This document shows positions 1 through 64,000 of a DNA stretch of 64,000 nt, piece after piece. The position numbers were made by a program, and so were the translations under genes. The stretch is from NCBI GenBank assembly GCA_002104905.1, contig MCFE01000363.1, forward strand, positions 1-64,000, read 5' to 3'. Numbering within the stretch: position 1 is the stretch's first letter; the number at the start of each line of letters is the position of its first letter. The notes under the pieces were generated by a model. The model was not told the DNA's origin. It made no database searches and worked only from the letters and a program-made list of their open reading frames with translations. This DNA comes from Basidiobolus meristosporus CBS 931.73 (taxonomy: Eukaryota; Fungi; Basidiobolomycota).

Positions 1-74
1 TCTTTATTGCATGTTACAAGGATACTATCTTAATTGACAAGCACTTGATATGAAATTCCCAATAAAGTGTCTAG

Positions 75-128
75 AAACCTAACCCTAAGACAATAAAGAT
101 TACACCAACCGGTGGTTTCCCCCCCCCC
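75..128 (+). repeat. Telomere-like hexamers (AAACCTAACCCTAA) followed by the 3' terminus of an upstream LINE copy
   Basis: 92-128 AATAAAGATTACACCAACCGGTGG-C-run matches the termini at ~2276-2312 and ~4354-4390. CCTAA/CCCTAA units at 75-88. Confidence 0.6.
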
Positions 129-2226
129 TACAGAATATGCATTTCCCAGCTTACCTGCATGGATTTGTGATGATGTAAATGCATTATGGCTATTTTACCA
201 GCATTTCATCATAATCACTGGCTGTCTGGCCCTGCCCACCAAGTCCTACCAAAAGCCATCTGCAAACCAACTTAAATGGAAATCCATCATTTCTGCCTTA
301 AATTCCAGCTACCTATGTTTCCCTAACCCAAAAACACAGAACCTCCTGGAAAGCGCAATCTCCTACTCCAAGTCACTACAGTTCACTGAGCATACTAGAT
401 TATGGGCTCATATCATGGATACCTTGCCCTTAGTAACTATGAATGCCACCACAAGGTCCATATCAAGAGTATACAAAGCCATGAGACCCCAAGCAAGGAG
501 TATACCATCACCAGACAAACTGGCCCCTATATTCTTTGATTCAACCGTGCATCCCACTCCTCCTTTCTACCATACTGGTAACATATCTAGCAGTCCAACA
601 TCTCCAATTTTGGTTTCAGCAAAGCTTCTGGAGAAAATTTTAAAGAAGCTTCCTGCAAATACTGCACCTGGACATGACTTGATTACCTACAATCTACTCT
701 GGGTGTGCTACTCCAAAATGAGTCACTTACTTCTCCCATTCTACTCTATCTGTGCCCAACAATTGACTACCCCAAAGGCCTGGTCACAGGCAAATGTAAT
801 ACCCTTATACAAAGGGAAGGGGAAACACTCACTCCCAGGTTCTTACCAGCCAGTTTTGCTCCTACCAACCTGCCGGAAAATCTTTGAGCTTATAATAGCA
901 AGATCCTTGCAATCTCAACTATATCCATTCCAGCCTTCTCAGTTTGGCTTCTTGCCCAAACTCTCCTTGGATATGGCTGTAGTGCTAAGCCATGATCATT
1001 CACTTCAATTCTCATTGCCAACCATTCTGTTTGACATTACTAAAGCCTTTAACTCTGTGGACAGAGCTCTGCTTTAGAGAAAGCTATTAGCAGTTACCAC
1101 ACTACCAATGACCCTTCTTGTATGTTCTCTATTTTGTGAGAACTCAGCCAAAATTTTGCATCCAAGTTGTACATCAGAGACTTATGAGGTTCCAAATGGA
1201 GTAGTCCAAGGATCTGTACTAGGTCCCTTACTATTTGTGATATTCCTACACAACTTTCCTTTATTTCCAAAAGGCCCCTCACCAGACTCTCCCTATCCAC
1301 TACTAACTCTCTATGCAGATGATATCAAGATTGCTACTCCTAATCCCATAGCAGACACTGCCATCATTGAGAAGTACTTGGCTGCCAACAACCTCTCACT
1401 CTCAATTTCCAAGACAGTCCCAATTGGGTGCACTACAACTATACAGAACACTAGCATTCTGCCACAACAAACTGCAATATATCTAGGTCTGCCATTTTGT
1501 CAACATGGGATTGACTCAAAGCTCCACCTGAATAATAGGATCTGTCTTGCCCAACAGGCTCTCAAAAAGCTTCTGGTAGTAGTCACTCCAGACACTCCGA
1601 TTCAAAAGATCCCTATACTTCTGAAGCAGTATGTACTGCCGGTACTTGAATTTGGTCTCCATATTATACCCCTAACCTCCAGAGAACTTCACCGCCTGGA
1701 TAAATTTCTCCATCAGTGTATCAGATCCTTGGTACCTTATCTTCCAGTATCTCCCTATATCCATGCAACTAATGGAGTTTTTGGGTTCTACCCATACCAA
1801 ATCCAAATGATCTATCTCCGTGCTTCCTTCCTAGTCAAACTTCAGAAATCACATAACCCCTCCATCAAACAATGGCTTCAATCTAACTCCTCCCTGAAAT
1901 CTTCTTGCTGGCACACCCTGGTTGGCTCTTCTGTAGTAACAGAGCTTGCTTCAAAACTTCAAAAAGCTGAGAAACCAAGACTACTGGCTCAGGACCATCT
2001 AAGATCTATGTGGCAGAGCTACTTACAAGTCCACACACCTTTCCTACTACACCTAATTCCAGGCTGGGTTCCAGTCTTGGATTATATTGATCAGAAACAT
2101 CTACAATTTGTACTTTCCCCAAAACCCCTGAATTTTATATTTACCCCTGATGAGCTTCACTTTATTGAAACAAACATTAGAGATGAAACAAAACATAAAT
2201 TAGATTACTTATTAGAGAGGTTCTAG
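112..2226 (+). mobile_element. Non-LTR (LINE-like) retroelement, reverse transcriptase pseudo-ORF, copy 1 (5'-truncated)
   Basis: ORFs 112-1077 and 1108-2226 are in the same frame, split by one TAG where LINE RTs have W (ALL*RKL vs LLWSKL in copy 2). RT motifs: APGHDLI, WSQANVIPLYKGKG, SYQPVLLL, QFGF, FDITKAFNSVDR, GVVQGSVLGPLLF, YADD, YLGLPF. No endonuclease domain visible. Confidence 0.9.
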
Positions 2227-2672
2227 ACCTCTTAATTGGCTTCTTTATTTGTACTTAAATTAGTTCTTAACTCAAATAAAGATTTCACCAACTTGGTGAC
2301 TTTCCCTCCCCTAACCCTCCTTCTTTTGGATCAGTGAATGCTTCTGTAGATTTCCCAGTCAACCATCACTATGGGAACCTTGGTTTCCTTTAAAGCTTCT
2401 GCAGTCCTCATTGTTTCCTTTGTGATCTGAAGCAAGATTCTTTAGTTCAGTCTGGTAAAGCTTCCCCTTATGTTCCTTGAGCTTACTTCCAGTGTAGGGT
2501 AATGAATGGTACTGTAAATTTCTTGTGTCCCCAACTTTCCTTTACAGCTTTTACAGTTTCCTTCACCCTTTACTGGCAAAGTGGTTTTCATTTTATAATA
2601 GTTGCTATACTCATATGACTTTGTCATATTTCAAGATTGCACTTCTTGTGCAAATTTCCAATAAAGCACTAG

Positions 2673-2689
2673 AACCCTAACCCTAACCC
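2673..2689 (+). repeat. Interstitial telomere-like repeat AACCCTAACCCTAACCC
   Basis: Read directly. Preceded by AATAAAG..CTAGAA, as is the hexamer tract at 61-88; lies immediately before LINE copy 2. Confidence 0.65.
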
Positions 2690-4390
2690 AACTCCTGGCT
2701 TTGATCCTGACTTCAAGACTCTGCCAATCCCACTTGCACTTGATCAAGGGAGAATCCATAATGTGCTCAAGAGGCTTCCCAACTCTACTGCTCCAGGTGT
2801 GGATACAATCTCCTATGAGCTTCTGAAGACTAGTACCAAGGCCATGTCTGCACTTCTGCTTCCACTGTTTCAGCAATGCTCAGCCCAGCTTTCTATTCCT
2901 GAGGAATGGTCCTTTGCAAATGTTCTGCCACTGTACAAGGGTAAAGGAAAGCACCTGGATCCTAGCTCCTACAGGCCAATATCTCTGCTGCCCACCTGCA
3001 GAAAGGTGTTTGAGCTTCTGCTTGCTCAGGAGCTCTACTCTGACTCCCTCAAGTTTCATCCTGCACAGTTTGGCTTTGTTCCTGGCCTCTCCTTGGAATA
3101 TGCAGTCATACTTAGCCAAGATCACTCTCTCCAGTGCAAGTATCCCTCTGTTCTGTTTGATATTACTAAGGCCTTTGATTCAGTTGACAGAAATCTGCTT
3201 TGGTCCAAGTTGCAATGCTTCTCCAGTACCTCTCTCACCCTCCTTGTCAGGTTTATGTTTCTGGTTCCACAAGCAAGAATTCTGCACCCAAGTGAGCAAT
3301 CACCAGTGTTCTCAGTTCCTAATGGGTGGTTCAAGGCTCTGTGCTTGGTCCTATACTGTTTGCCATCTTGCTGAATGATTTTTCAAGACTCTCAGCTGAC
3401 TGCCTGGTTACTCTCTTTGCTGATGACATCAGAATATCCTCCTCCAATGTGCAAAAAGACTCCCAGACCATCCACCAGTATCTGCAGAAGAATAATCTCC
3501 AGCTTTCCATTGCAAAGACAGTACCTTTGGGCTCTCCCATCAACTTGGAGAACTCCACTCTACCTGCTCAGGCTTCTGCTACATATCTTGGCTTTCCTTT
3601 CCTTCCTACTGGACCAGACTCTGGAGCACACCTGAAGAAGAGAATTATCCTTGCAAGACAGGCACTCCACAAGCTACTGGCTGTTACTCCTCCTACAACT
3701 TCAGCTCCCAGCTGCCTCCTTCTACTCAAGCATTTGTCTTCCCTGTCCTGGAATTTGGCTTACCACTTCTCTCTCTTACTTCTAGAGACTGCACCAATCT
3801 TGACAAGTTTGCAGTATGGTGCATTACCTCCTTGGGCCTCATTTGCCTGAATGCCCCTACAGACATGCTATTCTTGGTGCTTTTGGGTTTATGCCCTATA
3901 AGAACAGACTTCTCTACCTTAGAACCAGATTTATCTCAGACTTCACACTGCAACAACCCACTGATTAAGGCCTGGAAGAGAACAACCACACTACACCTGA
4001 CTCCTGCTGGAGAACTATACTTGGAGATCCTGAAGTCAAGAAATTTGCTGAATTTATTCTGCAGTCAGAAAAACCCAAGCTGGCCTACCTGAAGTACTTG
4101 ACAGACCTTTGGCAGCAATATCTGCAGCAGCACACTCCCTTTACGATGAATATCAATCCTTATCACATTCCCCTCATTAATGTTGTTCACAAGTCATTCT
4201 TACCTCTCTTGCTACCCCCCTTCCCACTGAACAGTGTCTTGAGCACTGAAGAGCTATCATCACTTCTTATTAACTTACCTACAAATTCCCCTCAGCTACA
4301 CACTCTTGTATCAAAGCTACAACAGTAGCGCTGGCTTCTTTGTTTCAACTGAAATAAAGATTTCACCTGTTGGTGACTGTCTCCCCCCCC
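2690..4390 (+). mobile_element. Non-LTR (LINE-like) retroelement, frameshifted RT, copy 2 (more 5'-truncated)
   Basis: ORFs 2763-3374, 3326-3850, 3832-4092 and 4098-4328 are collinear homologues of copy 1 (APGVDTI, SYRPISLL, DITKAFDSVDR, QGSVLGP, FADD, YLGFPF). Ends in the same AATAAAGATTTCACC..GGTGAC..C-rich terminus as copy 1. Confidence 0.88.
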
Positions 4391-4395
4391 TGACT

Positions 4396-7300
4396 GGCAG
4401 CTCGCTTTGATATCAGCTGATGATCTCAAGGATTTGTGCTTCCTGTCCGTGTACGTTTCAGTGCAATATCACCTACTCTGAGTGAACAAGGCAGACTGTG
4501 TGTGAAATACGCAACAGTATATAAGGGCAACTGTACCTTTCGACAAACTCAACATACAGTCCACACCCTTGATTCGTTCTCGAGAGCTGCCAGCTTGTTC
4601 AGGAGTAGCACTCATCCGTCTGCCATCTCGCCGCCCAGATGATCGCCCGGCTTTGAAGGGAATGCCTCATTCTACCGCAAACAGATAGGTGATGGTAATG
4701 CATCGACTGGGATCGGCTACGTATTCCTATCCGTACTTGCTACCGGGATTAATGTCATTGCTGAGCACATGTATGTCACCTCAATGCATATTGGCATTTT
4801 ACCTTTTGCACAGTTGTAAGGAGTGATTGGCAGGAAAAGGTGATATCCACTTGAATAAACTAGTCTAATGATGACGATGCAACAAAATATGAGCATGATT
4901 TAATCGGAACAGGTACTCGTCATTAGTAGCCGACGGTGTTATCTGTTGCATCAATATGAGTGTTGTAATATATTAAAGCCTTTACTCATTTCGGTAGATG
5001 AACAGGCGCATTATGCCAAGAAGTGTCCGTCCCATCCAAATATTAAAGGCTTCGGCCAAGTCTTACCATCACACAGGTGGATATCCTATTCAACTTATAT
5101 TCTTGGCTTATCTTGCTATCAATGCATGCATAATCGAAATGGTTGGATGAATTCACGTACTGTGGTGACTGATGATGTCGAATATTCGTCCATCATTGAA
5201 TTGCTGCTTTTTCCCGCATCCCATAAATTTCAGATGGTATTTTCCGCAGCACTGTCAACTGCTTTCTAGTATTCCGGGAAGTTCTCCAAGGCCTTTTGGC
5301 TTTGGACTACCTATTGCCATATATAATGCTTGCGGGCCGGTCATCACGATCTTCACTCGATGAATGAAAATTCCGACTTCCTTTGTTAAGAGTCCAATTG
5401 AACGATCTCATGAGATTTGGTACGCTATTAGCCAATATATTGGATTAGGAATGCCTGGAATTCTAATTACAGGTAAATATGAGTAGCGTGACGACTAAGC
5501 CGTAATATGTCACCAACTCTCCAACATTTCTGAGGTACTAAGGTGTTTAGATATGGTTTGGAAGCTTATCGTATTCGATCGAATAATATTTGGCACATTG
5601 CTACCAGTATTGGTAAACAGAGTCTAAGGGCATGTTGACAACCATCAAAATAGTACTCCATTTAAAGCCTTCCACAATTGCAGATATTTATCACACATTC
5701 AATGTTTTCCCAATTAGCAAGATGCATACTAAAATATTCGATAATAAGGAGAAGTGGTTACCTCCAACTTTTGGCAAATCAATGTATTATAGCAGGGCGC
5801 ATACAAAAGTTCCTTAAGGAATCCAGTAGTACTGAACGCCTGAACTAGCTAGGATAGACCTTGAAATACTAGCATCCTTCGTGGTAAACTAAAATGTACT
5901 GGGTAGCACTGCGATAAAACACTATCTCCAACGGAAATAATGCAGCATTTGTAGACGATGCTCGTAGTCTGCGGTATCAGCAGTGAATTTGTGATGTCAG
6001 AATATCTAACATCACGTGCATTGCAGTCTACCGCCCTTACTAACTTTGTACGTACCGAGGGCATAAACCAGCTAGTGTCAAGAAACATATAAATGAAACT
6101 TATGTTTGGCGATAGTACTGTATGGATACAGACACTTCGCAGTAACTCAGAGTGGGAGGCTGAAACACTCTGTAGTTATTGCTAGTTGGAGTGGGCTGAT
6201 ATTGCTACACCTGATATGCTGAAACATCTGCCAAATCGGGCACATTGAGCCTACCTCGCAGGGAAAATGCCCAGTGTTGGAACTACACGGCAAAAGCTCG
6301 ATTAAACTGAGCTCTGAAATATTGAATCACTCGCTTGGATGCAACAGATAACATCGCCGTTAACTGATGGCGATCACTTGTTCCAAATAAGTCATGCTCA
6401 TATTTTGTTGTATCGTCATCATTAGACTAGTTTATTCAAGTGGAGAACTCCTTTTCCTGCCAATCACTCCTTACAACTGTGCAAAAGGTAAAATGCCAAT
6501 ATGCATTGAGGTGACATACATGTGCTCAGCAATGACATTAATCCCGGTAGCAGGTATGGATGAGAATACATGGCCGATCCCAGTCGATGCATTAACATCA
6601 CCTATCTGTTTGCGGTAGAATGAGGCATTCCCTTCAAAGCCGGGCGATCATCTGGGCGGCGAGATGGCAGACGGATGAGTGCTACTCCTGAACAATCTGG
6701 CAGCTCTCGAGAACGAATCAAGGGTGTGGACTGTATGTTGAGTTTGTCGAAAGGTACAGTTGCCCTTATATACTGTTGCGTATTTCACACACAGTCTGCC
6801 TTGTTCACTCAGAGTAGGTGATATTGCACTGAAACGTTCATGGAACGGAAGCACAAATCCTCGAAATGGACAGCTGATTCCGAAGTGAACTTCCGAATCG
6901 GCAGCATGAGTCATGGCCTCTTCAGTGGTACACACTGCACTTCGTACTAAGCATCCAGCTGGCCAATTCCACCGCGCAACCTTGCACTGAGAATACGAGC
7001 TACAGGTCCTGTAAGAGAAGCACGTGTGGTCGACTCTCCAATTGGTGCTGCAGCATATGCAGTCGTTCGCCCAAATTCACCGTGTTACCTTGCACTGAGC
7101 AAGATGCATGGGTGAACCTAGTTTGGACTAGGATCCATCGGGCTTCTATCTCAAAATCTGGGTGGCTCATCAGATACTTGGTGTCACAATGCCATATATC
7201 CTTATACGGATTCTAGCTATTCCTTCCCGATGCACTAAATCCAAGGGCCACATGAAAGCCAACTTTGGTAACTGGGTGTTAGACCCCAATATTGGTGGTA

Positions 7301-7760
7301 CGCTCTTCAGTCCTCTAGTGCTACTGTTCTGCACCATGTTTGCACCCAAGCTACATAGTCCGTTGATGCCATGAATGTGCATAAAAGGTGTACTGGCACA
7401 AGTGGAATGAGCAACAGACAATCCACATCCTGCTATCCCTTCTGCTGGCGTTCTGGCTGTTCGCACAACATCTGATGGCCCACTATCTATGGTAATGGGT
7501 GCTTTACTGGTGATGCATACGCATTAGTGATCCGCTACTTACGGAGCAATGAGCAAGGTTTACCCCCGGTGCTGAATTAGGGACTATGGAGATGACTTTA
7601 CTCTGTGTTTAATAAGCTAGAATAAAGGAATGGAGGGAGGTCTTTTTGGATCTTTCAGAGAATTATGAATTATTTTTGCCAGGTAGTTATCTTCTCCAGT
7701 GTGGTTTTTCGCATGGAATCCGCCAGTGTATGGTTCCGTGTGTTATTTGGAAGTAGTGTA
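4396..7760 (+). repeat. ~3.35 kb direct repeat, copy 1 (copy 2 at 12161-15510)
   Basis: ORF pairs 4436/12201, 4946/12711, 5172/12937, 5632/13397 and 5849/13614 are all offset by 7765 bp. Sequence is near-identical by eye, with a few small indels. Confidence 0.95.
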
Positions 7761-9183
7761 TATACATGGATGACATAGATATGTGCTAAATCGAACAAGC
7801 AATGTTAATATCACGGGTCTATACAGCAACCTCGCAGTTTGCCTGTTTATTTATACTCTGAAGGTACTATTAGACGCTGTGAACCTGAGAACATACTAAA
7901 GATATTTCTCATACAATGTTGATTGTACAATAAAAAAGTGATGGTATTTCGCATAGATAATTAAGAGCAACAGCAACCAGCACCTCTAGATGGAGTGCCG
8001 CACTAAGATTCAGTGGGGGCATGCTATCCGTCGATCTAGGGTGAAATTGGAAACGATGATTTGACCCGTCATCATTAAGAAGGTTTATTCAGAAGGATAG
8101 TGACTCGCTACATGCCTGCTCATCACATCGATCCTCAATGACTAAAATACAATGCTAATCGGCACATCCCATTAGCAAAGCACCCTATCGGTGGTCCCCG
8201 AGTAGTATCGATTTGCTGCTACATTGAAAGCAAGATGCCAATCATTACAAGTGTGCTCAGACGGTGTATCGGCAGCAATCAGGGCTTTGTCTCCAAGACC
8301 GGGCTATCGCCTGGGCAGAGTCACGGCCAAAGGAAAAAGCCCACTCCTGAACAAACTGGCAGCTCCGGAGAACGAGTCAAGTGTGTGGATTGTATGTTGA
8401 CTATGACCTGAAAGCTGCTTACCCTTATATACTTTGGGCTGTCCTACTCGCGACCAAGTCGATTCTCTCATAGCCCGTCTCATCGCATATGAATCACACG
8501 AACTTCTACGTCTCGATTCTAACTTGCTCAAATGGATTTATTGGTGGACAGCGCCCCACACCTGAAGCTTGGAGAGACTCTCATCACATCGCTTTTGAGC
8601 CACTTCAAGATCCAGATCCCGATAGAAGCTGATAGTATCTAATACGAGAACAAGTCCATTGATCTGTGTGCCATGGATTCAGGTTTGCTACCCTTTAAGT
8701 GGAACCAAGTGAAACTGAAAGCTAATTGGCCGTGGCACTAAACTCTGTAATGAGAAACATATTCACTCATGAAGGTGGTAGAAAATGCGAATAAGTGCCA
8801 TATTTGTAGTTGAAGTTAATTAAGGGATCTTCCCAAAATCTGGATGATTCTTTACAAAGCTGCTTGTCAACTTTGGGTAAGCATGGGTGGTACAGCATTT
8901 CCGAATGTAGCAGCACTCTGTATGTGTAAGCCACTCAGTGCCTATGAGTGCAAGCATTCAGTAGCGGTTTGTTGGCAAGATGGTACTGGGCCTCAATACT
9001 AGTGGACCATTCTTCACTAGTGCTACTGTTGTGGCCGAAACACCGACACAGTTGCAATTTCGCAATTACCATGAATACGTATAAAAGACACGATGTTGGA
9101 AGTTGAAAGCTCAACATACAATCCACATACCGGGGTTCTCCTGTCCGTTTCAATTCAAGCAAGTGAAGTATTGTAAAGTCTGC
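5778..9183 (+). repeat. Left arm of ~3.4 kb inverted repeat (right arm 24134-27512)
   Basis: Reverse complement matches at both ends (AATCAATGTATTA.. at 5778 vs 27512; CAGACTTT.. at 9183 vs 24134). ORFs 5849(-)/27192(+), 6648(-)/26344(+), 7170(-)/25759(+), 8304(-)/24786(+) and 8935(-)/24017(+) correspond. Confidence 0.93.
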
Positions 9184-10351
9184 CCGGCCCTTCTTGGTGG
9201 TTCATTCTCGCTGGTGATTCCGACTATCCTGCATGGTGCTGTTCCGCTGGAGGTTTTCACTGTTGGTACGGCTTCCTTGTTGCTACCTACGTTCTGTGAG
9301 TTGATCACACATCGATATGTGTAATAATAGATTTGTTGTGGCCTTTTCACCATTCCAAGAATTGTGGTTTGGTTGACGTTAATTGATGCTCGCACTTCCT
9401 TGAATAAAACAGACGTGGTAAAAAAACAGTCATAAATTTGCAAACTTGGGCAGGGATAATAGGATGTCGTTCGTAGCATTTTGAGTTACTAACCCACTTA
9501 CTACTGGTATTTTGCAATATCTATGGAATGATGTGTGATATCGTAGGAATCCTTACAACAGTACAAATGGCTGATTTTTACATTTTTGGATTTTCTAATG
9601 GATGCTAAAAATTTACTAAAAATGGCAGCCTACAGGATAGCCACATCTTGTTGAAGGATTACTCGATTTGGTTGATCTTGATCTTTGTTGTCTTTATCCA
9701 CAGCATGAACCTTCAAAGTTGGGGACTACGATTATGAAAATTAAAGCAAACTATTGCAACATGCTGCAATAACAGATTCACTGAAAATTCAACGGCTGCT
9801 GAGAACTCTGATGAGAAATTTCCGTATTTCATACCGTAATACACACCTTAGTCTAATCATGATGCTAGAGTGGATCTCATTAAACAAGCCCCAAAGTACG
9901 ACAAAGACCCTTAGTACACCCCCCAAGGCCACACCTATACGGGCTAACATAAGTTCAAGCCAAACCACGGTAGCACTGAGGTCAATTCAAAACAACTAAT
10001 ACTAATTATGGAAAAACCTGCTTGGCTCAGTAGCACTATAGTATTTATAGAGTTCTTTGTGGACTGCAACACCGGTTAAACCTACCAAGTTACGGTGTCT
10101 ACCTTAGCGCCTTTGAACGTCTGGGGTCTTAGTCATAATCATTATTACGACCATAGTCTAAGCCCGTTACGAGTCAAAGGGATGTCTAGTATGGTAGGCA
10201 TGGATCCGAATTGCCATATTTGGTTTCTCTCCGAAACGCTCTTTACCAAGATATGCCTTCTCGATTTCGATTTTATGCGGTGCCCTGTAATCGTTTATTA
10301 CATTTGCTTATTGACGCAGTTTATCACCATGAAAGCACACAACTCATCTAA

Positions 10352-10717
10352 CAGTCTCTTGTATCTCACGGTACACTTTACATTCTAGAAACCATCAATT
10401 TGCACAAAACCAGATACAGATTTGGGGTTCTAGTCATCTGGTTTGACCATCGCTTACTCCTAAAAGAACTAGTGGCAGCACATCCGGTATTACCATAGTT
10501 AAATTGGTACCACCAAGCTTATTTCAGCCCTTCTAGGTTAGCCAACTAGCTTGAGGTGGTTGGAATGCGATTACCCGTGTCTATTGGCTGCCTACTACTT
10601 AAGAAACTGGAGTCTTCGTGGATTTTAACTCATCGATGAAGCCATTGGCTGGTAAGAAATCGAATCGTAATAACGATAAGATTTCATGCTATTCCGAGAC
10701 CGTACTACTAAACGCGT
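10352..10717 (+). repeat. 366-bp near-perfect inverted repeat tract (partner 15957-16322)
   Basis: I could see only one mismatch between this tract and the reverse complement of 15957-16322; flanks on both sides are much more diverged. Confidence 0.92.
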
Positions 10718-12160
10718 TGCGAACGGTTATCACTGATTCAAACGGCCGTTTCACCATAATAGATAACGTTAATTGAGATTGAACCACCCACATATTTCTA
10801 GAATCAACGCGTGTACATGGGAAGATGAATCTAGACAATAGAACCTCACATAGAGCATCAGCCGATAGTGGTTTGCATAATAGATAGTATACTGAACATT
10901 AAGTTATAAATGCGAAATTTGAATCTAGATGTTTGAGCCGCACTTAGATATCATCCCAGTGCGAACATAGATTACAGATTAAATTAAGCATCACTATCAA
11001 TAATCTAAATATATAACCATGGTATAGGAGATAAAGCTCCATGTCATTTAGTGATGAACTTTCAAATCATGTTCAATGTTATAAAGAAATATTGGAATCG
11101 GTTTACTTTCAAGGCGTTGGTTTCTGGGGCAAGCTACTTTATAGTCGATAGCTCGCCAGTTACAATTAAGCGGCTCCCTCACGGTTTCGCATGAAAAAGT
11201 AGTGATGGCTCTAGACAGCGCTATAAATGTCAATTCCATAATGATTGCTATAAACACTACTATATTGTAATCGCGTGCTTGTTCGCCCTTCACCTTTCTC
11301 CATTGCCCATACACATACTGATTTAAAATAGTAGACCAACTTACACATTGGCAAATTTCATCCCAAAACCCACGCTTCAGCAGATAACCAGTAAGTAACA
11401 AGACTGCAAAATCCCTTGAAAGATCCAAAAGATCACCCCCATTCCTTTATTCTAGCTCATTAAACACAGGGTAAAGTGGCCCCACAGTCCTTAAGTAAGC
11501 ACGGGGGCTAAACCTTGCTCATTGCTCCGTAAGTAGCGGATCACCAATGCGTGTGCATCCCCAGGAAAGCACCCGTTACCATAGATAGTGGGCCATCAGA
11601 TGTTGTGCGAACAGCCAGAATGCCAGCAGAAGGGATAGCAGGATGTGGATTGTCTGTTGCTCATTCCACTTGTGCCAGCACACCTTTTATGCACATTCAT
11701 GGCATCAACGGACTATGTATCTGGTATGCAAATATGGTGTTGAATAGTAGCACTAAGGAACTGTAGAATCTTCCACCAATAACGCGGTCTAGCACAACGC
11801 TACCAAAATAGGCTTTCATGTGGTCTGTTGATCTGGTACACCTTTGAAGAATAATTAGAATTCGTATAGGATATATGGAATAGTGACACCAAATATCTGA
11901 TGAGCCACCCAGATTTTAGGAAGGAAACCAGATTAACATTGCCCGAATATCCTGCTCAGTGAAAAAAAGTACGGTGACAAGAGACGAATAGATTCCAGTG
12001 CTCCAACACCCATTGGGGCATTGTTCACTTAGTTTTCTCTTGCCGGATCTGTAGCACATATTCTCAGTGCAAGGTTGCGTTGTGGAATTGGCTAGCCGAA
12101 TGCTTAGTACGAAGTGCTCTGTGTTCCATTGGAATGACTAAAGATTCGTTTGGCTGGCTC

Positions 12161-15100
12161 GGCAGCTCGCTTTGATATCAGCTGATGATTTCAAGTATTT
12201 GTGCTTCCTCTCCATGTACGTTTCAGTGCAATATCACCTACTCTGAGTGAACAAGGCAGACTGTGTGTGAAATACGCAACAGTATATAAGGGCAACTGTA
12301 CCTTTCGACAAACTCAACATACAGTCCACACCCTTGATTCGTTCTCAAGAGCTGCCAGCTTGTTCAGGAGTAGCACTCATCCGTCTGCCATCTCGCCGCC
12401 CAGATGATCGCCCGGCTTTGAAGGGAATGCCTCATTCTACCGCAAACAGATAGGTGATGGTAATGCATCGACTGGGATCGGCTACGTATTCCTATCCGTA
12501 CTTGCTACCGGGATTAATGTCATTGCTGAGCACATGTATGTCACCTCAATGCATATTGGTATTTTATCTTTTGCACAGTTGTAAGGAGTGATTGGCAGGC
12601 AAAGGTGATATCCACTTGAATAAACTAGTCTAATGATGACGATGCAAAAAAATATGAGCATGATTTAATCGGAACAGGTACTCGTCATTAGTAGCCGACG
12701 GTGTTATCTGTTGCATCAATATGAGTGTTGTAATATATTAAAGCCTTTACTCATTTCGGTAGATGAACAGGCGCATTATGCCAAGAAGTGTCCGTCCCAT
12801 CCAAATATTAAAGGCTTCGGCCAAGTCTTACCATCACACAGGTGGATATCCTATTCAACTTATATTCTTGGCTTATCTTGCTATCGATGCATGCATAATT
12901 GAAATGGTTGGATGAATTCACGTACTGTGGTGACTGATGATGTCGAATATTCGTCCATCATTGAATTGCTGCTTTTTCCCGCATCCCATAAATTTCAGAT
13001 GGTATTTTCCGCAGCACGGTCAACTGCTCTCTAGTATTCCGGGAAGTTTTCCAAGGCCTTTTGGCTTTGGACTACCTATTGCCATATATAATGCTTGCGG
13101 GCCGGTCATCACGATCTTCACTCGATGAATGAAAATTCCGACTTCCTTTGTTAAGAGCTCAATTGAACGATCTCATAAGATTTGGTACGCTATTAGCCAA
13201 TATATTGGATTAGGAATGCCTGGAATTCTAATTACAGGTAAATATGAGTAGCGTGACGACTAAGCCGTAATATGTCACCAACTCTCCAACATTTCTGAGG
13301 TATTAAGGTGTTTAGATATGGTTTGGAAGCTTATCGTATTCGATCGAATAATATTTGGCTCATTGCTACCGGTATTGGTAAACAGAGTCCAAGGGCATGT
13401 TGACAACCATCAAAATAGTACTCCATTTAAAGCCTTCCACAATTGCAGATATTTATCACACATTCAATGTTTTCCCAATTAGCAAGACGCATACTAAAAT
13501 ATTCGATAATAAGGAGAGGTGGTTACCTCCAACTTTTGGCAAATCAATGTATTATAGCAGGGCGCATAGAAAAGTTCCTTAAGGAATCCAGTAGTACTGA
13601 GCGCCTGAACTAGCTAGGATAGACCTTGAAATACTAACATCCTTCGTGGTAAACTAAAAGGTACTGGGTAGCACTGCGATAAAACACTATCTCCAACGGA
13701 AATAATGCAGCATTTGTAGACGATGCTCGTAGTCTGCGGTATCAGCAGTGAATTTGTGATGTCAGAATATCTAGCGTCACGTGCATTGCAGTCTACCGCC
13801 TCAGATACCCTTACTAACTTTGTACGTACCAAGGGCATAAACCAGCTAGTGTCAAGAAACATATAAATGATACTTGTGTTTGGCGATAGCACTGTATGGA
13901 TACAGACACTTTGCAGTAACTCAGAGTGGGAGGCTGAAACACTCCGTAGTTATTGCTAGTTGGAGTGGGCTAATATTGCTACACCTGATATGCTGAAACA
14001 TCTGCCAAATCGGGCACATTGAGCCTACCTCGCAGGGAAAATGCCCGGTGTTGGAACTACACGGCAAAAGCTCGATTAAACTGAGCTCTGAAATATTGAA
14101 TCACTCGCTTGGATGCAACAGATAACATCGCCGTTGACTGATGGCGATCACTTGTTCCGATTAAATCATGCTCATATTTTGTTGTATCGTCATCATTAGA
14201 CTAGTTTATTCAAGTGGAGAACTCCTTTTCCTGCCAATCACTCCTTACAACTGTGCAAAAGGTAAAATGCCAATGTGCATTGAGGTGACATACATGTGCT
14301 CAGCAATGACATTAATCCCGGTAGCAAGTACGGATAGGAGTACGTAGCCGATCCCAGTCGATGCATTAACATCACCTATCTGTTTGCGGTAGAATGAGGC
14401 ATTCCCTTCAAAGCCGGGCGATCATCTGGGCGGCGAGATGGCACACGGATAGGTGCTACTCCTGAACAAGCTGGCAGCTCTTGAGAACGAATCAAGGGTG
14501 TGGACTGTATGTTGAGTTTGTCGAAAGGTACAGTTGCCCTTATATACTGTTGCGTATTTCACACACGGTCTGCCTTGTTCACTCAGAGTAGGTGATATTG
14601 CACTGAAACGTTCATGGAAGGAAGCACAAATCCTCGAAATGGACAGCTGATTCCGAAGTGAACTTCCGAATCGGCAGCATGAGTCATGGCCTCTTCAGTG
14701 GTACACACTGCACTTCGTACTAAGCATCCAGCTGGCCAATTCCACCGCGCAACCTTGCACTGAGAATACGAGCTACAGGTCCTGTAAGAGAAGCACGTGT
14801 GGTCGACTCTCCAATTGGTGCCGCAGCATATGCAGTCGTTCGCCCAAATTCACCGTGTTACCTTGCACTGAGCAAGATGCATGGGTGAACCTAGTTTGGA
14901 CTAGGATCCATCGGGCTTCTATCTCAAAATCTGGGTGTCACAATGCCATATATCCTTATACGGATTCTAGCTATTCCTTCCCGATGCACCAAATCCAAGG
15001 GACACATGAAAGCCAACTTTGGTAACTGGGTGTTAGACCCCAATATTGGTGGTACGCTCTTCAGTCCTCTAGTGCTACTGTTCTGCACCATATTTGCATA

Positions 15101-15510
15101 CCAGATACATAGTCCGTTGATGCCATGAATGTGCATAAAAGGTGTGCTGGCACAAGTGGAATGAGCAACAGACAATCCACATCCTGCTATCCCTTCTGCT
15201 GGCGTTCTGGCTGTTCGCACAACATCTGATGGCCCACTATCTATGGTAACGGGTGCTTTACTGGTGATGCACACGCATTGGTGATCCGCTACTTACGGAG
15301 CAATGAGCAAGGTTTACCCCCGGTGCTGAAGAGGGATTGTGAGACCCCTTTAATATATGTTTAAAGAGCTAGAATAAAGGAATGGAGGGAGATCTTTTGG
15401 ATCTTTCAAAGGATTTTGAATTATTTTTGCCAGGTAGTTATCTTCTCCAGTGTGGTTTTTCGCATGAAATCCGCCAGTGTATGGTTCTGTGTGTTTTTTG
15501 GAAGTAGCAT
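12161..15510 (+). repeat. ~3.35 kb direct repeat, copy 2
   Basis: Begins GGCAGCTCGCTTTGATATCAGCTGATGA as at 4396; similarity fades after GGAAGTAG near 15507. Confidence 0.95.
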
Positions 15511-15528
15511 ATATATATATATATATAT
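15509..15528. repeat. (AT)10 microsatellite
   Basis: Read directly; lies where direct-repeat copy 2 diverges from copy 1. Confidence 0.95.
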
Positions 15529-15956
15529 TTATGAATGACAGAGATATATGCAAAAATCGATCGAGCTATAATATTATAATTGGGCATACCGCAATCATCT
15601 TGAAATATAAACTTGCATCACAACCTTGAACTGCTGTAAGCGGCTCTTTATGTACACATCAAGTAGTAAACAAAGAGCCAAAGTTGGTTGGCCATTGAGT
15701 ATAAAGCAATCCATCAATTTCTATTCACACTTGGAATAAATATCACTTTTGTGTTCAACTTTACTATTAAGAACAGCTACTCAAGTTACCAGCAAAGCAC
15801 TTGTGAAAGTGCTGAGAAGATATCGGAATCTCTAGAACTATTGTTCAAATTCTATTTGTTACTCGGTATGTAGGAAACTCTACTATATGCTAGCTAGACC
15901 TAGGTATTACCTATTAGTGCGAAGTGATACATCAGATCAACGAAATTCCGTTTGTG

Positions 15957-16322
15957 ACGCGTTTAGTAGTACGGTCTCGGAATAGCATGAAATCTTATCG
16001 TTATTACGATTCGATTTCTTACCAGCCAATGGCTTCATCGATGAGTTAAAATCCACGAAGACTCCAGTTTCTTAAGTAGTAGGCAGCCAATAGACACGGG
16101 TAATCGCATTCCAACCACCTCAAGCTAGTTGGCTAACCTAGAAGGGCTGAAATAAGCTTGGTGGTACCAATTTAACTATGGTAATACCGGATGTGCTGCC
16201 ACTAGTTCTTTTAGGAGTAAGCGATGGTCAAACCAGATGACTAGAACCCCAAATCTGTATCTGGTTTTGTGCAAATTGATGGTTTCTAGAATGTAAAGTG
16301 TGCCGTGAGATACAAGAGACTG
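15957..16322 (-). repeat. Partner of the 366-bp near-perfect inverted tract
   Basis: Reverse complement of 10352-10717. Confidence 0.92.
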
Positions 16323-17849
16323 CTAGTTGAGCTTAGTGTTCACATGGAGTTTACAATATTATGTCAGTAAGTTAGGTTATTGGAGGTACCAGCAGGTACA
16401 TAGAATTCAAGGCATGAGGGAGGTATGAACATCAAAGGCGAGGGTGGACTACGCTAGTGAGCTAAAAATACCTAATCCAAGTACATCATACCTATATACC
16501 TGCACAGTTATTGCCGGTGTTAATTTCATTGGCACATAACATAGTATAATTCAATGTTATAATAGCTGCCTATGCTGTAGACTGGGGTTGAAAGAGATAT
16601 TGTGATTCAATTGGTTACATCGGCACTGTAGCGTATAAGAAGCTCCACATACACCAAAAAACTTTGCCTAATAGAATGTTGCTATCTGTTATAGTAACCA
16701 TTTTCATTAGCCCGTATAGGCTTGGGGGCGCACTGTGGGCTTTTGTAGTCCTTTCGGGTATATTAAATGAAATCCGTTGTAGAATCGTGATCAGTTGTGT
16801 TTGCCAACATCCCCAGTCGTATCCACTTGACACCCGGTATATCTATAACAAGTTTGGTCATTCTTTGTCATGAAGAAGTCTCCATCAAATCTACACCTCA
16901 ATCGAAACTCATACCTACGTGGAAGTCCAAAAACCACTTCAATATGTATACACTGATATGGGAATATTGATTGAGCTACCTGCTTGATCTAGACAAATTA
17001 TACAAACTGTATTGCTGCTTTGCGTATTTGTATCAAGAATAGCCCTCGGAAGAGCACTGCCTCAAAGTAGCACATACGCATTCATTACTTGTTGGTGATA
17101 TGCCGATGCACGCTCAATGTACGCTCCACTATCCTGTCCCCTAGTAGCACGTCACCCAATATAGTTAACTTGTAATATCTCGGAATTACTCGATTTGCTT
17201 GCACTTTTGTTGGTTGGTTCAGGAAATTACTAAAATCAGGAGACTCCAAAAGTAGTGAATGATAAGCACTGAGTTACCGGCCTACTGACCCTAACTTGAG
17301 TTTTACTTCGTATAGGCCCACCTAAAGCAACGCTTGCCCTGTGAGGATCGAAACCTTATTCCAACAGGCCTTAATTCTATCGCGCCACAAAGAGATGCAA
17401 TGGGGATAAATTGAATTCTAGTTTTACCAATGGCCCAGCGTCCACGGAATTTCTAGGAGGTCCGTTAGTGTTACATTCGACAACGCTTGGCTTCAACATT
17501 TATGGCAGAATCTCTTGTGTATTCAAGTTCGGGCTGTTGATGCATATGATATAGATCAAGATCTCCTGCTTAATTGTGTATCCTACTGAAGTCGAATAAG
17601 ATTTCATCACGATGGAATGATCCTGAAGCTACCATATTTAATGATTTATCTAACATCCATCAGAAAATCATAAAAATGTGAAATTTCTCCCACAGTTCCT
17701 GTAAGCGAAGCTCGAGTGATTAACGCCCCATTTTCCGAAGGAAGAAGATTCATTCGTTTAATTTATCACACTATCTAGTACGGAGCAAGATACATTGGTG
17801 AAGCTCGTTCGCGCTTATATCAATCTGGTTTCCTTCCCAAGATTTGGGT

Positions 17850-18500
17850 GGCACAATAGAGATCCGGTACCACAGTGCCATATATCCATATACAATTTTC
17901 AACCATTCCAAAACGACGTGCTGATCCTAAGGGCGGCGTGATATTCAACATTGGTAGCCTTTATACTGGGACTCGATGCTGGCGTAAAATTTTTCTTTAC
18001 ACTAGTACTACTCTTCAACATCACTTTTGCACACAAGATGCAGAGTACATTGTTGCTGTGAATGCACATAAAAGATGCATTAGCACAAGTGAAATAACTA
18101 ACATACAGCCAACATTCTGCTACCCCTTCAGCCGACGTTCTGCCTGTTCGCTCGACATCTGATGACCTATCTTTTATAGTAACGAGTGCTTTCCGGATGA
18201 TGAATACACATTGGTAATCGGCTGCTTATATAGCAGCTAGGAAAGTTTACTTTCATTGTTGACTGAGGAACTATGGGAACCACTTGTTTGATATGCCCGA
18301 ATGAAGGAATAGGAAGAGTTTTTTTGGATCTTTAAAAGGATTTTGCAGTATTGTTACCCACTAGTTGTCTTCAACAGTGAGCAAGCTTACTTGGAATTTG
18401 CAAGTGTGTGGCTCCATGAACTATTTTGAATCGATATGTTTATAGATCGCAGGGGTGTTTGTAAAAATCGAATCAGCAACAGCAATATAATTCGGTTTAT
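17850..18500 (-). repeat. Diverged module homologous to 7140-7800
   Basis: Collinear similarity: GATTTGGGTGGC, GCCATATATCC, ATAAAAGATG, TAACATACAGCCAACAT core, TTTTTGGATCTTT. Confidence 0.8.
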
Positions 18501-18821
18501 CGCAATCATAGGAGCATTAATATTGGCGTCATATGATTAAATTGCAATAAATGGCTCTTCACGTACAAATAATGAGGTAAACATTTATTTGAAGCTGACC
18601 AGTGAGTGACGCGAAGGCAAAGTAATGATTGATTTGTTTAGCAGCCCTGTATACATATGCGCTTAGGGCATTTGCGGTGGTCTTGCAACGACGTAGCTAC
18701 TGAATTAAGCTTTAGCATGGCCTTATTCGTGAGATAGTAACATTGCATGTATTTTGAAAACAATGAAAAGTATCAGAAATGAATGTATCTTCGCTACATA
18801 CTGTACTGAGGTTCAGCAGAA

Positions 18822-19527
18822 GCATGCTATCCATCGATCTAGTGTGAAATTGGAAACGATGATTTGACCCGTCATCATTAAGAAGGTTTATTCAGAAGGA
18901 TAGTGACTCGCTACATGCCTGCTCATCACATCGAACCTCAATGACTAAAATACAATGCTAATCGGCACATCCCATTAGCAAAGCACCCTATCGGTGGTCC
19001 CCGAGTAGTATCGATTTGCTGCTACATTGAAAGCAAGATGCCAATCATTACAAGCGTGCTCAGACGGTGTATCGGCAGCAATCAGGGCTATCGCCTGGGC
19101 AGAGTCACGGCCGAAGGAAAAAGCCCACTCCTGAACAAACTGGCAGCTCCGGAGAACGAGTCAAGTGTGTGGATTGTATGTTGACTATGACCTGAAAGCT
19201 GCTTACCCTTATATACTTTGGGCTGTCCTACTCGCGACCAAGTCGATTCTCTCATAGCCCGTCTCATCGCATGATCGCTCGCATATGAATCACACGAACT
19301 TCTACGTCTCGATTCTAACTCGCTCAAATGGATTTATTGGTGGACAGCACCCCATACCTGAAGCTTGGAGACACTCTCATCACATCGCTTTTGAGCCACT
19401 TCAAGATCCAGATCCCGATAGAAGCTGATAGTATCTAATACGAGAACAAGCCCATTGATCTGTGTGTCATGGATTCAGGTGTGCTACCGTTTCAGTGAAA
19501 CCAAGTAAAACTAATAGCTAATTGGCC
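18822..19527 (+). repeat. Left ~0.7 kb inverted repeat flanking RdRP (direct copy of 8019-8731)
   Basis: GCATGCTATCC...AATTGGCC; near-identical to 8019-8731 and to the reverse complement of 24586-25260. Confidence 0.93.
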
Positions 19528-20154
19528 CCGACAAAAATTGTCTTCTTAGTGGTCCTTGCTTTATGAAGCGTATTTGACACATGGAAATTTCTTGGAGTGG
19601 AGTCGAACGAAATCCACCTTATGTGGGACTAGAAAGAATTTCCTGAAAAGTGAACTGAATCATATTTTCATTTTTGGTGCTACCTATATATTATATTTAT
19701 AGGCAGTCAAAAATAGTTATGATCCAGTTTGAAGCTAAAGGTGAGTACCGAAATGAATCCATATAACCATCAAACTAATGGCGAATATGTATTATGAAGT
19801 GTAGGAAATACGAGTAGCTAAAAGACTGAGTTACGATGGGTTGTGTTCATTTAAAAATGCCATAAATTGATTGCCTCTTGGGTTGTACGATTTTTTAATT
19901 AGTCAAGCCCGATGGCAGAGCTATTGTCGATTCCAGTTTAGGTTTCAAACAGTAGTCGCACATCTCAGAAGGTGAAATGGTCTCTAATAGTATTGGTTAC
20001 TGTGTATAGTCGAGTCGGACCTACCATAAGTACTGTAGTACTCATTCTGTCCACGGCTTAGAGTTACTCGAATTACAAATGCTGGCTATAAAAGCAATGC
20101 GGAATCGCTTCGTCCACATTTTTGCCTAATTCCTCTCTCTGATTTAACTACTGA

Positions 20155-23100
20155 ATGAAGGTGCTAGCTGTTCAGGTAAACCATACAGATTAATTTATCG
20201 TGAGATTTAATATGTAACAAATCACAGCATAATACCAATGACTGTAGAAGCGAAGATACTCAGACACCATGGTATCCTGGTCCTCTATTATTCAGGAATA
20301 TCGACCCAAGTCGTCTCCAGGAGTTAGGCATTTATATTCAGGGCTTACCAGCTTCTATGAAGGTCACAGATGTGAAGAATTATTTTTCCAAATGGGGCTA
20401 TGTTAACTCGTGCACAGTGATACCAAGGCAAAATCATGTACGAGGTAATGCAGCCGTAGTCAATTTCAAACCACCACCACCTACTCTAGATTTTATGGAT
20501 CAACTATATCACCGTGTGCGTCAAGAGCAGAGAAGCGAAGTTCTCCTTATCGAATTTACTGCCAAAACCGCTGAGCATCTATATCGCCAATTCCAAGGGG
20601 TGTATACGCCATCTGTCTACTACACTGGGTTAGCCTCGCTAGATATGGGCACTAATTTAAACAACAAACAATTCCTGCGCATTTGGGGGCCTTCTAACGG
20701 CTGTCTTATTGAGGTGAACTTGGAAAGAAGATATATATTTTTACAGTTCTGTCACAACGATTATGTCTATCGAATTGGAATTCGATGGGATGAAATCCGG
20801 GCATTAACGTTCGATACTGAACGTGCAAATGTGTGTACTTTATATATACAAACCAACAGTTCACCTTTCCTATGGTGCCGGCACGAGATTCCCGTGGCAA
20901 GCGCCTCTCATGGCAACCGCTGGAGTGAAGAGAACTATTGGCGACGTGTCCCCTACATTAGCGATCCATATTCAACAGACCCAAATTTTACCACTAGAAT
21001 ACGTGTTGGCGATTTCAACGCGTATCGAGTATGTGCTCCATTATTCAATTCATGTGGTGAGCCATTCCAAGTGGCGATAAATATATTGACTCAGTACAGC
21101 AATATGGCAAGCAAATTCAACTCGACAATCCCAAGCGTAATAGATGTATCGACACGACGTATTGAGGACATGTCTTCGCTTCCGTTTGAATTAGTATACA
21201 TTATCCAATGCTTAACTTGTGCGCAAAAGCTTACACCATACAACTTATCAAAGGAGTGGATTGCGTTTATTGGTAATCTGGAGCCATGGATCGCCAAAAA
21301 TTTATTATACCGGATGATGGAAACCAAATGTTTAATCGAAGATCCTTTGAAGTACTCCCAAAATATACTACCGAAACTGAACAGCATGAAAGTAGACCTG
21401 GAAGAAATATCTCAAGAGCGGATGTGGGTTCGTAGGGCTATTGTTACCACCAGCAAAGTCCATCTCTTGCTCCCAACTCTTGAATCATCAAATCGAATTC
21501 TGAGACACTTCTGTCGGTACAAGGATCATTTCCTTCAAGTGACTTTTTCCGATGAGCACAATGAAAAGCTAGGCCCCGATTTAGATGAATACGAAGAGAT
21601 ATTACGTGATATTGAGGAAAAGCTGACATGTGGATTCTACACCGCCAACAGACATTATAGATTCCTTGGATTCTCTTCAACGCAGCTACGCGAACACACC
21701 TGCTGGTTTTTTGCTGATACACCAGATGGCATAGACGTGAAATATATTCGTGAGTGGATGGGTGACTTCAGCGAAATCAAAAGCCCAGCTAGACATGCCG
21801 CACGTATGGGGCAGTGCTTTTCCAATACACGCGCAGTTAAGACCCTTCAAAAAGGTGATATGAAAGAGATGCCGGACATCGCTCGAAATGGATATGTGCT
21901 TTCAGATGGTGTTGGTAAAATTTCCTGGTCGTTGGCAACCGAAATCGCTAGCACATATCACCGGCGGGAAGTTCCCGGCGCCTTCCAGTTTCGTCTCGGT
22001 GGTTACAAAGGAGTTCTTGCTGTTGCCTCTGACAATGAGATGGATGGCTACTCAGTTCATCTGCGCCCGAGCCAGAATAAGTTCAGATCCACTCATACCG
22101 AATTAGAGATTGTCAGAACTGCGGAGTTTATGCCTGCTTATCTCAATCGGCAACTCATTATGCTATTAGTCTCAATGGGTATTCCAGAGGATGTCTTCGT
22201 GCAAATACAGGATGACTATTTGCAGGAAGTGGAGGGCATTACCAGCAATGAGAGATCCGCTTTGAGTATCCTAGCTCTACATATCAATGGAAGTTGGATA
22301 GTCAAGACTCTAAGAGATATGGTCCTTGCGGGATATCTCAGGTTTGGGGATGCTATGACCAAATCCATGCTAAAGCTCTTTCAAATCCAGGTTCTGAGGG
22401 ATACCAAAGAACGTGCTAGGATACCAGTTGAACAGGGCGCCCATTTGATAGGTGTTTTGGACGAAACGAATACTTTGAAAGAAAACCAAGTAGTTATTCG
22501 CTTCACTGACCCACAGGATCCCAGCACAATAAGAAGCTATGTGGGCCCTGCATTGGTTACTCGGAATCCGTATCTGAATCCAGGTGATGTCCACATGGTC
22601 GAGGCGGTCGATATTCCGCATCTTCGTTCTCTTGTAAATTGTATCGTATTCTCTTCTCAAGGTGAGAGAGACTTACCCAGCCAGTGCAATGGAGACCTTG
22701 ATGGGGATACATACATGACAATATGGGACAAACGATTACTGCCATCTCAGAGGAAATTCGTATCCGGTTACAACAAGTGCGAGATTACGGCTGCCCGGAA
22801 GATCACAATTGACGATACAATTAAGTTTTTTATCCATTACGTTGTATCAGACAATGTAGGTGCGATAGCGAATGCTCACTTAGCCTGGGCTGACCAGTCA
22901 CCTTATTACACTCTATCAAATAAGTGTGTATCATTATGCCAGCTTCATTCCAAGGCAGTCAGCTTCATCAAGACTGGAGTTCCCGCAAGGCTCCCTTTTT
23001 CTTTGCGCCCAAAGCTATGGCCGGATTTTATGAACAAGAACCCGAGAAAATCATACATCTCAACCAATGTTCTGGGGAAAATGTATAGAAGTAGTGCTCA

Positions 23101-23602
23101 GAAGTTAAACGCGGCATTAGAGCTATACTCAACATGTACATCTGAGGATGCGCGATTAGACGAGAAACTTCTGGTACCTGGATATGAAGCATACATAGCA
23201 GAGGCCTTAAACCTGAAGCAAGAATACGACATTATGATTCGGGATATCATGAACCAGCATGAAATACAAACAGAGGCTGAGGTAATATCCGGATATATCC
23301 AGAAATTTTCTCATATTGTTAGCCGAAAGAAGGAAAAATTCTTGCTGAAAGAAAGCCTGGGGAATGTTATCAGTGCTATATGGAAAACCTTCCATGATAA
23401 ATTCAATGCCGAGTTTGCTGACGATACCGACAATCACAAAGTGAGTATCAATCGTAAACGAAAAGCCAGTGCCTGGTATTACGTATCGTACAATGATCCG
23501 AATTTAACAGCCAGCGATCCTTTTATGAACGACTCCTCACTCACATCGTTTTCTTGGGTTGTCTGTGATATACTACAATCTATTGCATCAGATATTGAAT
23601 AA
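20155..23602 (+). CDS. Eukaryotic RNA-dependent RNA polymerase (RNAi-type RdRP/RDR family) with N-terminal RRM-like region
   Basis: 1081-aa ORF 20357-23602 with FLQVTFSDE, FLGFSSTQLR, WMGDF..AARMGQCFS, SDGVGKIS, FQFRLGGYKG, YLNRQLI, DLDGD, NAH..AD, PDFM. The frame stays open upstream to 20204 (adds IYIQGLP, RNP2-like). A plausible exon 1 (ATG 20155-20175) plus a 52-nt GT..AG intron (20176-20227) joins in frame; this start is inferred. Confidence 0.95.
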
Positions 23603-24133
23603 AATACAATTCGTCATTAAAGTCTTAATGAACTAAGAATAATCGGCATTGACATTGATTTTTTAGTGGCGAACTGGCAATTATCTTTACTTTGGTGATT
23701 GTGAGCACGAACCTACCTATTAATCAGACCATAATCCCTGTACTAGCCCAAAATGGAGTTGGCAAATTTGGATTTTGGTCAATGCATCAATTGGAATATA
23801 GAGTGGCATAGCTTTGATTGGATGAGGAACCACCGGATGTAGGTCACTATACAATGGAAATTACTTACGATGAAACATCCACAACTCATTGCTAATTGAT
23901 ATGTATATATATATAGGGCTCAAGTATCTATTTCATTAAAGTAAGCATGAGCACACATGTCAACACCTACCAACTTGTAATTGTTGGGTAGTGAATAGGC
24001 CTCTACGAATAGGTTATTGCACACAGTAATTGGCCATAAGCCTATAAAATGTATATTTATCATACAAAGAAGTTACCGAAATCAAAAAAACACCACCATA
24101 GATGATGCAAATGAACCACCAAAGGAGATATGG

Positions 24134-27100
24134 TCAGACTTTATAATACTTCACTTGCTTGAATTGCAACGGACGGGAGAACCCCGGCTTGTGAATTGTA
24201 TGTTGCGCATTCAACTTCCAACGTCATGCCTTTTATACGTATTCATGGTAATTGCGAAATCGCAACTGTGTCGGTGTTTCGGCCACAACAATAGCACTAG
24301 TGAAGAATGGTCCACTAGTATTGAGGCCCAGTACCATCTTGCCAACAAACCGCTACTGAATGCTTGCACTCATAGGCACTGAGTGGCTTACACATACAGA
24401 GCGCTGCTACACTCGGAAATGCTGTACCACCCATGCTTACCCAAAGTTGACAAGCAGCTTTGTAAAGAATCATCCAGATTTTGGGAAGATCCCTTAATTA
24501 ACTTCAACTACAAATATGGCACTTATTCGCATTTTCTACCACCTTCATGAGTGAATATGTTTCTCATTAAAGAGTTAAGTGCCACGGCCAATTAGCTTTC
24601 AGTTTCACTTGGTTCCACTGAAAGGGTAGCACACCTGAATCCATGGCACACAGATCAATGGACTTGTTCTCGTATTAGATACTATCAGCTTCTATCGGGA
24701 TCTGGATCTTGAAGTGGCTCAAAAGCGATGTGATGAGAGTGTCTCCAAGCTTCAGGTGTGGGGTGCTGTCCACCAATAAATCCATTTGAGCAAGTTAGAA
24801 TCGAGACGTAGAAGTTCGTGTGATTCATATGCGAGCGATCATGCGATGAGACGGGCTATGAGAGAATCGACTTGGTCGCGAGTAGGACAGCCCAAAGTAT
24901 ATAAGGGTAAGCAGCTTTCAGGTCATAGTCAACATACAATCCACACACTTGACTCGTTCTCCGGAGCTGCCAGTTTGTTCTGCCCAGGCGATAGCCCTGA
25001 TTGCTGCCGATACACCGTCTGAGCACGCTTGTAATGATTGGCATCTTGCTTTCAATGTAGCAGCAAATCGATACTACTCGGGGACCACCGATAGGGTGCT
25101 TTGCTAATGGGATGTGCCGATTAGCATTGTATTTTAGTCATTGAGGTTCGATGTGATGAGCAGGCATGTAGCGAGTCACTATCCTTCTGAATAAACCTTC
25201 TTAATGATGACGGGTCAAATCATCGTTTCCAATTTCACCCTAGATCGACGGATAGCATGCCCCCACTGAATCTTAGTGTGGCACTCCATCTAGAGGTGCT
25301 GGTTGCTGTTGCTCTTAATTATCTATGCGAAATACCATCACTTTTTTATTGTACAATCAACATTGTATGAGAAATATCTTTAGTATGTTCTCAGGTTCAC
25401 AGCGTCGAATAGTACCTTCAGAGTATAAATAAACAGGCAAACTGCGAGGTTGCTGTATAGACCCGTGATATTAATATTGCTTGTTCGATTTAGCATATAT
25501 CTATGTCATCCATGTATATACACTACTTCCAAATAACACACGGAACCATACACTGGCGGATTTCATGCGAAAAACCACACTGGAGAAGATAACTACCTAG
25601 CAAAAATAATTCATAATTCTCTGAAAGATCCAAAAAGACCTCCCTCCATTCCTTTATTCTAGCTTATTAAACACAGAGTAAAGTCATCTCCATAGTCCCT
25701 AATTCAGCACCGGGGGTAAACCTTGCTCATTGCTCCGTAAGTAGCGGATCACCAATGCGTGTGCATCACCAGGAAAGCACCCGTTACCACAGATAGTGGG
25801 GCATCAGATGTTGTGCGAACAGCCAGAACGCCAGAAGAAGGGATAGCAGGATGTGGATTGTCTGTTGCTCATTCCACTTGTGCCAGCACACCTTTTATGC
25901 GCATTCATGGCATCAACGGACTATGTAGCTTGGGTGCAAACATGGTGCAGAACAGTAGCACTAGAGGACTGAAGAGCGTACCACCAATATTGGGGTCTAA
26001 CACCCAGTTACCAAAGTTGGCTTTCATGTGGCCCTTGGATTTAGTACATCGGGAAGGAATAGCTAGAATCCGTATAAGGATATATGGCATTGTGACACCA
26101 AGTATCTGATGAGCCACCCAGATTTTGAGATAGAAGCCCGATGGATCCTATTCCAAACTAGGTTCACCCATGCATCTTGCTCAGTGCAAGGTAACACGGT
26201 GAATTTGGGCGAACGACTGCATATGCTGCGGCACCAATTGGAGAGTCGACCACACGTGCTTCTCTTACAGGTCCTGTAGCTCGTATTCTCAGTGCAAGGT
26301 TGCGCGGTGGAATTGGCCAGCTGGATGCTTAGTACGAAGTGCAGTGTGTACCACTGAAGAGGCCATGACTCATGCTGCCGATTCGGAGGTTCACTTCGGA
26401 ATCAGCTGTCCATTTCGAGGATTTGTGCTTCCTCTCCATGAACGTTTCAGTGCAATATCACCTCCTCTGAGTGAACGAGGCAGACTGTGTGTGAAATACG
26501 CAACAGTATATAAGGGCAACTGTACCTTTCGACAAACTCAACATACAGTCCACACCCTTGATTCGTTCTCGAGAGCTGCCAGCTTGTTCAGGAGTAGCAC
26601 TCATCCGTCTGCCATCTCGCCGCCCAGATGATCGCCCGGCTTTGAAGGGAATGCCTCATTCTACCGCAAACAGATAGGTGATGGTAATGCATCGACTGGG
26701 ATCGGCTACGTATTCCTATCCGTACTTGCTACCGGGATTAATGTCATTGCTGAGCACATGTATGTCACCTGAATGCACATTAGTATTTTACCTTTTGCAC
26801 AGTTGTAAGGAGTGATTGGCAGGAAAAGGAGTTCTCCACTTGAATAAACTAGTCTAACGATGGCGAAACAACAACATAGGAACATGCTCTAATCGTAACA
26901 TAATGCTTGTCGTTATTCAACGAGGGTGTTATCTGTAGCATCCAAGCGAGTGATTCAACATTTCAGAGCTCAGTTTAATCGAGTTTTCGCCGTGTTGTTC
27001 CAACACCGGGCATTCTCCCTGCGAGGCAGGCTCAATGTGCCCCATTTGGCAGATGTTTCAGCATATCAGGTGTAGCAGTGTCAGCCCCCTCCAACTAGTA

Positions 27101-27512
27101 ATAACTACCGAGTGTTTCAGCCTCCCACTCTGAGTTACTACAAAGTGTCTGTATCCACACAGTACTATCGCCAAACCGAAGTATCATTTATATGTTTCTT
27201 GACACTAGCTGGTTCATGCGCTCGACATGTACACATGTGGTAAGGGTACCCGAGGCGGTATACTGCAATGCACGTGATGTTGGATATTCTGATATCACAA
27301 ATTCACTGCTGATACCGCAGACTACGAGTAACGTCTATAAATTCTGCTTTATTTCCGTTGGAGGTAGTGTTTTATTGCAGTGGTATCCAGTAGCTTTTAG
27401 TTTACCACGAAGGATGTTAGTATTTCAAGATCTATCCTATCATGTTCGGTCGCTCAGTACTCCTGGATTCCTTAAGGAACTTCTGTATGCGCCCTGCTGT
27501 AATACATTGATT
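24134..27512 (-). repeat. Right arm of ~3.4 kb inverted repeat
   Basis: Collinear reverse complement of 5778-9183, with local diverged patches (e.g. ~26860-26940). Confidence 0.93.
24586..25260 (-). repeat. Right ~0.7 kb inverted repeat flanking RdRP
   Basis: Reverse complement of 18822-19527, with a ~31-nt deletion near 24980. Confidence 0.93.
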
Positions 27513-30248
27513 CACAAATAGTTGACGATAACTGTATACTCTGTACATCGCTTTGAACAAATGTATGGTCTTTTCGGCTCCTCTTAATTTGTGTGTTTTC
27601 AGGTTTATATATATCCTGTAATTGGATGCTATAGGTGGTATTGTTAATCTATTCAGAACTCTTCTAGAGCTTACCCTTCAAATGTAATTACGTAGAATGA
27701 ATAATGCTAACAGCAGTGGCTATATGGAGACCTTCTATAGCGTCGCTACTTATAGACTGAACCGTTCGTTTGGGACAATATGAGCTAAAATTTAGCTGAT
27801 AGTAATCAAAGTAGACAGGAGATCCGGCCATATGAAGAATGCTATTGCATCTTACTAATCACTGCCATTGTTCCATCAATCTTAACCACTTGCCACCCTT
27901 TTATCTTTTGTTAAAACCATCAATTTACAATAAACTTTTATGCTTTTCTGTATGGACCTGTCAGCTCACGTGAGGCAGGGCTAAGTTTTTCCATGATTCC
28001 CCCATATGTACTCAGCTATTATAATACCTCCTAAACTACTGTGTACCACAAATGTGGGATCTGGTGTAGTCGAATTTGTCCCCGAGGCAAGAGCACATAT
28101 TTGGAAGGTAGTGAACGTGCTGCTGCTATCAACTTGCTTAGCACATACGCAACTCGTATACATTACACTCTGACTTCGCAAGCTATTTGAAAAGTAGTTG
28201 TTGAGTCAAGAATGGCTTCCATGGTGGCTACTAGTTTAGTTCAGATGGATAAAGCCCTGGGAGTTATAGATAAACACATTCCCAATGACCTCAAACTTTG
28301 CATATAGCCTCTCAGACCATTTTCTGCTAATCTTCTATATTATTGTTTCTGTTTAATTAATAAAACTATTTCGTTCAAACTTAACTCACTATTTTGCACA
28401 ATACTCTAGGGTAATAAGTCTTATGCAATGGATATATATCTAGTTGAAAATCAAACACTTAACATTACTTGAAATCACTTGGTACGGCCAGATGACCATT
28501 CAAGTGGGCTTGGCGATACCAGTGAGTAATATCTATTTAATGATTCAATATTCAATATGCCTTTATAAGATCAATCATTCAGTGATTCTAGCTCTTCGAC
28601 TACCTAACTGCTTCAAAGAAGTCAGAGGCCAATGAAGTAATGTTGTCCAGTAAGTATTTGTGCGGACAAGGTGATGTTTATGATTTTCAACAATAGGCGT
28701 ATTGAGTTAAAATAAGATATTTATATATAAGTAGAGCCTTATAAAACTATTGATAGAAATATTTTGAAAAGAGGCCCAACAACTAGTTCACAGTTTTTAG
28801 ATTTATGAGGTTGGATGTCAGGCAGAATTTCTCGAACATTGTCTATCGGTCATTCAATGTTGACGCCAAGCCTGTGGCCTATTAGAGCTTCTAATGAAAA
28901 CCCATCTGGACGTTATTCTCAGTTAAACAAAAGACATTGCTCATTAGTATAGTATCAGTTAGAGCATGTACTTAATGGAAATATTTGCATCATATACAGG
29001 CTTGGATAACTGAGAAATAGCATTGAACCTTTTATTGTTTATATGGTTGATTTCTCAATCTTTAATACTCGCCTTTAATACGATATTAATGTGTGGCTTA
29101 ATTCTTGACCCCAGAGCAAATGTATGTAAGACCCTTCTTTACAATAATTATACTGCATTCTCAACCCAGGAATTTGAATTTTATACTTGGAACGGAATTC
29201 ATCCTGGATGTCTTCATACTCGAGTAAGTCAGTTCCAATTAATGCCATTAACTCGACCCTGAATTCTTACATTACATTGTTACCAGAGCGTGATAAACCC
29301 AATGGAATTCATTGACTTCTGGTTTGTTGGGTCGAAGTAAATTATCTATTGATCTGCCAAGTCTTATAAAAGTGATGGTTCACGGTCATCGGAAGTTGTG
29401 TGCAAGGTTTGGGATAGCTTGTGCAAATACTGAATCTATGCAGGGCCCGGTGTTGTCAGTTAATTGTATGACAAATTATTTCTGAAGTTTGAAGATACCA
29501 GCAAAGCAGACGACAAATATATAACCTCGAAATACAAACAGTCAAAATACAAATTTTCTTTAGTATTGACCGAGCATGTTCTGACATTCTAAAACTACGT
29601 GCTGATCAAGGTCTCCTTTGAATAATAGACCCATACGGATAGCACTAATCGTGACAATAGGCTTTTCGCGGATTCTGGCTTACGTAACGCTTGGTAGGCG
29701 AGCCGAAAGTTATTGTTGCTGTACGAACTGAAGATCACCACGACTACTTCGTTGTTGACAACAAAGATATGCCAACTGTGGCGATCACGAGCATTACAAT
29801 GTTAAGAGTAGATGCGAATGGTTTGCAAACTAAGAGTTTAGTTTACATAGCGACATATGCGATTGATCAGATATCTCAAGTTCAAGTTAAACAAGTTCCG
29901 TTTTTTTTTTCTACTGTATCCACCAACTAAATGTCAATTCTGAACCCCTTCCTCTTGATGGTAATATAAAGTTGACAATTTTTACTTAGGGGCATGTTAG
30001 CCATTCAAGTGGATAAATAGAATAGTTAACATTACAGTTCCGCTTGTGGTATGGGTTTTTGATGGTGATTTATTAATTATACCAACTATGTCAAAATCAG
30101 TGAGATTATTAATGAAATTTTGATAATTAGAACAACGTCAGCCTTGACACTCGATGTCAAATGAAGGTGGGTAGGAAAGGTGGATTCCGGGATTGAGGAT
30201 ACGAATTAATGATGAAATGAATAATGAGTATAGTAAAGAGCAACAGTC

Positions 30249-33200
30249 TTAATGGCCGCTAAGATCTTGTTGGATAACAAGAGCGTAGTATTGACCCTTA
30301 AGTGCCATAAGCTCATCATGTGTACCCTTCTCATTAACAACACCATTCTTGAATACGTAGATAACATCTGCTTTTTGGATGGTAGACAAGCGGTGAGCAA
30401 CGGCGATAGTGGTACGTCCCTTGGCTGCGGTATCAAGTGCGGTTTGCACAACCTTTTCGGAGGCCGCGTCAAGTGCGGATGTAGCCTCGTCGAGCAAAAG
30501 AATCTTGGGATGACGAATCAATGCACGAGCAATGGCAATGCGTTGCTTCTGACCTCCTGAAAGTTGGGATCCTTTACCGCCCAAAGGAGTATCATATCCT
30601 AATGGTAAACTCATGATGAAATCGTGGATGTTCGAATCGCGAGCAGCTTTCTCAATTTCTTCTTGAGATGGAGTACGGCCAACCAAACCAAAGCAGATAT
30701 TCTCCTTGATGGTCATGTCGTATAGTGTAGGCTCCTGTCCGACCAAAGCAATGTGCTTGCGCATGTCGTTGATGTTCATTTGTCTAACGTCCTTTCCATC
30801 GATCATGACACTACCGGATAGCACGTCATAGAAACGTTCAGTAAGACCGATAACGGTACTCTTACCACATCCAGAAGGACCAACCAGGGCAGCATATTGC
30901 CCAGGTTTAATGTCGAGATTCAAGCCTCTTAGAACTGGAACTCCAGGACGAGTAGGGTAACGGAAATGAACATCTTTGTAAGTGATGTGTCCCTCAATTG
31001 CGTCTACCTTGTCACCTTCAGCCTTCGATGTATCGATGAGTGGCTTACGATCCAACAATCCAATGATGCTAGAGGCCGCAGATTTCGCCTTGCTGAGGTC
31101 TGGCACGAAGGAGAAAACATTACCAGCACTCTGTGCACCAAAAACAATAGCAATGAACACCACAAAAAACTGCTTCTGGTCATATTCTGGTGACCCATTG
31201 TTAAATGTGGACATCAGTCTACCACCATACCAGAATCCTAAGGCATTGGCGAGGAACACAATGGCTTGGGAAATGGCAAAGACCATGGAGGAGCCGAATG
31301 CGTTCTTCTTTCCTTCTTTAACTGGTTCTTCCAACTCTTTGTGGTATAAATCGCAGACGTCTTGCTCGCGTGTAAGGGATGCAACAGTACGAATAGACGA
31401 AGCCGCCTCACAAGCAAGTTGAGCGGAATGCTCATATGCAGCCTTAGTCTTCAACTGATATCCGTTCATCATTCTCATACGGATCACACCAGCTCCCATC
31501 AAAAGTGGGACACAAGTCATAACAACAAGTGTAAGCTTCCATCCATAGGCTAATCCGATGATGAAACCGCCAATTACGGTGGATGTAACCTGGAGAATGG
31601 TTCCGAATGTTGCTCCACTAACACCTTGAACATGTGTGGCGTCGGTCGAAAGGGCAGACACCAAAGTTCCAGTGCTGTTTTGCTCACGATCAAACCACCC
31701 AATTTCTTGTTGTAGAATAGCATTGAAGGAGTAAGAGCGGATGCGTTCAGTAAGTCTTTCGCCTGAGATACCAAAGGAAGTTCCTTGAATTGTTTGTGAG
31801 CAGAACATCACTATCGCAATGATAAGGAACATCAATGCCCAGAAGTTGATGTCATGAGTATTCTTTTTACCGAATGCATCGATAATTCCGGAGAAAACGA
31901 TCGACATAATTGGATATATGACTCCAGATATGATCGCAGCAATCAAACCAATAATGATGAATTTCAATTCTGGACGATTAAGTTTGAGGACCCGGAAGCA
32001 AACGTATGCAAAGGAGTACTTTGATTCGGCATCCTCCTCGATATCATTTCTGCTACCGACAGACAGAATTGAGCGAACGGTAGTTTGACGTCTAAGCTCA
32101 GAGTCCTTTGACTTTATAGCCTCCAAGTTTTGATCCTCAGGTGGGGGTACAGCATCCAATTCGTTGTCTTTGTTACCGATCTTCTGGAGTTCAACAAGCT
32201 TGTAGTAGGCTCCTTCAGCCTTGAGAAGAGAATTGTGGTCGCCCGATTCAATGATATCACCACGATCCATGACGATAATTTGGTCGGCGTTTCGGATTGT
32301 GGAAAGGCGATGAGCGATGACAATGGTGGTTCTACCAGAACTGGCACGATCAAGAGCTTGTTGAACAATTCCTTCTGATTGAGTATCCAGAGCAGAGGTG
32401 GCCTCATCCAATAACAGAATACGTGGGTCCTTCACAATAGCACGAGCAATAGCAATACGTTGCTTTTGCCCTCCTGAGAGCAAGAAACCTCTTTCACCAA
32501 CATGAGTATCATACTTCTCGGGAAGAGTCATAATGAAGTCGTGGGCGTTTGCCATCTTGCAGGCCTGCTCGATCAGCTCCATTTGCTTCTCTTTGCTGGC
32601 TTTTTCATGCGGGGTACCAATCAAACCGTGTGCTACATTCTCGGCAATTGTGCATTTAAATAGTGTAGGCTCCTGGGAAACAAGACCGATTTGACGTCTA
32701 AGCCAATGAACATTAAGAGACTTGATAGGTGTACCATCGAGGGAAATCTCGCCTTCAATTGGATCATAGAATCGCTCTAGCAGCTGAATAATGGTGGATT
32801 TTCCAGAACCACTCATTCCAACTAACGCAACTGTTTTTCCTGGCTCAACAGTCAAGCTGATCCCCTTCAGAATTGGAACATCTGGGCGGGATGGATAATG
32901 GAATCGTAGGTTTCGTGCTTCAATCAAACCCTTGGTGGGTGTCGTTGGCTTGAGGCCCTCCGAAGAGCAGGAATCAATTTGAGGTACTCGATAAATCGCT
33001 TCATAGAGCTTGGCAGCAGCACCTTGAGCTAACGCAAAGGCTTGGAGGTTGGGAGCAACGTGACCAAGGGAGAAAGCGCCAATAATTACAGCGAAGAATA
33101 CATTGAAAACATCGCCGGCTTCTAGTGTCCCATCAGTAATCAAGCGGCCACCAAACCATGATGCAAGCGAGTAAGCACAGTAGATGATAAAGAAAATAAC

Positions 33201-34198
33201 ACCGATACCAAGCCCAGTGGTAAACGCTTTCTTTAGGCCCTCTTTCTTAGCATCAGCGATATTCTTGTTGTACATCTCTGAGAGTTTTTTCTGTTGACCA
33301 AAAGCAGTTGCGGTTCTAATAGAAGAAATAACCTCCTCGGCCAGAGTTCCAGAAATGGAATAATGATCAAGAGCTCTTTTGGCAAATCTGCTGGTAAAGA
33401 CGTTCAAAACTCCAACGGAAACGGCGATCATGGGAATAATACAACTCAAGACCAACGTAAGCTTCCAGCTTTTGATGAAGGCGATAATAAAGGCGGAGAT
33501 GAATGTTGCAACGTATGAACTGCTTTGCGGGAACTTCTCGGAAATACCATCTTGAATTAAATGAGTATCACTAGTGATTCTTGTCGTAATCTCACCAGCA
33601 CCCAATTTGTCAAACCAGGCAATGTCTTGTCTGAGCACAGCTGCTAAATATGATTCTCTCACTTTTCTGGTTTGGCGCTCACCAGCGTACACCCAGGTGG
33701 ACATGTAAGCATAGGTAGTGACAAATATACCTATGGCAAGATATATGAAATAAAGTGTGTACTGGTTGATTGTGGATCTAAAGCTGTCGATCTCGGCTGG
33801 AGTTATAGGTATTCCCTTAATAACTTTCGTTGAGAAAGCACCGAACTCATTAACCATGCCACCGAAAATGATACTACAGGAACGTTAGACTGGACTGATG
33901 ATAGAAAAATAGGAAAACATCAAACGTACGTCATAAGCGGCATGCCAGCGCCGGCGGCGATGGCAGCAAATAAACCCACGGACATTAACATAACATCAAA
34001 CTTGGTTGCGAAGTTGAAGAGCTCACTCATTGAAACTTTTGGCTCAGCACCAGCCTTCTTGTCTTTGATCTCCTTGGAATCCTCCTTGATTTCTACAGCT
34101 TTATGCGGTGATGTCTGGTCGACATTTTCGGCATCGTGAAGTGTAGCGCCATAGGCCTCGCTACTATCACTCGTCCGTTTCTCAGCGTCCGTTGACAT
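30249..34198 (-). CDS. ABCB/MDR-type (P-glycoprotein-like) full-length ABC transporter
   Basis: Exon 1 34198-33930 (MSTDAEK..GMPLMT), intron 33929-33874 (GT..CTAAC..TAG), exon 2 to TAA at 30249. Two TMD-NBD halves, Walker A GMSGSGKS and GPSGCGKS, two LSGGQKQRIAIARA signatures, two LLLDEATSALD. Confidence 0.96.
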
Positions 34199-36435
34199 CG
34201 TAAGAAATGAAGTGATTAGTTTCCTCAACGAACAGGATCGGTATTTATGCAAACCCTCGCAGTGGTGAAAATTCTCAACGGTCCATATTAGTCGTTATTC
34301 TTGAATTATTGCCAGGATTAGTATTGATGACACGACTGTGATTCAGGTTCAATGCAACGCAAACATGATTGGCTTGATATGGAAAAAGGTTAATATTTCC
34401 CTTATATTAATATTTCTCTGTAAGATTAGAATACTGAGTTAATTGGTCTTTCCCCAAGTTCGCAGATATCGCAATATTAGCATTCATCCGCAGCTTGTAT
34501 TCGAAAGTGCTGCAAATAGTAACCAATATACAGGATTTTCATTATTAATTTTGATATAGAGCCTAGATGGCTACTACAAGCCTTTATTACGTACGAGCAG
34601 CTCATCTACCCTTGCTGCGAGCTGAAGCGACTGAAACTTCGATTCCAACTGCTTTTTCCAGTATCATCTCTGAGAATTCGTTGGAACAATATGTCATCTC
34701 ATGACAAAGCCATCGCTCGCATGAAGATTCCCCATCTCGCTTTCCGGGTTGGTGTGATTGGTATTGAAGAGCATTGTTCTTGTATGAAGTGAGGTGAAAT
34801 TGTCGCATACGGCAAAAAGGAGTTATTTACCTCAGATATATACTGCAAGTATATTGGATTTATTGAACGGGCAACCAGGCTCTAAGATACAGCGGCAATA
34901 CAATCAACATATTTGTTCAGACAAGTATCATCGGTGTCCCTTGGAACCCTATTATGGTAATCTCATTTTCAATCTGGTCAACTGGTGAATGCCTGAAATG
35001 GGATATCTTTGAATTTCAGGTATCTGAACTTTTAAGGAGATTATTTACATTTGATCTAGTGATTGGAGTTAGGTTGCATGATCGTATTTTTGATGGGATT
35101 TCATCTACTGTCCTTGAGTTGAGTTCGAGTTGCTACACAATGCCCATTTAATAGGTAGGCATTGTTCTTAGACCACTGTTGTAGGGACTTTTCACTCGAG
35201 TGAATCACGCCTGGAACCCTGCCAAACTGTGGTCAGAGTCTTCATAAGCTCATCAACAATAGTTTGACGCAGATTTCCTACCGATTTGCAAGACATTGCA
35301 AACTGACCAGAAACCCCATCACCCAGAGGCCATCATTTTCCATGAATCGTAGATTAGAGATCCTTGGCATGTTGACTCACGATTCCCTGGTTACTAAAAA
35401 TACCTCGCATATCAAAACAATAGATAAGCAATAAGGTTTTACGATATGGAGCTGCTAGATTGATGAAGATGAGCCTGATTTCTCCGGCAAAAACGGCGGA
35501 TTTCGCAAAAACGGACTCCGGAAGGTTTGGGTTGCGTCGATGAGTGCTACAAGCTAGCCAATAGCTTATTAACGTCGCACAGGTGTACCCAGCACGTACA
35601 CTCTGGTGGTCACCAGCAGCCACCTGATTGGCCAGCTCTGACGCACTCATGTATAAGGAAATCAGAATTCTAGTACGGAAAAATGGGTGGGATTTTGCGG
35701 CAGAGTTTGTAGAGGGCAAGGAAAAACTGCTCCGGACTTCCTTCACCTCGCTTTCGGCTATGCTTAAACAGGTAGTAATATCATAAGTGGTAACTCTAAT
35801 GGTTTCAGTTGCTCTTCAGTCTTATGACGGTGCTAAGCAGCTCCAGGTTCAATGGTCTGAATGCAAGGACACATTAAGGTTTAAATTGGCAATATCAAGT
35901 AAAAATTAGGTTGCATTCCATATCTCGGAGCTTTTGGCTAGTTTAGTGATGGGATATGGAGTAAGAGACCATTTCTGCATATTGATGTTGGGGGCTAATC
36001 CTTATTGCCCCAGGCATATTCCGCAATCTGTACTGCCAGATACCAAATAATCCCACAGGCGGCATTAGTTGCAGTGACGAGGTAAAACTAGAATTGGTAG
36101 CAGGAAGGTCGAAGTACGCTGTGACGTTTATTTCTTGGAAGCGCCAACTTCTAGGATATTCAAGAAACAAAGCCAGTTTCGCGGTGATTTCACCAAAAAC
36201 ATGCGCGGTAAACAGTAGGTATGTTGCGTGTTATCTCTTTAATTAGTATATATGCCCATTTTAGAAGGTCAGGATTGGCAAGGTTAAAACTATTATAACT
36301 AGAGTAAGATAGAAGGCAATACGAGATATGATTGAGATCATGTATAAATTAATCAACATGATTGGCACAGCCAGTTTAATTTACAAATTGACCAACGTCC
36401 GTGCGAGTAATGATACCATTCATTGTCTCCGAGGT

Positions 36436-37459
36436 TCAAGGTCGGCTGTTAGTTTCTTTTGATTTTTTCACTGTGCTCGAATCTTGTCCCAACTGACAGT
36501 ATCATCTTACGGAACCAGAACACGTTCAAAATGTTCAGGGAGCCCAAGGCTAGTGCGAACGCAATCGTGAGAACCAGAGGGACTTGATTAAGGATAGGTG
36601 TGACAGTAACTGTACGGTATGGTTAGAAGGTGATGGAACAGGTTATGTGGGCTTTCTACTTACCAATCAACTCGTACATCGACCAAAAGCCCCAGACCAG
36701 ACGAGCACAGAAAAACACCGTAATAAGAATTACGCCGTTGATCATTTGTAGCATGCTTCCAGTGTATCCAAGCTTATCCTAATGGTCAGGTTAGCATGGG
36801 ATACAAAATTCAAGTATGATGACAACAAACCATAAACCAGTGGAAATTCAAGAACGGGGTGCTCAGCTCAAACATCAGGAACACGCACCCGAAATACATC
36901 AAGAACGGTCTCTGTAATAATTCGTGAGTTAATCTAGTCAATGTAGAGTAGAATGCACTTTAGCTTACGTAGGAGTTAATCCCAAGGCAGAAACACGCTA
37001 TTCCGTGAACTGCAAAGCCAACTCCGAATTCCTTCAGGTGTAAAATATGGAATATGGAATCCCAAAGGAAATAACTAACCATCACTTTGCTTAGTAAGAG
37101 TCATCAAGGTATATAGCTAAAGGGACTTACCCAGAGGCAATGGCGTACACTTCCCCAGTTCTTCCGCTATAACCATATACCTTGTCCTGCACTAATTCCG
37201 GTTCCCAATGTAACGGGAAAGCCAGAACGCAAATGACAAGGCAATGCACCAGTGAAACAACATGAACATCCCAACTTAGACGCTTTACACTCTTCAAACC
37301 CCCATAGGCCTTAGGAAATAGGAGTGGTGATATCATACGTGAAGCATATATAATGAATTGACAGGTCAGTGTGGACAACACCAGAGTCGGCCAATGGTGA
37401 GCCAATTTAGACAATCCGAACTGATTAAAGAATTCTTCAGAAGCCCAAGGGTACTTCAT
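36436..37459 (-). CDS. TLC (TRAM/LAG1/CLN8) domain membrane protein, TMEM56/TDA4-like, multi-exon
   Basis: First exon ..WDVHVVSLVH..AIASG. Later exons give FAVHGIACF, FLMFELSTPFLNFHW, DKLGYTGS..QMINGVIL..FF.ARL..G, ending ..KETNSRP*. GT-AG introns. Confidence 0.85.
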
Positions 37460-38509
37460 TGCGGTCTATGGTAATTGGGTATTGAGTTAGACGGCTTCTG
37501 GTGAAAGTAGATATGGTTAAAACAAAGAGGGGCTGACCTGGGTTGATTAGTTATGTGCACAAGCCGATTCACACGAGGCCATCGTTACCCTCCTACCTGG
37601 TAAAACATTTCAGCGACTTTTTTCTCCTGCACATTCACTCGGGGTTGTTTTTCAGCTGCAAAAGGAAAGTAATGAGCCCTGTTTTGGCTAAATCATTCAG
37701 CATCTTTGTTGGTCTGCAGCTATGAGAATTCCTAACTGTGATTTGGGCTTCTATGATCAAGTCTGATTAACGTAAATCGACCTAAAATGAGCATTGGCGC
37801 ATTCTTAATTGATCTGGTTGGGTACTGGCCCGGGGGCTGCGATTTGGTTAATGAGATACCAAGGCAACCCCTCACGAATTATTGGAGCTTGGCTATTGAG
37901 AATCTGTTCAACAAGGAATGAGGCCAAGTCACATGCCCATTGGTTGATTTCAGGCAAAACCAGGAGAAAAGAGCCTCCGTATATCACGTGGTTAGGATGG
38001 CGCATGAGTGCGCAGCGAAATCTGTGCCTGTTTCCAAAGTTCAGGTAACCACGGGCGTAGATAGTCACGGTGTTGTGGGAATGTACTCACCAGAGATGAT
38101 CGTACTACACGTCTATTCAGCGGTGTTACGTATCATATGTGTCTGGCCAGTCACACATTTCATCTGGTGTGTATCATGGGGCTGTGCTCCCCGAGGGGGT
38201 TACAGTCAGATTCATGTTGAAGTCTGCGGTGATGAGACATATTCATCATTAAGGGTGGGAGCAGCGGAACATTGGCTCATCCGTGGTGGTCCCTTTACTG
38301 AGAAAATTCGTAACCGAGATTGCTACAAGTGGTTGGATATCAGAATACTGTCGATGATGGTGTGAAATAGTGATGAAATTAATAATAATACGTGGTGCAC
38401 ATCATTCAATGAGAAGTCAAGTTTATTTTGAGGGATTCACAGTTTTGAGAATTACTTTTGATCAGCTGGTATAGTGCTTCAGCACCAACCGCTAACCAGT
38501 GAGCCGATC

Positions 38510-41500
38510 CTACAGACCATTCCTTCTTCTTCTGAAGCAACTTGGCTTCTTGGGCGCCCTCTTTTCAATCGCATCAAATGTGATCCCAGACGTTTGAGTT
38601 CTTAGCTTGTACTGCATTCGTTTTCGGATGGCGAATTTGATGGTTTCGTTTATCACAAACAAAACCACCAAGGTGATCAAAATTTTGGCCCAACCGAAGG
38701 CGGGTACAGGGGTAAGGTCAAGCCATCTGGCTATCACCGGGACATAGATCCCGATAAGCATGCACGACATGGAGAAGATATATGCACCGATCATGTATCT
38801 GTTGCTTAGTATTCCAACCTTGAAGATCGAGATGTACACTGATCTCGAGAAGAAAGAATGTGTTAGCTGTAGTGTAGTTAGGCACGTGAATGCTAAGGAT
38901 CGTGCATCCGCGTTGGATATGCCTTCAACACGAAGAGCGATCAGGTAGACGCCCAAGGTGAGACTGGCCATGACTAACGCCTCTACGAAAATAACAGTTG
39001 AGGTAACCCAGGTGAGAATTCCTTCGTCAGGGTTACGAGGAGGTCTTGTCATCAGATCGATCTCCGGCGGTTCCATACCAAGTGACATTGCTGGAGGAAT
39101 ATCGGCAATGATATTGGCCCAGAGAATCATCATGATTGTAAATGGCATTTCGTCCATGTTGATGATGGCAGCCATCAACATCAAGAAGATCTCAGCAGCA
39201 TTACAGCTCAGCAAGTATACGATGAACTTCAGTATATTGTCGAAAACACGCCTTCCTTCCTCGACTGCAGCCACAATCGTGGAAAAGTCGTCATTGGCAA
39301 GAACGATGTCCGCGGCTTGCTTGGTAATCTCCGTACCTCCCAGCCCCATGGCTACACCAACATTGGCAGCCTTGATTGCGGGAGCGTCGTTTACACCGTC
39401 CCCGGTCATGGCAACGCATTGTCCACGGCTTTGCAGCGCTTTGACAATTTTCAACTTGTTATCAGGACTAACTCTGGCAAACACGTTGGGAAATGGTTTA
39501 AGGTCGGCGATTGCTTCATCTGACAACAGGTCCAACTCAACACCACGAATAGCGCGACTCATGTGTGGAACATTAGGCTCGATGATTCCTAGATCGGTGG
39601 CAATAGAGACTGCAGTGGAAATATGATCTCCGGTAATCATGACCACTCTAATCCCGGCTTCCTTGCATTTTTTGATCGACTCCTCTACTGACGCACGTGG
39701 AGGATCAATTAGTCCAATTAGTCCAACAAACGTCAAATCTGACTCGACATCCTGCTGATCTACTGGCTTGCTTTCGGAGGGGGTGTCCATCGGGACATAC
39801 TTGAATGCAAGGCCCAAAACTCTTAATCCCCGGGACGCCATCTTCGAGCTCTCTTCTGAGAAGAGGTCACCATACTCATCGGTTAACGGGGAGCTACTGC
39901 TGGGAAGCGACTCGAGGAAGCTGAACGGTTTGTTGGTCAAATCCACATTGTCGGTGGGCAAAAAGGAATTACATTTGGACAAAACTTCCTCCGAAGCACC
40001 CTTGACAAGGACCAGTTTTTTGTTTGCGGTGGATTCGGAATCAGGCGCCGCATTGAATGAGCAAATGGTACTCATCAGCTTTCTGTCGCTATCAAATGGA
40101 ATTTCCCATAGTTTCTTGACTCCGAACTCATCTTGGCAACGGGCTTTCGTGATGCCAACCTTCTGTGCTGCAACTACTAGGGCAACTTCGGTTGAGTCAC
40201 CAATGCCTACCCATTCGTTTTCAAATGTGATGTTTGCGTTATTACAAGTTGACGAGATGATAAGCGACATGAATAGATCGCGTGGCAGGTTGCTACTAGT
40301 GGATGCAAACTCTTGCGTCACAGTCGTGGACTCGGCTTTCTCTGAAACAGAATCAAACATGACCTTCCCTTCGTTGGGGTTCAGGCTTGTAGAGTGAGTG
40401 AATACGAATCGATTGCTAGCTCCGGTCCATACTTCGCTGGCGCCCATTTTTCCTTCGGTAAGGGTGCCAGTCTTGTCAGAGCAGATGACTGTGACACTCC
40501 CCAGTGTTTCCACTGCAGGTAATCTTCGAACAATGGCATTTCGGTTGGCCATTCGGCGAACGGCAAGAGCCATAGTTACTGTGACTACTGCTACCAAGCC
40601 TTCAGGGATGACTGAGACCGCTAAACTCATGCCAAGCTTCAATCGCTCAATAGGGTCACGCTTCCATAGAACGCCAATCACCACGAACAAGGCACACAAC
40701 AGGATTGCTACCACAACAAGCCATTTTCCCAGACGGGACAGCTTACGCTGAATCGGTGTTCTGCTTTTGGTTGCCCCGGTAATAGCTGAGCTGATCTTGC
40801 CAACCTCCGTTTGACTGCCGGTACGAACAACGAGGCCCTTTCCACGCCCCCTAGCAACAGTAGTGGCCATGAATGCATTTCCCTTGCAGTCACCCAAAGG
40901 CATTTTACGAGTACGGGAGCGAATTCGGTCGACATTCTTCTGGACCGCGATGCTCTCACCGGTTAGGATACTCTCGATCACCTCCAGCTGAGACACTTCC
41001 ACTAGACGCAGATCCGCAGGTACAGCTTCGCCTTCCTCGAGTATAACAATATCTCCGGGTACTAGCTCTGTAGCGTCAATGATTTGCTGATTTCCGTCGC
41101 GAACGACCTGGGCTTTGGGGACAGTTAAGCTTGTGAGTGCTTCAAGGGCTTTACTTGCTTTGTACTCTTGGGTAAACCCAATGATGGTGTTCAGCGCGAT
41201 AACGACCAATAGAACGATTGTAGCCTTGAAGTCCCCTTCAACACCAACCACGATAGCCGCCATCAGGAGGATGATGATCATGAAGTCTGTGAGTTGCGTA
41301 AACAGCATCTTCCAAACCGAGGGTTTCGGAGGGCGAGGCAATTCGTTTTTCCCGTAATGCTCGAGTAGCGGGGGTATGTCCTTTTGGCCTAATCCGTTTT
41401 CTATGGAGGTGCGGAACATGCTCTCCAATCGCTTTCCATCACGATCGAAATAGAGGCCAGAGGGTGGCATCAAGATGCAATTGTGCTCCGGCATTTTTGG

Positions 41501-42064
41501 GTGCTGCATGTTATTACCCAAAGATTCCAACAACTTGGCTGCTTCCCGATGATGCGAAGAGCGCACAAGGTCTCTCCAGTCATCGAACTGGGGGAAGATT
41601 GTGGTCAGCAGACCTATCATCGCGACTGCTGCATGCTTCTGTTCTTCAGTAGCTGAATCACGAACTCGACGATACAACACCAGACTGTGTTGGAGATCGG
41701 TGACGGATTTCTCGCCAACAGCTAGGCGGAAATCGTGGATTTCTTGCAAGAACTCACCAAATAACGCGAACGCCATATCCGCCTCTTTGGTCAATCTTGG
41801 CTTGAATCTGCCTTCGCACTGCCCGACGTAGAGCAGCAGGCCATCGGCAAGACGGCGCATCAATGGCAATTCCAGGTGTGGCTGGAGACCGTCTTTAATA
41901 CGGTAGTCCATTACGTAGCGTAGGCCGATTAAGACATCTTCAAGGCTTAATTCGGGGTTTTCGAGTTGATCGAAAAGATCGATTACATGAATGTCAATTT
42001 GATGTTCAATTGAAGCTAGCCCATCTCGGTAAGAATGCGATTCAAAGATATGGTCTTTGGTCAT
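38510..42064 (-). CDS. P-type II cation-transporting ATPase (Ca2+/Na+ type; subclass not resolved)
   Basis: Uninterrupted 1184-aa ORF with LTGES, IPEGL, DKTGTLT phosphorylation site, MITGD and TGDGVNDAP. Confidence 0.95.
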   Translation of the reverse strand: MTKDHIFESHSYRDGLASIEHQIDIHVIDLFDQLENPELSLEDVLIGLRYVMDYRIKDGLQPHLELPLMRRLADGLLLYVGQCEGRFKPRLTKEADMAFALFGEFLQEIHDFRLAVGEKSVTDLQHSLVLYRRVRDSATEEQKHAAVAMIGLLTTIFPQFDDWRDLVRSSHHREAAKLLESLGNNMQHPKMPEHNCILMPPSGLYFDRDGKRLESMFRTSIENGLGQKDIPPLLEHYGKNELPRPPKPSVWKMLFTQLTDFMIIILLMAAIVVGVEGDFKATIVLLVVIALNTIIGFTQEYKASKALEALTSLTVPKAQVVRDGNQQIIDATELVPGDIVILEEGEAVPADLRLVEVSQLEVIESILTGESIAVQKNVDRIRSRTRKMPLGDCKGNAFMATTVARGRGKGLVVRTGSQTEVGKISSAITGATKSRTPIQRKLSRLGKWLVVVAILLCALFVVIGVLWKRDPIERLKLGMSLAVSVIPEGLVAVVTVTMALAVRRMANRNAIVRRLPAVETLGSVTVICSDKTGTLTEGKMGASEVWTGASNRFVFTHSTSLNPNEGKVMFDSVSEKAESTTVTQEFASTSSNLPRDLFMSLIISSTCNNANITFENEWVGIGDSTEVALVVAAQKVGITKARCQDEFGVKKLWEIPFDSDRKLMSTICSFNAAPDSESTANKKLVLVKGASEEVLSKCNSFLPTDNVDLTNKPFSFLESLPSSSSPLTDEYGDLFSEESSKMASRGLRVLGLAFKYVPMDTPSESKPVDQQDVESDLTFVGLIGLIDPPRASVEESIKKCKEAGIRVVMITGDHISTAVSIATDLGIIEPNVPHMSRAIRGVELDLLSDEAIADLKPFPNVFARVSPDNKLKIVKALQSRGQCVAMTGDGVNDAPAIKAANVGVAMGLGGTEITKQAADIVLANDDFSTIVAAVEEGRRVFDNILKFIVYLLSCNAAEIFLMLMAAIINMDEMPFTIMMILWANIIADIPPAMSLGMEPPEIDLMTRPPRNPDEGILTWVTSTVIFVEALVMASLTLGVYLIALRVEGISNADARSLAFTCLTTLQLTHSFFSRSVYISIFKVGILSNRYMIGAYIFSMSCMLIGIYVPVIARWLDLTPVPAFGWAKILITLVVLFVINETIKFAIRKRMQYKLRTQTSGITFDAIEKRAPKKPSCFRRRRNGL

Positions 42065-44832
42065 AAATAGAGGGATTGAGACTGCTTGTTACTTCTTCTA
42101 CTTGCTGGGAAAGTTGTGGGCTAAGTGAAGATGAACGTTGCTAAAAATCAAGAACCTTCGTTAGTATCCATGGCAGGTGGGAGTAGTCAGCGGAAGCAAA
42201 CAGTATCTTACATTCAAAGTTCAATGAAGTGAAAGTGTTGTGAGTGAGTACTCGAGATTGACAGTCTGCATTATTTATATAACTTACCCCGAGTTGCCAT
42301 TGTGACCTTGCATATTATGGAATTGGTAGGTTGTGCTACTCGGAATCCATCAATACCAATCAATATAATTTACTAATGGATGTGACTGGAAAGGTGCCAA
42401 TATGCCAATCCTTTTGGGGTGTACCCTTCACGCTAGAGGGTGACTAATGCACCCATCAAATGCCAATTAGATACCACCCTTCTTTTCCAGCAGATGAAAA
42501 TCTAAAACCCAGGCTCTATCAGCTTTAAGATAGCTGGAACCTAATTCGCCCCCTTATCCCTAATTAGGGAATAGATGTGTATCTCTCCCCCTGAACGTGT
42601 GCTTTATTCGTAACTATATGCTGATCCAACGTTTTCCCCATCCATGACAATATGGAATTGGCATTGCCATTTGAACGGGGGACGACCCATCATGGTTAGA
42701 TCGAGTGATAGCACAAACCCAACTCTGAATTCTAGTTGTCATTTCTATTCCGGCAAGTGGATTGCGTATTGGCGCATGAGTGCCAAGAATCATCCGATTG
42801 CATTATTCAAGGAAGCCTGAATCAAATCAATGTTTGTGCACATTCTAGAAGGACGAATGATGGCTAGGCAATTGCCAAGCGGTGCTACCGAAGTTGCGCA
42901 GCATGTCACGATGAAAGTGTATGGAATATCTGAGGGTCGATGGCTTGGCCAGCGTAGTCAGGTGCCCGTGTGGAAGCAAGCCAATTTCGTATCGCTGTGT
43001 TGTTTCGTGGATGTACCTCAGCTATGTTTCAAATCCCTCTGTCAAACAGATGCCGCCTGAGTGGATATTAATGGCAGTTAATTTAGGAATCATCGAGGTG
43101 AAAAGGAAAGGGGACGTGGATCAATGATAATTCAACATATAAAGTAAGGTTCAGTTGATTATGAATTTACCAGGACAAAGTGAGTCTATCCCTGTATGAT
43201 GACGACTGCGACGCTGTCATCTCGTTACTTGATGAGGAGCGACAATCAAACCAATTTCATGTTTCGAACTGTTGGAGCCTGCGCTGGCTCCAATCGCTGT
43301 GCATAAATCGCCACAGAAATGTGACAACTGGTTTTGATCTAGTTTGTATCAGGAATGGGGTTTTCATGTTCTATTATACAATATTGGCCAATAACATCCC
43401 CTTGTGAAACCCTCCATAAGATGAAAGCTTCGCTGGATATATGATGGCCCCGTCTAATAGTTCTTAGACTTGTGTCACGCGTGCCCGTAAGACAGATCAT
43501 CAATGATAATTGTAGCTTTGTTATATCATTTATGATTATATATCGCTGATGCTGTTGTAATATATCAAGCAAATAATCTCATGGTGGCTATGCTCTGCAG
43601 TTTTCCTGCCGTGTAGTTGCAAAGGAAAGCTTTATCTATCGCCTGACGAACAGAATTAGGCAGTGACCACCAAATCATGTTTCTCTAATCAGACTGTTTC
43701 GGCTGCTCCTTAAAATACTCGGAGATTTATGAGGTATTCGTGAAACGCAGTTTTACTCATTTCTGGCTCATCGTAGATGAATTCACAATTTAAGGTTGAG
43801 ATTCTGGAAAACCGATGCATGTTTTCCAGGGTCTTTCTTATTCAACGAACCCGAGCCTCTTGACTGATGAGGTGTAGGATATCCCAAACCTGTTTAGTTA
43901 TCAGATTATCCGTAGGAAATGGGAAAGTGATTGTTAGAATAGTTTATGACGATACTTTGAGCCAATGAGGTTGAGAATAGCGACACGGGATGCATCCAGA
44001 TTAGAACAGTAGTTTTTACGAGTACTTGCTGCTACATTAAAATGTATTCTGAATCAAGTACAAATTCATCATCATTATCATTATCATTGATACCTCGCTT
44101 TGGACCTGATCATGTTGTTACTGCTCTTTGTCTACGAACAACTAACAACGCCGCCTTTGCAAATCTCGGCACCACTTGTTAATGGCTTCGGTCTTGATAT
44201 TACCTCAGGGAGAAGCTATAGAAGATGTGGCGCAGTCCAGTCTTGTTTTCGATTAGCATTTTCTAATCTGTCCAATCCAGACCATATCAATATGTACTAT
44301 TTCGACAATGCTATTTCAATAATTATGGAAATGCATTTCCATTAGATGCAACATTCATATACACACATCAAATAGTTTCATAATCAACTTGGCAATGTAT
44401 GTGAGGTTGCCTTAGCAGTTGAGTACTCATTAGGTTGGTTGAAAACATTAGATTGAAATTAATCTTTCAATTGCTCGAGTAAGATCTTTTGTACAATGAC
44501 TCAGGCCAAAGGAGGCCAAGTATAGTATTTCTTGGTAAGAAATAGGTTTGGCGCTAAAGCGCTCATCAAAGTCTAAACATAATACCAAGCCACAGCAGAA
44601 CGATGGGAATTTAAGACAACGTATATTGTGTAGACTGTACACTGAGATCATTGAAGTCTGCTAAGAATGATGGCGATAAATGTATAGTGGTCTACAATTC
44701 TACGAAAATGTATAGGAAATCAAGATACTAAATGACACGTTGAGGAAAACTAGAGGCAACACTCAAGTATAGCAACAGATTAGGCAATAAACATCGAGTA
44801 TACTATTATACGAAAATCTCGGCAACTTTCCT

Positions 44833-47357
44833 TTACGATTTGGCATTGCGGAACGCAAGTAATGGTGCCAAACCACTTAGTGGACCAGCTCTCTTGAGGA
44901 AATCATGCTACAATGTTCACATAGAATACGTTAACTGAGAACATACCCATCAGAATTCATTAATTCAGAAACGTATTCTACCTGTAGTAACTCTGCTGAA
45001 TCAGCACGGCTTTTGACATCAACACATAGGCATTCTGCTAGAAAACTCTTCAACTCGCGACTCAAAATCTCTGGTTTCTTCAGAGTGGGCGTTCCGTTGG
45101 TAGCAATCAGGTAAAGTGCTTTCAAAGGCTCCTCATCAAGGTAGGGTGGCTCGTTTTCGATCATTTCAATAGCCATAATACCCAAGGACCAAATATCCAC
45201 TTTGGCACCATACTCCTTTTGTTTCACAACTTCCGGTGCCATCCAATATGGGGTACCAACCATTGTTGCTCTCTTATTCTTATGCTCAGTGAGTTTTGCG
45301 CAGAATCCGAAGTCAGCTGTTAGAATCCAGTTAGAATTGCATGTAGTGTTTACACAGTCTTACGAAATGCCACTGGGCATTGGCTTACTGATTTTAACAT
45401 GCCCTTCGGCGTCAAGCAATACGTTATCGCTCTTGATGTCGCGGTGAATGATATTTTGACTATGAAGATGGTGAAGCCCTCTACATGTCTATTGGATATC
45501 CGATTTAATTAACCAATCGATGCAAGGTTGTCTTAATTGTATACCTCGAGGCAAATGGTAGCAATGTGTGTCTCATTTAACGAGTTGTTGTCAATAACAT
45601 CGGTGAGGGCGCCACCCTCCATGAGCTCCATAATTACCCAAAGTTCCGAGGACTGGATCAGATAGCTGTCGAGAAAGTTCACGATATTTGGGTGCTGTGC
45701 TTCCTTCATTACCAAGATTTCGTTAACTATCAATTCTTTTCGGGGCTGGTGACCAAGATCCATCTGTTTAATTGCAACTCTTTGATTGGTGGTTAAAGAG
45801 CGTGCGACATAAACTGAACCAGATGCTCTGTAGCCATATTAATAAAAGACAAGCAATGACAACGATTAATGTGAACCCATACCCTTGACCGATTTTCTTA
45901 ATTTTGAGATAGAGATTAGTTGGGTCACCTCGAGAGACGATAGATTCTAAAAAAATGAATTAGTCTTGTTGGATTTCACTCCCTGAAGTACAGGTAAACA
46001 TACTCAGTTTCTCCATGATTTGCGGTTCGGTCATGGTGGACAATCTTTGATCTTTGAGTTTTGCTTTGGGTTTGACCACAACATCGGTTTGGACAATCCC
46101 TTGCTGCAATGGAGCGGGTTGTGGTGGTTGCTTGGTTGGAATTGGCTTCGCCGGGATTTGTTTCACTGGCACCTGTTTTGTAGGAATTTGCTTTGCAGGG
46201 ATCTGCTTGTTGGGTGGTTGCTTCACGGGAATCTGCTTAGTAGGTAGTTGCTTGGGTGGGATTTGCTTGATTGGCGGTTGTTTGGGTAATGTTGGCTGGC
46301 GATTTAACGGGATGTCAACCATATCATTTGGTGGGATCATTGGATGCCCAACCTTATGAGGTTTGAGTTGCTAAAAGAGAGGGCTGTCTTAGGTACATGG
46401 TTCTTCGAATGCATATCCGGGTTAAGCTTACCGAAGATGGTGGGGTAGGATATCCATTGACCTTGTGATTTGGTGAAGGTGGTGGCCGGTTTGGTGTTGG
46501 TAGTCTTCCATCCAACTAGTGATTTTTGTTATTTTAGTCACTAAATTTGGCAATGTATGTATATGTAGGTGCATTACTTGTGGAAGCAGCCCTGCCCATT
46601 TATCGGGTGGTGGTGGCATTGGATAAGTTTGACTGCTCTTTTGATTTTCAGTGTAGAACTCCAACACATCTAGCACTGCCTGAGGATTCTTTGAATAATC
46701 TTCTTTCGTGATAGCTGAAGAAGCTAATAGCCTTGTCCATGCATCCGGAAGTCCCTAGCAACATTGCCGCTTTAAACAGAGTTCTGCATTTCAAGTCCTA
46801 ATAAGTTAGACGCTACCGTAAATGCGCCTGTAACTGAATCAAAACCAACATGAAGTTTGTGCTGGAAGTTTGTGGGATTGGATACGGTCATCAATGGAGA
46901 ACACTGATTGATTGAATGTGGTCAGTAGAGTGATATGCCCTGGATTGACAAGGACCTTGACTATACCGAGTATATCGAGTCCATCCAAGAATACAATTCT
47001 TCATCATTCTTACAAGCAAGATAGTAAGTTTTTTCTTTGGTAACAATTTCGAAACTATAAGGCTTTAACTCGTTGCGGTTTAAGCCTTCAATTTCCTTCA
47101 TAAAAATAAGACCGAGGGGACTTGACGAAGTCTAAAAGGATCCAATAGGTATTCCATTAGCCATTCAACATTTAACAGAGTTGTGTGTAGTCGCGGTGCT
47201 AGGTATCTGAAAACTCATTTAAGCGTATTTGTACCTCATTTCTGTGAAATGTGAGTGATCTCTCACGAAGAACCATATATCTTTTCGACCAAATCCAGGC
47301 CCGCAATCCCTCTTCTTTGAGTGCAAGATAGCCTTTTTTTAGAGGAACCGTAGACAT
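44833..47357 (-). CDS. cla4: Cla4-like p21-activated kinase (PH + CRIB + Ser/Thr kinase), multi-exon
   Basis: [18 protein letters not shown] (PH); [15 protein letters not shown] (CRIB); [48 protein letters not shown]; last exon [11 protein letters not shown]. Confidence 0.92.
46126..46295 (-). repeat. In-frame 15-bp tandem repeat encoding (KQxPx)n in the PAK linker
   Basis: Translation [55 protein letters not shown]. Confidence 0.9.
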
Positions 47358-49983
47358 CGTTTGTATGTATATTTAAAACTAGCAATATTGAACCAAAAGG
47401 CCCTGGTGGATTAGTCTCACTTTAAAGGAAGTAATAAATGTACTTCAAATACGAAGGGTAGTGCCAATCAAAGGAATTTCACTCAGAAAAACCACTTAAA
47501 GTGCGTTGGCCAACTTGCACTGAAAACAAGCTCCCAAGAGGAATAGTAACCTTGACTGTCAAAAACAGGGGAAAGCAGTAAAGAAAGACAGTTGAGGGAT
47601 AAGATTCAGCAAGATCAAGGATAACTCTGAAGTATGGCCTTGGGTGGGGCGAGGGGGCTTTTACTGCATATACGCAAATGAATGTGGAACTAGAATTAGG
47701 GGTTGGAGGGGCATGGTTCATAGTTTCATAGAAACTTAGGTAATCTCGTATGCTCAGAATTAAATTCCCGGTACCCCACTACACCCCCGCGGTGAGTGAA
47801 TGGCTTAAGAGCACACTGAAATTGATATGACTGCTTCAACCATGAATATGGACCTATCCCTCCAAATTGAGATCCATACGAAGCATGAATCAATCCGATG
47901 TTATAAGGGCGTTACAGGATGGTGGCTTGAAGGTGGATATAATGGAGATTACTGCAGAGTTCCCAGAAGGAGGATAATCATTGTACAAGGACACAATCAG
48001 ACGTCTAATTTTATTCATCAATTGCTGGCCAGTTTTGTACGGCGCAATATAATCATATTGGCTAATATTCAGGATTCCACTCTTGTAGTCGGACCAAATG
48101 CCTCAAGATGGAAGTTACCACGAAAGCTGGATGACCCAAAGCAATTTTGTACATCAACCTTTTGCAGATCTGTGCACACATACTACACATAAATAACACG
48201 ACCAGTACGAACCTGGAGAGCCATTTCGAATTGTCAATCAGATTAATAAAGCCTGAACTACCCTGTAGACATCTGTACCGAACATTGCTCTATAGAGATG
48301 CTTTGTTGCGGATGGACTATTTCACGAACGGTCGGGGTTCAAGAAAGGGTTGCCAGTTTGACCCCCTGTATCCATAGTGAACAAAAGAATGAGAGCTACA
48401 ACACACTCGGTTGAAACCCATAACCAATCAACGCCGATAGTTGAGATTCGAAAGCAGCTGAACTGGCTTCACTTTCCCAAGCAACGTCGAGTACTGATTC
48501 CAGCCAACAGGCCGCACTCACCTTGTGATCCTACGCAGAAAATGACCCTTGAGGCTCATCACCCCTTGAATAATAGCACCCACTGCACTAATATGGTAGC
48601 AAACAAATGCCCAATGACGCCTTGATGAGGCTCTAGTGTACCTACAGATTAAGCAAGATATAAACAGCAATGCCGTTACGGAAACAAACAACCAATAAGC
48701 AGCAATGTACTCGAAAATGGATATAATATACAGCAATGGTATTGAGTCTTGGACACCAGGTATGATCATACATCAACACGTGTTTCATCGGGAGGGTTAA
48801 AGCACAAATTTATCCGTAGCACGCAGCACAATTCCGCTAATAGTTGTCTTGATGATCAACATCATGCACCGCAAACTCCTCGTGGAAAGGTGCCAATGCG
48901 GAAACACCCAATGACGGCCAGGAAGTATTAATCTCCATCCTGGGCCACCACTGCCTCTCATCTAGCCGTGGTTCTGCAGCGAATGTCTTCACAAAATTAG
49001 TCAGATTACTGCGAATTAAATTCCATCGTGACTATCTACCGCTGAATCGGGGTTACTCTGTAGTAATGGACTGTCAGAGGCCATAACCACAGACAGCCAG
49101 CGAACTACTCAAGATCAATATATGTATTTAAGGGCCTGCTCTCACCAAATTAGATCTGTAACGTAGTGCATATCACATACATAGATGTGGCCGTCGGCTA
49201 GGAGAATATCTACAGAATGCGGTTAGCATAGCCAGAGACCTTGTCCAGCTCTGAACCTATGTGAACGATGTTGCGTGATCCTTCGGCTTCACTAAATCCA
49301 GACTTGCGCAAAATTTTCTTGTAGACGGCGCCTATTTTTGATTACATCATTCCCATGGGATGACTCTTCGACTGTTAATTAATAGGCCATCTACTCACAA
49401 ATCAACGAATCCTCACTTTGGCCAAGTAATCAACAATGCATCATCACATCGGATCAACAAGTGTCGGTGATCATTTTTCAAGTTACCAATCTTCAAGTCA
49501 GAGCTTCGAAAATTTCCTTTCTTGTGTCATGCTCCAAGCTACGGATGCCATTAGTAATAGAGGAAAAGATGTGTTATTGGATAGAATGGCACCATAATGG
49601 CAATCCGAAAATCAACCCAAATCGCCTGGAAATTATCCTGTTCTACCACTCTTTAATGGTTACACGGATCAATCGAAGCCCAGATAGAGCATTCATTTTT
49701 GTTTTTGCACGGCTCATCCTATGACATTCTCTATTCTCGTGCTCATCAACCCGGAGCACGATTTGTCCAGGACGGATTAGAAAATTCCGAGAGTCTGAGG
49801 TGGCGGCCAACTGCTAGGTGCTATTTAACTGATGGATATTCACATCAACACCACATTGTTGCTGTCCTGTCCATTGCCTTGATAGTCATTTTAGAGGTTA
49901 ATACACCATCATAACCCTTGCCTGAATTCCAACCTACATTTTGATATCCCACACTACCAGTTCGTAAACTAAGCTTCAATTAT

Positions 49984-51070
49984 ATGGGAAATCGCTTACT
50001 GCAAATTAAACTTATAGAGCCATGCCTTACCATGCATGGCTCCTCAGAGGATTCCACTGGCTGTGTTCTCCGGGGCACCGTAGTTCTAAACCTCAAGAAG
50101 CCGCTCAAAGTGAGGTCAATTGGGCTCCGTCTAAAAGGAGCGGTAAATTTCAAACTCGCATCAGGTATAGTTTCACTACCGTCTAGCTCTTGACCTGGCC
50201 TTGGGTACTAACATATTTGCCCGGACAGATTTATGCCGTAAAAAGGAAACCATCATTAAATACAAGTGGAGTATCCTTAAGCCTTCCGACCACATATATA
50301 CACTTGGGTGCAAGAGCCACCTGTTCGATTTCGAGATACCGCTTGGTGGAGATCTACCAGAAAGCGTAAAGACAACTCATGGAAGTATCTCTTATAAATT
50401 GACCGCCTGGGTAGAGCGACCAGGTTTCAATCACGATATTAAGACGAGCATACCGATTATGATCCAGCGGCTGCTCTCACCACTTTCATGTAGTTATCAG
50501 GATCCACCAACAACATCAATCTCTGGGGTCTGGGCTTCGCGGTTCTTCTATGAAGCAGACATTCCCAATTACCTCTATTCTCCTGGCGAGAGTATTCCTG
50601 TGGTGTTCAAGTTTGATTCCTTGGACACTTTTGTCCAGGTGGAAAAGGTGATCTTGGATGTGGTGGAGTACACTGTATATAAGCGGGCTATAGAAAATCC
50701 TTTTGTGCAGAACACCCAGTATTGCAACACCATCCAAGAGTTTGCGGAACCTATGGGGACGAGCTGGTCAACCTCTTTTAAACTGCCCCTACCACAAACA
50801 ATTCAACTGGATTGCGAGACGAAGTATATCGAGGTCAACCACATTCTCCTAGCTCGGCTGTTCCTTAGCACAGCGGAAGGGTGCACTGTGGAGTCCTTCC
50901 AACTTCATTTTCCTATCATGATACGCCCAAATGGAGAAACACAAACCCTTACGGATGTTCCTCCACCAGACTATAGCCATTTCGCCCCACCCATCTACGA
51001 TGGAGCAAATTGTGCACCAACGCTTGCACCAATGCATCAAGCCTCCCAGTATGAAATATGTAGCTATTGA
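49984..51070 (+). CDS. Arrestin-domain protein (alpha-arrestin/ART-type adaptor)
   Basis: Exon 1 49984-50164 (LRGTVVLNLKKPLKVRSIGLRLKG), intron 50165-50228, exon 2 with FDFEIPLGGDLPESV, GSISYKLTA, YSPGESIPV and C-terminal PPPDY (PY motif). Confidence 0.9.
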
Positions 51071-51179
51071 TGTGAGCAAATGATGAAAACCATGTCAAGT
51101 GGAATACTTGGACCCCCCCCATCAGGTTGATTTTTAGCATTTTCTATTTTTGTAATATAGCATTCTGCTCGTCATGTAT

Positions 51180-51900
51180 ACATTTGATCAGTTCCTACTC
51201 CAAACTCAGGATCGACTGCAGCCACCACAAAACCCTCAAACCGCGAAAATTACATGCGTAAATAAACCCGAGCCATGGCTGTTGCAAGAGATCGGTGCCA
51301 CAGAACTGGCAAGCACATGTTGAGGGAGTAGGGAATCTCCAATACTCGCTGTGCAGCATTAAAAGAAATGGGTTGAATAGGGATTCGTTTAATGAGTGGC
51401 CACGGTGCAATTCATCCAATAGGCCACGAGGCAGCCAACTTCACACGATACCGCCGAATTAGTTTCAAAAATTCGAACACTTCCATTGACACCGTGCAAC
51501 CTTGGGAAAGTTCCATGTTCGAGGTATCGACGAAGCACCGCCAGTAAGCCGCCTCAAATCGGTTTCCCGGATGACATACAAACAATGAATCCCAAAGCGT
51601 GTCCGGGATTATCTCACCGCAAAACCGTTCACACCGTCGCTGAGAGCTTCTCTGCGGTGCAAGGAAGCTCATCTACTGGTTGGATTGGTGTAGATAGCCT
51701 GATGTCTGCTGCAGATAGGTTTCAGATGGACCGGCTCTCTCCGTACTTGATGCGGATGATAGCCCGGCATGGCATCCCAGCACCACCACCTGGCTAGCCT
51801 TGCTGATGAAATTCCGGAAATGAGTGTTGCATGGTGGTAGTACTGATCCCGAATGGATCCAACGCCGATGGGTAAAATCAATATCTGGCGTGGCGGATCA
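51180..51900 (-). pseudogene. Possible degenerate ABC1/UbiB-family atypical kinase fragment
   Basis: Stop-interrupted frame containing LFVCHPGN, LKLIRRYRVKL and FEGFVVAAVDPEF, which resemble the ABC1 HADPHPGN and C-terminal EG...LDP.F motifs. Resemblance only. Confidence 0.3.
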
Positions 51901-52793
51901 TGAACACGATCTTGATTGGAGTCTGTGTTGCTTCCCATTCCGGTCGCTTTTCAGACACAGACCTCCACCCACACCCGAGGGATGCCCCGAGTGTTTGGTA
52001 AATAGCCGGATTTCCTCAGTCCGCTGGTGAATTTCAGGTTCATCAAACCCATATTCCGAACTAGCCTATCTCGAGGCCATCAAAGTGCTGGCATGGAATT
52101 CCACATGTGTGCTATGATGTTGATTCTAGGCCGGGGAAGTGTGTATTAAACAACTACTGGCAACACTAGGTATTGAGCATCTAACTGTACGTCTGGCAAG
52201 TATTTACTGCATAGTATGATTTTGTATATTCTTTGGGGAAAAACTTGAAAATCCTAATTCTGGTTCATAATACCAATGTGTTGGATGTAGTTCCTTAGTT
52301 ATATAGGGTAGGAATAACTTGTCCCAAGAGAACTTCAGTAGTTGTGCATTGGAATGGTGTCCCCAGTACATTATTTTAGCTTGCCTAGAGCTCCAAATTT
52401 CATATATCGCAGACAACAATGATTACCAACCTGTGATAGAAATTGTGAGCTGTTGGGTGATTTACTGATATTTCGTATCCAAATTTTCAAACCTTCAATA
52501 AACCGCTTAATCTATGTGCACATTACCTACAATACTCATACAACTGTATTTATGCTCCCTTCATAGTCATGACCTGCATATGATCCTGATTTATCAAATC
52601 AATAACAAAATATACAACACTAACTGGCACTGTGATCAATGACACATTGGAACATGTCTAATATTGTACAAACTAAAGCTTCAGTAAATAGTGTATGATA
52701 TAGTAATAAGTAGAGTGGAGTATCTGGGCATATGACTGATTTAGGTACAATCAGAATGCACATAGCACTCCCACTCAGCTAAATTATACATGT

Positions 52794-53125
52794 TGTTGTA
52801 AAAATTCGTATTTCCACCTAAATATTCACCTAACTTAGTCACTTAGATCATTACCTTCATATCCTAGAGAATACTGACCAAATTCCTTGCCGGGATTTAC
52901 TTAGAATATTTACCCAGAACATGAAAATTAGATAAGTTGTCCAAACAGCCCCAAACTTTGGACACATGTTCTTGGGACCTTCCTTAACCTATTCTATGTG
53001 TGTGTAATGCCAAGACCATGTAAAAGTATAAATACAACTTTTACAATCAATAAATCATCAAGTGAAAACCACATAATCTACTTGTCCTCCCAATCACTTC
53101 CAATATCTCCAAGACTCTTACAACA
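52794..53125 (+). mobile_element. Solo LTR (same family as 54122-57435, opposite orientation) with 5-bp TSD
   Basis: TGTTG...CAACA termini flanked on both sides by CATGT (52789-52793, 53126-53130); reverse complement is similar to 54122-54470 and 57447-57791. Confidence 0.8.
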
Positions 53126-53649
53126 CATGTAATGTGGTATATACTACTTACAGTTACATGTGTGTAATTAACTAACCATTATAACCATAGGCTCATACTA
53201 AACTGATGTACTATTCTCTTAGCTCTAAGCTTGCATGAAAGGTTTACTATTACATATACTCTTAATATACCTGCTAGAAATTATGACAACATGTCCCTGC
53301 AAAAAAATAAACAAGAGGCCTGTAGAATACTATTGTGATATCAGCTGAATTCTAAATATATCTAAGTTTACAACTCTCTATATGTCAGGTATTTGCTATA
53401 TAGTGGAAATTCACACATATTTTCTCAGGAGGAAACTAGGCCAGATAGCATTCATGCTAAACTTGGTTACAAGTTAGTCACTACTTCCACTAAGCATTAC
53501 AACAAAAAATATAAGCAAAACCGCCAGCTGAGTGCCAAAAAATATTATCTAAATACTAACAGAATAGCAATAGATTATAAGATGAGTTATCAGTATTGGA
53601 TATCTTATAGAGTACATTGATATCAGCCTACAACTATCTAGATTAAAAC

Positions 53650-53760
53650 TGTTGCATGAGCTTTGGATATATTGGAGGTCATTGGGAGAATAAGTAGATT
53701 TTGTGTGGAGGTAGAAAAGTGTAACACCATTTGGTGAATTTATGTGGTAGCATTAAACTT
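53650..53760 (-). mobile_element. Truncated LTR fragment, same family
   Basis: Starts TGTTGCATGAG..ATATTGGAGGTCATTGGGAGAA, like the other LTR copies. Confidence 0.5.
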
Positions 53761-54470
53761 GTTCTGCTGAATAGTGTCACATTGTGCCACAAGTGCCAAA
53801 TAGTGCTACAGTGTGCCAGTGGAGCAGAGCAGACCTATACCTAGTCACACATTGTGAAACATAGTTTTAGATCTATATGCAATGTAGCCATTGTGTTACA
53901 TCAGCCATAGTGGAGAAAAATCATTTTTTTGACTTTTTTTGGGGTTAACAGTGGGCTCAATATGCCAAAGCATAGCAGAACTGAAGGCATGCATTCAGTA
54001 CTTACTCATGCCCAAAGTCTAGATGCCAGGGCTCTCAGTAGACCACAAAAATGCATGGCACTATCTTGGTCCACTAGTACTATCTAGCACTATGAAAAGG
54101 TATAAGTCCTAGAGTAATACTTGTTGCAATATTCTGAGGAGTATTGGAAGTGATGTGGAGAACTAGAGGATTTACATGTTATTCACTTGTAGATTTATTG
54201 ATCAAAAGTATGGTATTTATACTTTTGATAAAGTAGAGGAAACAAACGTGTAGAGTTTGTTAAGGAAGGTCCCAAGAATACGTGTGCAAAGTTTGGGGTC
54301 TTTTGGACAACTTTGAGAAAAATAATAATCTGGGTACCTGACAATTTGGTGAAAATATTCTAAGTAAATCCCGACAAGAAATCTAGTCAGGACAGAATGC
54401 TAATCACAGAATAAGATCTATGTGACTAAGTTAGCATGAATATTTAGGTGACAATTCAATAATTACAACA

Positions 54471-54481
54471 CTCCCACTCAA
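54471..54481 (-). other. Polypurine tract
   Basis: TTGAGTGGGAG on the minus strand, immediately before the 3' LTR. Confidence 0.6.
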
Positions 54482-57074
54482 CAAAATATTCATGAGTAAT
54501 AAATACATATAGTGAGTGTGCAATCTGTAATAAGCGTATAAGATTTAACTGTTTTGCATACTGGACTAATATATTATCCAAAGGTGTATGCATTTGTGTT
54601 CAACTTAATAGAACAAGTAACTTGGAATTCAGTATGCATATCTACTTAGTAATATGCCTAAAAATCTGAATGATCTGATCATAATACTAATCATCAGCTT
54701 TGATCAGTTGTACGGGCTTGAATAATAAGCTGAGTCTAATTGACAGATCGTAATAATGGTATATAGCCTCTGGGCTATCCAATGCTTCTTATTTGAGCAA
54801 AATTGACCCACTTTTGGTCAAGTTAAGGTTTTGTCATTTACGGCAGATCTGGAGTTTCCTTATTTCCGGCCAACAGTCTAATCCATTTAGACAACTTCAC
54901 TGTGTGTCCATATTAGGCTCAGGGACAGTTACTTCCATCATATAGATGCTATATGAGGTAAAAATAGTGACCTACTTTGGGTCAGGTTAAGGTTTTGTCA
55001 TTTACGCCTGATCCGGATTATCCTTGTTTCCTGGCACTGTGGCACATATAACATGGCCAAAAAAAGAAGGTTTTTGCTCAACTCTGAGCTGGGATGGCCT
55101 GCTCCCACTTGAACCACGTCTGTTTAGTGATTTAGATCCACAAATATGATCTAGAATGGTCATCTTTGTCTTCTTTAAATAGCAATAACTTTCTTTGGAC
55201 TGATTACTTCATATGCGGTAGATCCAAAGTCCATTTGCTTCTTGATTTACCCAGTTTGGTATTGGACAACACCATGGGTTGTTTGGTAGCTATTCTTAGA
55301 GTGCTTCTACTGATTTGGATTGATACAGCTGCTTTTGTCTTATCAGAATATACTTGTAGAATAGAGATTGGCGCTTTTCCAGAAGTGAGATTCTCCTTAA
55401 CAAGGGCTTTGATTATCCTTATTCTCCTGATAGTTATTTTCAACCTTGAGCTCGGTTTCCAAGGCTAACTGATCTTCTCAGTGTCTTCAGAATTCATAAA
55501 AACCATCTGGTTGATCCTTGCACCTTTTTCTTTCAGCTCCATAGACAGCAGACATCAAGACTTCTGCACTAAATAATCTGTTCCAATATATACTACAATA
55601 TCTAACAGATCCTGTTGAAGTTTCAAGGCTCTTCTGGGGTTTCTAGCTTGAGAACTTCGTACAAGAGGCTCCATAGAACATATCTGCATTGCCAGATAGT
55701 CCAAATATGGCCTACATAAGTTTTGGCACCATTTGGGAAGTACCCTAGTTTGCGGTAGTAGTATTTTCCATTTTTTCTTCTTTTCTTTTTCTGCTGATGA
55801 CCCAGGGATAATTCCTTTTGTGGGGTGGTTCTGGACTTCCTTGCAGGTGGGACCACGGTGTTTTTGAGCACAAGAGTCTCCATGACATCATTGTTCCAGA
55901 ATATCTGACTATTTGAGAGTGAAATAATCAAAATCGGCATCCACTTAGATCATTCATAACTTTTGATAGAGTTGACCAAATTTGATCAAATAAACTGCAT
56001 TTGATAGCTAGCTTCATCAATACTTCGGTATCAGACTCCAATATATCAGTATTTTTGAGTTGCAGAACTTGGCGGTGACTTGATCAATCAAAATTCTTCT
56101 GATCTGATCCAGAGAAGTTAAATATCACCAAGTGTTTTCTCCCACTGTAATAAGTGATATATATATAACAAGTATAAAGTACTATGTTATCTTCTGAGTG
56201 GCTCTTAGCTGTGTACTGACCAACTGTTGCTTGGTTGTATACTCCAATCAGGCTTGCAATTATATGCTTCACTCCTTTGGCTGGCGGTAAAATCTTCATT
56301 AGTTGATTTTGCTAAATTTGTATAATACTTTCTCCCACTGTTTTGAGACTTAAACAGAGTGATAGCACGTCTAACAGCTCCATATTTAGCTCCTGGTACA
56401 CTGGTTTCAGTATCAAAACACTTGATACAATTATAGCATTCTTCTAATGGATTGTGTAGTACATATCCGTACTCCAGGTGGATATATATGTATTATATAT
56501 CATTGGGATCCTTACAATTCAGGAAGCTTGTTTCTGAGATCTTTTTCCATCTGTAGATAGTACAGAATGGCGGCTAACAGCTCCAGTATTTGCATTCTCA
56601 GCTGTATTTTGAGTGGCAACAGATTTTTGGTAAAATCCTCCTCCGGCAATCATTTAATAATGATCTATTTTTTTTTTTTTTGCAATTCAGGATAATATCC
56701 TATCCAAGAGCTCGTCTAACAGTCAATTGGGGTCATATGAATACATATTGCAGTATATTTCATTGTAGATCTGGACCCTCAATTGCTGGAATTACGCAAT
56801 TTTCTTCAGTAGTGGTAGAGCACCAACATACTATATTTCTTGACACAATTACATGCCAGTTTGATTGACTCTTCTTCATAACTAACTTGGATAGTTACTG
56901 AAGGCATCTTTTGAAGGCAAGGCCTTCTTCTCCACAGCAATATCCTCATAAACATAGTCCTTTAGCAGCGGTAGTCTTCTTTAACCTTAGCGGAGCAATA
57001 GTGCGGAAAGTCTTTCTCCAGACTAGCAGAAAAGGATCCAAAGCATAGTAGACACCAAGAGGACAGCAAGCTCG

Positions 57075-57086
57075 GGGCTCATAACC
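57075..57086 (-). other. Primer binding site GGTTATGAGCCC (internal half of initiator tRNA-Met type)
   Basis: Directly abuts the 5' LTR; matches the Ty5/copia-type PBS as I recall it. Confidence 0.75.
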
Positions 57087-57446
57087 TGTTGCAATATTCT
57101 GAGGAGTATTGGAAGTGATGTGGAGAACTAGAGGATTTACATGTTATTCACTTGTAGATTTATTGATCAAAAGTATGGTATTTATACTTTTGATAAAGTA
57201 GAGGAAACAAACGTGTAGAGTTTGTTAAGTAAGGTCCCAAGAATACGTGTGCAAAGTTTGGGGTCCTTTGGACAACTTTGAGAAAAATAATAATCTGGGT
57301 ACCTGACAATTTGGTGAAAATATTCTAAGTAAATCCCGACAAGAAATCTAGTCAGGACAGAATGCTAATCACAGAATAAGATCTATGTGACTAAGTTAGC
57401 ATGAATATTTAGGTGACAATTCAATAATTACAACAATACTCACATG

Positions 57447-57791
57447 TGTAGTGAGAGTCCTGAATATATTGGAAGTGATTGGGAGAACAAGTGGATTATG
57501 TGGTTTTCACTTAAGGAATAATTGAATGTAGAAGTGATATTTATACTTCTATATAGTCTTGGCAGAAAAAACCCTTTGTATAGGCTTAGAAAGGTCCTAA
57601 GAGCATGTGTGTAAAGTTTAGGGCTTTTTGGGCAACTTTCAGAAATCTCATGCTCAGGGTACCTGATTTATAGTAAAAATATTCCATGCAATTCCCAAAA
57701 AGGAATTTGGTCAGAGTTTACTAAGATTTGTAGGTAATGATCTAAGTGACTCAGTTAGGGGAATGTTTAGGTACAATTACAAATCTTTACA
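57447..57791 (-). mobile_element. Older solo LTR of the same family
   Basis: Full-length diverged homologue, flanked by ACATG on both sides. Confidence 0.7.
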
Positions 57792-57999
57792 ACATGCTGT
57801 TGCCCTCAAATCTTGTGCATATCCTGCTGGAACCTTATTGTCAGCAATCACAGATATTTCAAGCTAAGATTATGTAAATGAAGCAATATCAATTTTGCAC
57901 TTTATATATCATTAAGCGCAAGAAACATAGTCCCCCTATTCTCCCAGTCACTTACAATGTGGTCAGGACTCTCAAAACAGAAAACAATGATAACTTTCA

Positions 58000-58300
58000 T
58001 ACCTTCACTGATTAGAAGAATTGGTCAATATCTTGCCATCCAAATCTCAAGTGAACAATCCATTGCTTGGCAATAAGTCACAATGAGTCCCAAGGTATTC
58101 AAGTAGTGGCAGCAACAGCTTAGCATGTATAACAGTAGGCTATGTTCTTTGTTTGGAATGGAAAATACTGTGCAAACTCATTGCTGCAAATCCAGTGTAA
58201 TAATCCAGGAGGCTTATGATACCTTAGTCTGATAAATAATAGTTGAGGCTCCTAGCCTTCTAAAGGAATGACCAGTTTGCATACTGAAAGGTGCCTAAGT
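58000..58300 (-). pseudogene. Possible retroelement integrase-core remnant
   Basis: Degenerate frame DYYTGF...LEYLGTHCDLLPSNGLF loosely resembles rve D-x-x-S/T..G.P..SDNG.F. Confidence 0.25.
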
Positions 58301-58630
58301 GACATTCAGGACAAACATAGTAGGAATCAGCTACATAGGCACATATATATTGATATCTGATGAATCAGCATGCAATGTGAGGAAGAAGCAATAGCCATTA
58401 ACAAATTGGAAAGTCTGAGTATACTGTGTATTTGCAACCAGTAGAAAAAGAAGAGACATAGGACCCATTAGTAGGGACTTAGGGAGCATCAGTTCTGGGA
58501 TTTGCAATCAAGGTTTTTGAATGCCAATTAAGCAATCATATTGTGATAATACTCTCAGTATATGTCAAAGTGTCTGTGCCTTTAAAACACGGAATCTGAG
58601 CTCTGTGATGGTATTTTGATAAGTTCCATA

Positions 58631-58810
58631 TGTTGTAGTATATATGGAGTACTGGAAGTGATCTGGAGCACTACAGGATTCTTACCAAATACCATTACTT
58701 TTATCAGGAGTTCTAAAATAGTATATCAAGGTTAATCAAGTGGTGCACATATAAAACATGTTGTGAGAGTGGTCTCAGGAAGTGACTTGGGGGCCTTTGG
58801 GTAAGCTTGG
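58631..58810 (-). mobile_element. Truncated LTR fragment, same family
   Basis: TGTTGTAG..TACTGGAAGTGATCTGGAGCACTA resembles the LTR start. Confidence 0.5.
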
Positions 58811-60039
58811 GGCGCCTCAATAACTTCCACGCTTCAATTAATGCTTCAGTTATCTAGCATCTTACCAGCCAAATCCTAAGCAAATAGCCTGTAGCCTAGT
58901 AATCAGCAGAAACAAATTTTGAGGTATATGAATAATCTGGCTATATATTGATAACAATAAAGAAGTCAGTGATGTGCCAACTAAAAAGACTGTCTGTTGG
59001 TTGGAGTATATAGCTGTAATGGTAACTGACATGATAGTACAGAGTTCAGCTAATGACAAAAAATACCCCCGGAGGTGTTGTGCACATTTTAGAGTTTTCT
59101 GGATGAGCTCAAAAATCTCAACAATCTTTGGGACTTCACTAATTGAAAGAACTATTGTATATAGTAAAACTAAATCAGAAATAACTCGTAGTTTAGCTAT
59201 ACACTCAAAAAAAATCTTAGAGTATATGAATAGTTTAGGCGAAAATTAAATAGTAAAGAATCTCATCCTAATGATGGTATAAATTTTGTATTGCTTTGGA
59301 AAGCTAGTAAGTGGCTTATTTTTCATATTTTGCCTAGGAATAGTGTATATTATAGCCAATACATTTCATGCAGTATTACGCTTAAAGGTGGACCTTAATT
59401 CGCACTTCTGAAATGCTGTATGTTTAATCCAATTTAGGTTTTGTCCGATTTTCATATGGTATTCTGATAGTGTCTATCAGTAATTTCTGAAGGGATGTTT
59501 AGAGTTAATCCGATTTCCGACATTTGAGATCCGTCTGTAAGCTTTCATCTTTAAGCATAGTAATAATACCCTGAATTTCCAAACATTGTAGCTCTGGACT
59601 TTCACGGTATAACTTTAACAATGGAGATATACTGAGCTATATTTATTTCATATTAGTAAGTAGGCAATACGGGCAAGGGCTCATATAGTATAAATTTCCA
59701 AACAACTATATTGCGAGCACTGAAAATGCCAATGAAATTGGCGGCATTATCCAAAAATGAAATTGCAGCATGGTTTTCACAATCCATTAGAGGTTTATGT
59801 TCGAAGTGAGTGAAGAGAACCAAAAATATATACAAACCAATATAAATTTTAATAGTGCTCGAGAATTCAATAATTACGAACAATCGTTCATATGGGAATT
59901 CAATTCAACCTTCAGATGATTCAGAAGTACATTTTGAGCTAACAAACTGTATTGTTGATCATTGGGAGGTGCGAGAATGTAAAGGTAAACACTGTCCCGA
60001 CCTTGGTTGGGAACTGAGAACCCGGCATATTCTACATTC

Positions 60040-61480
60040 TATATCATGTTTAACATATGGCAATTAGTACCGCTTATTATTAATGCTTTCCCATTATGAG
60101 GAAGGTGAAGGCAGAGGTATTGTACAGATTTACAACACCTTTGCTGATATCTACGCATAAGCATACATTTTTCAATGCCTAAGCCAATAGCCGATGGAAT
60201 GCCCGGTGGCTGGCTCAGAAAACCCATAGACCTGCGGGTATGATTCCGTATTTTTGAACCTTTGAAGCTCTTCAAACTGACATACTCTTATGCTCACTTC
60301 AACAGGTGAATCAGATAGCAGCACACATGAGCTCGCAAGTCCTAAATATATCTTTTGCACCAGACTCCAGATCTTTTCCCCTTGAGAATTTCGTTGTACA
60401 AATACCTTCTGCTGGTAAAAACTATCATTTTTTTTGGCTGCGGTTGACAAAGAAATTCCGATTTAGTGAGAAATCATTGCTTTTACCAATCATATGGAAT
60501 TTTGCAGTGCATCTGTTTGCTAGATCTATGTATGCTGCAAATAGCGCAAGAGTTTTACCATAGACATGGCGAATATTGGGGGTTTGTGGTACAAACGGTA
60601 GCTTTCTGCAAAGAAGTTAATTAGCATGGCTTTCAGAATATTTCTGAATTGATGGGAAGGTTGGCCCAACAGCATCTAGCACAAAGTCATCATTTTCAAA
60701 TATTATCCGCGCCTCAGAAATTTGATGCTATTTATGGACTGACGTCAGACGCATCTTGGCCTGTATGCTTGCAGCTCATATTATAGCTGAGTAGATGATA
60801 TTGGGCATAGTACGGAATTAAAAGTAATACTTGGTTTGTATTTCTTTCCTTCGAGCCGAGCGCCTTCGCTATACATAACCGCTGGCCTGTGGCACAAAAA
60901 TGCTCAGAAATGTATTACTGCGACTGGGGTACTCTCTTGCTATTTGCACTTTGGATTAAAGCGGCCTAATGATCTCACTGGGCACTATACCCTTGCTGGC
61001 AATAAATCGCCCGCAAGGGATTGAATGGAAATTTTACAGTCTTTTGAATCTACAGCAATCCGGTCTTAAGCTAATAGAAACAATTCCGCCGAATATGCTT
61101 AGATATCAGCCCAGGTTGATGCATATGAAAACGATGTTCTACCATACATATGCTGCAATCTTGTATAAGATAGATGCAGAAGCAAGAGGCCCGTTGCGAG
61201 ATCTTCATATATGTGTACCAACAGATAGGAGATGTCCGGATAAGTCGGAAAGCTTGCATCTTTGAGGCGTTACTTCGAATCAAATGACACATGCCGAATG
61301 ATTCGTAAGGATCTCTCGGATGGTTTCTGACTAATATCAATGTACGATTAGGTAATTTTCCCCTCACTTTCAACAGATAGTAAGCGCTTTTGGACTTGGG
61401 GAAGCCTTTTGAAATGTGAACTTTGTGATTCACGTAAAATTCCGCATTAAATTGTTCTGCAACATATGGAAATATCAATG
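60040..61480 (-). pseudogene. Degenerate coding region of unknown family
   Basis: Long near-open minus-strand frames (61478-61071; ~60720-60430 with one stop; 60450-60172 after an A-run frameshift); no recognised motif. Confidence 0.3.
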
Positions 61481-62313
61481 TGAAACCTTGATATTGTCGC
61501 CTGATCTTCAGTTAAAGCCCAAACTCTGGAAATTCTGGGTTGGGATTTACGAACAGTGCAGTAACCAATTTAGGCTGCAGGTTTCATTTGGCCACTTCAT
61601 GGAGATATGGTATCTCATCTCCTTAATCCATGTCTGTGCTTCCGTTAACAATCTCCTGGAGGTTGCAAGCATCAGCTGGCTGGCAATCATGTGGGCATTC
61701 TACAGGTAAACCATGATTCATGTAATATTCACCACATATTTCATACTACTTGGGCTCGGTGGCCACCCAGAGCTCACCAGTGCCATAGCGACTGGTCGAC
61801 CGTAGGTTTATCTAGAATTATTGAGATTCTGAGATCAACAGTGAATGCATCCGCCATGCACTCCACACCAGTACGAAACTATCACCACATTAGGCACTCC
61901 AAATGGCAATTCGATTTGCTTGATATTTCCTGCGATGAGATCCCAAATTTTCATGATATGAAAACGATCTTGCTCATACCCCGCAGTAGAGGCATTAGTC
62001 CCTAGTAGGGTATACTCTCCATGGGATGGTGCCCCTGGTCCAACAAGCCCGTTGGAGATAATCCTAGTAGGCTGTATTCGTTGTAATTAGCAATAAATAA
62101 TTCCAAATGAAACGTCGACAGCCTAAGTGCGTATGCAAATTCATCCCCACGAGGCCGACATATTGTCAGCTGGCTGGGCATACAGGGTAAGAATATTGTT
62201 GAGAAACTCATGTGTATCAGTGATGCAGTGAGAATAAGCAGTCCGCCTACAGCGTAGGCTACGGGTAAACATTTACGTACAGACGCAGCAATGCAGTCCC
62301 TAACTCCACGTCA

Positions 62314-63024
62314 ATGCTGTTCAGACGATGTACTCCATACTCCATATTTCTACAAGTATTTCGCAAGAAATGGGTGATGGAGACTAATAGAGTTAATACA
62401 ATTTCCGGTTCGGAAACCTGTTCGGCTGGATTTTCTTCATTGTGCCATACTGAAACATGCAGCCTGGTGAAACCAAAGGAAAAGTGCGGTCAAGACATGA
62501 TTCACGTTTCGCCACCACTCCTGATCATACAATTAAGGGTTCTCCATAAACATCCCAGCCTTTGGACCTTCGTAGTTCATATGGGATACCACCACGTTCC
62601 GGTATGGTCGATATTCACACCATTTGGTTCCCAAAATCGAATTTATCGAACACTCCGCCTGATTATCTTGTGGCGACTTGAACCATTGAAATCGCCGTGG
62701 TCTACCAATACGGTAATCGAGGTGCCACTGTGGTTGATTTGGGAAGATCTGTTGGTTTCATTCAATGTCATCTCATGTCGAGCCTCGGTGCGTGATGCAC
62801 ATCACCCATCAATGGAAGCAAAAGCCCCAAACTATCTGCGAATCACTGCCCACAGAGACAAAGATACCCTTGAGCCTCGGCTATCAAGAGACGTATTTGT
62901 AGCCAGCCATGGCGGCAGAATGAGTTCAGCGCGATCCTCTCAGAGACCACATCATGACACCAGGGGAAGGGAGGATCAAATGCTAAGCCAAGACCGGTTT
63001 TCCGAATCTCACGAGGCTTCCTGA
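62314..63024 (+). other. 236-aa ORF with weak resemblance to a ubiquitin-specific protease (C19) C-terminal part
   Basis: C..C-like residues then IHVSPPLLIIQLR and LWTFVVHMGYHH resemble the USP P..L.I.LKR motif and His box; no Cys box seen. Confidence 0.2.
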
Positions 63025-64000
63025 TTTGCTGCATTCCAACATCATCATCTTAGATTCCATCTTTACGACAATCATGAGGTCGATGCCACCCCGTCTAACG
63101 CATCCGTCTCACTCATCTGAATGCCATATCCCCAGTTTATCAATCTTGAGCTGATATACTCTTCGAAGGAACCCATTTGATGATTTCGGTGCATTGCGGG
63201 AGCCATCCACTGCGTGCGATTAGTGTCCCGACTGTGGCTTAGAGACATAGCTAAGGGTAAAGCTTGGATGAAATGGTGCCCTCCTGCGGCCTGATTGGTG
63301 ATTCTCAAAGCGTATACAGGGCCCGGTATAACGCTCTGCACCATGTACTACGGTCGAATACGAACTATGATGATCGTGTGTAGTTGGATGCTCAATGTGT
63401 GGGTGGCTGACTGCTGTTTACTTTAATACGTTCACATACTGACAAGATATTCTATTGCGGTAGCCGAATAGAACAATAATCGGTGTATACAAAACGGGCA
63501 CCATATGTACATCAAGGCCGGGACAGGTCAGTTTGAAATGATAATACATCGCCAAGCTTTGGGCAAGCACATGCGAGATGATGGAGTGGAAATAAATGTA
63601 GAACGATGGACGAGGTGAAAATTTTGCGCTGTATACAAAATGCGTTGGAAAAAGTTGATGGGTGGGGGCGACAGAAGCAAATAGTGGTACTGACACTCCA
63701 GGTAAGATTCATTCAATCTGCTCTCTCGGATGCAGTAAGCATCTTTAGAGACCTGACTACTAACTGTCAGACTGATTTATGGCCATCAATGACTAAATTG
63801 TATAATAACCAGGCACCCTTTTGTAGCTAAAGAGATACAGGAAGCCAGCGGCTAGTGCTATCCTCGACTGGTGGAGGATTCAGATGGCTCGACAGTGGAG
63901 GCAGCATTCGGTCTTCGGGACAGCTGGACTGAAATATGCGAGCCAGATTAATAGGAAGGAGCTTCTTGGAGGAGTCGTATGTCTCCAGGATGCTGGAAGC

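Follow-up and report, generated by a model that had tools for sequence, protein, structure and literature searches.

A nested array of non-coding inverted repeats with convergent promoter-like motifs around an RNA-dependent RNA polymerase gene of Basidiobolus meristosporus

The stretch of DNA analysed here (the window; 64,000 nt) is part of contig MCFE01000363.1 of Basidiobolus meristosporus CBS 931.73, a genome available as a PacBio assembly (PMC7466969). A 23-kb array of repeats in which an RNA-dependent RNA polymerase (RdRP) gene is embedded occupies positions 4396-27532 of the window (Table 1). The retroelements to the left of the array, which include RVT_1 matches in two ORFs (112-2226 and 2763-3850), belong to a dispersed family, with 91-96% identical copies at the sampled loci L003 and L004, and stop exactly at the start of the array, cutting short module B1. 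The retroelement reverse transcriptase ORF returned no database match. To the right (after 27532) lie unique sequence and an ABC transporter gene. The array adjoins ordinary genes.

The RdRP ORF (20357-23602, + strand; 1081 aa, uninterrupted) is the sole long ORF of 4396-27532, as the initial annotation had stated; the next stop-to-stop frame is of 142 aa. It encodes an intact cellular RdRP of the plant RDR type, matching the PF05183 profile from position 1 to position 581 of 582 (E = 1.7e-171), and the catalytic loop DLDGD (DxDGD; GDLDGDTYM) can be read in its translation. An RRM, the PF05183 domain and a head domain make up the protein, of which residues 273-1077 matched the RDR-type structures 7w82, 7eu0 and 7roz (E = 1e-118 to 3e-123); Neurospora QDE-1 is only a distant relative (E = 7e-18). 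The gene is single-copy, its nearest relatives are 49-56% identical (the closest paralogue 56%), and no 1:1 B. ranarum orthologue was found among the matches. The protein is a long-branch, lineage-specific Basidiobolus paralogue. The TATA box of the gene's own promoter is TATAAAAG, at 20087-20094. The proposed gene model consists of exon 1 (20155-20175), a 52-nt intron (20176-20227) and exon 2 (20228-23602), which encodes the RRM, RdRP and head domains; the RRM_1 match begins 9 residues ahead of Met 20357, and the RdRP paralogues can be aligned across residues 1-1076 without introns. The database gene model is truncated (726 aa, 21422-23602), and no record of the 1081-aa product was found in independent assemblies or in transcript or read assemblies.

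The repeats around this gene resolve to nine copies of one module of 1-1.4 kb, which falls into sub-types Y and Z, and a 1.3-kb spacer, S1, that is present three times. All of the inverted repeats named in the initial annotation are present: 5757-9206 pairs with 27532-24110 (93.6% over 3.47 kb; previously 5778-9183 and 24134-27512), 18805-19527 with 25277-24586 (93% by BLAST, 97.5% without gaps; previously 18822-19527 and 24586-25260) and 17772-18430 with 26193-25527 (68%; previously 17850-18500 and ~25600-26150), while the ~8-kb palindrome extends over 9576-17683, with its centre at 12745-14084. In addition, a stretch of 3.4 kb is repeated in direct orientation (4396-7767 and 12161-15518; 96.5% by BLAST, 97.4% without gaps). 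As the BLAST E-values of the long pairs are 0, none of the repeats is due to chance. An old palindrome holds the RdRP gene in its spacer, with inverted Y Z dimers on both sides of the gene, and module B6 forms the outer portion of the left arm of this palindrome. The complementarity of the inverted arms is extensive (431-3470 nt, 84-97% identity), and cofolding placed 407 of 431 and 678 of 723 nt in inter-arm pairs. The secondary halves of Y and Z are homologous (z = 19.7). Two patches of the segment 9207-11344 (9576-9669 and 10327-10766) reappear inverted at 17589-17683 and 15907-16347; this segment gave no Pfam match, and its fold z-score of -2.4 is not decisive. Copy boundaries differ among the units (4396, 5757, 7767, 9206 and 15594), being ragged and without consistent termini. 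The array contains no tandem repeats, and S1 is not a hidden palindrome, as there is no inverted repeat inside it.

Table 1. Features in and beside the array, with promoter-like motifs, opposed motif pairs and palindrome arms
Feature	Position	Strand	Details
Retroelement context	1..4395	+	two degenerate reverse-transcriptase (LINE-like) copies
Module B1 (Y1)	4396..4979	+	inner 584 bp only; TATA 4516-4527, initiator 4549-4566
Spacer S1, copy 1	4980..6310	+	non-palindromic, non-coding, between convergent primary promoter-like motifs
Module B2 (Y2)	6311..7729	-	primary TATA 6763-6774 (-), initiator 6724-6741 (-)
B2 secondary promoter-like motif	7369-7387	+	initiator 7411-7428 (+)
Module B3 (Z_I)	7730..9206	-	primary TATA 8422-8433 (-); deep paralogue of Y modules
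B3 secondary TATA	9080-9087	+	initiator 9111-9128 (+)
Inter-module segment 1	9207..11344		between convergent secondary promoter-like motifs
Module B4 (Y3)	11345..12744	+	old variant; primary TATA 12281-12292 (+), initiator 12314-12331 (+)
B4 secondary promoter-like motif	11684-11702	-	
Spacer S1, copy 2	12745..14084	+	centre of ~8-kb palindrome
Module B5 (Y4)	14085..15594	-	primary TATA 14537-14548 (-), secondary promoter-like motif 15123-15141 (+)
Inter-module segment 2	15595..17691		partial inverted image of 9207-11344
Module B6 (Y6)	17692..18430	-	old, diverged, ~68% to other Y copies
Module B7 (Z_IV, partial)	18805..19527	-	primary TATA 19206-19217 (-), directed away from RdRP
RdRP gene	20087..23602	+	own TATA and proposed exon 1, intron, exon 2
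Module B8 (Z_III)	24110..25549	+	primary TATA 24896-24907 (+), directed away from RdRP
B8 secondary promoter-like motif	24230-24248	-	initiator 24189-24206 (-)
Module B9 (Y5)	25550..26942	+	secondary promoter-like motif 25892-25910 (-), primary TATA 26505-26516 (+)
Spacer S1, copy 3	26943..27532	-	partial, inverted; right end of array
Convergent pair	4516> <6774		
Convergent pair	7380> <8433		
Convergent pair	9080> <11702		
Convergent pair	12281> <14548		
Convergent pair	24896> <25910		
Opposed pair	20087> <24248		RdRP's own promoter and module promoter-like motif
Palindrome arms	11345-12744 / 15480-14085	inverted	84%
Palindrome arms	10327-10766 / 16347-15907	inverted	93%
Palindrome arms	9576-9669 / 17683-17589	inverted	73%

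The repeats are non-coding. No Pfam match was obtained from the ten longest open frames of the array, and no remnants of a reverse transcriptase, integrase or tyrosine recombinase were found between the repeats, RVT_1 being confined to the neighbouring element at 1-4395. The repeats were rejected as RdRP pseudogenes or remnants, since TBLASTN queries comprising the RdRP plus 17 homologues and a search of all 591 array open frames with the RdRP HMM were both negative. The longest open frames of Y and S1 were discarded as candidate genes: the 142-aa frame of Y had no match among 5.8 billion protein sequences, and the 138-aa frame of S1 had just a spurious match to a bacterial repeat protein among 1.84 billion representatives. 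This S1 frame, the only conserved one of the spacer, has a dN/dS of 0.6-0.7 between copies, substitutions in the Y arms lack codon periodicity, and neither Rfam (gathering and E<=1) nor ARAGORN detected an RNA gene in the array. BLASTN, TBLASTX and HMM searches for the modules and spacers found no similarity in the remaining 36 kb of the window, in the RdRP gene or in ~80 kb of other Basidiobolus DNA from five loci (~41 kb of it from the same genome). That the modules are local to this locus is weakly established, since this is the extent of the sampling. The proposal that the locus suppresses a paralogous gene family elsewhere gains no support from modules that are non-coding and unlike anything else sampled, and because no target in trans was found, any siRNAs would match the array alone.

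Every complete module carries two back-to-back core promoter-like motifs, ~600-650 bp apart and both directed outward; these account for what had been noted as convergent module pairs of ~0.7 kb. Each motif consists of a TATA box and, 31 nt on, an initiator-like YCAACAKACARTCCACAY, the 31-nt spacing being common to all three promoter sub-types, and there are 14 such TATA-31 nt-initiator motifs in total. Exact AGTATATAAGGG occurs 8 times (0.24 expected), initiator-like matches 14 times (0.16 expected) and the secondary CCATGAATRYGYATAAAAG 6 times (0.02 expected). Of the 16 TATAWAAG sites of the window, 13 fall in 4396-27532, and these correspond to 10 module promoter motifs, two sites in the diverged Y6 and the RdRP's own TATA. 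Because the motifs within each module point outward, adjacent modules form convergent pairs (Table 1). The primary motif of B1 is directed rightwards into S1, and the secondary motif of B8 is directed antisense into the 3' end of the RdRP gene, the stop codon of which ends at 23602. A bacterial-type promoter and terminator scan was, as expected, uninformative.

The promoter-like motifs are the slowest-evolving portions of the modules. Y and Z cannot be aligned apart from their homologous promoter segments, within which the TATA box is identical at 12 of 12 positions and the segment from the initiator to +60 at 53 of 60, compared with 22 of 50 upstream; the interval that separates the TATA 12-mer from the initiator keeps its length of 21 nt, with 7 of 21 positions identical. 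Y3 is 96-99% identical to the other Y copies in two promoter segments and 73% identical in the spacer between them. These two separate comparisons single out the same segments. Motif, spacing and conservation are the grounds for reading the module motifs as putative promoters. They are not copies of the RdRP promoter, local alignments with which were no better than shuffles (z = -0.9 to 2.1). The conserved leader forms less structure than its shuffled versions do (z = +2.1), and the 33-nt leader motif had no match in a metagenome scan.

The copies are separated by 88-228 substitutions and 5-8 gap openings per pair (units and Y arms), and being thus distinguished by substitutions, they are very unlikely to be a product of assembly. 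Module B7 (Z_IV) contains a 97% patch inside an otherwise old, 68% copy, and identity falls off gradually at the edges of the patch, which suggests gene conversion. The CpG observed/expected ratio steps sharply at ~4396, from 0.05 in the adjoining retroelements to 0.72 in the array; it is 0.03-0.33 in dispersed repeats at 52-59 kb, and CpG depletion marks all the dispersed repeats seen in this genome. The array has therefore escaped the decay typical of the dispersed transposons of this genome. RIP-like or methylation-driven decay of the array was rejected on its substitution spectrum, which is roughly symmetric (ts/tv 1.1-4.7), with CpG transitions enriched only 1.2-2.1x. As 0.05 and 0.72 are found in equally repetitive DNA, the repeat-decay process discriminates among repeat classes, a difference that is informative for the study of genome defence in this group independently of whether the array is transcribed.

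All three B. meristosporus RdRP paralogues adjoin repeat-rich DNA. At the P0005 locus there is a separate local array of direct and inverted repeats, RdRP fragments among them, and downstream of the gene on the B. ranarum P0003 contig lies an RdRP fragment of 523 bp in inverted orientation. Local inverted repeats are thus present at three of five Basidiobolus RdRP loci and were seen nowhere in the remaining genic DNA that was sampled. None of the array modules occurs at the paralogue loci, and the closest full-length B. ranarum homologue is located in gene-dense, repeat-free DNA; the polymerase therefore needs no such setting. The adjacency of RdRP and array described here is a single observation of one gene and one array.

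We tentatively favour a reading in which the array was built locally and homogenised in patches, and in which its convergent promoters would generate dsRNA in cis that feeds RNAi. Successive inverted and direct segmental duplications would have laid down the nine modules and three S1 copies, and gene conversion would later have homogenised the array in patches; an intact plant-RDR-type RdRP paralogue occupies the spacer of the oldest palindrome. Were the motifs to fire, transcripts from the convergent pairs would overlap, and those crossing S1 would also fold back on the 431-nt arms; the resulting dsRNA, some of it with a strand antisense to the RdRP message, could enter the RNAi pathway, and the RdRP itself may be affected. 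Such dsRNA output is plausible because 14 conserved motifs are arranged in convergent pairs and the inner arms would pair over 407 of 431 nt in a transcript that crossed both. Against this reading, gene conversion and not selection could have produced the high-identity patches, the RdRP's own promoter is unrelated to those of the modules, no target in trans was found in the DNA sampled, and the closest full-length B. ranarum homologue has a repeat-free setting. The physical part of the coupling first proposed, an RNAi-type RdRP within the spacer of an old palindrome amid nested inverted repeats, stands, and the three specific ideas attached to it (suppressor, selfish element and hairpin loop) gain no support. 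An RdRP mRNA in a hairpin loop is unsupported, since the motifs of the flanking arms (19206-19217, -, and 24896-24907, +) both point away from the gene and the arms would give identical, not complementary, RNAs.

A possible account, if a somewhat less probable one, is that the array is inert structural debris, formed by inverted and direct segmental duplication where a transposon island borders it, with the RdRP between the copies by accident and the TATA-initiator motifs being relics of a decayed divergent gene pair or extinct element that have stayed similar through conversion only. The ragged, non-coincident copy ends are typical of segmental duplication, and the gradual decay of identity at patch edges is as gene conversion predicts; the absence of coding capacity, target or homologue, the unrelated RdRP and module promoters, and the plain genic setting of the B. 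ranarum homologue also fit. However, conversion alone would hardly produce the Y-Z footprint, in which the TATA box, the 31-nt spacing and the +1 to +60 segment are kept; the two separate comparisons pick out matching segments, and local inverted repeats recur at three of five Basidiobolus RdRP loci.

It is unlikely that the array is a transposon nest, created by repeated insertion, also into itself, of a non-autonomous foldback or long-TIR DNA transposon or a DIRS-like element. The units in which S1 separates Y modules of opposite orientation do resemble an element with long inverted termini and inward-facing promoters, and dispersed retroelements adjoin the array. However, the array has no transposase, reverse transcriptase or recombinase, its copy ends vary between units, no copy was found in the remaining 36 kb of the window, at the five other loci (~80 kb) or in the metagenome scan, and its CpG content is normal, unlike that of the dispersed repeats. 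It is very improbable that the RdRP is the cargo of a large TIR element, mobile or selfish, of which the flanking inverted modules are part: inverted Y Z dimers do bracket the gene and its paralogues all lie beside repeat-rich DNA, but the RdRP is single-copy with a closest paralogue 56% identical, the modules are absent from the paralogue loci, the arms are old (68%) and asymmetric, and the repeat ends lack consistent termini, so that the selfish RNAi element initially suggested is also unsupported. An assembly artefact such as chimeric palindromic long reads is the least credible reading, for although long-read assemblies are known to go wrong by inverted duplication, the substitutions between copies amount to 2.6-16%, with very few indels and position-specific patterns, and there are at least three distinct copies with different flanks.

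A further, speculative and rather improbable extension of the favoured reading is that the RdRP genes of Basidiobolus are coupled to dsRNA sources close by, as an RNAi feedback or priming circuit linked to the polymerase gene. The array would then be selectively maintained, exempt from CpG decay and a source of dsRNA in cis, with one promoter antisense to the RdRP, and the inverted RdRP fragments at P0005 and B. ranarum P0003 would serve the same role. We know of no described fungal precedent for an RdRP gene linked to a local dsRNA source, and none for such a circuit was found in the literature searched. If transcribed as predicted, the array would be a compact natural source of dsRNA beside, and partly antisense to, a silencing-amplifying polymerase, in an early-diverging lineage (Zoopagomycota) in which RNAi is essentially unstudied, and would open to direct test the question of whether RNAi genes are themselves under RNAi control in fungi. 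If silent, it would be a well-resolved example of nested palindrome formation and gene conversion.

Endogenous hairpin or inverted-repeat siRNA loci include the Drosophila hpRNA genes, the IR71-type loci of Arabidopsis and maize Mu killer. Like the array, these carry, on a single chromosome, long inverted repeats of high complementarity, which could form hundreds of bp of dsRNA in a transcript that crosses both arms. Their sequences come from identifiable genes or transposons, which they also target, whereas the arms of the array are non-coding and match nothing else sampled; small RNAs are documented at these loci, whereas those of the array are putative. To our knowledge none of them has an RdRP gene linked to it, and an RdRP is lacking altogether in Drosophila. 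Overlapping sense and antisense RNA from convergent transcription is the source of dsRNA at the disiRNA loci of Neurospora and at the centromeric dg/dh repeats of fission yeast, which work with Rdp1. These share with the array a repeated, partly palindromic layout of opposed promoters, which in the array are predicted, as is transcription, from motifs. In both of those systems the RdRP gene and the repeats are unlinked, unlike those described here, and the fission yeast repeats are centromeric and heterochromatic, whereas the array is gene-like in its CpG content and neighbours ordinary genes. The polymerase resembles the RDR-alpha RdRPs (plant RDR1/2/6) in its RRM, PF05183 and head domains and DLDGD loop, and differs from them as a lineage-specific Basidiobolus long branch, the activity of which is predicted. 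The ampliconic palindromes of primate Y chromosomes are maintained by arm-to-arm gene conversion; both they and the array have inverted arms around a unique, gene-holding spacer, and near-identical stretches within older arms that decay gradually at the tract edges. The arms of the array are far shorter and non-coding, and they are nested and have been duplicated several times; unlike those of the primate palindromes, their homogenised tracts coincide with promoter-like motifs.

Self-comparison of the window recovered every repeat that the initial annotation had listed, with slightly wider limits, and the array was found to consist of one module in nine copies together with a 1.3-kb spacer, S1. 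The two sub-types of the module, Y and Z, are deep paralogues: comparison of their secondary halves gave z = 19.7, and their primary halves are 74.5% identical over 150 bp. The same annotation had described the RdRP as the only long ORF of the array, which was borne out, as the other open frames within 4396-27532 are of 142 codons or fewer.

Features of the RdRP array, its surroundings and two other Basidiobolus RdRP loci
Feature	Position	Strand	Remarks
Degenerate reverse-transcriptase elements (two)	1-4395		left of array
Y copies	4396-4979, 6311-7729, 11345-12744 (Y3), 14085-15594, 25550-26942
Y6	17692-18430		diverged Y copy
Z copies	7730-9206, 18805-19527, 24110-25549 (Z_III)
Inverted pair	5757-9206 / 27532-24110		3.47 kb, 93.6%; self-comparison
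Inverted pair	18805-19527 / 25277-24586		self-comparison
Inverted pair	17772-18430 / 26193-25527		68%; self-comparison
Direct copy	4396-7767 / 12161-15518		3.4 kb; self-comparison
Palindrome	9576-17683		~8 kb; self-comparison
Convergent motif pairs across S1	4516> <6774, 12281> <14548
Convergent motif pairs across Y-Z junctions	7380> <8433, 24896> <25910
Convergent motif pair across 2.1-kb segment	9080> <11702
RdRP TATA, TATAAAAG	20087	+	upstream sequence
Proposed RdRP exon 1	20155-20175	+	7 codons; upstream sequence
Proposed RdRP intron	between exons 1 and 2	+	52 nt, GT-AG; upstream sequence
Proposed RdRP exon 2	from 20228	+	in-frame; upstream sequence
Z_III secondary motif	TATA 24230-24237, initiator 24189-24206	-	about 600 nt past RdRP stop codon
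ABC transporter, P-type ATPase and arrestin-domain protein genes	right of array		ordinary genes
P0005 array	L004:400-8200 (B. meristosporus MCFE01000018.1)		includes 600-bp inverted pair at 98.5%
RdRP pseudogene fragments in P0005 array	L004 2872-3533, 6357-6767	-, +	both orientations
Inverted 523-bp RdRP pair, P0003	L005:227-749, 3232-3752		about aa 282-449, window-RdRP numbering

Y and Z share just two short elements. The primary element comprises AGTATATAAGGG, TCAACATACARTCCACAC 31 nt past the first T of the TATA, and a leader of ~60 nt, and is present in eight exact copies (0.24 expected). The secondary element comprises CCATGAATRYGYATAAAAG and, again at a distance of 31 nt, the initiator-like motif in a variant form, and is present in six copies (0.02 expected). 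Between Y and Z, 22/50 positions are identical in the 50 nt upstream of the TATA, 12/12 in the TATA 12-mer, 7/21 in the 21-nt spacer, the length of which is conserved, and 53/60 from the initiator to +60. A TATA-initiator core promoter followed by a short, conserved leader would be expected to leave such a footprint. The comparison of Y3 with the other Y copies, which is independent of this footprint, singles out the same segments: identity is 96-99% in 11561-11720 and 12231-12620, and 73% in the intervening 510 bp.

In all complete modules the two motifs are arranged back to back and directed outwards, at a distance of about 600-650 bp. Neighbouring motifs therefore face one another, because the modules alternate in orientation, and the RdRP TATA faces the opposed secondary motif of Z_III. 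The sequence data establish the anatomy of the array, the absence of coding capacity, the constraint on its promoter-like motifs and its escape from CpG decay; firing of the motifs is inferred. If these promoter-like motifs fire, convergent and fold-back transcripts could form dsRNA; a hypothetical transcript from 12314 to 14515 would include two arms with 407 of 431 positions able to pair. The dsRNA might, in turn, bear on the RdRP. That the array is a transcribed source of dsRNA is a reasonable proposition, to which we give slightly less than an even chance; a real functional circuit between array and polymerase is improbable. The placement of the RdRP message in a hairpin loop is not favoured, since the flanking-arm motifs nearest the gene (19217 and 24896) are directed away from it.

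The main rival explanation is an inert segmental duplication, in which relic promoters have been homogenised by conversion. The palindrome around the RdRP shows a pattern like that of Y3: its left arm is old, with 68% identity in Y6, and a 723-bp patch of this arm that carries the primary motif matches its partners at 97%. At the patch edges identity falls off gradually, the signature of gene conversion. Inert duplication is a credible alternative, albeit one that we doubt. In the 8-kb palindrome, the arms share a 440-bp patch (10327-10766 / 15907-16347) at 93-97% identity between unalignable flanks; it lacks promoter motifs, ORFs and RNA-family matches, and its folding signal is mild (z = -2.4).

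The array repeats are not detectably coding. No Pfam family was found in their open frames, the longest Y frame had no homologue in a set of 5.8 billion protein sequences and the longest S1 frame none in a set of 1.84 billion protein representatives. The sole frame open in all copies has a dN/dS of 0.6-0.7, and codon periodicity is absent. An origin as RdRP remnants was rejected, as no RdRP similarity was found in the repeats; nor were known RNA genes matched or tandem repeats found. Comparison of the repeats with the remainder of the window and with five other Basidiobolus loci revealed no similarity, whether in DNA or in translation. The retroelement at 1-4395 and a ~340-bp family (52.8-57.8 kb), on the other hand, recur at both other B. 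meristosporus RdRP loci.

The observed/expected CpG ratio is 0.05 in the retroelements at 1-4395 and 0.03-0.33 in the dispersed-repeat block at 52-59 kb, compared with 0.72 in the array, 0.67 in flanking intergenic DNA and 0.82-0.91 in genes, and the step at 4396 is sharp. Among array copies, CpG transitions exceed other C/G transitions in frequency by a factor of only 1.2-2.1. The paralogue loci show the same split: dispersed repeats are CpG-free and the local array upstream of P0005 is not. Whatever removes CpG from dispersed repeats in this genome has spared the array, although it is old enough for its copies to differ by 3-32%. A transposon nest fits the data poorly and is an unlikely origin for the array.

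The LINE-like dispersed retroelements (window 1-4395, L003:1-6500 and L004:12500-18492) have CpG ratios of 0.0-0.1 and strong strand asymmetry (GC skew of about -0.3 for 1-2000 and of -0.23 for 2001-4000), and adjoin, at sharp boundaries, genes and local repeats with ratios of 0.6-1.0. This suggests repeat-specific, CpG-targeted decay in this Zoopagomycota genome, either methylation-driven deamination or RIP-like. The ~340-bp family occurs in both orientations (52793-53125, 54119-54470, 57084-57435 and 57442-57794; one pair 99% identical) within the CpG-depleted, AT-rich block at 52-59 kb, and also flanks RdRP paralogues (L003 4243-4592, 6062-6376 and 13247-13609; L004 12985-13317). A CpG-depleted retroelement block lies within 0.3-16 kb of all three B. 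meristosporus RdRP paralogues, which sit at borders between transposon islands and genic DNA.

Local inverted repeats were found at three of five RdRP loci (window, P0005 and P0003) and nowhere in the other genic DNA covered (roughly 60 kb), an association that is suggestive in this small sample of five loci. Upstream of its RdRP, P0005 has a separate array of repeats (~0.4-0.9 kb, direct and inverted), with normal CpG content like that of the window array. On the B. ranarum P0003 contig (JASJQH010008822.1), an inverted copy of 523 bp from the 5' coding region of the gene (88% identical) follows the stop codon at a distance of about 550 bp, and a read-through transcript would form an RdRP-derived hairpin. 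No repeats occur at the B. ranarum P0002 locus, where the DNA is of the ordinary gene-dense kind, and the repeats at the P0004 locus are dispersed ~340-bp copies only.

The RdRP ORF (20357-23602) encodes 1081 residues; the protein matches PF05183 over its full length (E 1.7e-171), and the DLDGD catalytic loop can be seen in the translation. The RRM match starts nine residues ahead of the first in-frame Met, and we infer from the upstream sequence a short first exon, an intron and an in-frame second exon. The 726-aa public model, which starts at 21422 and lacks about 400 N-terminal residues including the RRM, is therefore truncated. Residues 1-1076 are matched by all Basidiobolus paralogues as single intronless blocks; the P0004 and P0005 models look truncated likewise, because TBLASTN aligns these residues upstream of their annotated starts. 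The window RdRP is a long-branch paralogue inside a Basidiobolus-specific clade, with no 1:1 orthologue from B. ranarum among the database matches in the tree. A mobile RdRP cassette is a poor fit to the data and very improbable.

The least probable alternative, an assembly artefact, is hardly credible and also fits poorly: copy pairs (units and Y arms) differ by 88-228 substitutions and only 5-8 gap openings, so they are diverged genomic copies rather than errors in long reads or an artefactual palindrome of the assembly. PacBio was used for the B. meristosporus CBS 931.73 genome (PMC7466969); placement on MCFE01000363.1 (GCA_002104905.1) was made via the database gene model, and window and record share the same coordinates. 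Literature searches aimed at a locus of this kind, in Basidiobolus or other fungi, found nothing. Plant RDR2-type enzymes are the nearest solved relatives of the polymerase (E about 1e-120), and QDE-1 is distant (E 7e-18).

Follow-up and report, generated by a model that had tools for sequence, protein, structure and literature searches.

A conserved two-box element in duplicated subtelomeric modules of Basidiobolus meristosporus, with possible core promoters of short non-coding units

Results

The window, by which we mean the whole 64-kb stretch analysed, comes from Basidiobolus meristosporus CBS 931.73 and lies at a chromosome end, where a cluster of repeated modules adjoins a terminal retroelement array and has an RdRP gene embedded in it (Table 1). 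Together with other loci, about 120 kb of this one genome was examined. The retroelements beside the cluster are non-LTR-like and have telomeric-repeat junctions: their 3' ends at ~2318, ~2690 and ~4390 each carry a C-run, and CCCTAA repeats stand at the ~2318 and ~2690 junctions. They share no common sequence with the modules. Retroelement copies 91-96% identical to those at 1766-4394 also flank the RdRP paralogues at two other loci, L003 and L004, the latter of which terminates in (TTAGGG)n. With telomere-associated sequence adjoining and nested direct and inverted duplications within, the cluster is a subtelomeric segmental-duplication block; such direct and inverted duplications are typical of chromosome ends.

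Table 1. The module cluster and its surroundings. The strand given for a module is that of its proposed transcript; the core as first described lies on the opposite strand.
Feature	Position	Strand	Description
RT-encoding retroelements	1..4394	+	Degenerate, head-to-tail array; telomere-side boundary of the module cluster
A0 cassette interior	4396		Cut at this position by the retroelement end
A0	4518..4566	+	TATATAAG at 4518-4525, 24-nt spacer, core 4550-4566
A-B-C-D super-unit	6311..9206	.	Basic duplicated block
A1	6724..6772	-	Two boxes; proposed unit from 6740 leftward to ~6411; AATAAA at +304
B1	7380..7428	+	CATAAAAG, 24-nt spacer, core; proposed unit 7412 to ~7646; AATAAA at +209
C1	8383..8431	-	Two boxes; proposed unit from 8399 leftward to ~8065; AATAAA at +310
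D1	9080..9128	+	TATAAAAG, 24-nt spacer, core; AATAAA at +291
Inner palindrome	11345..15480		Arms 84% identical
B2	11643..11691	-	Most diverged B copy, ~83% identical to B1
A2	12283..12331	+	Two boxes
A3	14498..14546	-	Two boxes
B3	15134..15182	+	Two boxes
E1	18067..18115	+	Decayed B-like copy
C2	19167..19215	-	Half cassette; homology to C1 stops at 19527
RdRP gene (PF05183)	20155..23602	+	Inside the cluster; ORF 20357-23602 plus probable upstream exon
Probable RdRP upstream exon	20155	+	ATG at 20155; intron 20176-20227
Outer palindrome	24110..27532	.	Inverted copy of 5757-9206, 93.6% identical
D2	24189..24237	-	Core with 2 changes; outward arm cut after ~95 nt at 24110
C3	24898..24946	+	31-nt deletion in leader
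B4	25851..25899	-	Two boxes
A4	26507..26555	+	Two boxes

An earlier note on this DNA had listed fifteen sites with a shared 17-nt core. Run over the window, a two-box HMM finds exactly 15 modules, all of them within 4550-26555, and matches every coordinate and strand in that list. The exact core pattern occurs nine times in the window against 0 expected, and allowing up to two mismatches gives 14 matches against 0.08 expected; the fifteenth module (18099, minus strand) has three mismatches to the core pattern and is recovered by the HMM at E=2e-9. The note had also considered that the module might be a dispersed MITE or SINE. Profile and sequence searches of the rest of the window and of 56 kb from three other Basidiobolus loci, two subtelomeres among them, found no copy.

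The five subfamilies proposed in the note are real and comprise five copies of A, four of B, three of C, two of D and one of E. Copies within a subfamily are recent segmental duplicates, flanks included (83-100% identical), so the independent evidence consists of five lineages and not of 15 observations. E1 is 67-71% identical to B over 750 bp, with 5 of 17 core positions changed relative to B; its AATAAA has become AATGAA and its CTGGRT motif is gone. All of these signals, the core included, were lost together, and the copy is probably dead.

Nested direct and inverted duplications built the locus, and as a duplication structure the “palindromes within palindromes” of the note stand. The inner palindrome consists of an inverted A/B unit (11345-12744), a 1.3-kb spacer and an A/B unit (14085-15480), and 12161-15518 is a direct copy of 4396-7767 at 96% identity. 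Breakpoints fall at 4396, 5757, 7767, 8002, 9206, 11345, 12744, 14085, 19527, 24110 and 27532; beyond 19527 unique sequence leads toward the RdRP gene, whose 3' end is faced by D2. The individual pairs are another matter. Each had been taken for an ancient fold-back, yet its two sides share only the two boxes plus ~40 nt, the cores (17-20 nt) are the sole inverted repeats within a cassette, and the cassette folds no better than chance (z=-1.37 against shuffles). A hairpin or inverted-repeat siRNA locus was rejected on the same grounds, in that only the cores pair between the halves and the cassette MFE has this z. The reported ~0.7-kb spacing is borne out by measurement: starts lie 688, 672, 668 and 688 bp apart in the A/B pairs, and 729 and 741 bp apart in the C/D pairs. 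It is inherited, however; A/B and C/D are the only independent types of pair, and these two are in turn old duplicates of each other.

A second box had been overlooked. The motif noted earlier as CTT(T/A)TA is a TATA element whose distance from the core is exactly 24 bp in each of the five subfamilies and in 15/15 copies. Read on the strand opposite to the core as first described, it is a canonical TATAWAAG, with the core beginning 33 nt after its first T; every module (15/15) matches TATAWAAG/TATAWAWR in this sense, as TATATAAG in A and C, TATAAAAG in D and CATAAAAG in B and E. The modules account for 15 of the 23 YATAWAAG sites in the 64 kb. When A/C and B/D, the two deepest clades, are compared in gapless register, the core bins are 85% and 72% identical and the TATA bin 80%, against ~25% elsewhere, which is the random level. 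HMMs built from one clade place every module of the other as the top non-self matches in the window. The note's statement that the core survives deep divergence is thus upheld, and constraint on the core, a TG-rich 17-mer, is very probable. Neither the RdRP promoter nor other gene promoters in the window contain it; it is confined to one local repeat family and is not a genome-wide promoter element.

Other conserved stretches lie on either side of the boxes. The interiors between TATA boxes (6773-7379 and 8432-9079) are poorly conserved save for short islands, one of which, (A/T)CTGGRT, is found in A, B, C and D at -217 to -273. This is the element that had been reported ~210-270 nt away, and it is accompanied by GAGCCAC in these four subfamilies; it was found neither in E nor in the A copy at 12315. 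Such a pattern of short islands is typical of regulatory DNA. Outward, A and C are homologous for at least 100 bp beyond the core, and the five A copies are nearly identical to ~+330 and divergent beyond. A/B copies that are 83% identical overall reach 90-100% in their outer flanks (6403-6842 and 7362-7561) and 45-80% in the interior, apart from one island at 92%. The identity of the flanks could reflect gene conversion among copies instead of selection.

The modules are non-coding and form neither a stable RNA nor a hairpin. In tblastx between subfamilies all six frames score alike and contain stops; substitutions lack 3-periodicity, indel lengths do not keep to multiples of 3, and the modules share no conserved ORF. 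Between 3.8 and 28.5 kb, RT fragments and the RdRP account for every ORF longer than 130 aa, Pfam finds no match in the spacers, and the annotation, where it covers the cluster (contig 11422-21421), calls no gene models. A role as start-codon context, one of those suggested for the core, is ruled out because there is no coding signal. On a role as guide or recombination site, suggested likewise, the sequence speaks neither for nor against. Rfam finds no family match among the modules, and the predicted outward RNAs have no excess structure (z=+0.46 and +0.20) and no covariation; inward ‘transcripts’ likewise have no excess structure (z ~0).

Discussion

We tentatively suggest, at somewhat less than even confidence, that the modules form divergent pairs of core promoters, each driving a short non-coding unit. 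Each module would be a compact core promoter with two protein-binding boxes, the TATA and the 17-bp box, at a fixed distance. Read as CAACAKACARTCCACAY, the 17-bp box would span the transcription start and the first ~17 nt, since 33 nt separate its beginning from the first T of the TATA and a start is expected about 25-40 bp downstream of such a box. A pair would then be two promoters firing outward from a shared regulatory interior of ~620 bp, and the products would be short, non-coding, unstructured RNAs of ~330 nt (A/C) or ~235 nt (B), measured to the sense AATAAA. We infer from sequence that the boxes act as promoters, that they fire outward and that Pol II would serve them; where the transcripts would end, and whatever function their RNAs may have, is inferred in the same way. 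All 15 copies may descend from one ancestral pair that gave rise to A-B-C-D, a block then multiplied by direct and inverted segmental duplications.

The pairs had been described as convergent, a term that depends on the strand chosen. TATA polarity, flank conservation and the AATAAA signals suggest outward units, with the pairs as divergent promoters. A sense AATAAA follows at +304 in A, +291/+310 in C, +209 in B and +291 in D, is degenerate in E, and falls within a conserved island between A and C; the inward strand of the interiors has none. The TATA element in the same sense precedes annotated gene starts by 30-65 nt in L003 and L002, and TATAAAAG recurs at 20087, where it precedes the probable RdRP start codon by 67 nt. 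Two further subtelomeres of this genome contain another repeat family of like arrangement, with CATAAAAG, then 23 nt, a conserved block and an AATAAA ~210 nt on. Against the proposal, the predicted outward RNAs show neither a conserved ORF, codon periodicity nor excess structure.

The opposite polarity is also sensible. Read inward, the 17-bp box would sit at ~-68 to -52, like a PSE or USE, and CTTWTATRC would be a TATA at ~-27, together an snRNA-type (type 3) promoter; paired units transcribed toward each other would yield ~200-nt small RNAs, or overlapping transcripts (dsRNA) feeding RNAi. We consider this unlikely, though more probable than the other rival readings. The 24-nt distance between box and TATA is invariant in five lineages, a geometry that fits an snRNA-type promoter only if the unit is read inward, and in plant USE-TATA promoters it is a Pol III-specific spacing that the fixed 24 bp here matches. 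The only U6 gene available (L003, 17946-18067) has a sense CTTATAC at -27 that resembles the second box so read, although no core lies within 100 nt upstream of this one gene, and the TATA of B matches the consensus poorly (TTTTATG). The first downstream T4 of B and D lies in the conserved island CCAGATTTTG, ~200 nt from the putative start, and is gone in E, but T4 runs occur in B, D and C only, inward of A none appears for ~850 nt, and both genuine Pol III genes here end in T5-T7. The inward ‘transcripts’ are also the least conserved part of the unit and lack both excess structure and an Rfam match. An RdRP gene within the cluster would suit a source of dsRNA, but the RdRP paralogues in two other subtelomeres have no modules. 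A further idea, and a long shot, makes the modules a lineage-specific class of subtelomeric mini-genes and their invariant 17 nt a 5' tag, recognized for example by the neighbouring RdRP or by an Argonaute-bound guide. If true, the cluster would serve as tagged template, or as source of small RNAs, in policing telomeric retroelements, and so would be a fungal counterpart of piRNA-type clusters.

Mobile-element relics without host function, whether solo LTRs or the decayed terminal inverted repeats of a DNA transposon or foldback element, are improbable, even in a region that abounds in repeats and retroelements. A TATA, start and AATAAA within 250-350 bp do resemble an LTR, and the two cores of a pair are inverted repeats of 17-20 nt. 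Homology between A and C nevertheless runs at least 100 bp past the core, which therefore does not mark the end of an element; unit boundaries are not sharp, as those of solo LTRs would be, and the flanks of the cores (AAGG vs CCTG, AAGT vs ACCG) show no matching target-site duplication. No gag/pol or transposase remnants and no Pfam match appear in the spacers, the nearby RT elements are of another kind and unrelated in sequence, and the 56 kb of other loci, with their two subtelomeres, hold no copies. A neutral relic would not retain two boxes amid a randomised remainder. That the core is instead a DNA site unconnected with transcription, for a recombinase or inversion system, a boundary or heterochromatin factor or an origin, is very doubtful. 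Alternating sites amid many inverted duplications could drive or reflect inversions, and a TG-rich 17-mer is long enough for a specific DNA-binding protein, but no breakpoint falls at a core, no recombinase gene was found at the locus, and the strictly phased TATA would go unexplained. We give least credence to the boxes being signals for splicing or coding in a small gene family, with GTATGT as a 5' splice site and CTTAT as a branch-point-like signal, or with the core as a peptide motif. Subfamilies A, C, D and E do have GTATGT, and in one frame the core variants appear by eye to be synonymous or conservative (V-D-C-M/L-L); B has GTCTGT, the island AACAGTAGCACTAG falls in different frames in B and D, and the coding tests and the lack of gene models described above speak against it.

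If the boxes are a promoter, the cluster offers a clean natural two-site core promoter in which five lineages have randomised everything except the sites and their spacing, so marking the essential parts. To our knowledge, almost nothing has been established about how promoters are built in early-diverging fungi (Zoopagomycota). The ‘gene desert’ beside this Basidiobolus telomere would likewise hold putative unannotated short transcription units, next to an RdRP family present at several chromosome ends, and to ends capped by retroelement arrays. The present evidence does not reveal a new mechanism.

Relation to known systems

Palindromic duplications left at chromosome ends by breakage-fusion-bridge cycles or fold-back repair resemble this locus in its nested inverted duplications with unique spacers just inside a retroelement-healed end. 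Such a mechanism, putative here, would account for the copy number and orientation of the modules but not for the two-box element. Human 61-29-37 TERRA promoter repeats and the S. pombe subtelomeric tlh/SH region are subtelomeric repeats with non-coding RNA promoters. Like them, the modules are unannotated, adjoin a telomere, have putative promoters, spread by segmental duplication and lie near multi-copy subtelomeric genes; they have no sequence in common with either, however, point both ways, lack telomeric repeats and are only predicted to be transcribed.

With the snRNA-type promoters of human and Drosophila (PSE) and plants (USE), the modules share a box of ~17-20 bp at a fixed distance from a TATA, boxes common to copies with diverged flanks, and short non-coding genes, here proposed. 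They differ in that the product matches no known snRNA and U6 of the same genome lacks the box, and the polarity of the TATA and the conservation of the flanks favour placing the box beyond the TATA, where it would act as initiator or leader and not as a PSE. A canonical TATAWAAG with a conserved block at the expected start site is the arrangement of TATA-plus-initiator Pol II promoters, and the oomycete INR+FPR is an example of a Pol II promoter with an extended conserved start-site block; the block in the modules is distinguished by being 17 nt long, nearly invariant and local to one repeat family.

A two-box repeat family

The cluster at 4550-26555 is made up of 15 repeat copies (modules) of five families, A to E, each with a 17-bp core and a second box. 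The degenerate core has nine exact matches in the window, with none expected from shuffles, and 14 when up to two mismatches are allowed (0.08 expected); the fifteenth (18099, minus strand) has three. A profile of the core and adjacent box recovered exactly 15 sites in the 64 kb window (E 4e-15 to 2e-9), at the coordinates and on the strands reported in the earlier note, and nothing beyond them there or in the three other loci of the genus that were compared (56 kb). The six close pairs seen previously are spaced 668-688 bp apart (A/B) or 729-741 bp apart (C/D). The shared element first written as CTT(T/A)TA proves to be a TATA element; in all 15 copies exactly 24 nt separate it from the core.

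Set against each other without gaps, the two deepest clades, A/C and B/D, agree at 85% and 72% of positions in the two core bins and at 80% in the TATA bin. Elsewhere between -150 and +150 their identity falls to 12-40%, as low as between unrelated sequences. Profiles of either clade return all modules of the other as their best non-self matches in the window. On these identities and cross-clade ranks, the between-subfamily similarity claimed earlier is real. It is limited to two short boxes at fixed spacing, a weakly similar stretch of some 40 nt to one side of them, and, about 220-270 nt off on the opposite side, a short (A/T)CTGGRT motif that accounts for the distant element noted before. 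Constraint on the two boxes, originally put forward as selection on the core, is well supported by these comparisons, and the independent evidence for it is five lineages (A with five copies, B four, C three, D two and E one) and not 15 copies.

Module sequence shares nothing with any family searched, and neither Basidiobolus subtelomeres nor these repeats turned up in literature searches. Four matches in public metagenomes to the core plus TATA pattern, all on low-GC contigs without homology to the window, look like bacterial DnaA-box clusters in sequence.

Duplication history and chromosome-end setting

The basic block is A-B-C-D (6311-9206), repeated in direct and inverted copies (see table). 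Family A resembles C, and B resembles D and E, the last a decayed B-like copy, which indicates that A-B and C-D are old duplicates of one pair. The constant spacing of ~0.7 kb, although present in the pairs as described, was therefore inherited and not kept independently six times. "Palindromes within palindromes" is apt as a duplication history but not for the single pair as a hairpin or fold-back, since complementarity within a pair is confined to the cores. Nested direct and inverted duplications are what chromosome-end regions accumulate, and the amplification pattern is ordinary subtelomeric duplication. A 400-bp inverted repeat (10327-10726 and 15948-16347, 97%) flanks the inner A/B palindrome, whose arms are 84% identical; these differing ages point to several duplication rounds or to gene conversion.

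Coordinates of repeats and genes in the window and in other B. meristosporus loci (L003 and L004, which carry RdRP paralogues)
Feature	Location	Remarks
Duplicated segment	4396-7767 and 12161-15518	direct copy, 96%, self-comparison
Duplicated segment	5757-9206 and 24110-27532	inverted copy, 94%, self-comparison
A/B unit	6311-7729 and 11345-12744	inverted, 83%, self-comparison
Repeat copy	8002-8731 and 18805-19527	self-comparison
Segment and its relative	7002-7752 and 17692-18430 (E)	68%, self-comparison
Retroelement arrays (same elements)	window 1-4394; L003 1-4170; L004 12500-18320	
RdRP paralogues beside retroelement arrays	window 20155-23602; L003 10001-12408; L004 10001-12232 and 18270-18492	at least three in B. 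meristosporus
Second repeat family	L004 2190-8395; L003 7326-7532 and 8405-8548	
~350-bp repeat, window	52794-53137, 54121-54499, 57087-57797	
~350-bp repeat, L003	4221-4602, 6045-6370, 13304-13585	
~350-bp repeat, L004	1022-1304, 12984-13318	
U6 snRNA and tRNA genes	L003 17946-18067 and 18206-18277	minus strand; U6 140 nt downstream of tRNA, same strand

The first 4.4 kb of the window is a head-to-tail array of degenerate, 5'-truncated retroelements encoding reverse transcriptase. Their 3' ends, at about 2318, 2690 and 4390, have a common AAATAAAGATTTCACC followed by TTGGTGAC and a C-run, with short CCCTAA repeats after the C-run at two of them. Two paralogous RdRP genes on other contigs are bordered by copies with 91-96% identity to these elements; one of the contigs (L004) ends in (TTAGGG)n ~6 kb beyond its RdRP. 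The array is oriented as expected of elements added to chromosome ends, whose sense strand should point inward, with telomeric repeats at their proximal junction. Array orientation, telomeric repeats and the copies near a (TTAGGG)n end together place the cluster just inside a chromosome end. By their behaviour the retroelements are like a telomere-attached family; sequence searches of PDB with the reverse transcriptase fragments gave only weak LINE/R2-like matches. In module A0, the A copy at 4550, sequence of the pair stops at 4396, the very position at which a retroelement 3' end begins, as if a break within the pair had been healed by the addition of a retroelement.

A second, unrelated repeat family, with units of 0.7-0.9 kb in both orientations, occupies the other two subtelomeres; its layout is module-like, with CATAAAAG, 23 nt, a conserved block (CAAGCCTAGTTTCAC...) and AATAAA about 210 nt on. 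A dispersed repeat of ~350 bp, 67-93% identical among copies, is present in L003 and L004 and in the part of the window that is poor in genes and rich in AT; 54119-54418 and 57084-57383 are 99% identical. Past the cluster (30249-33857, 38510-42064, 50201-51070) lie ordinary genes with long intron-free ORFs, for an ABC transporter, a P-type ATPase and an arrestin-domain protein.

Within the cluster, the RdRP ORF at 20357-23602 (PF05183) is 49-56% identical to Basidiobolus RdRPs. Its reading frame is open from 20357 for 1081 aa, matched over this whole length by a 1122-aa homologue from B. ranarum; the annotated model (726 aa, start 21422) looks too short. A probable first exon (ATG at 20155) with a 52-nt intron after it (20176-20227) would lengthen the N-terminus, and the extra part looks, by eye, RRM-like. 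RdRP pseudogene fragments lie upstream in L004, at 2874-3533 (inverted) and 6423-6764. The U6 gene of L003 has CTTATACAAA at -27 to -18, a T7 terminator and, seen by eye only, a plant-USE-like ATCCCATAAG at about -62 to -53.

Coding, RNA and transposon readings

The suggestion that the core is a start-codon context found no coding signal behind it. In six-frame tblastx between subfamilies all frames score alike, with stop codons in each; module substitutions have no 3-periodicity, indels are not multiples of three, no ORF is conserved, and ten spacer ORFs have no Pfam match. For the part of the cluster that the fetched locus spans (11422-21421 of the contig), public annotation lists no gene. 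Known RNA families were rejected because nothing came out of ARAGORN or of the Rfam scans, one of the whole window at gathering thresholds and a permissive one of 6200-9400. Structured RNA was discarded as well: folding of the pair, of inward B/D/E transcripts (read along the strand on which the core was first read) and of outward A and B transcripts gave no excess stability in either polarity (z between -1.4 and +0.7), and RNAalifold found no covariation in the A/C leader. A hammerhead ribozyme was suggested by CTGATGAG in family B, but D does not share the feature and Rfam gives no match. A C/D snoRNA at the conserved AATGATGACG island was set aside too, as the site has neither D box nor terminal stem. 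Tblastn with six RdRPs gave no match in the modules, against an origin as RdRP fragments. A transposon is at odds with homology that continues beyond the core on the outer side; no matching duplication occurs at the core flanks, and no transposase or gag/pol sequence was found around the modules. Enrichment of CCAAT boxes in the interiors (the DNA between TATA boxes) is unconvincing against the window average.

Polarity and a putative promoter

Oriented by the core, the pairs are convergent, as the earlier note had them, but four observations favour the outward, divergent polarity. On the strand opposite the core as first read, Box 2 is a canonical TATA: TATATAAG in A/C, TATAAAAG in D and CATAAAAG in B/E. 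There are 23 such octamers in the window, 15 of them in modules, and one (TATAAAAG, 20087) lies 67 nt upstream of the probable RdRP first exon; at L003 and at L002, the B. ranarum RdRP locus, a sense TATAWAAG stands 30-65 nt upstream of annotated gene starts. Along the TATAWAAG strand the core starts 33 nt past the first T of the box, which is where a start site is expected. Conservation lies on the outer flanks: A/B copies that are 83% identical overall are 90-100% identical outside the pair (6403-6842, 7362-7561) and 45-80% identical between the TATA boxes, except for one 92% island. Between A and C the core opens a nearly invariant 57-nt block extending outward, and the five A copies are near-identical up to about +330 and divergent beyond. 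Finally, a sense AATAAA occurs at +304 (A), +291/+310 (C), +209 (B) and +291 (D), inside a conserved island in A/C, and none is found on the inward strand of the interiors. The canonical TATA, the core at 33 nt, the outer-flank conservation and the sense AATAAA thus argue for a polarity opposite to that first assigned. In the decayed copy E, core, AATAAA and interior motif are lost together.

We propose that the two boxes form a core promoter in which spacing is important, and that the pairs are divergent promoters around a common regulatory interior of ~620 bp with short islands resembling factor sites. Each promoter would drive a short non-coding transcript of about 235-330 nt starting with the 17-nt box, probably a polyadenylated product of Pol II. 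We infer promoter role, polarity, polymerase and transcript ends alike, and hold them with differing confidence: that the modules are promoters, in either polarity, is likely, and the outward divergent reading with short Pol II RNAs has slightly less than an even chance.

The main rival reads the modules inward, with the core at about -68 to -52 and TATA at about -27, the PSE/USE plus TATA geometry of snRNA genes. The U6 of L003 offers it a parallel in a sense CTTATAC at -27, which resembles Box 2 in the orientation first assigned, but the upstream region of this gene, the only snRNA gene found in the DNA examined, has no copy of the core. B and D share a conserved T4 run ~200 nt inward, yet A has none for ~850 nt, and the U6 and a tRNA of B. 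meristosporus terminate at T7 and T5; Pol III termination was also rejected generally, as T-runs are inconsistent among homologous families in either polarity. Inward transcripts would also come from the stretch of the unit with the lowest conservation. If the inward reading were true, the convergent pairs could yield dsRNA beside an RdRP gene. However, the paralogous RdRP loci at two other chromosome ends (L003, L004), like L002, are without modules, and the association may therefore be only positional.

We regard this as a putative lineage-specific, unannotated family of promoter-bearing repeats. Its interest lies chiefly in a putative core promoter dissected by nature, in a fungal lineage that has been little studied; its setting also serves as a description of a Basidiobolus chromosome end. 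The modules would work like a two-site core promoter, either TATA plus extended initiator or PSE plus TATA; against the snRNA type stands the absence of the core from the one U6 gene compared.
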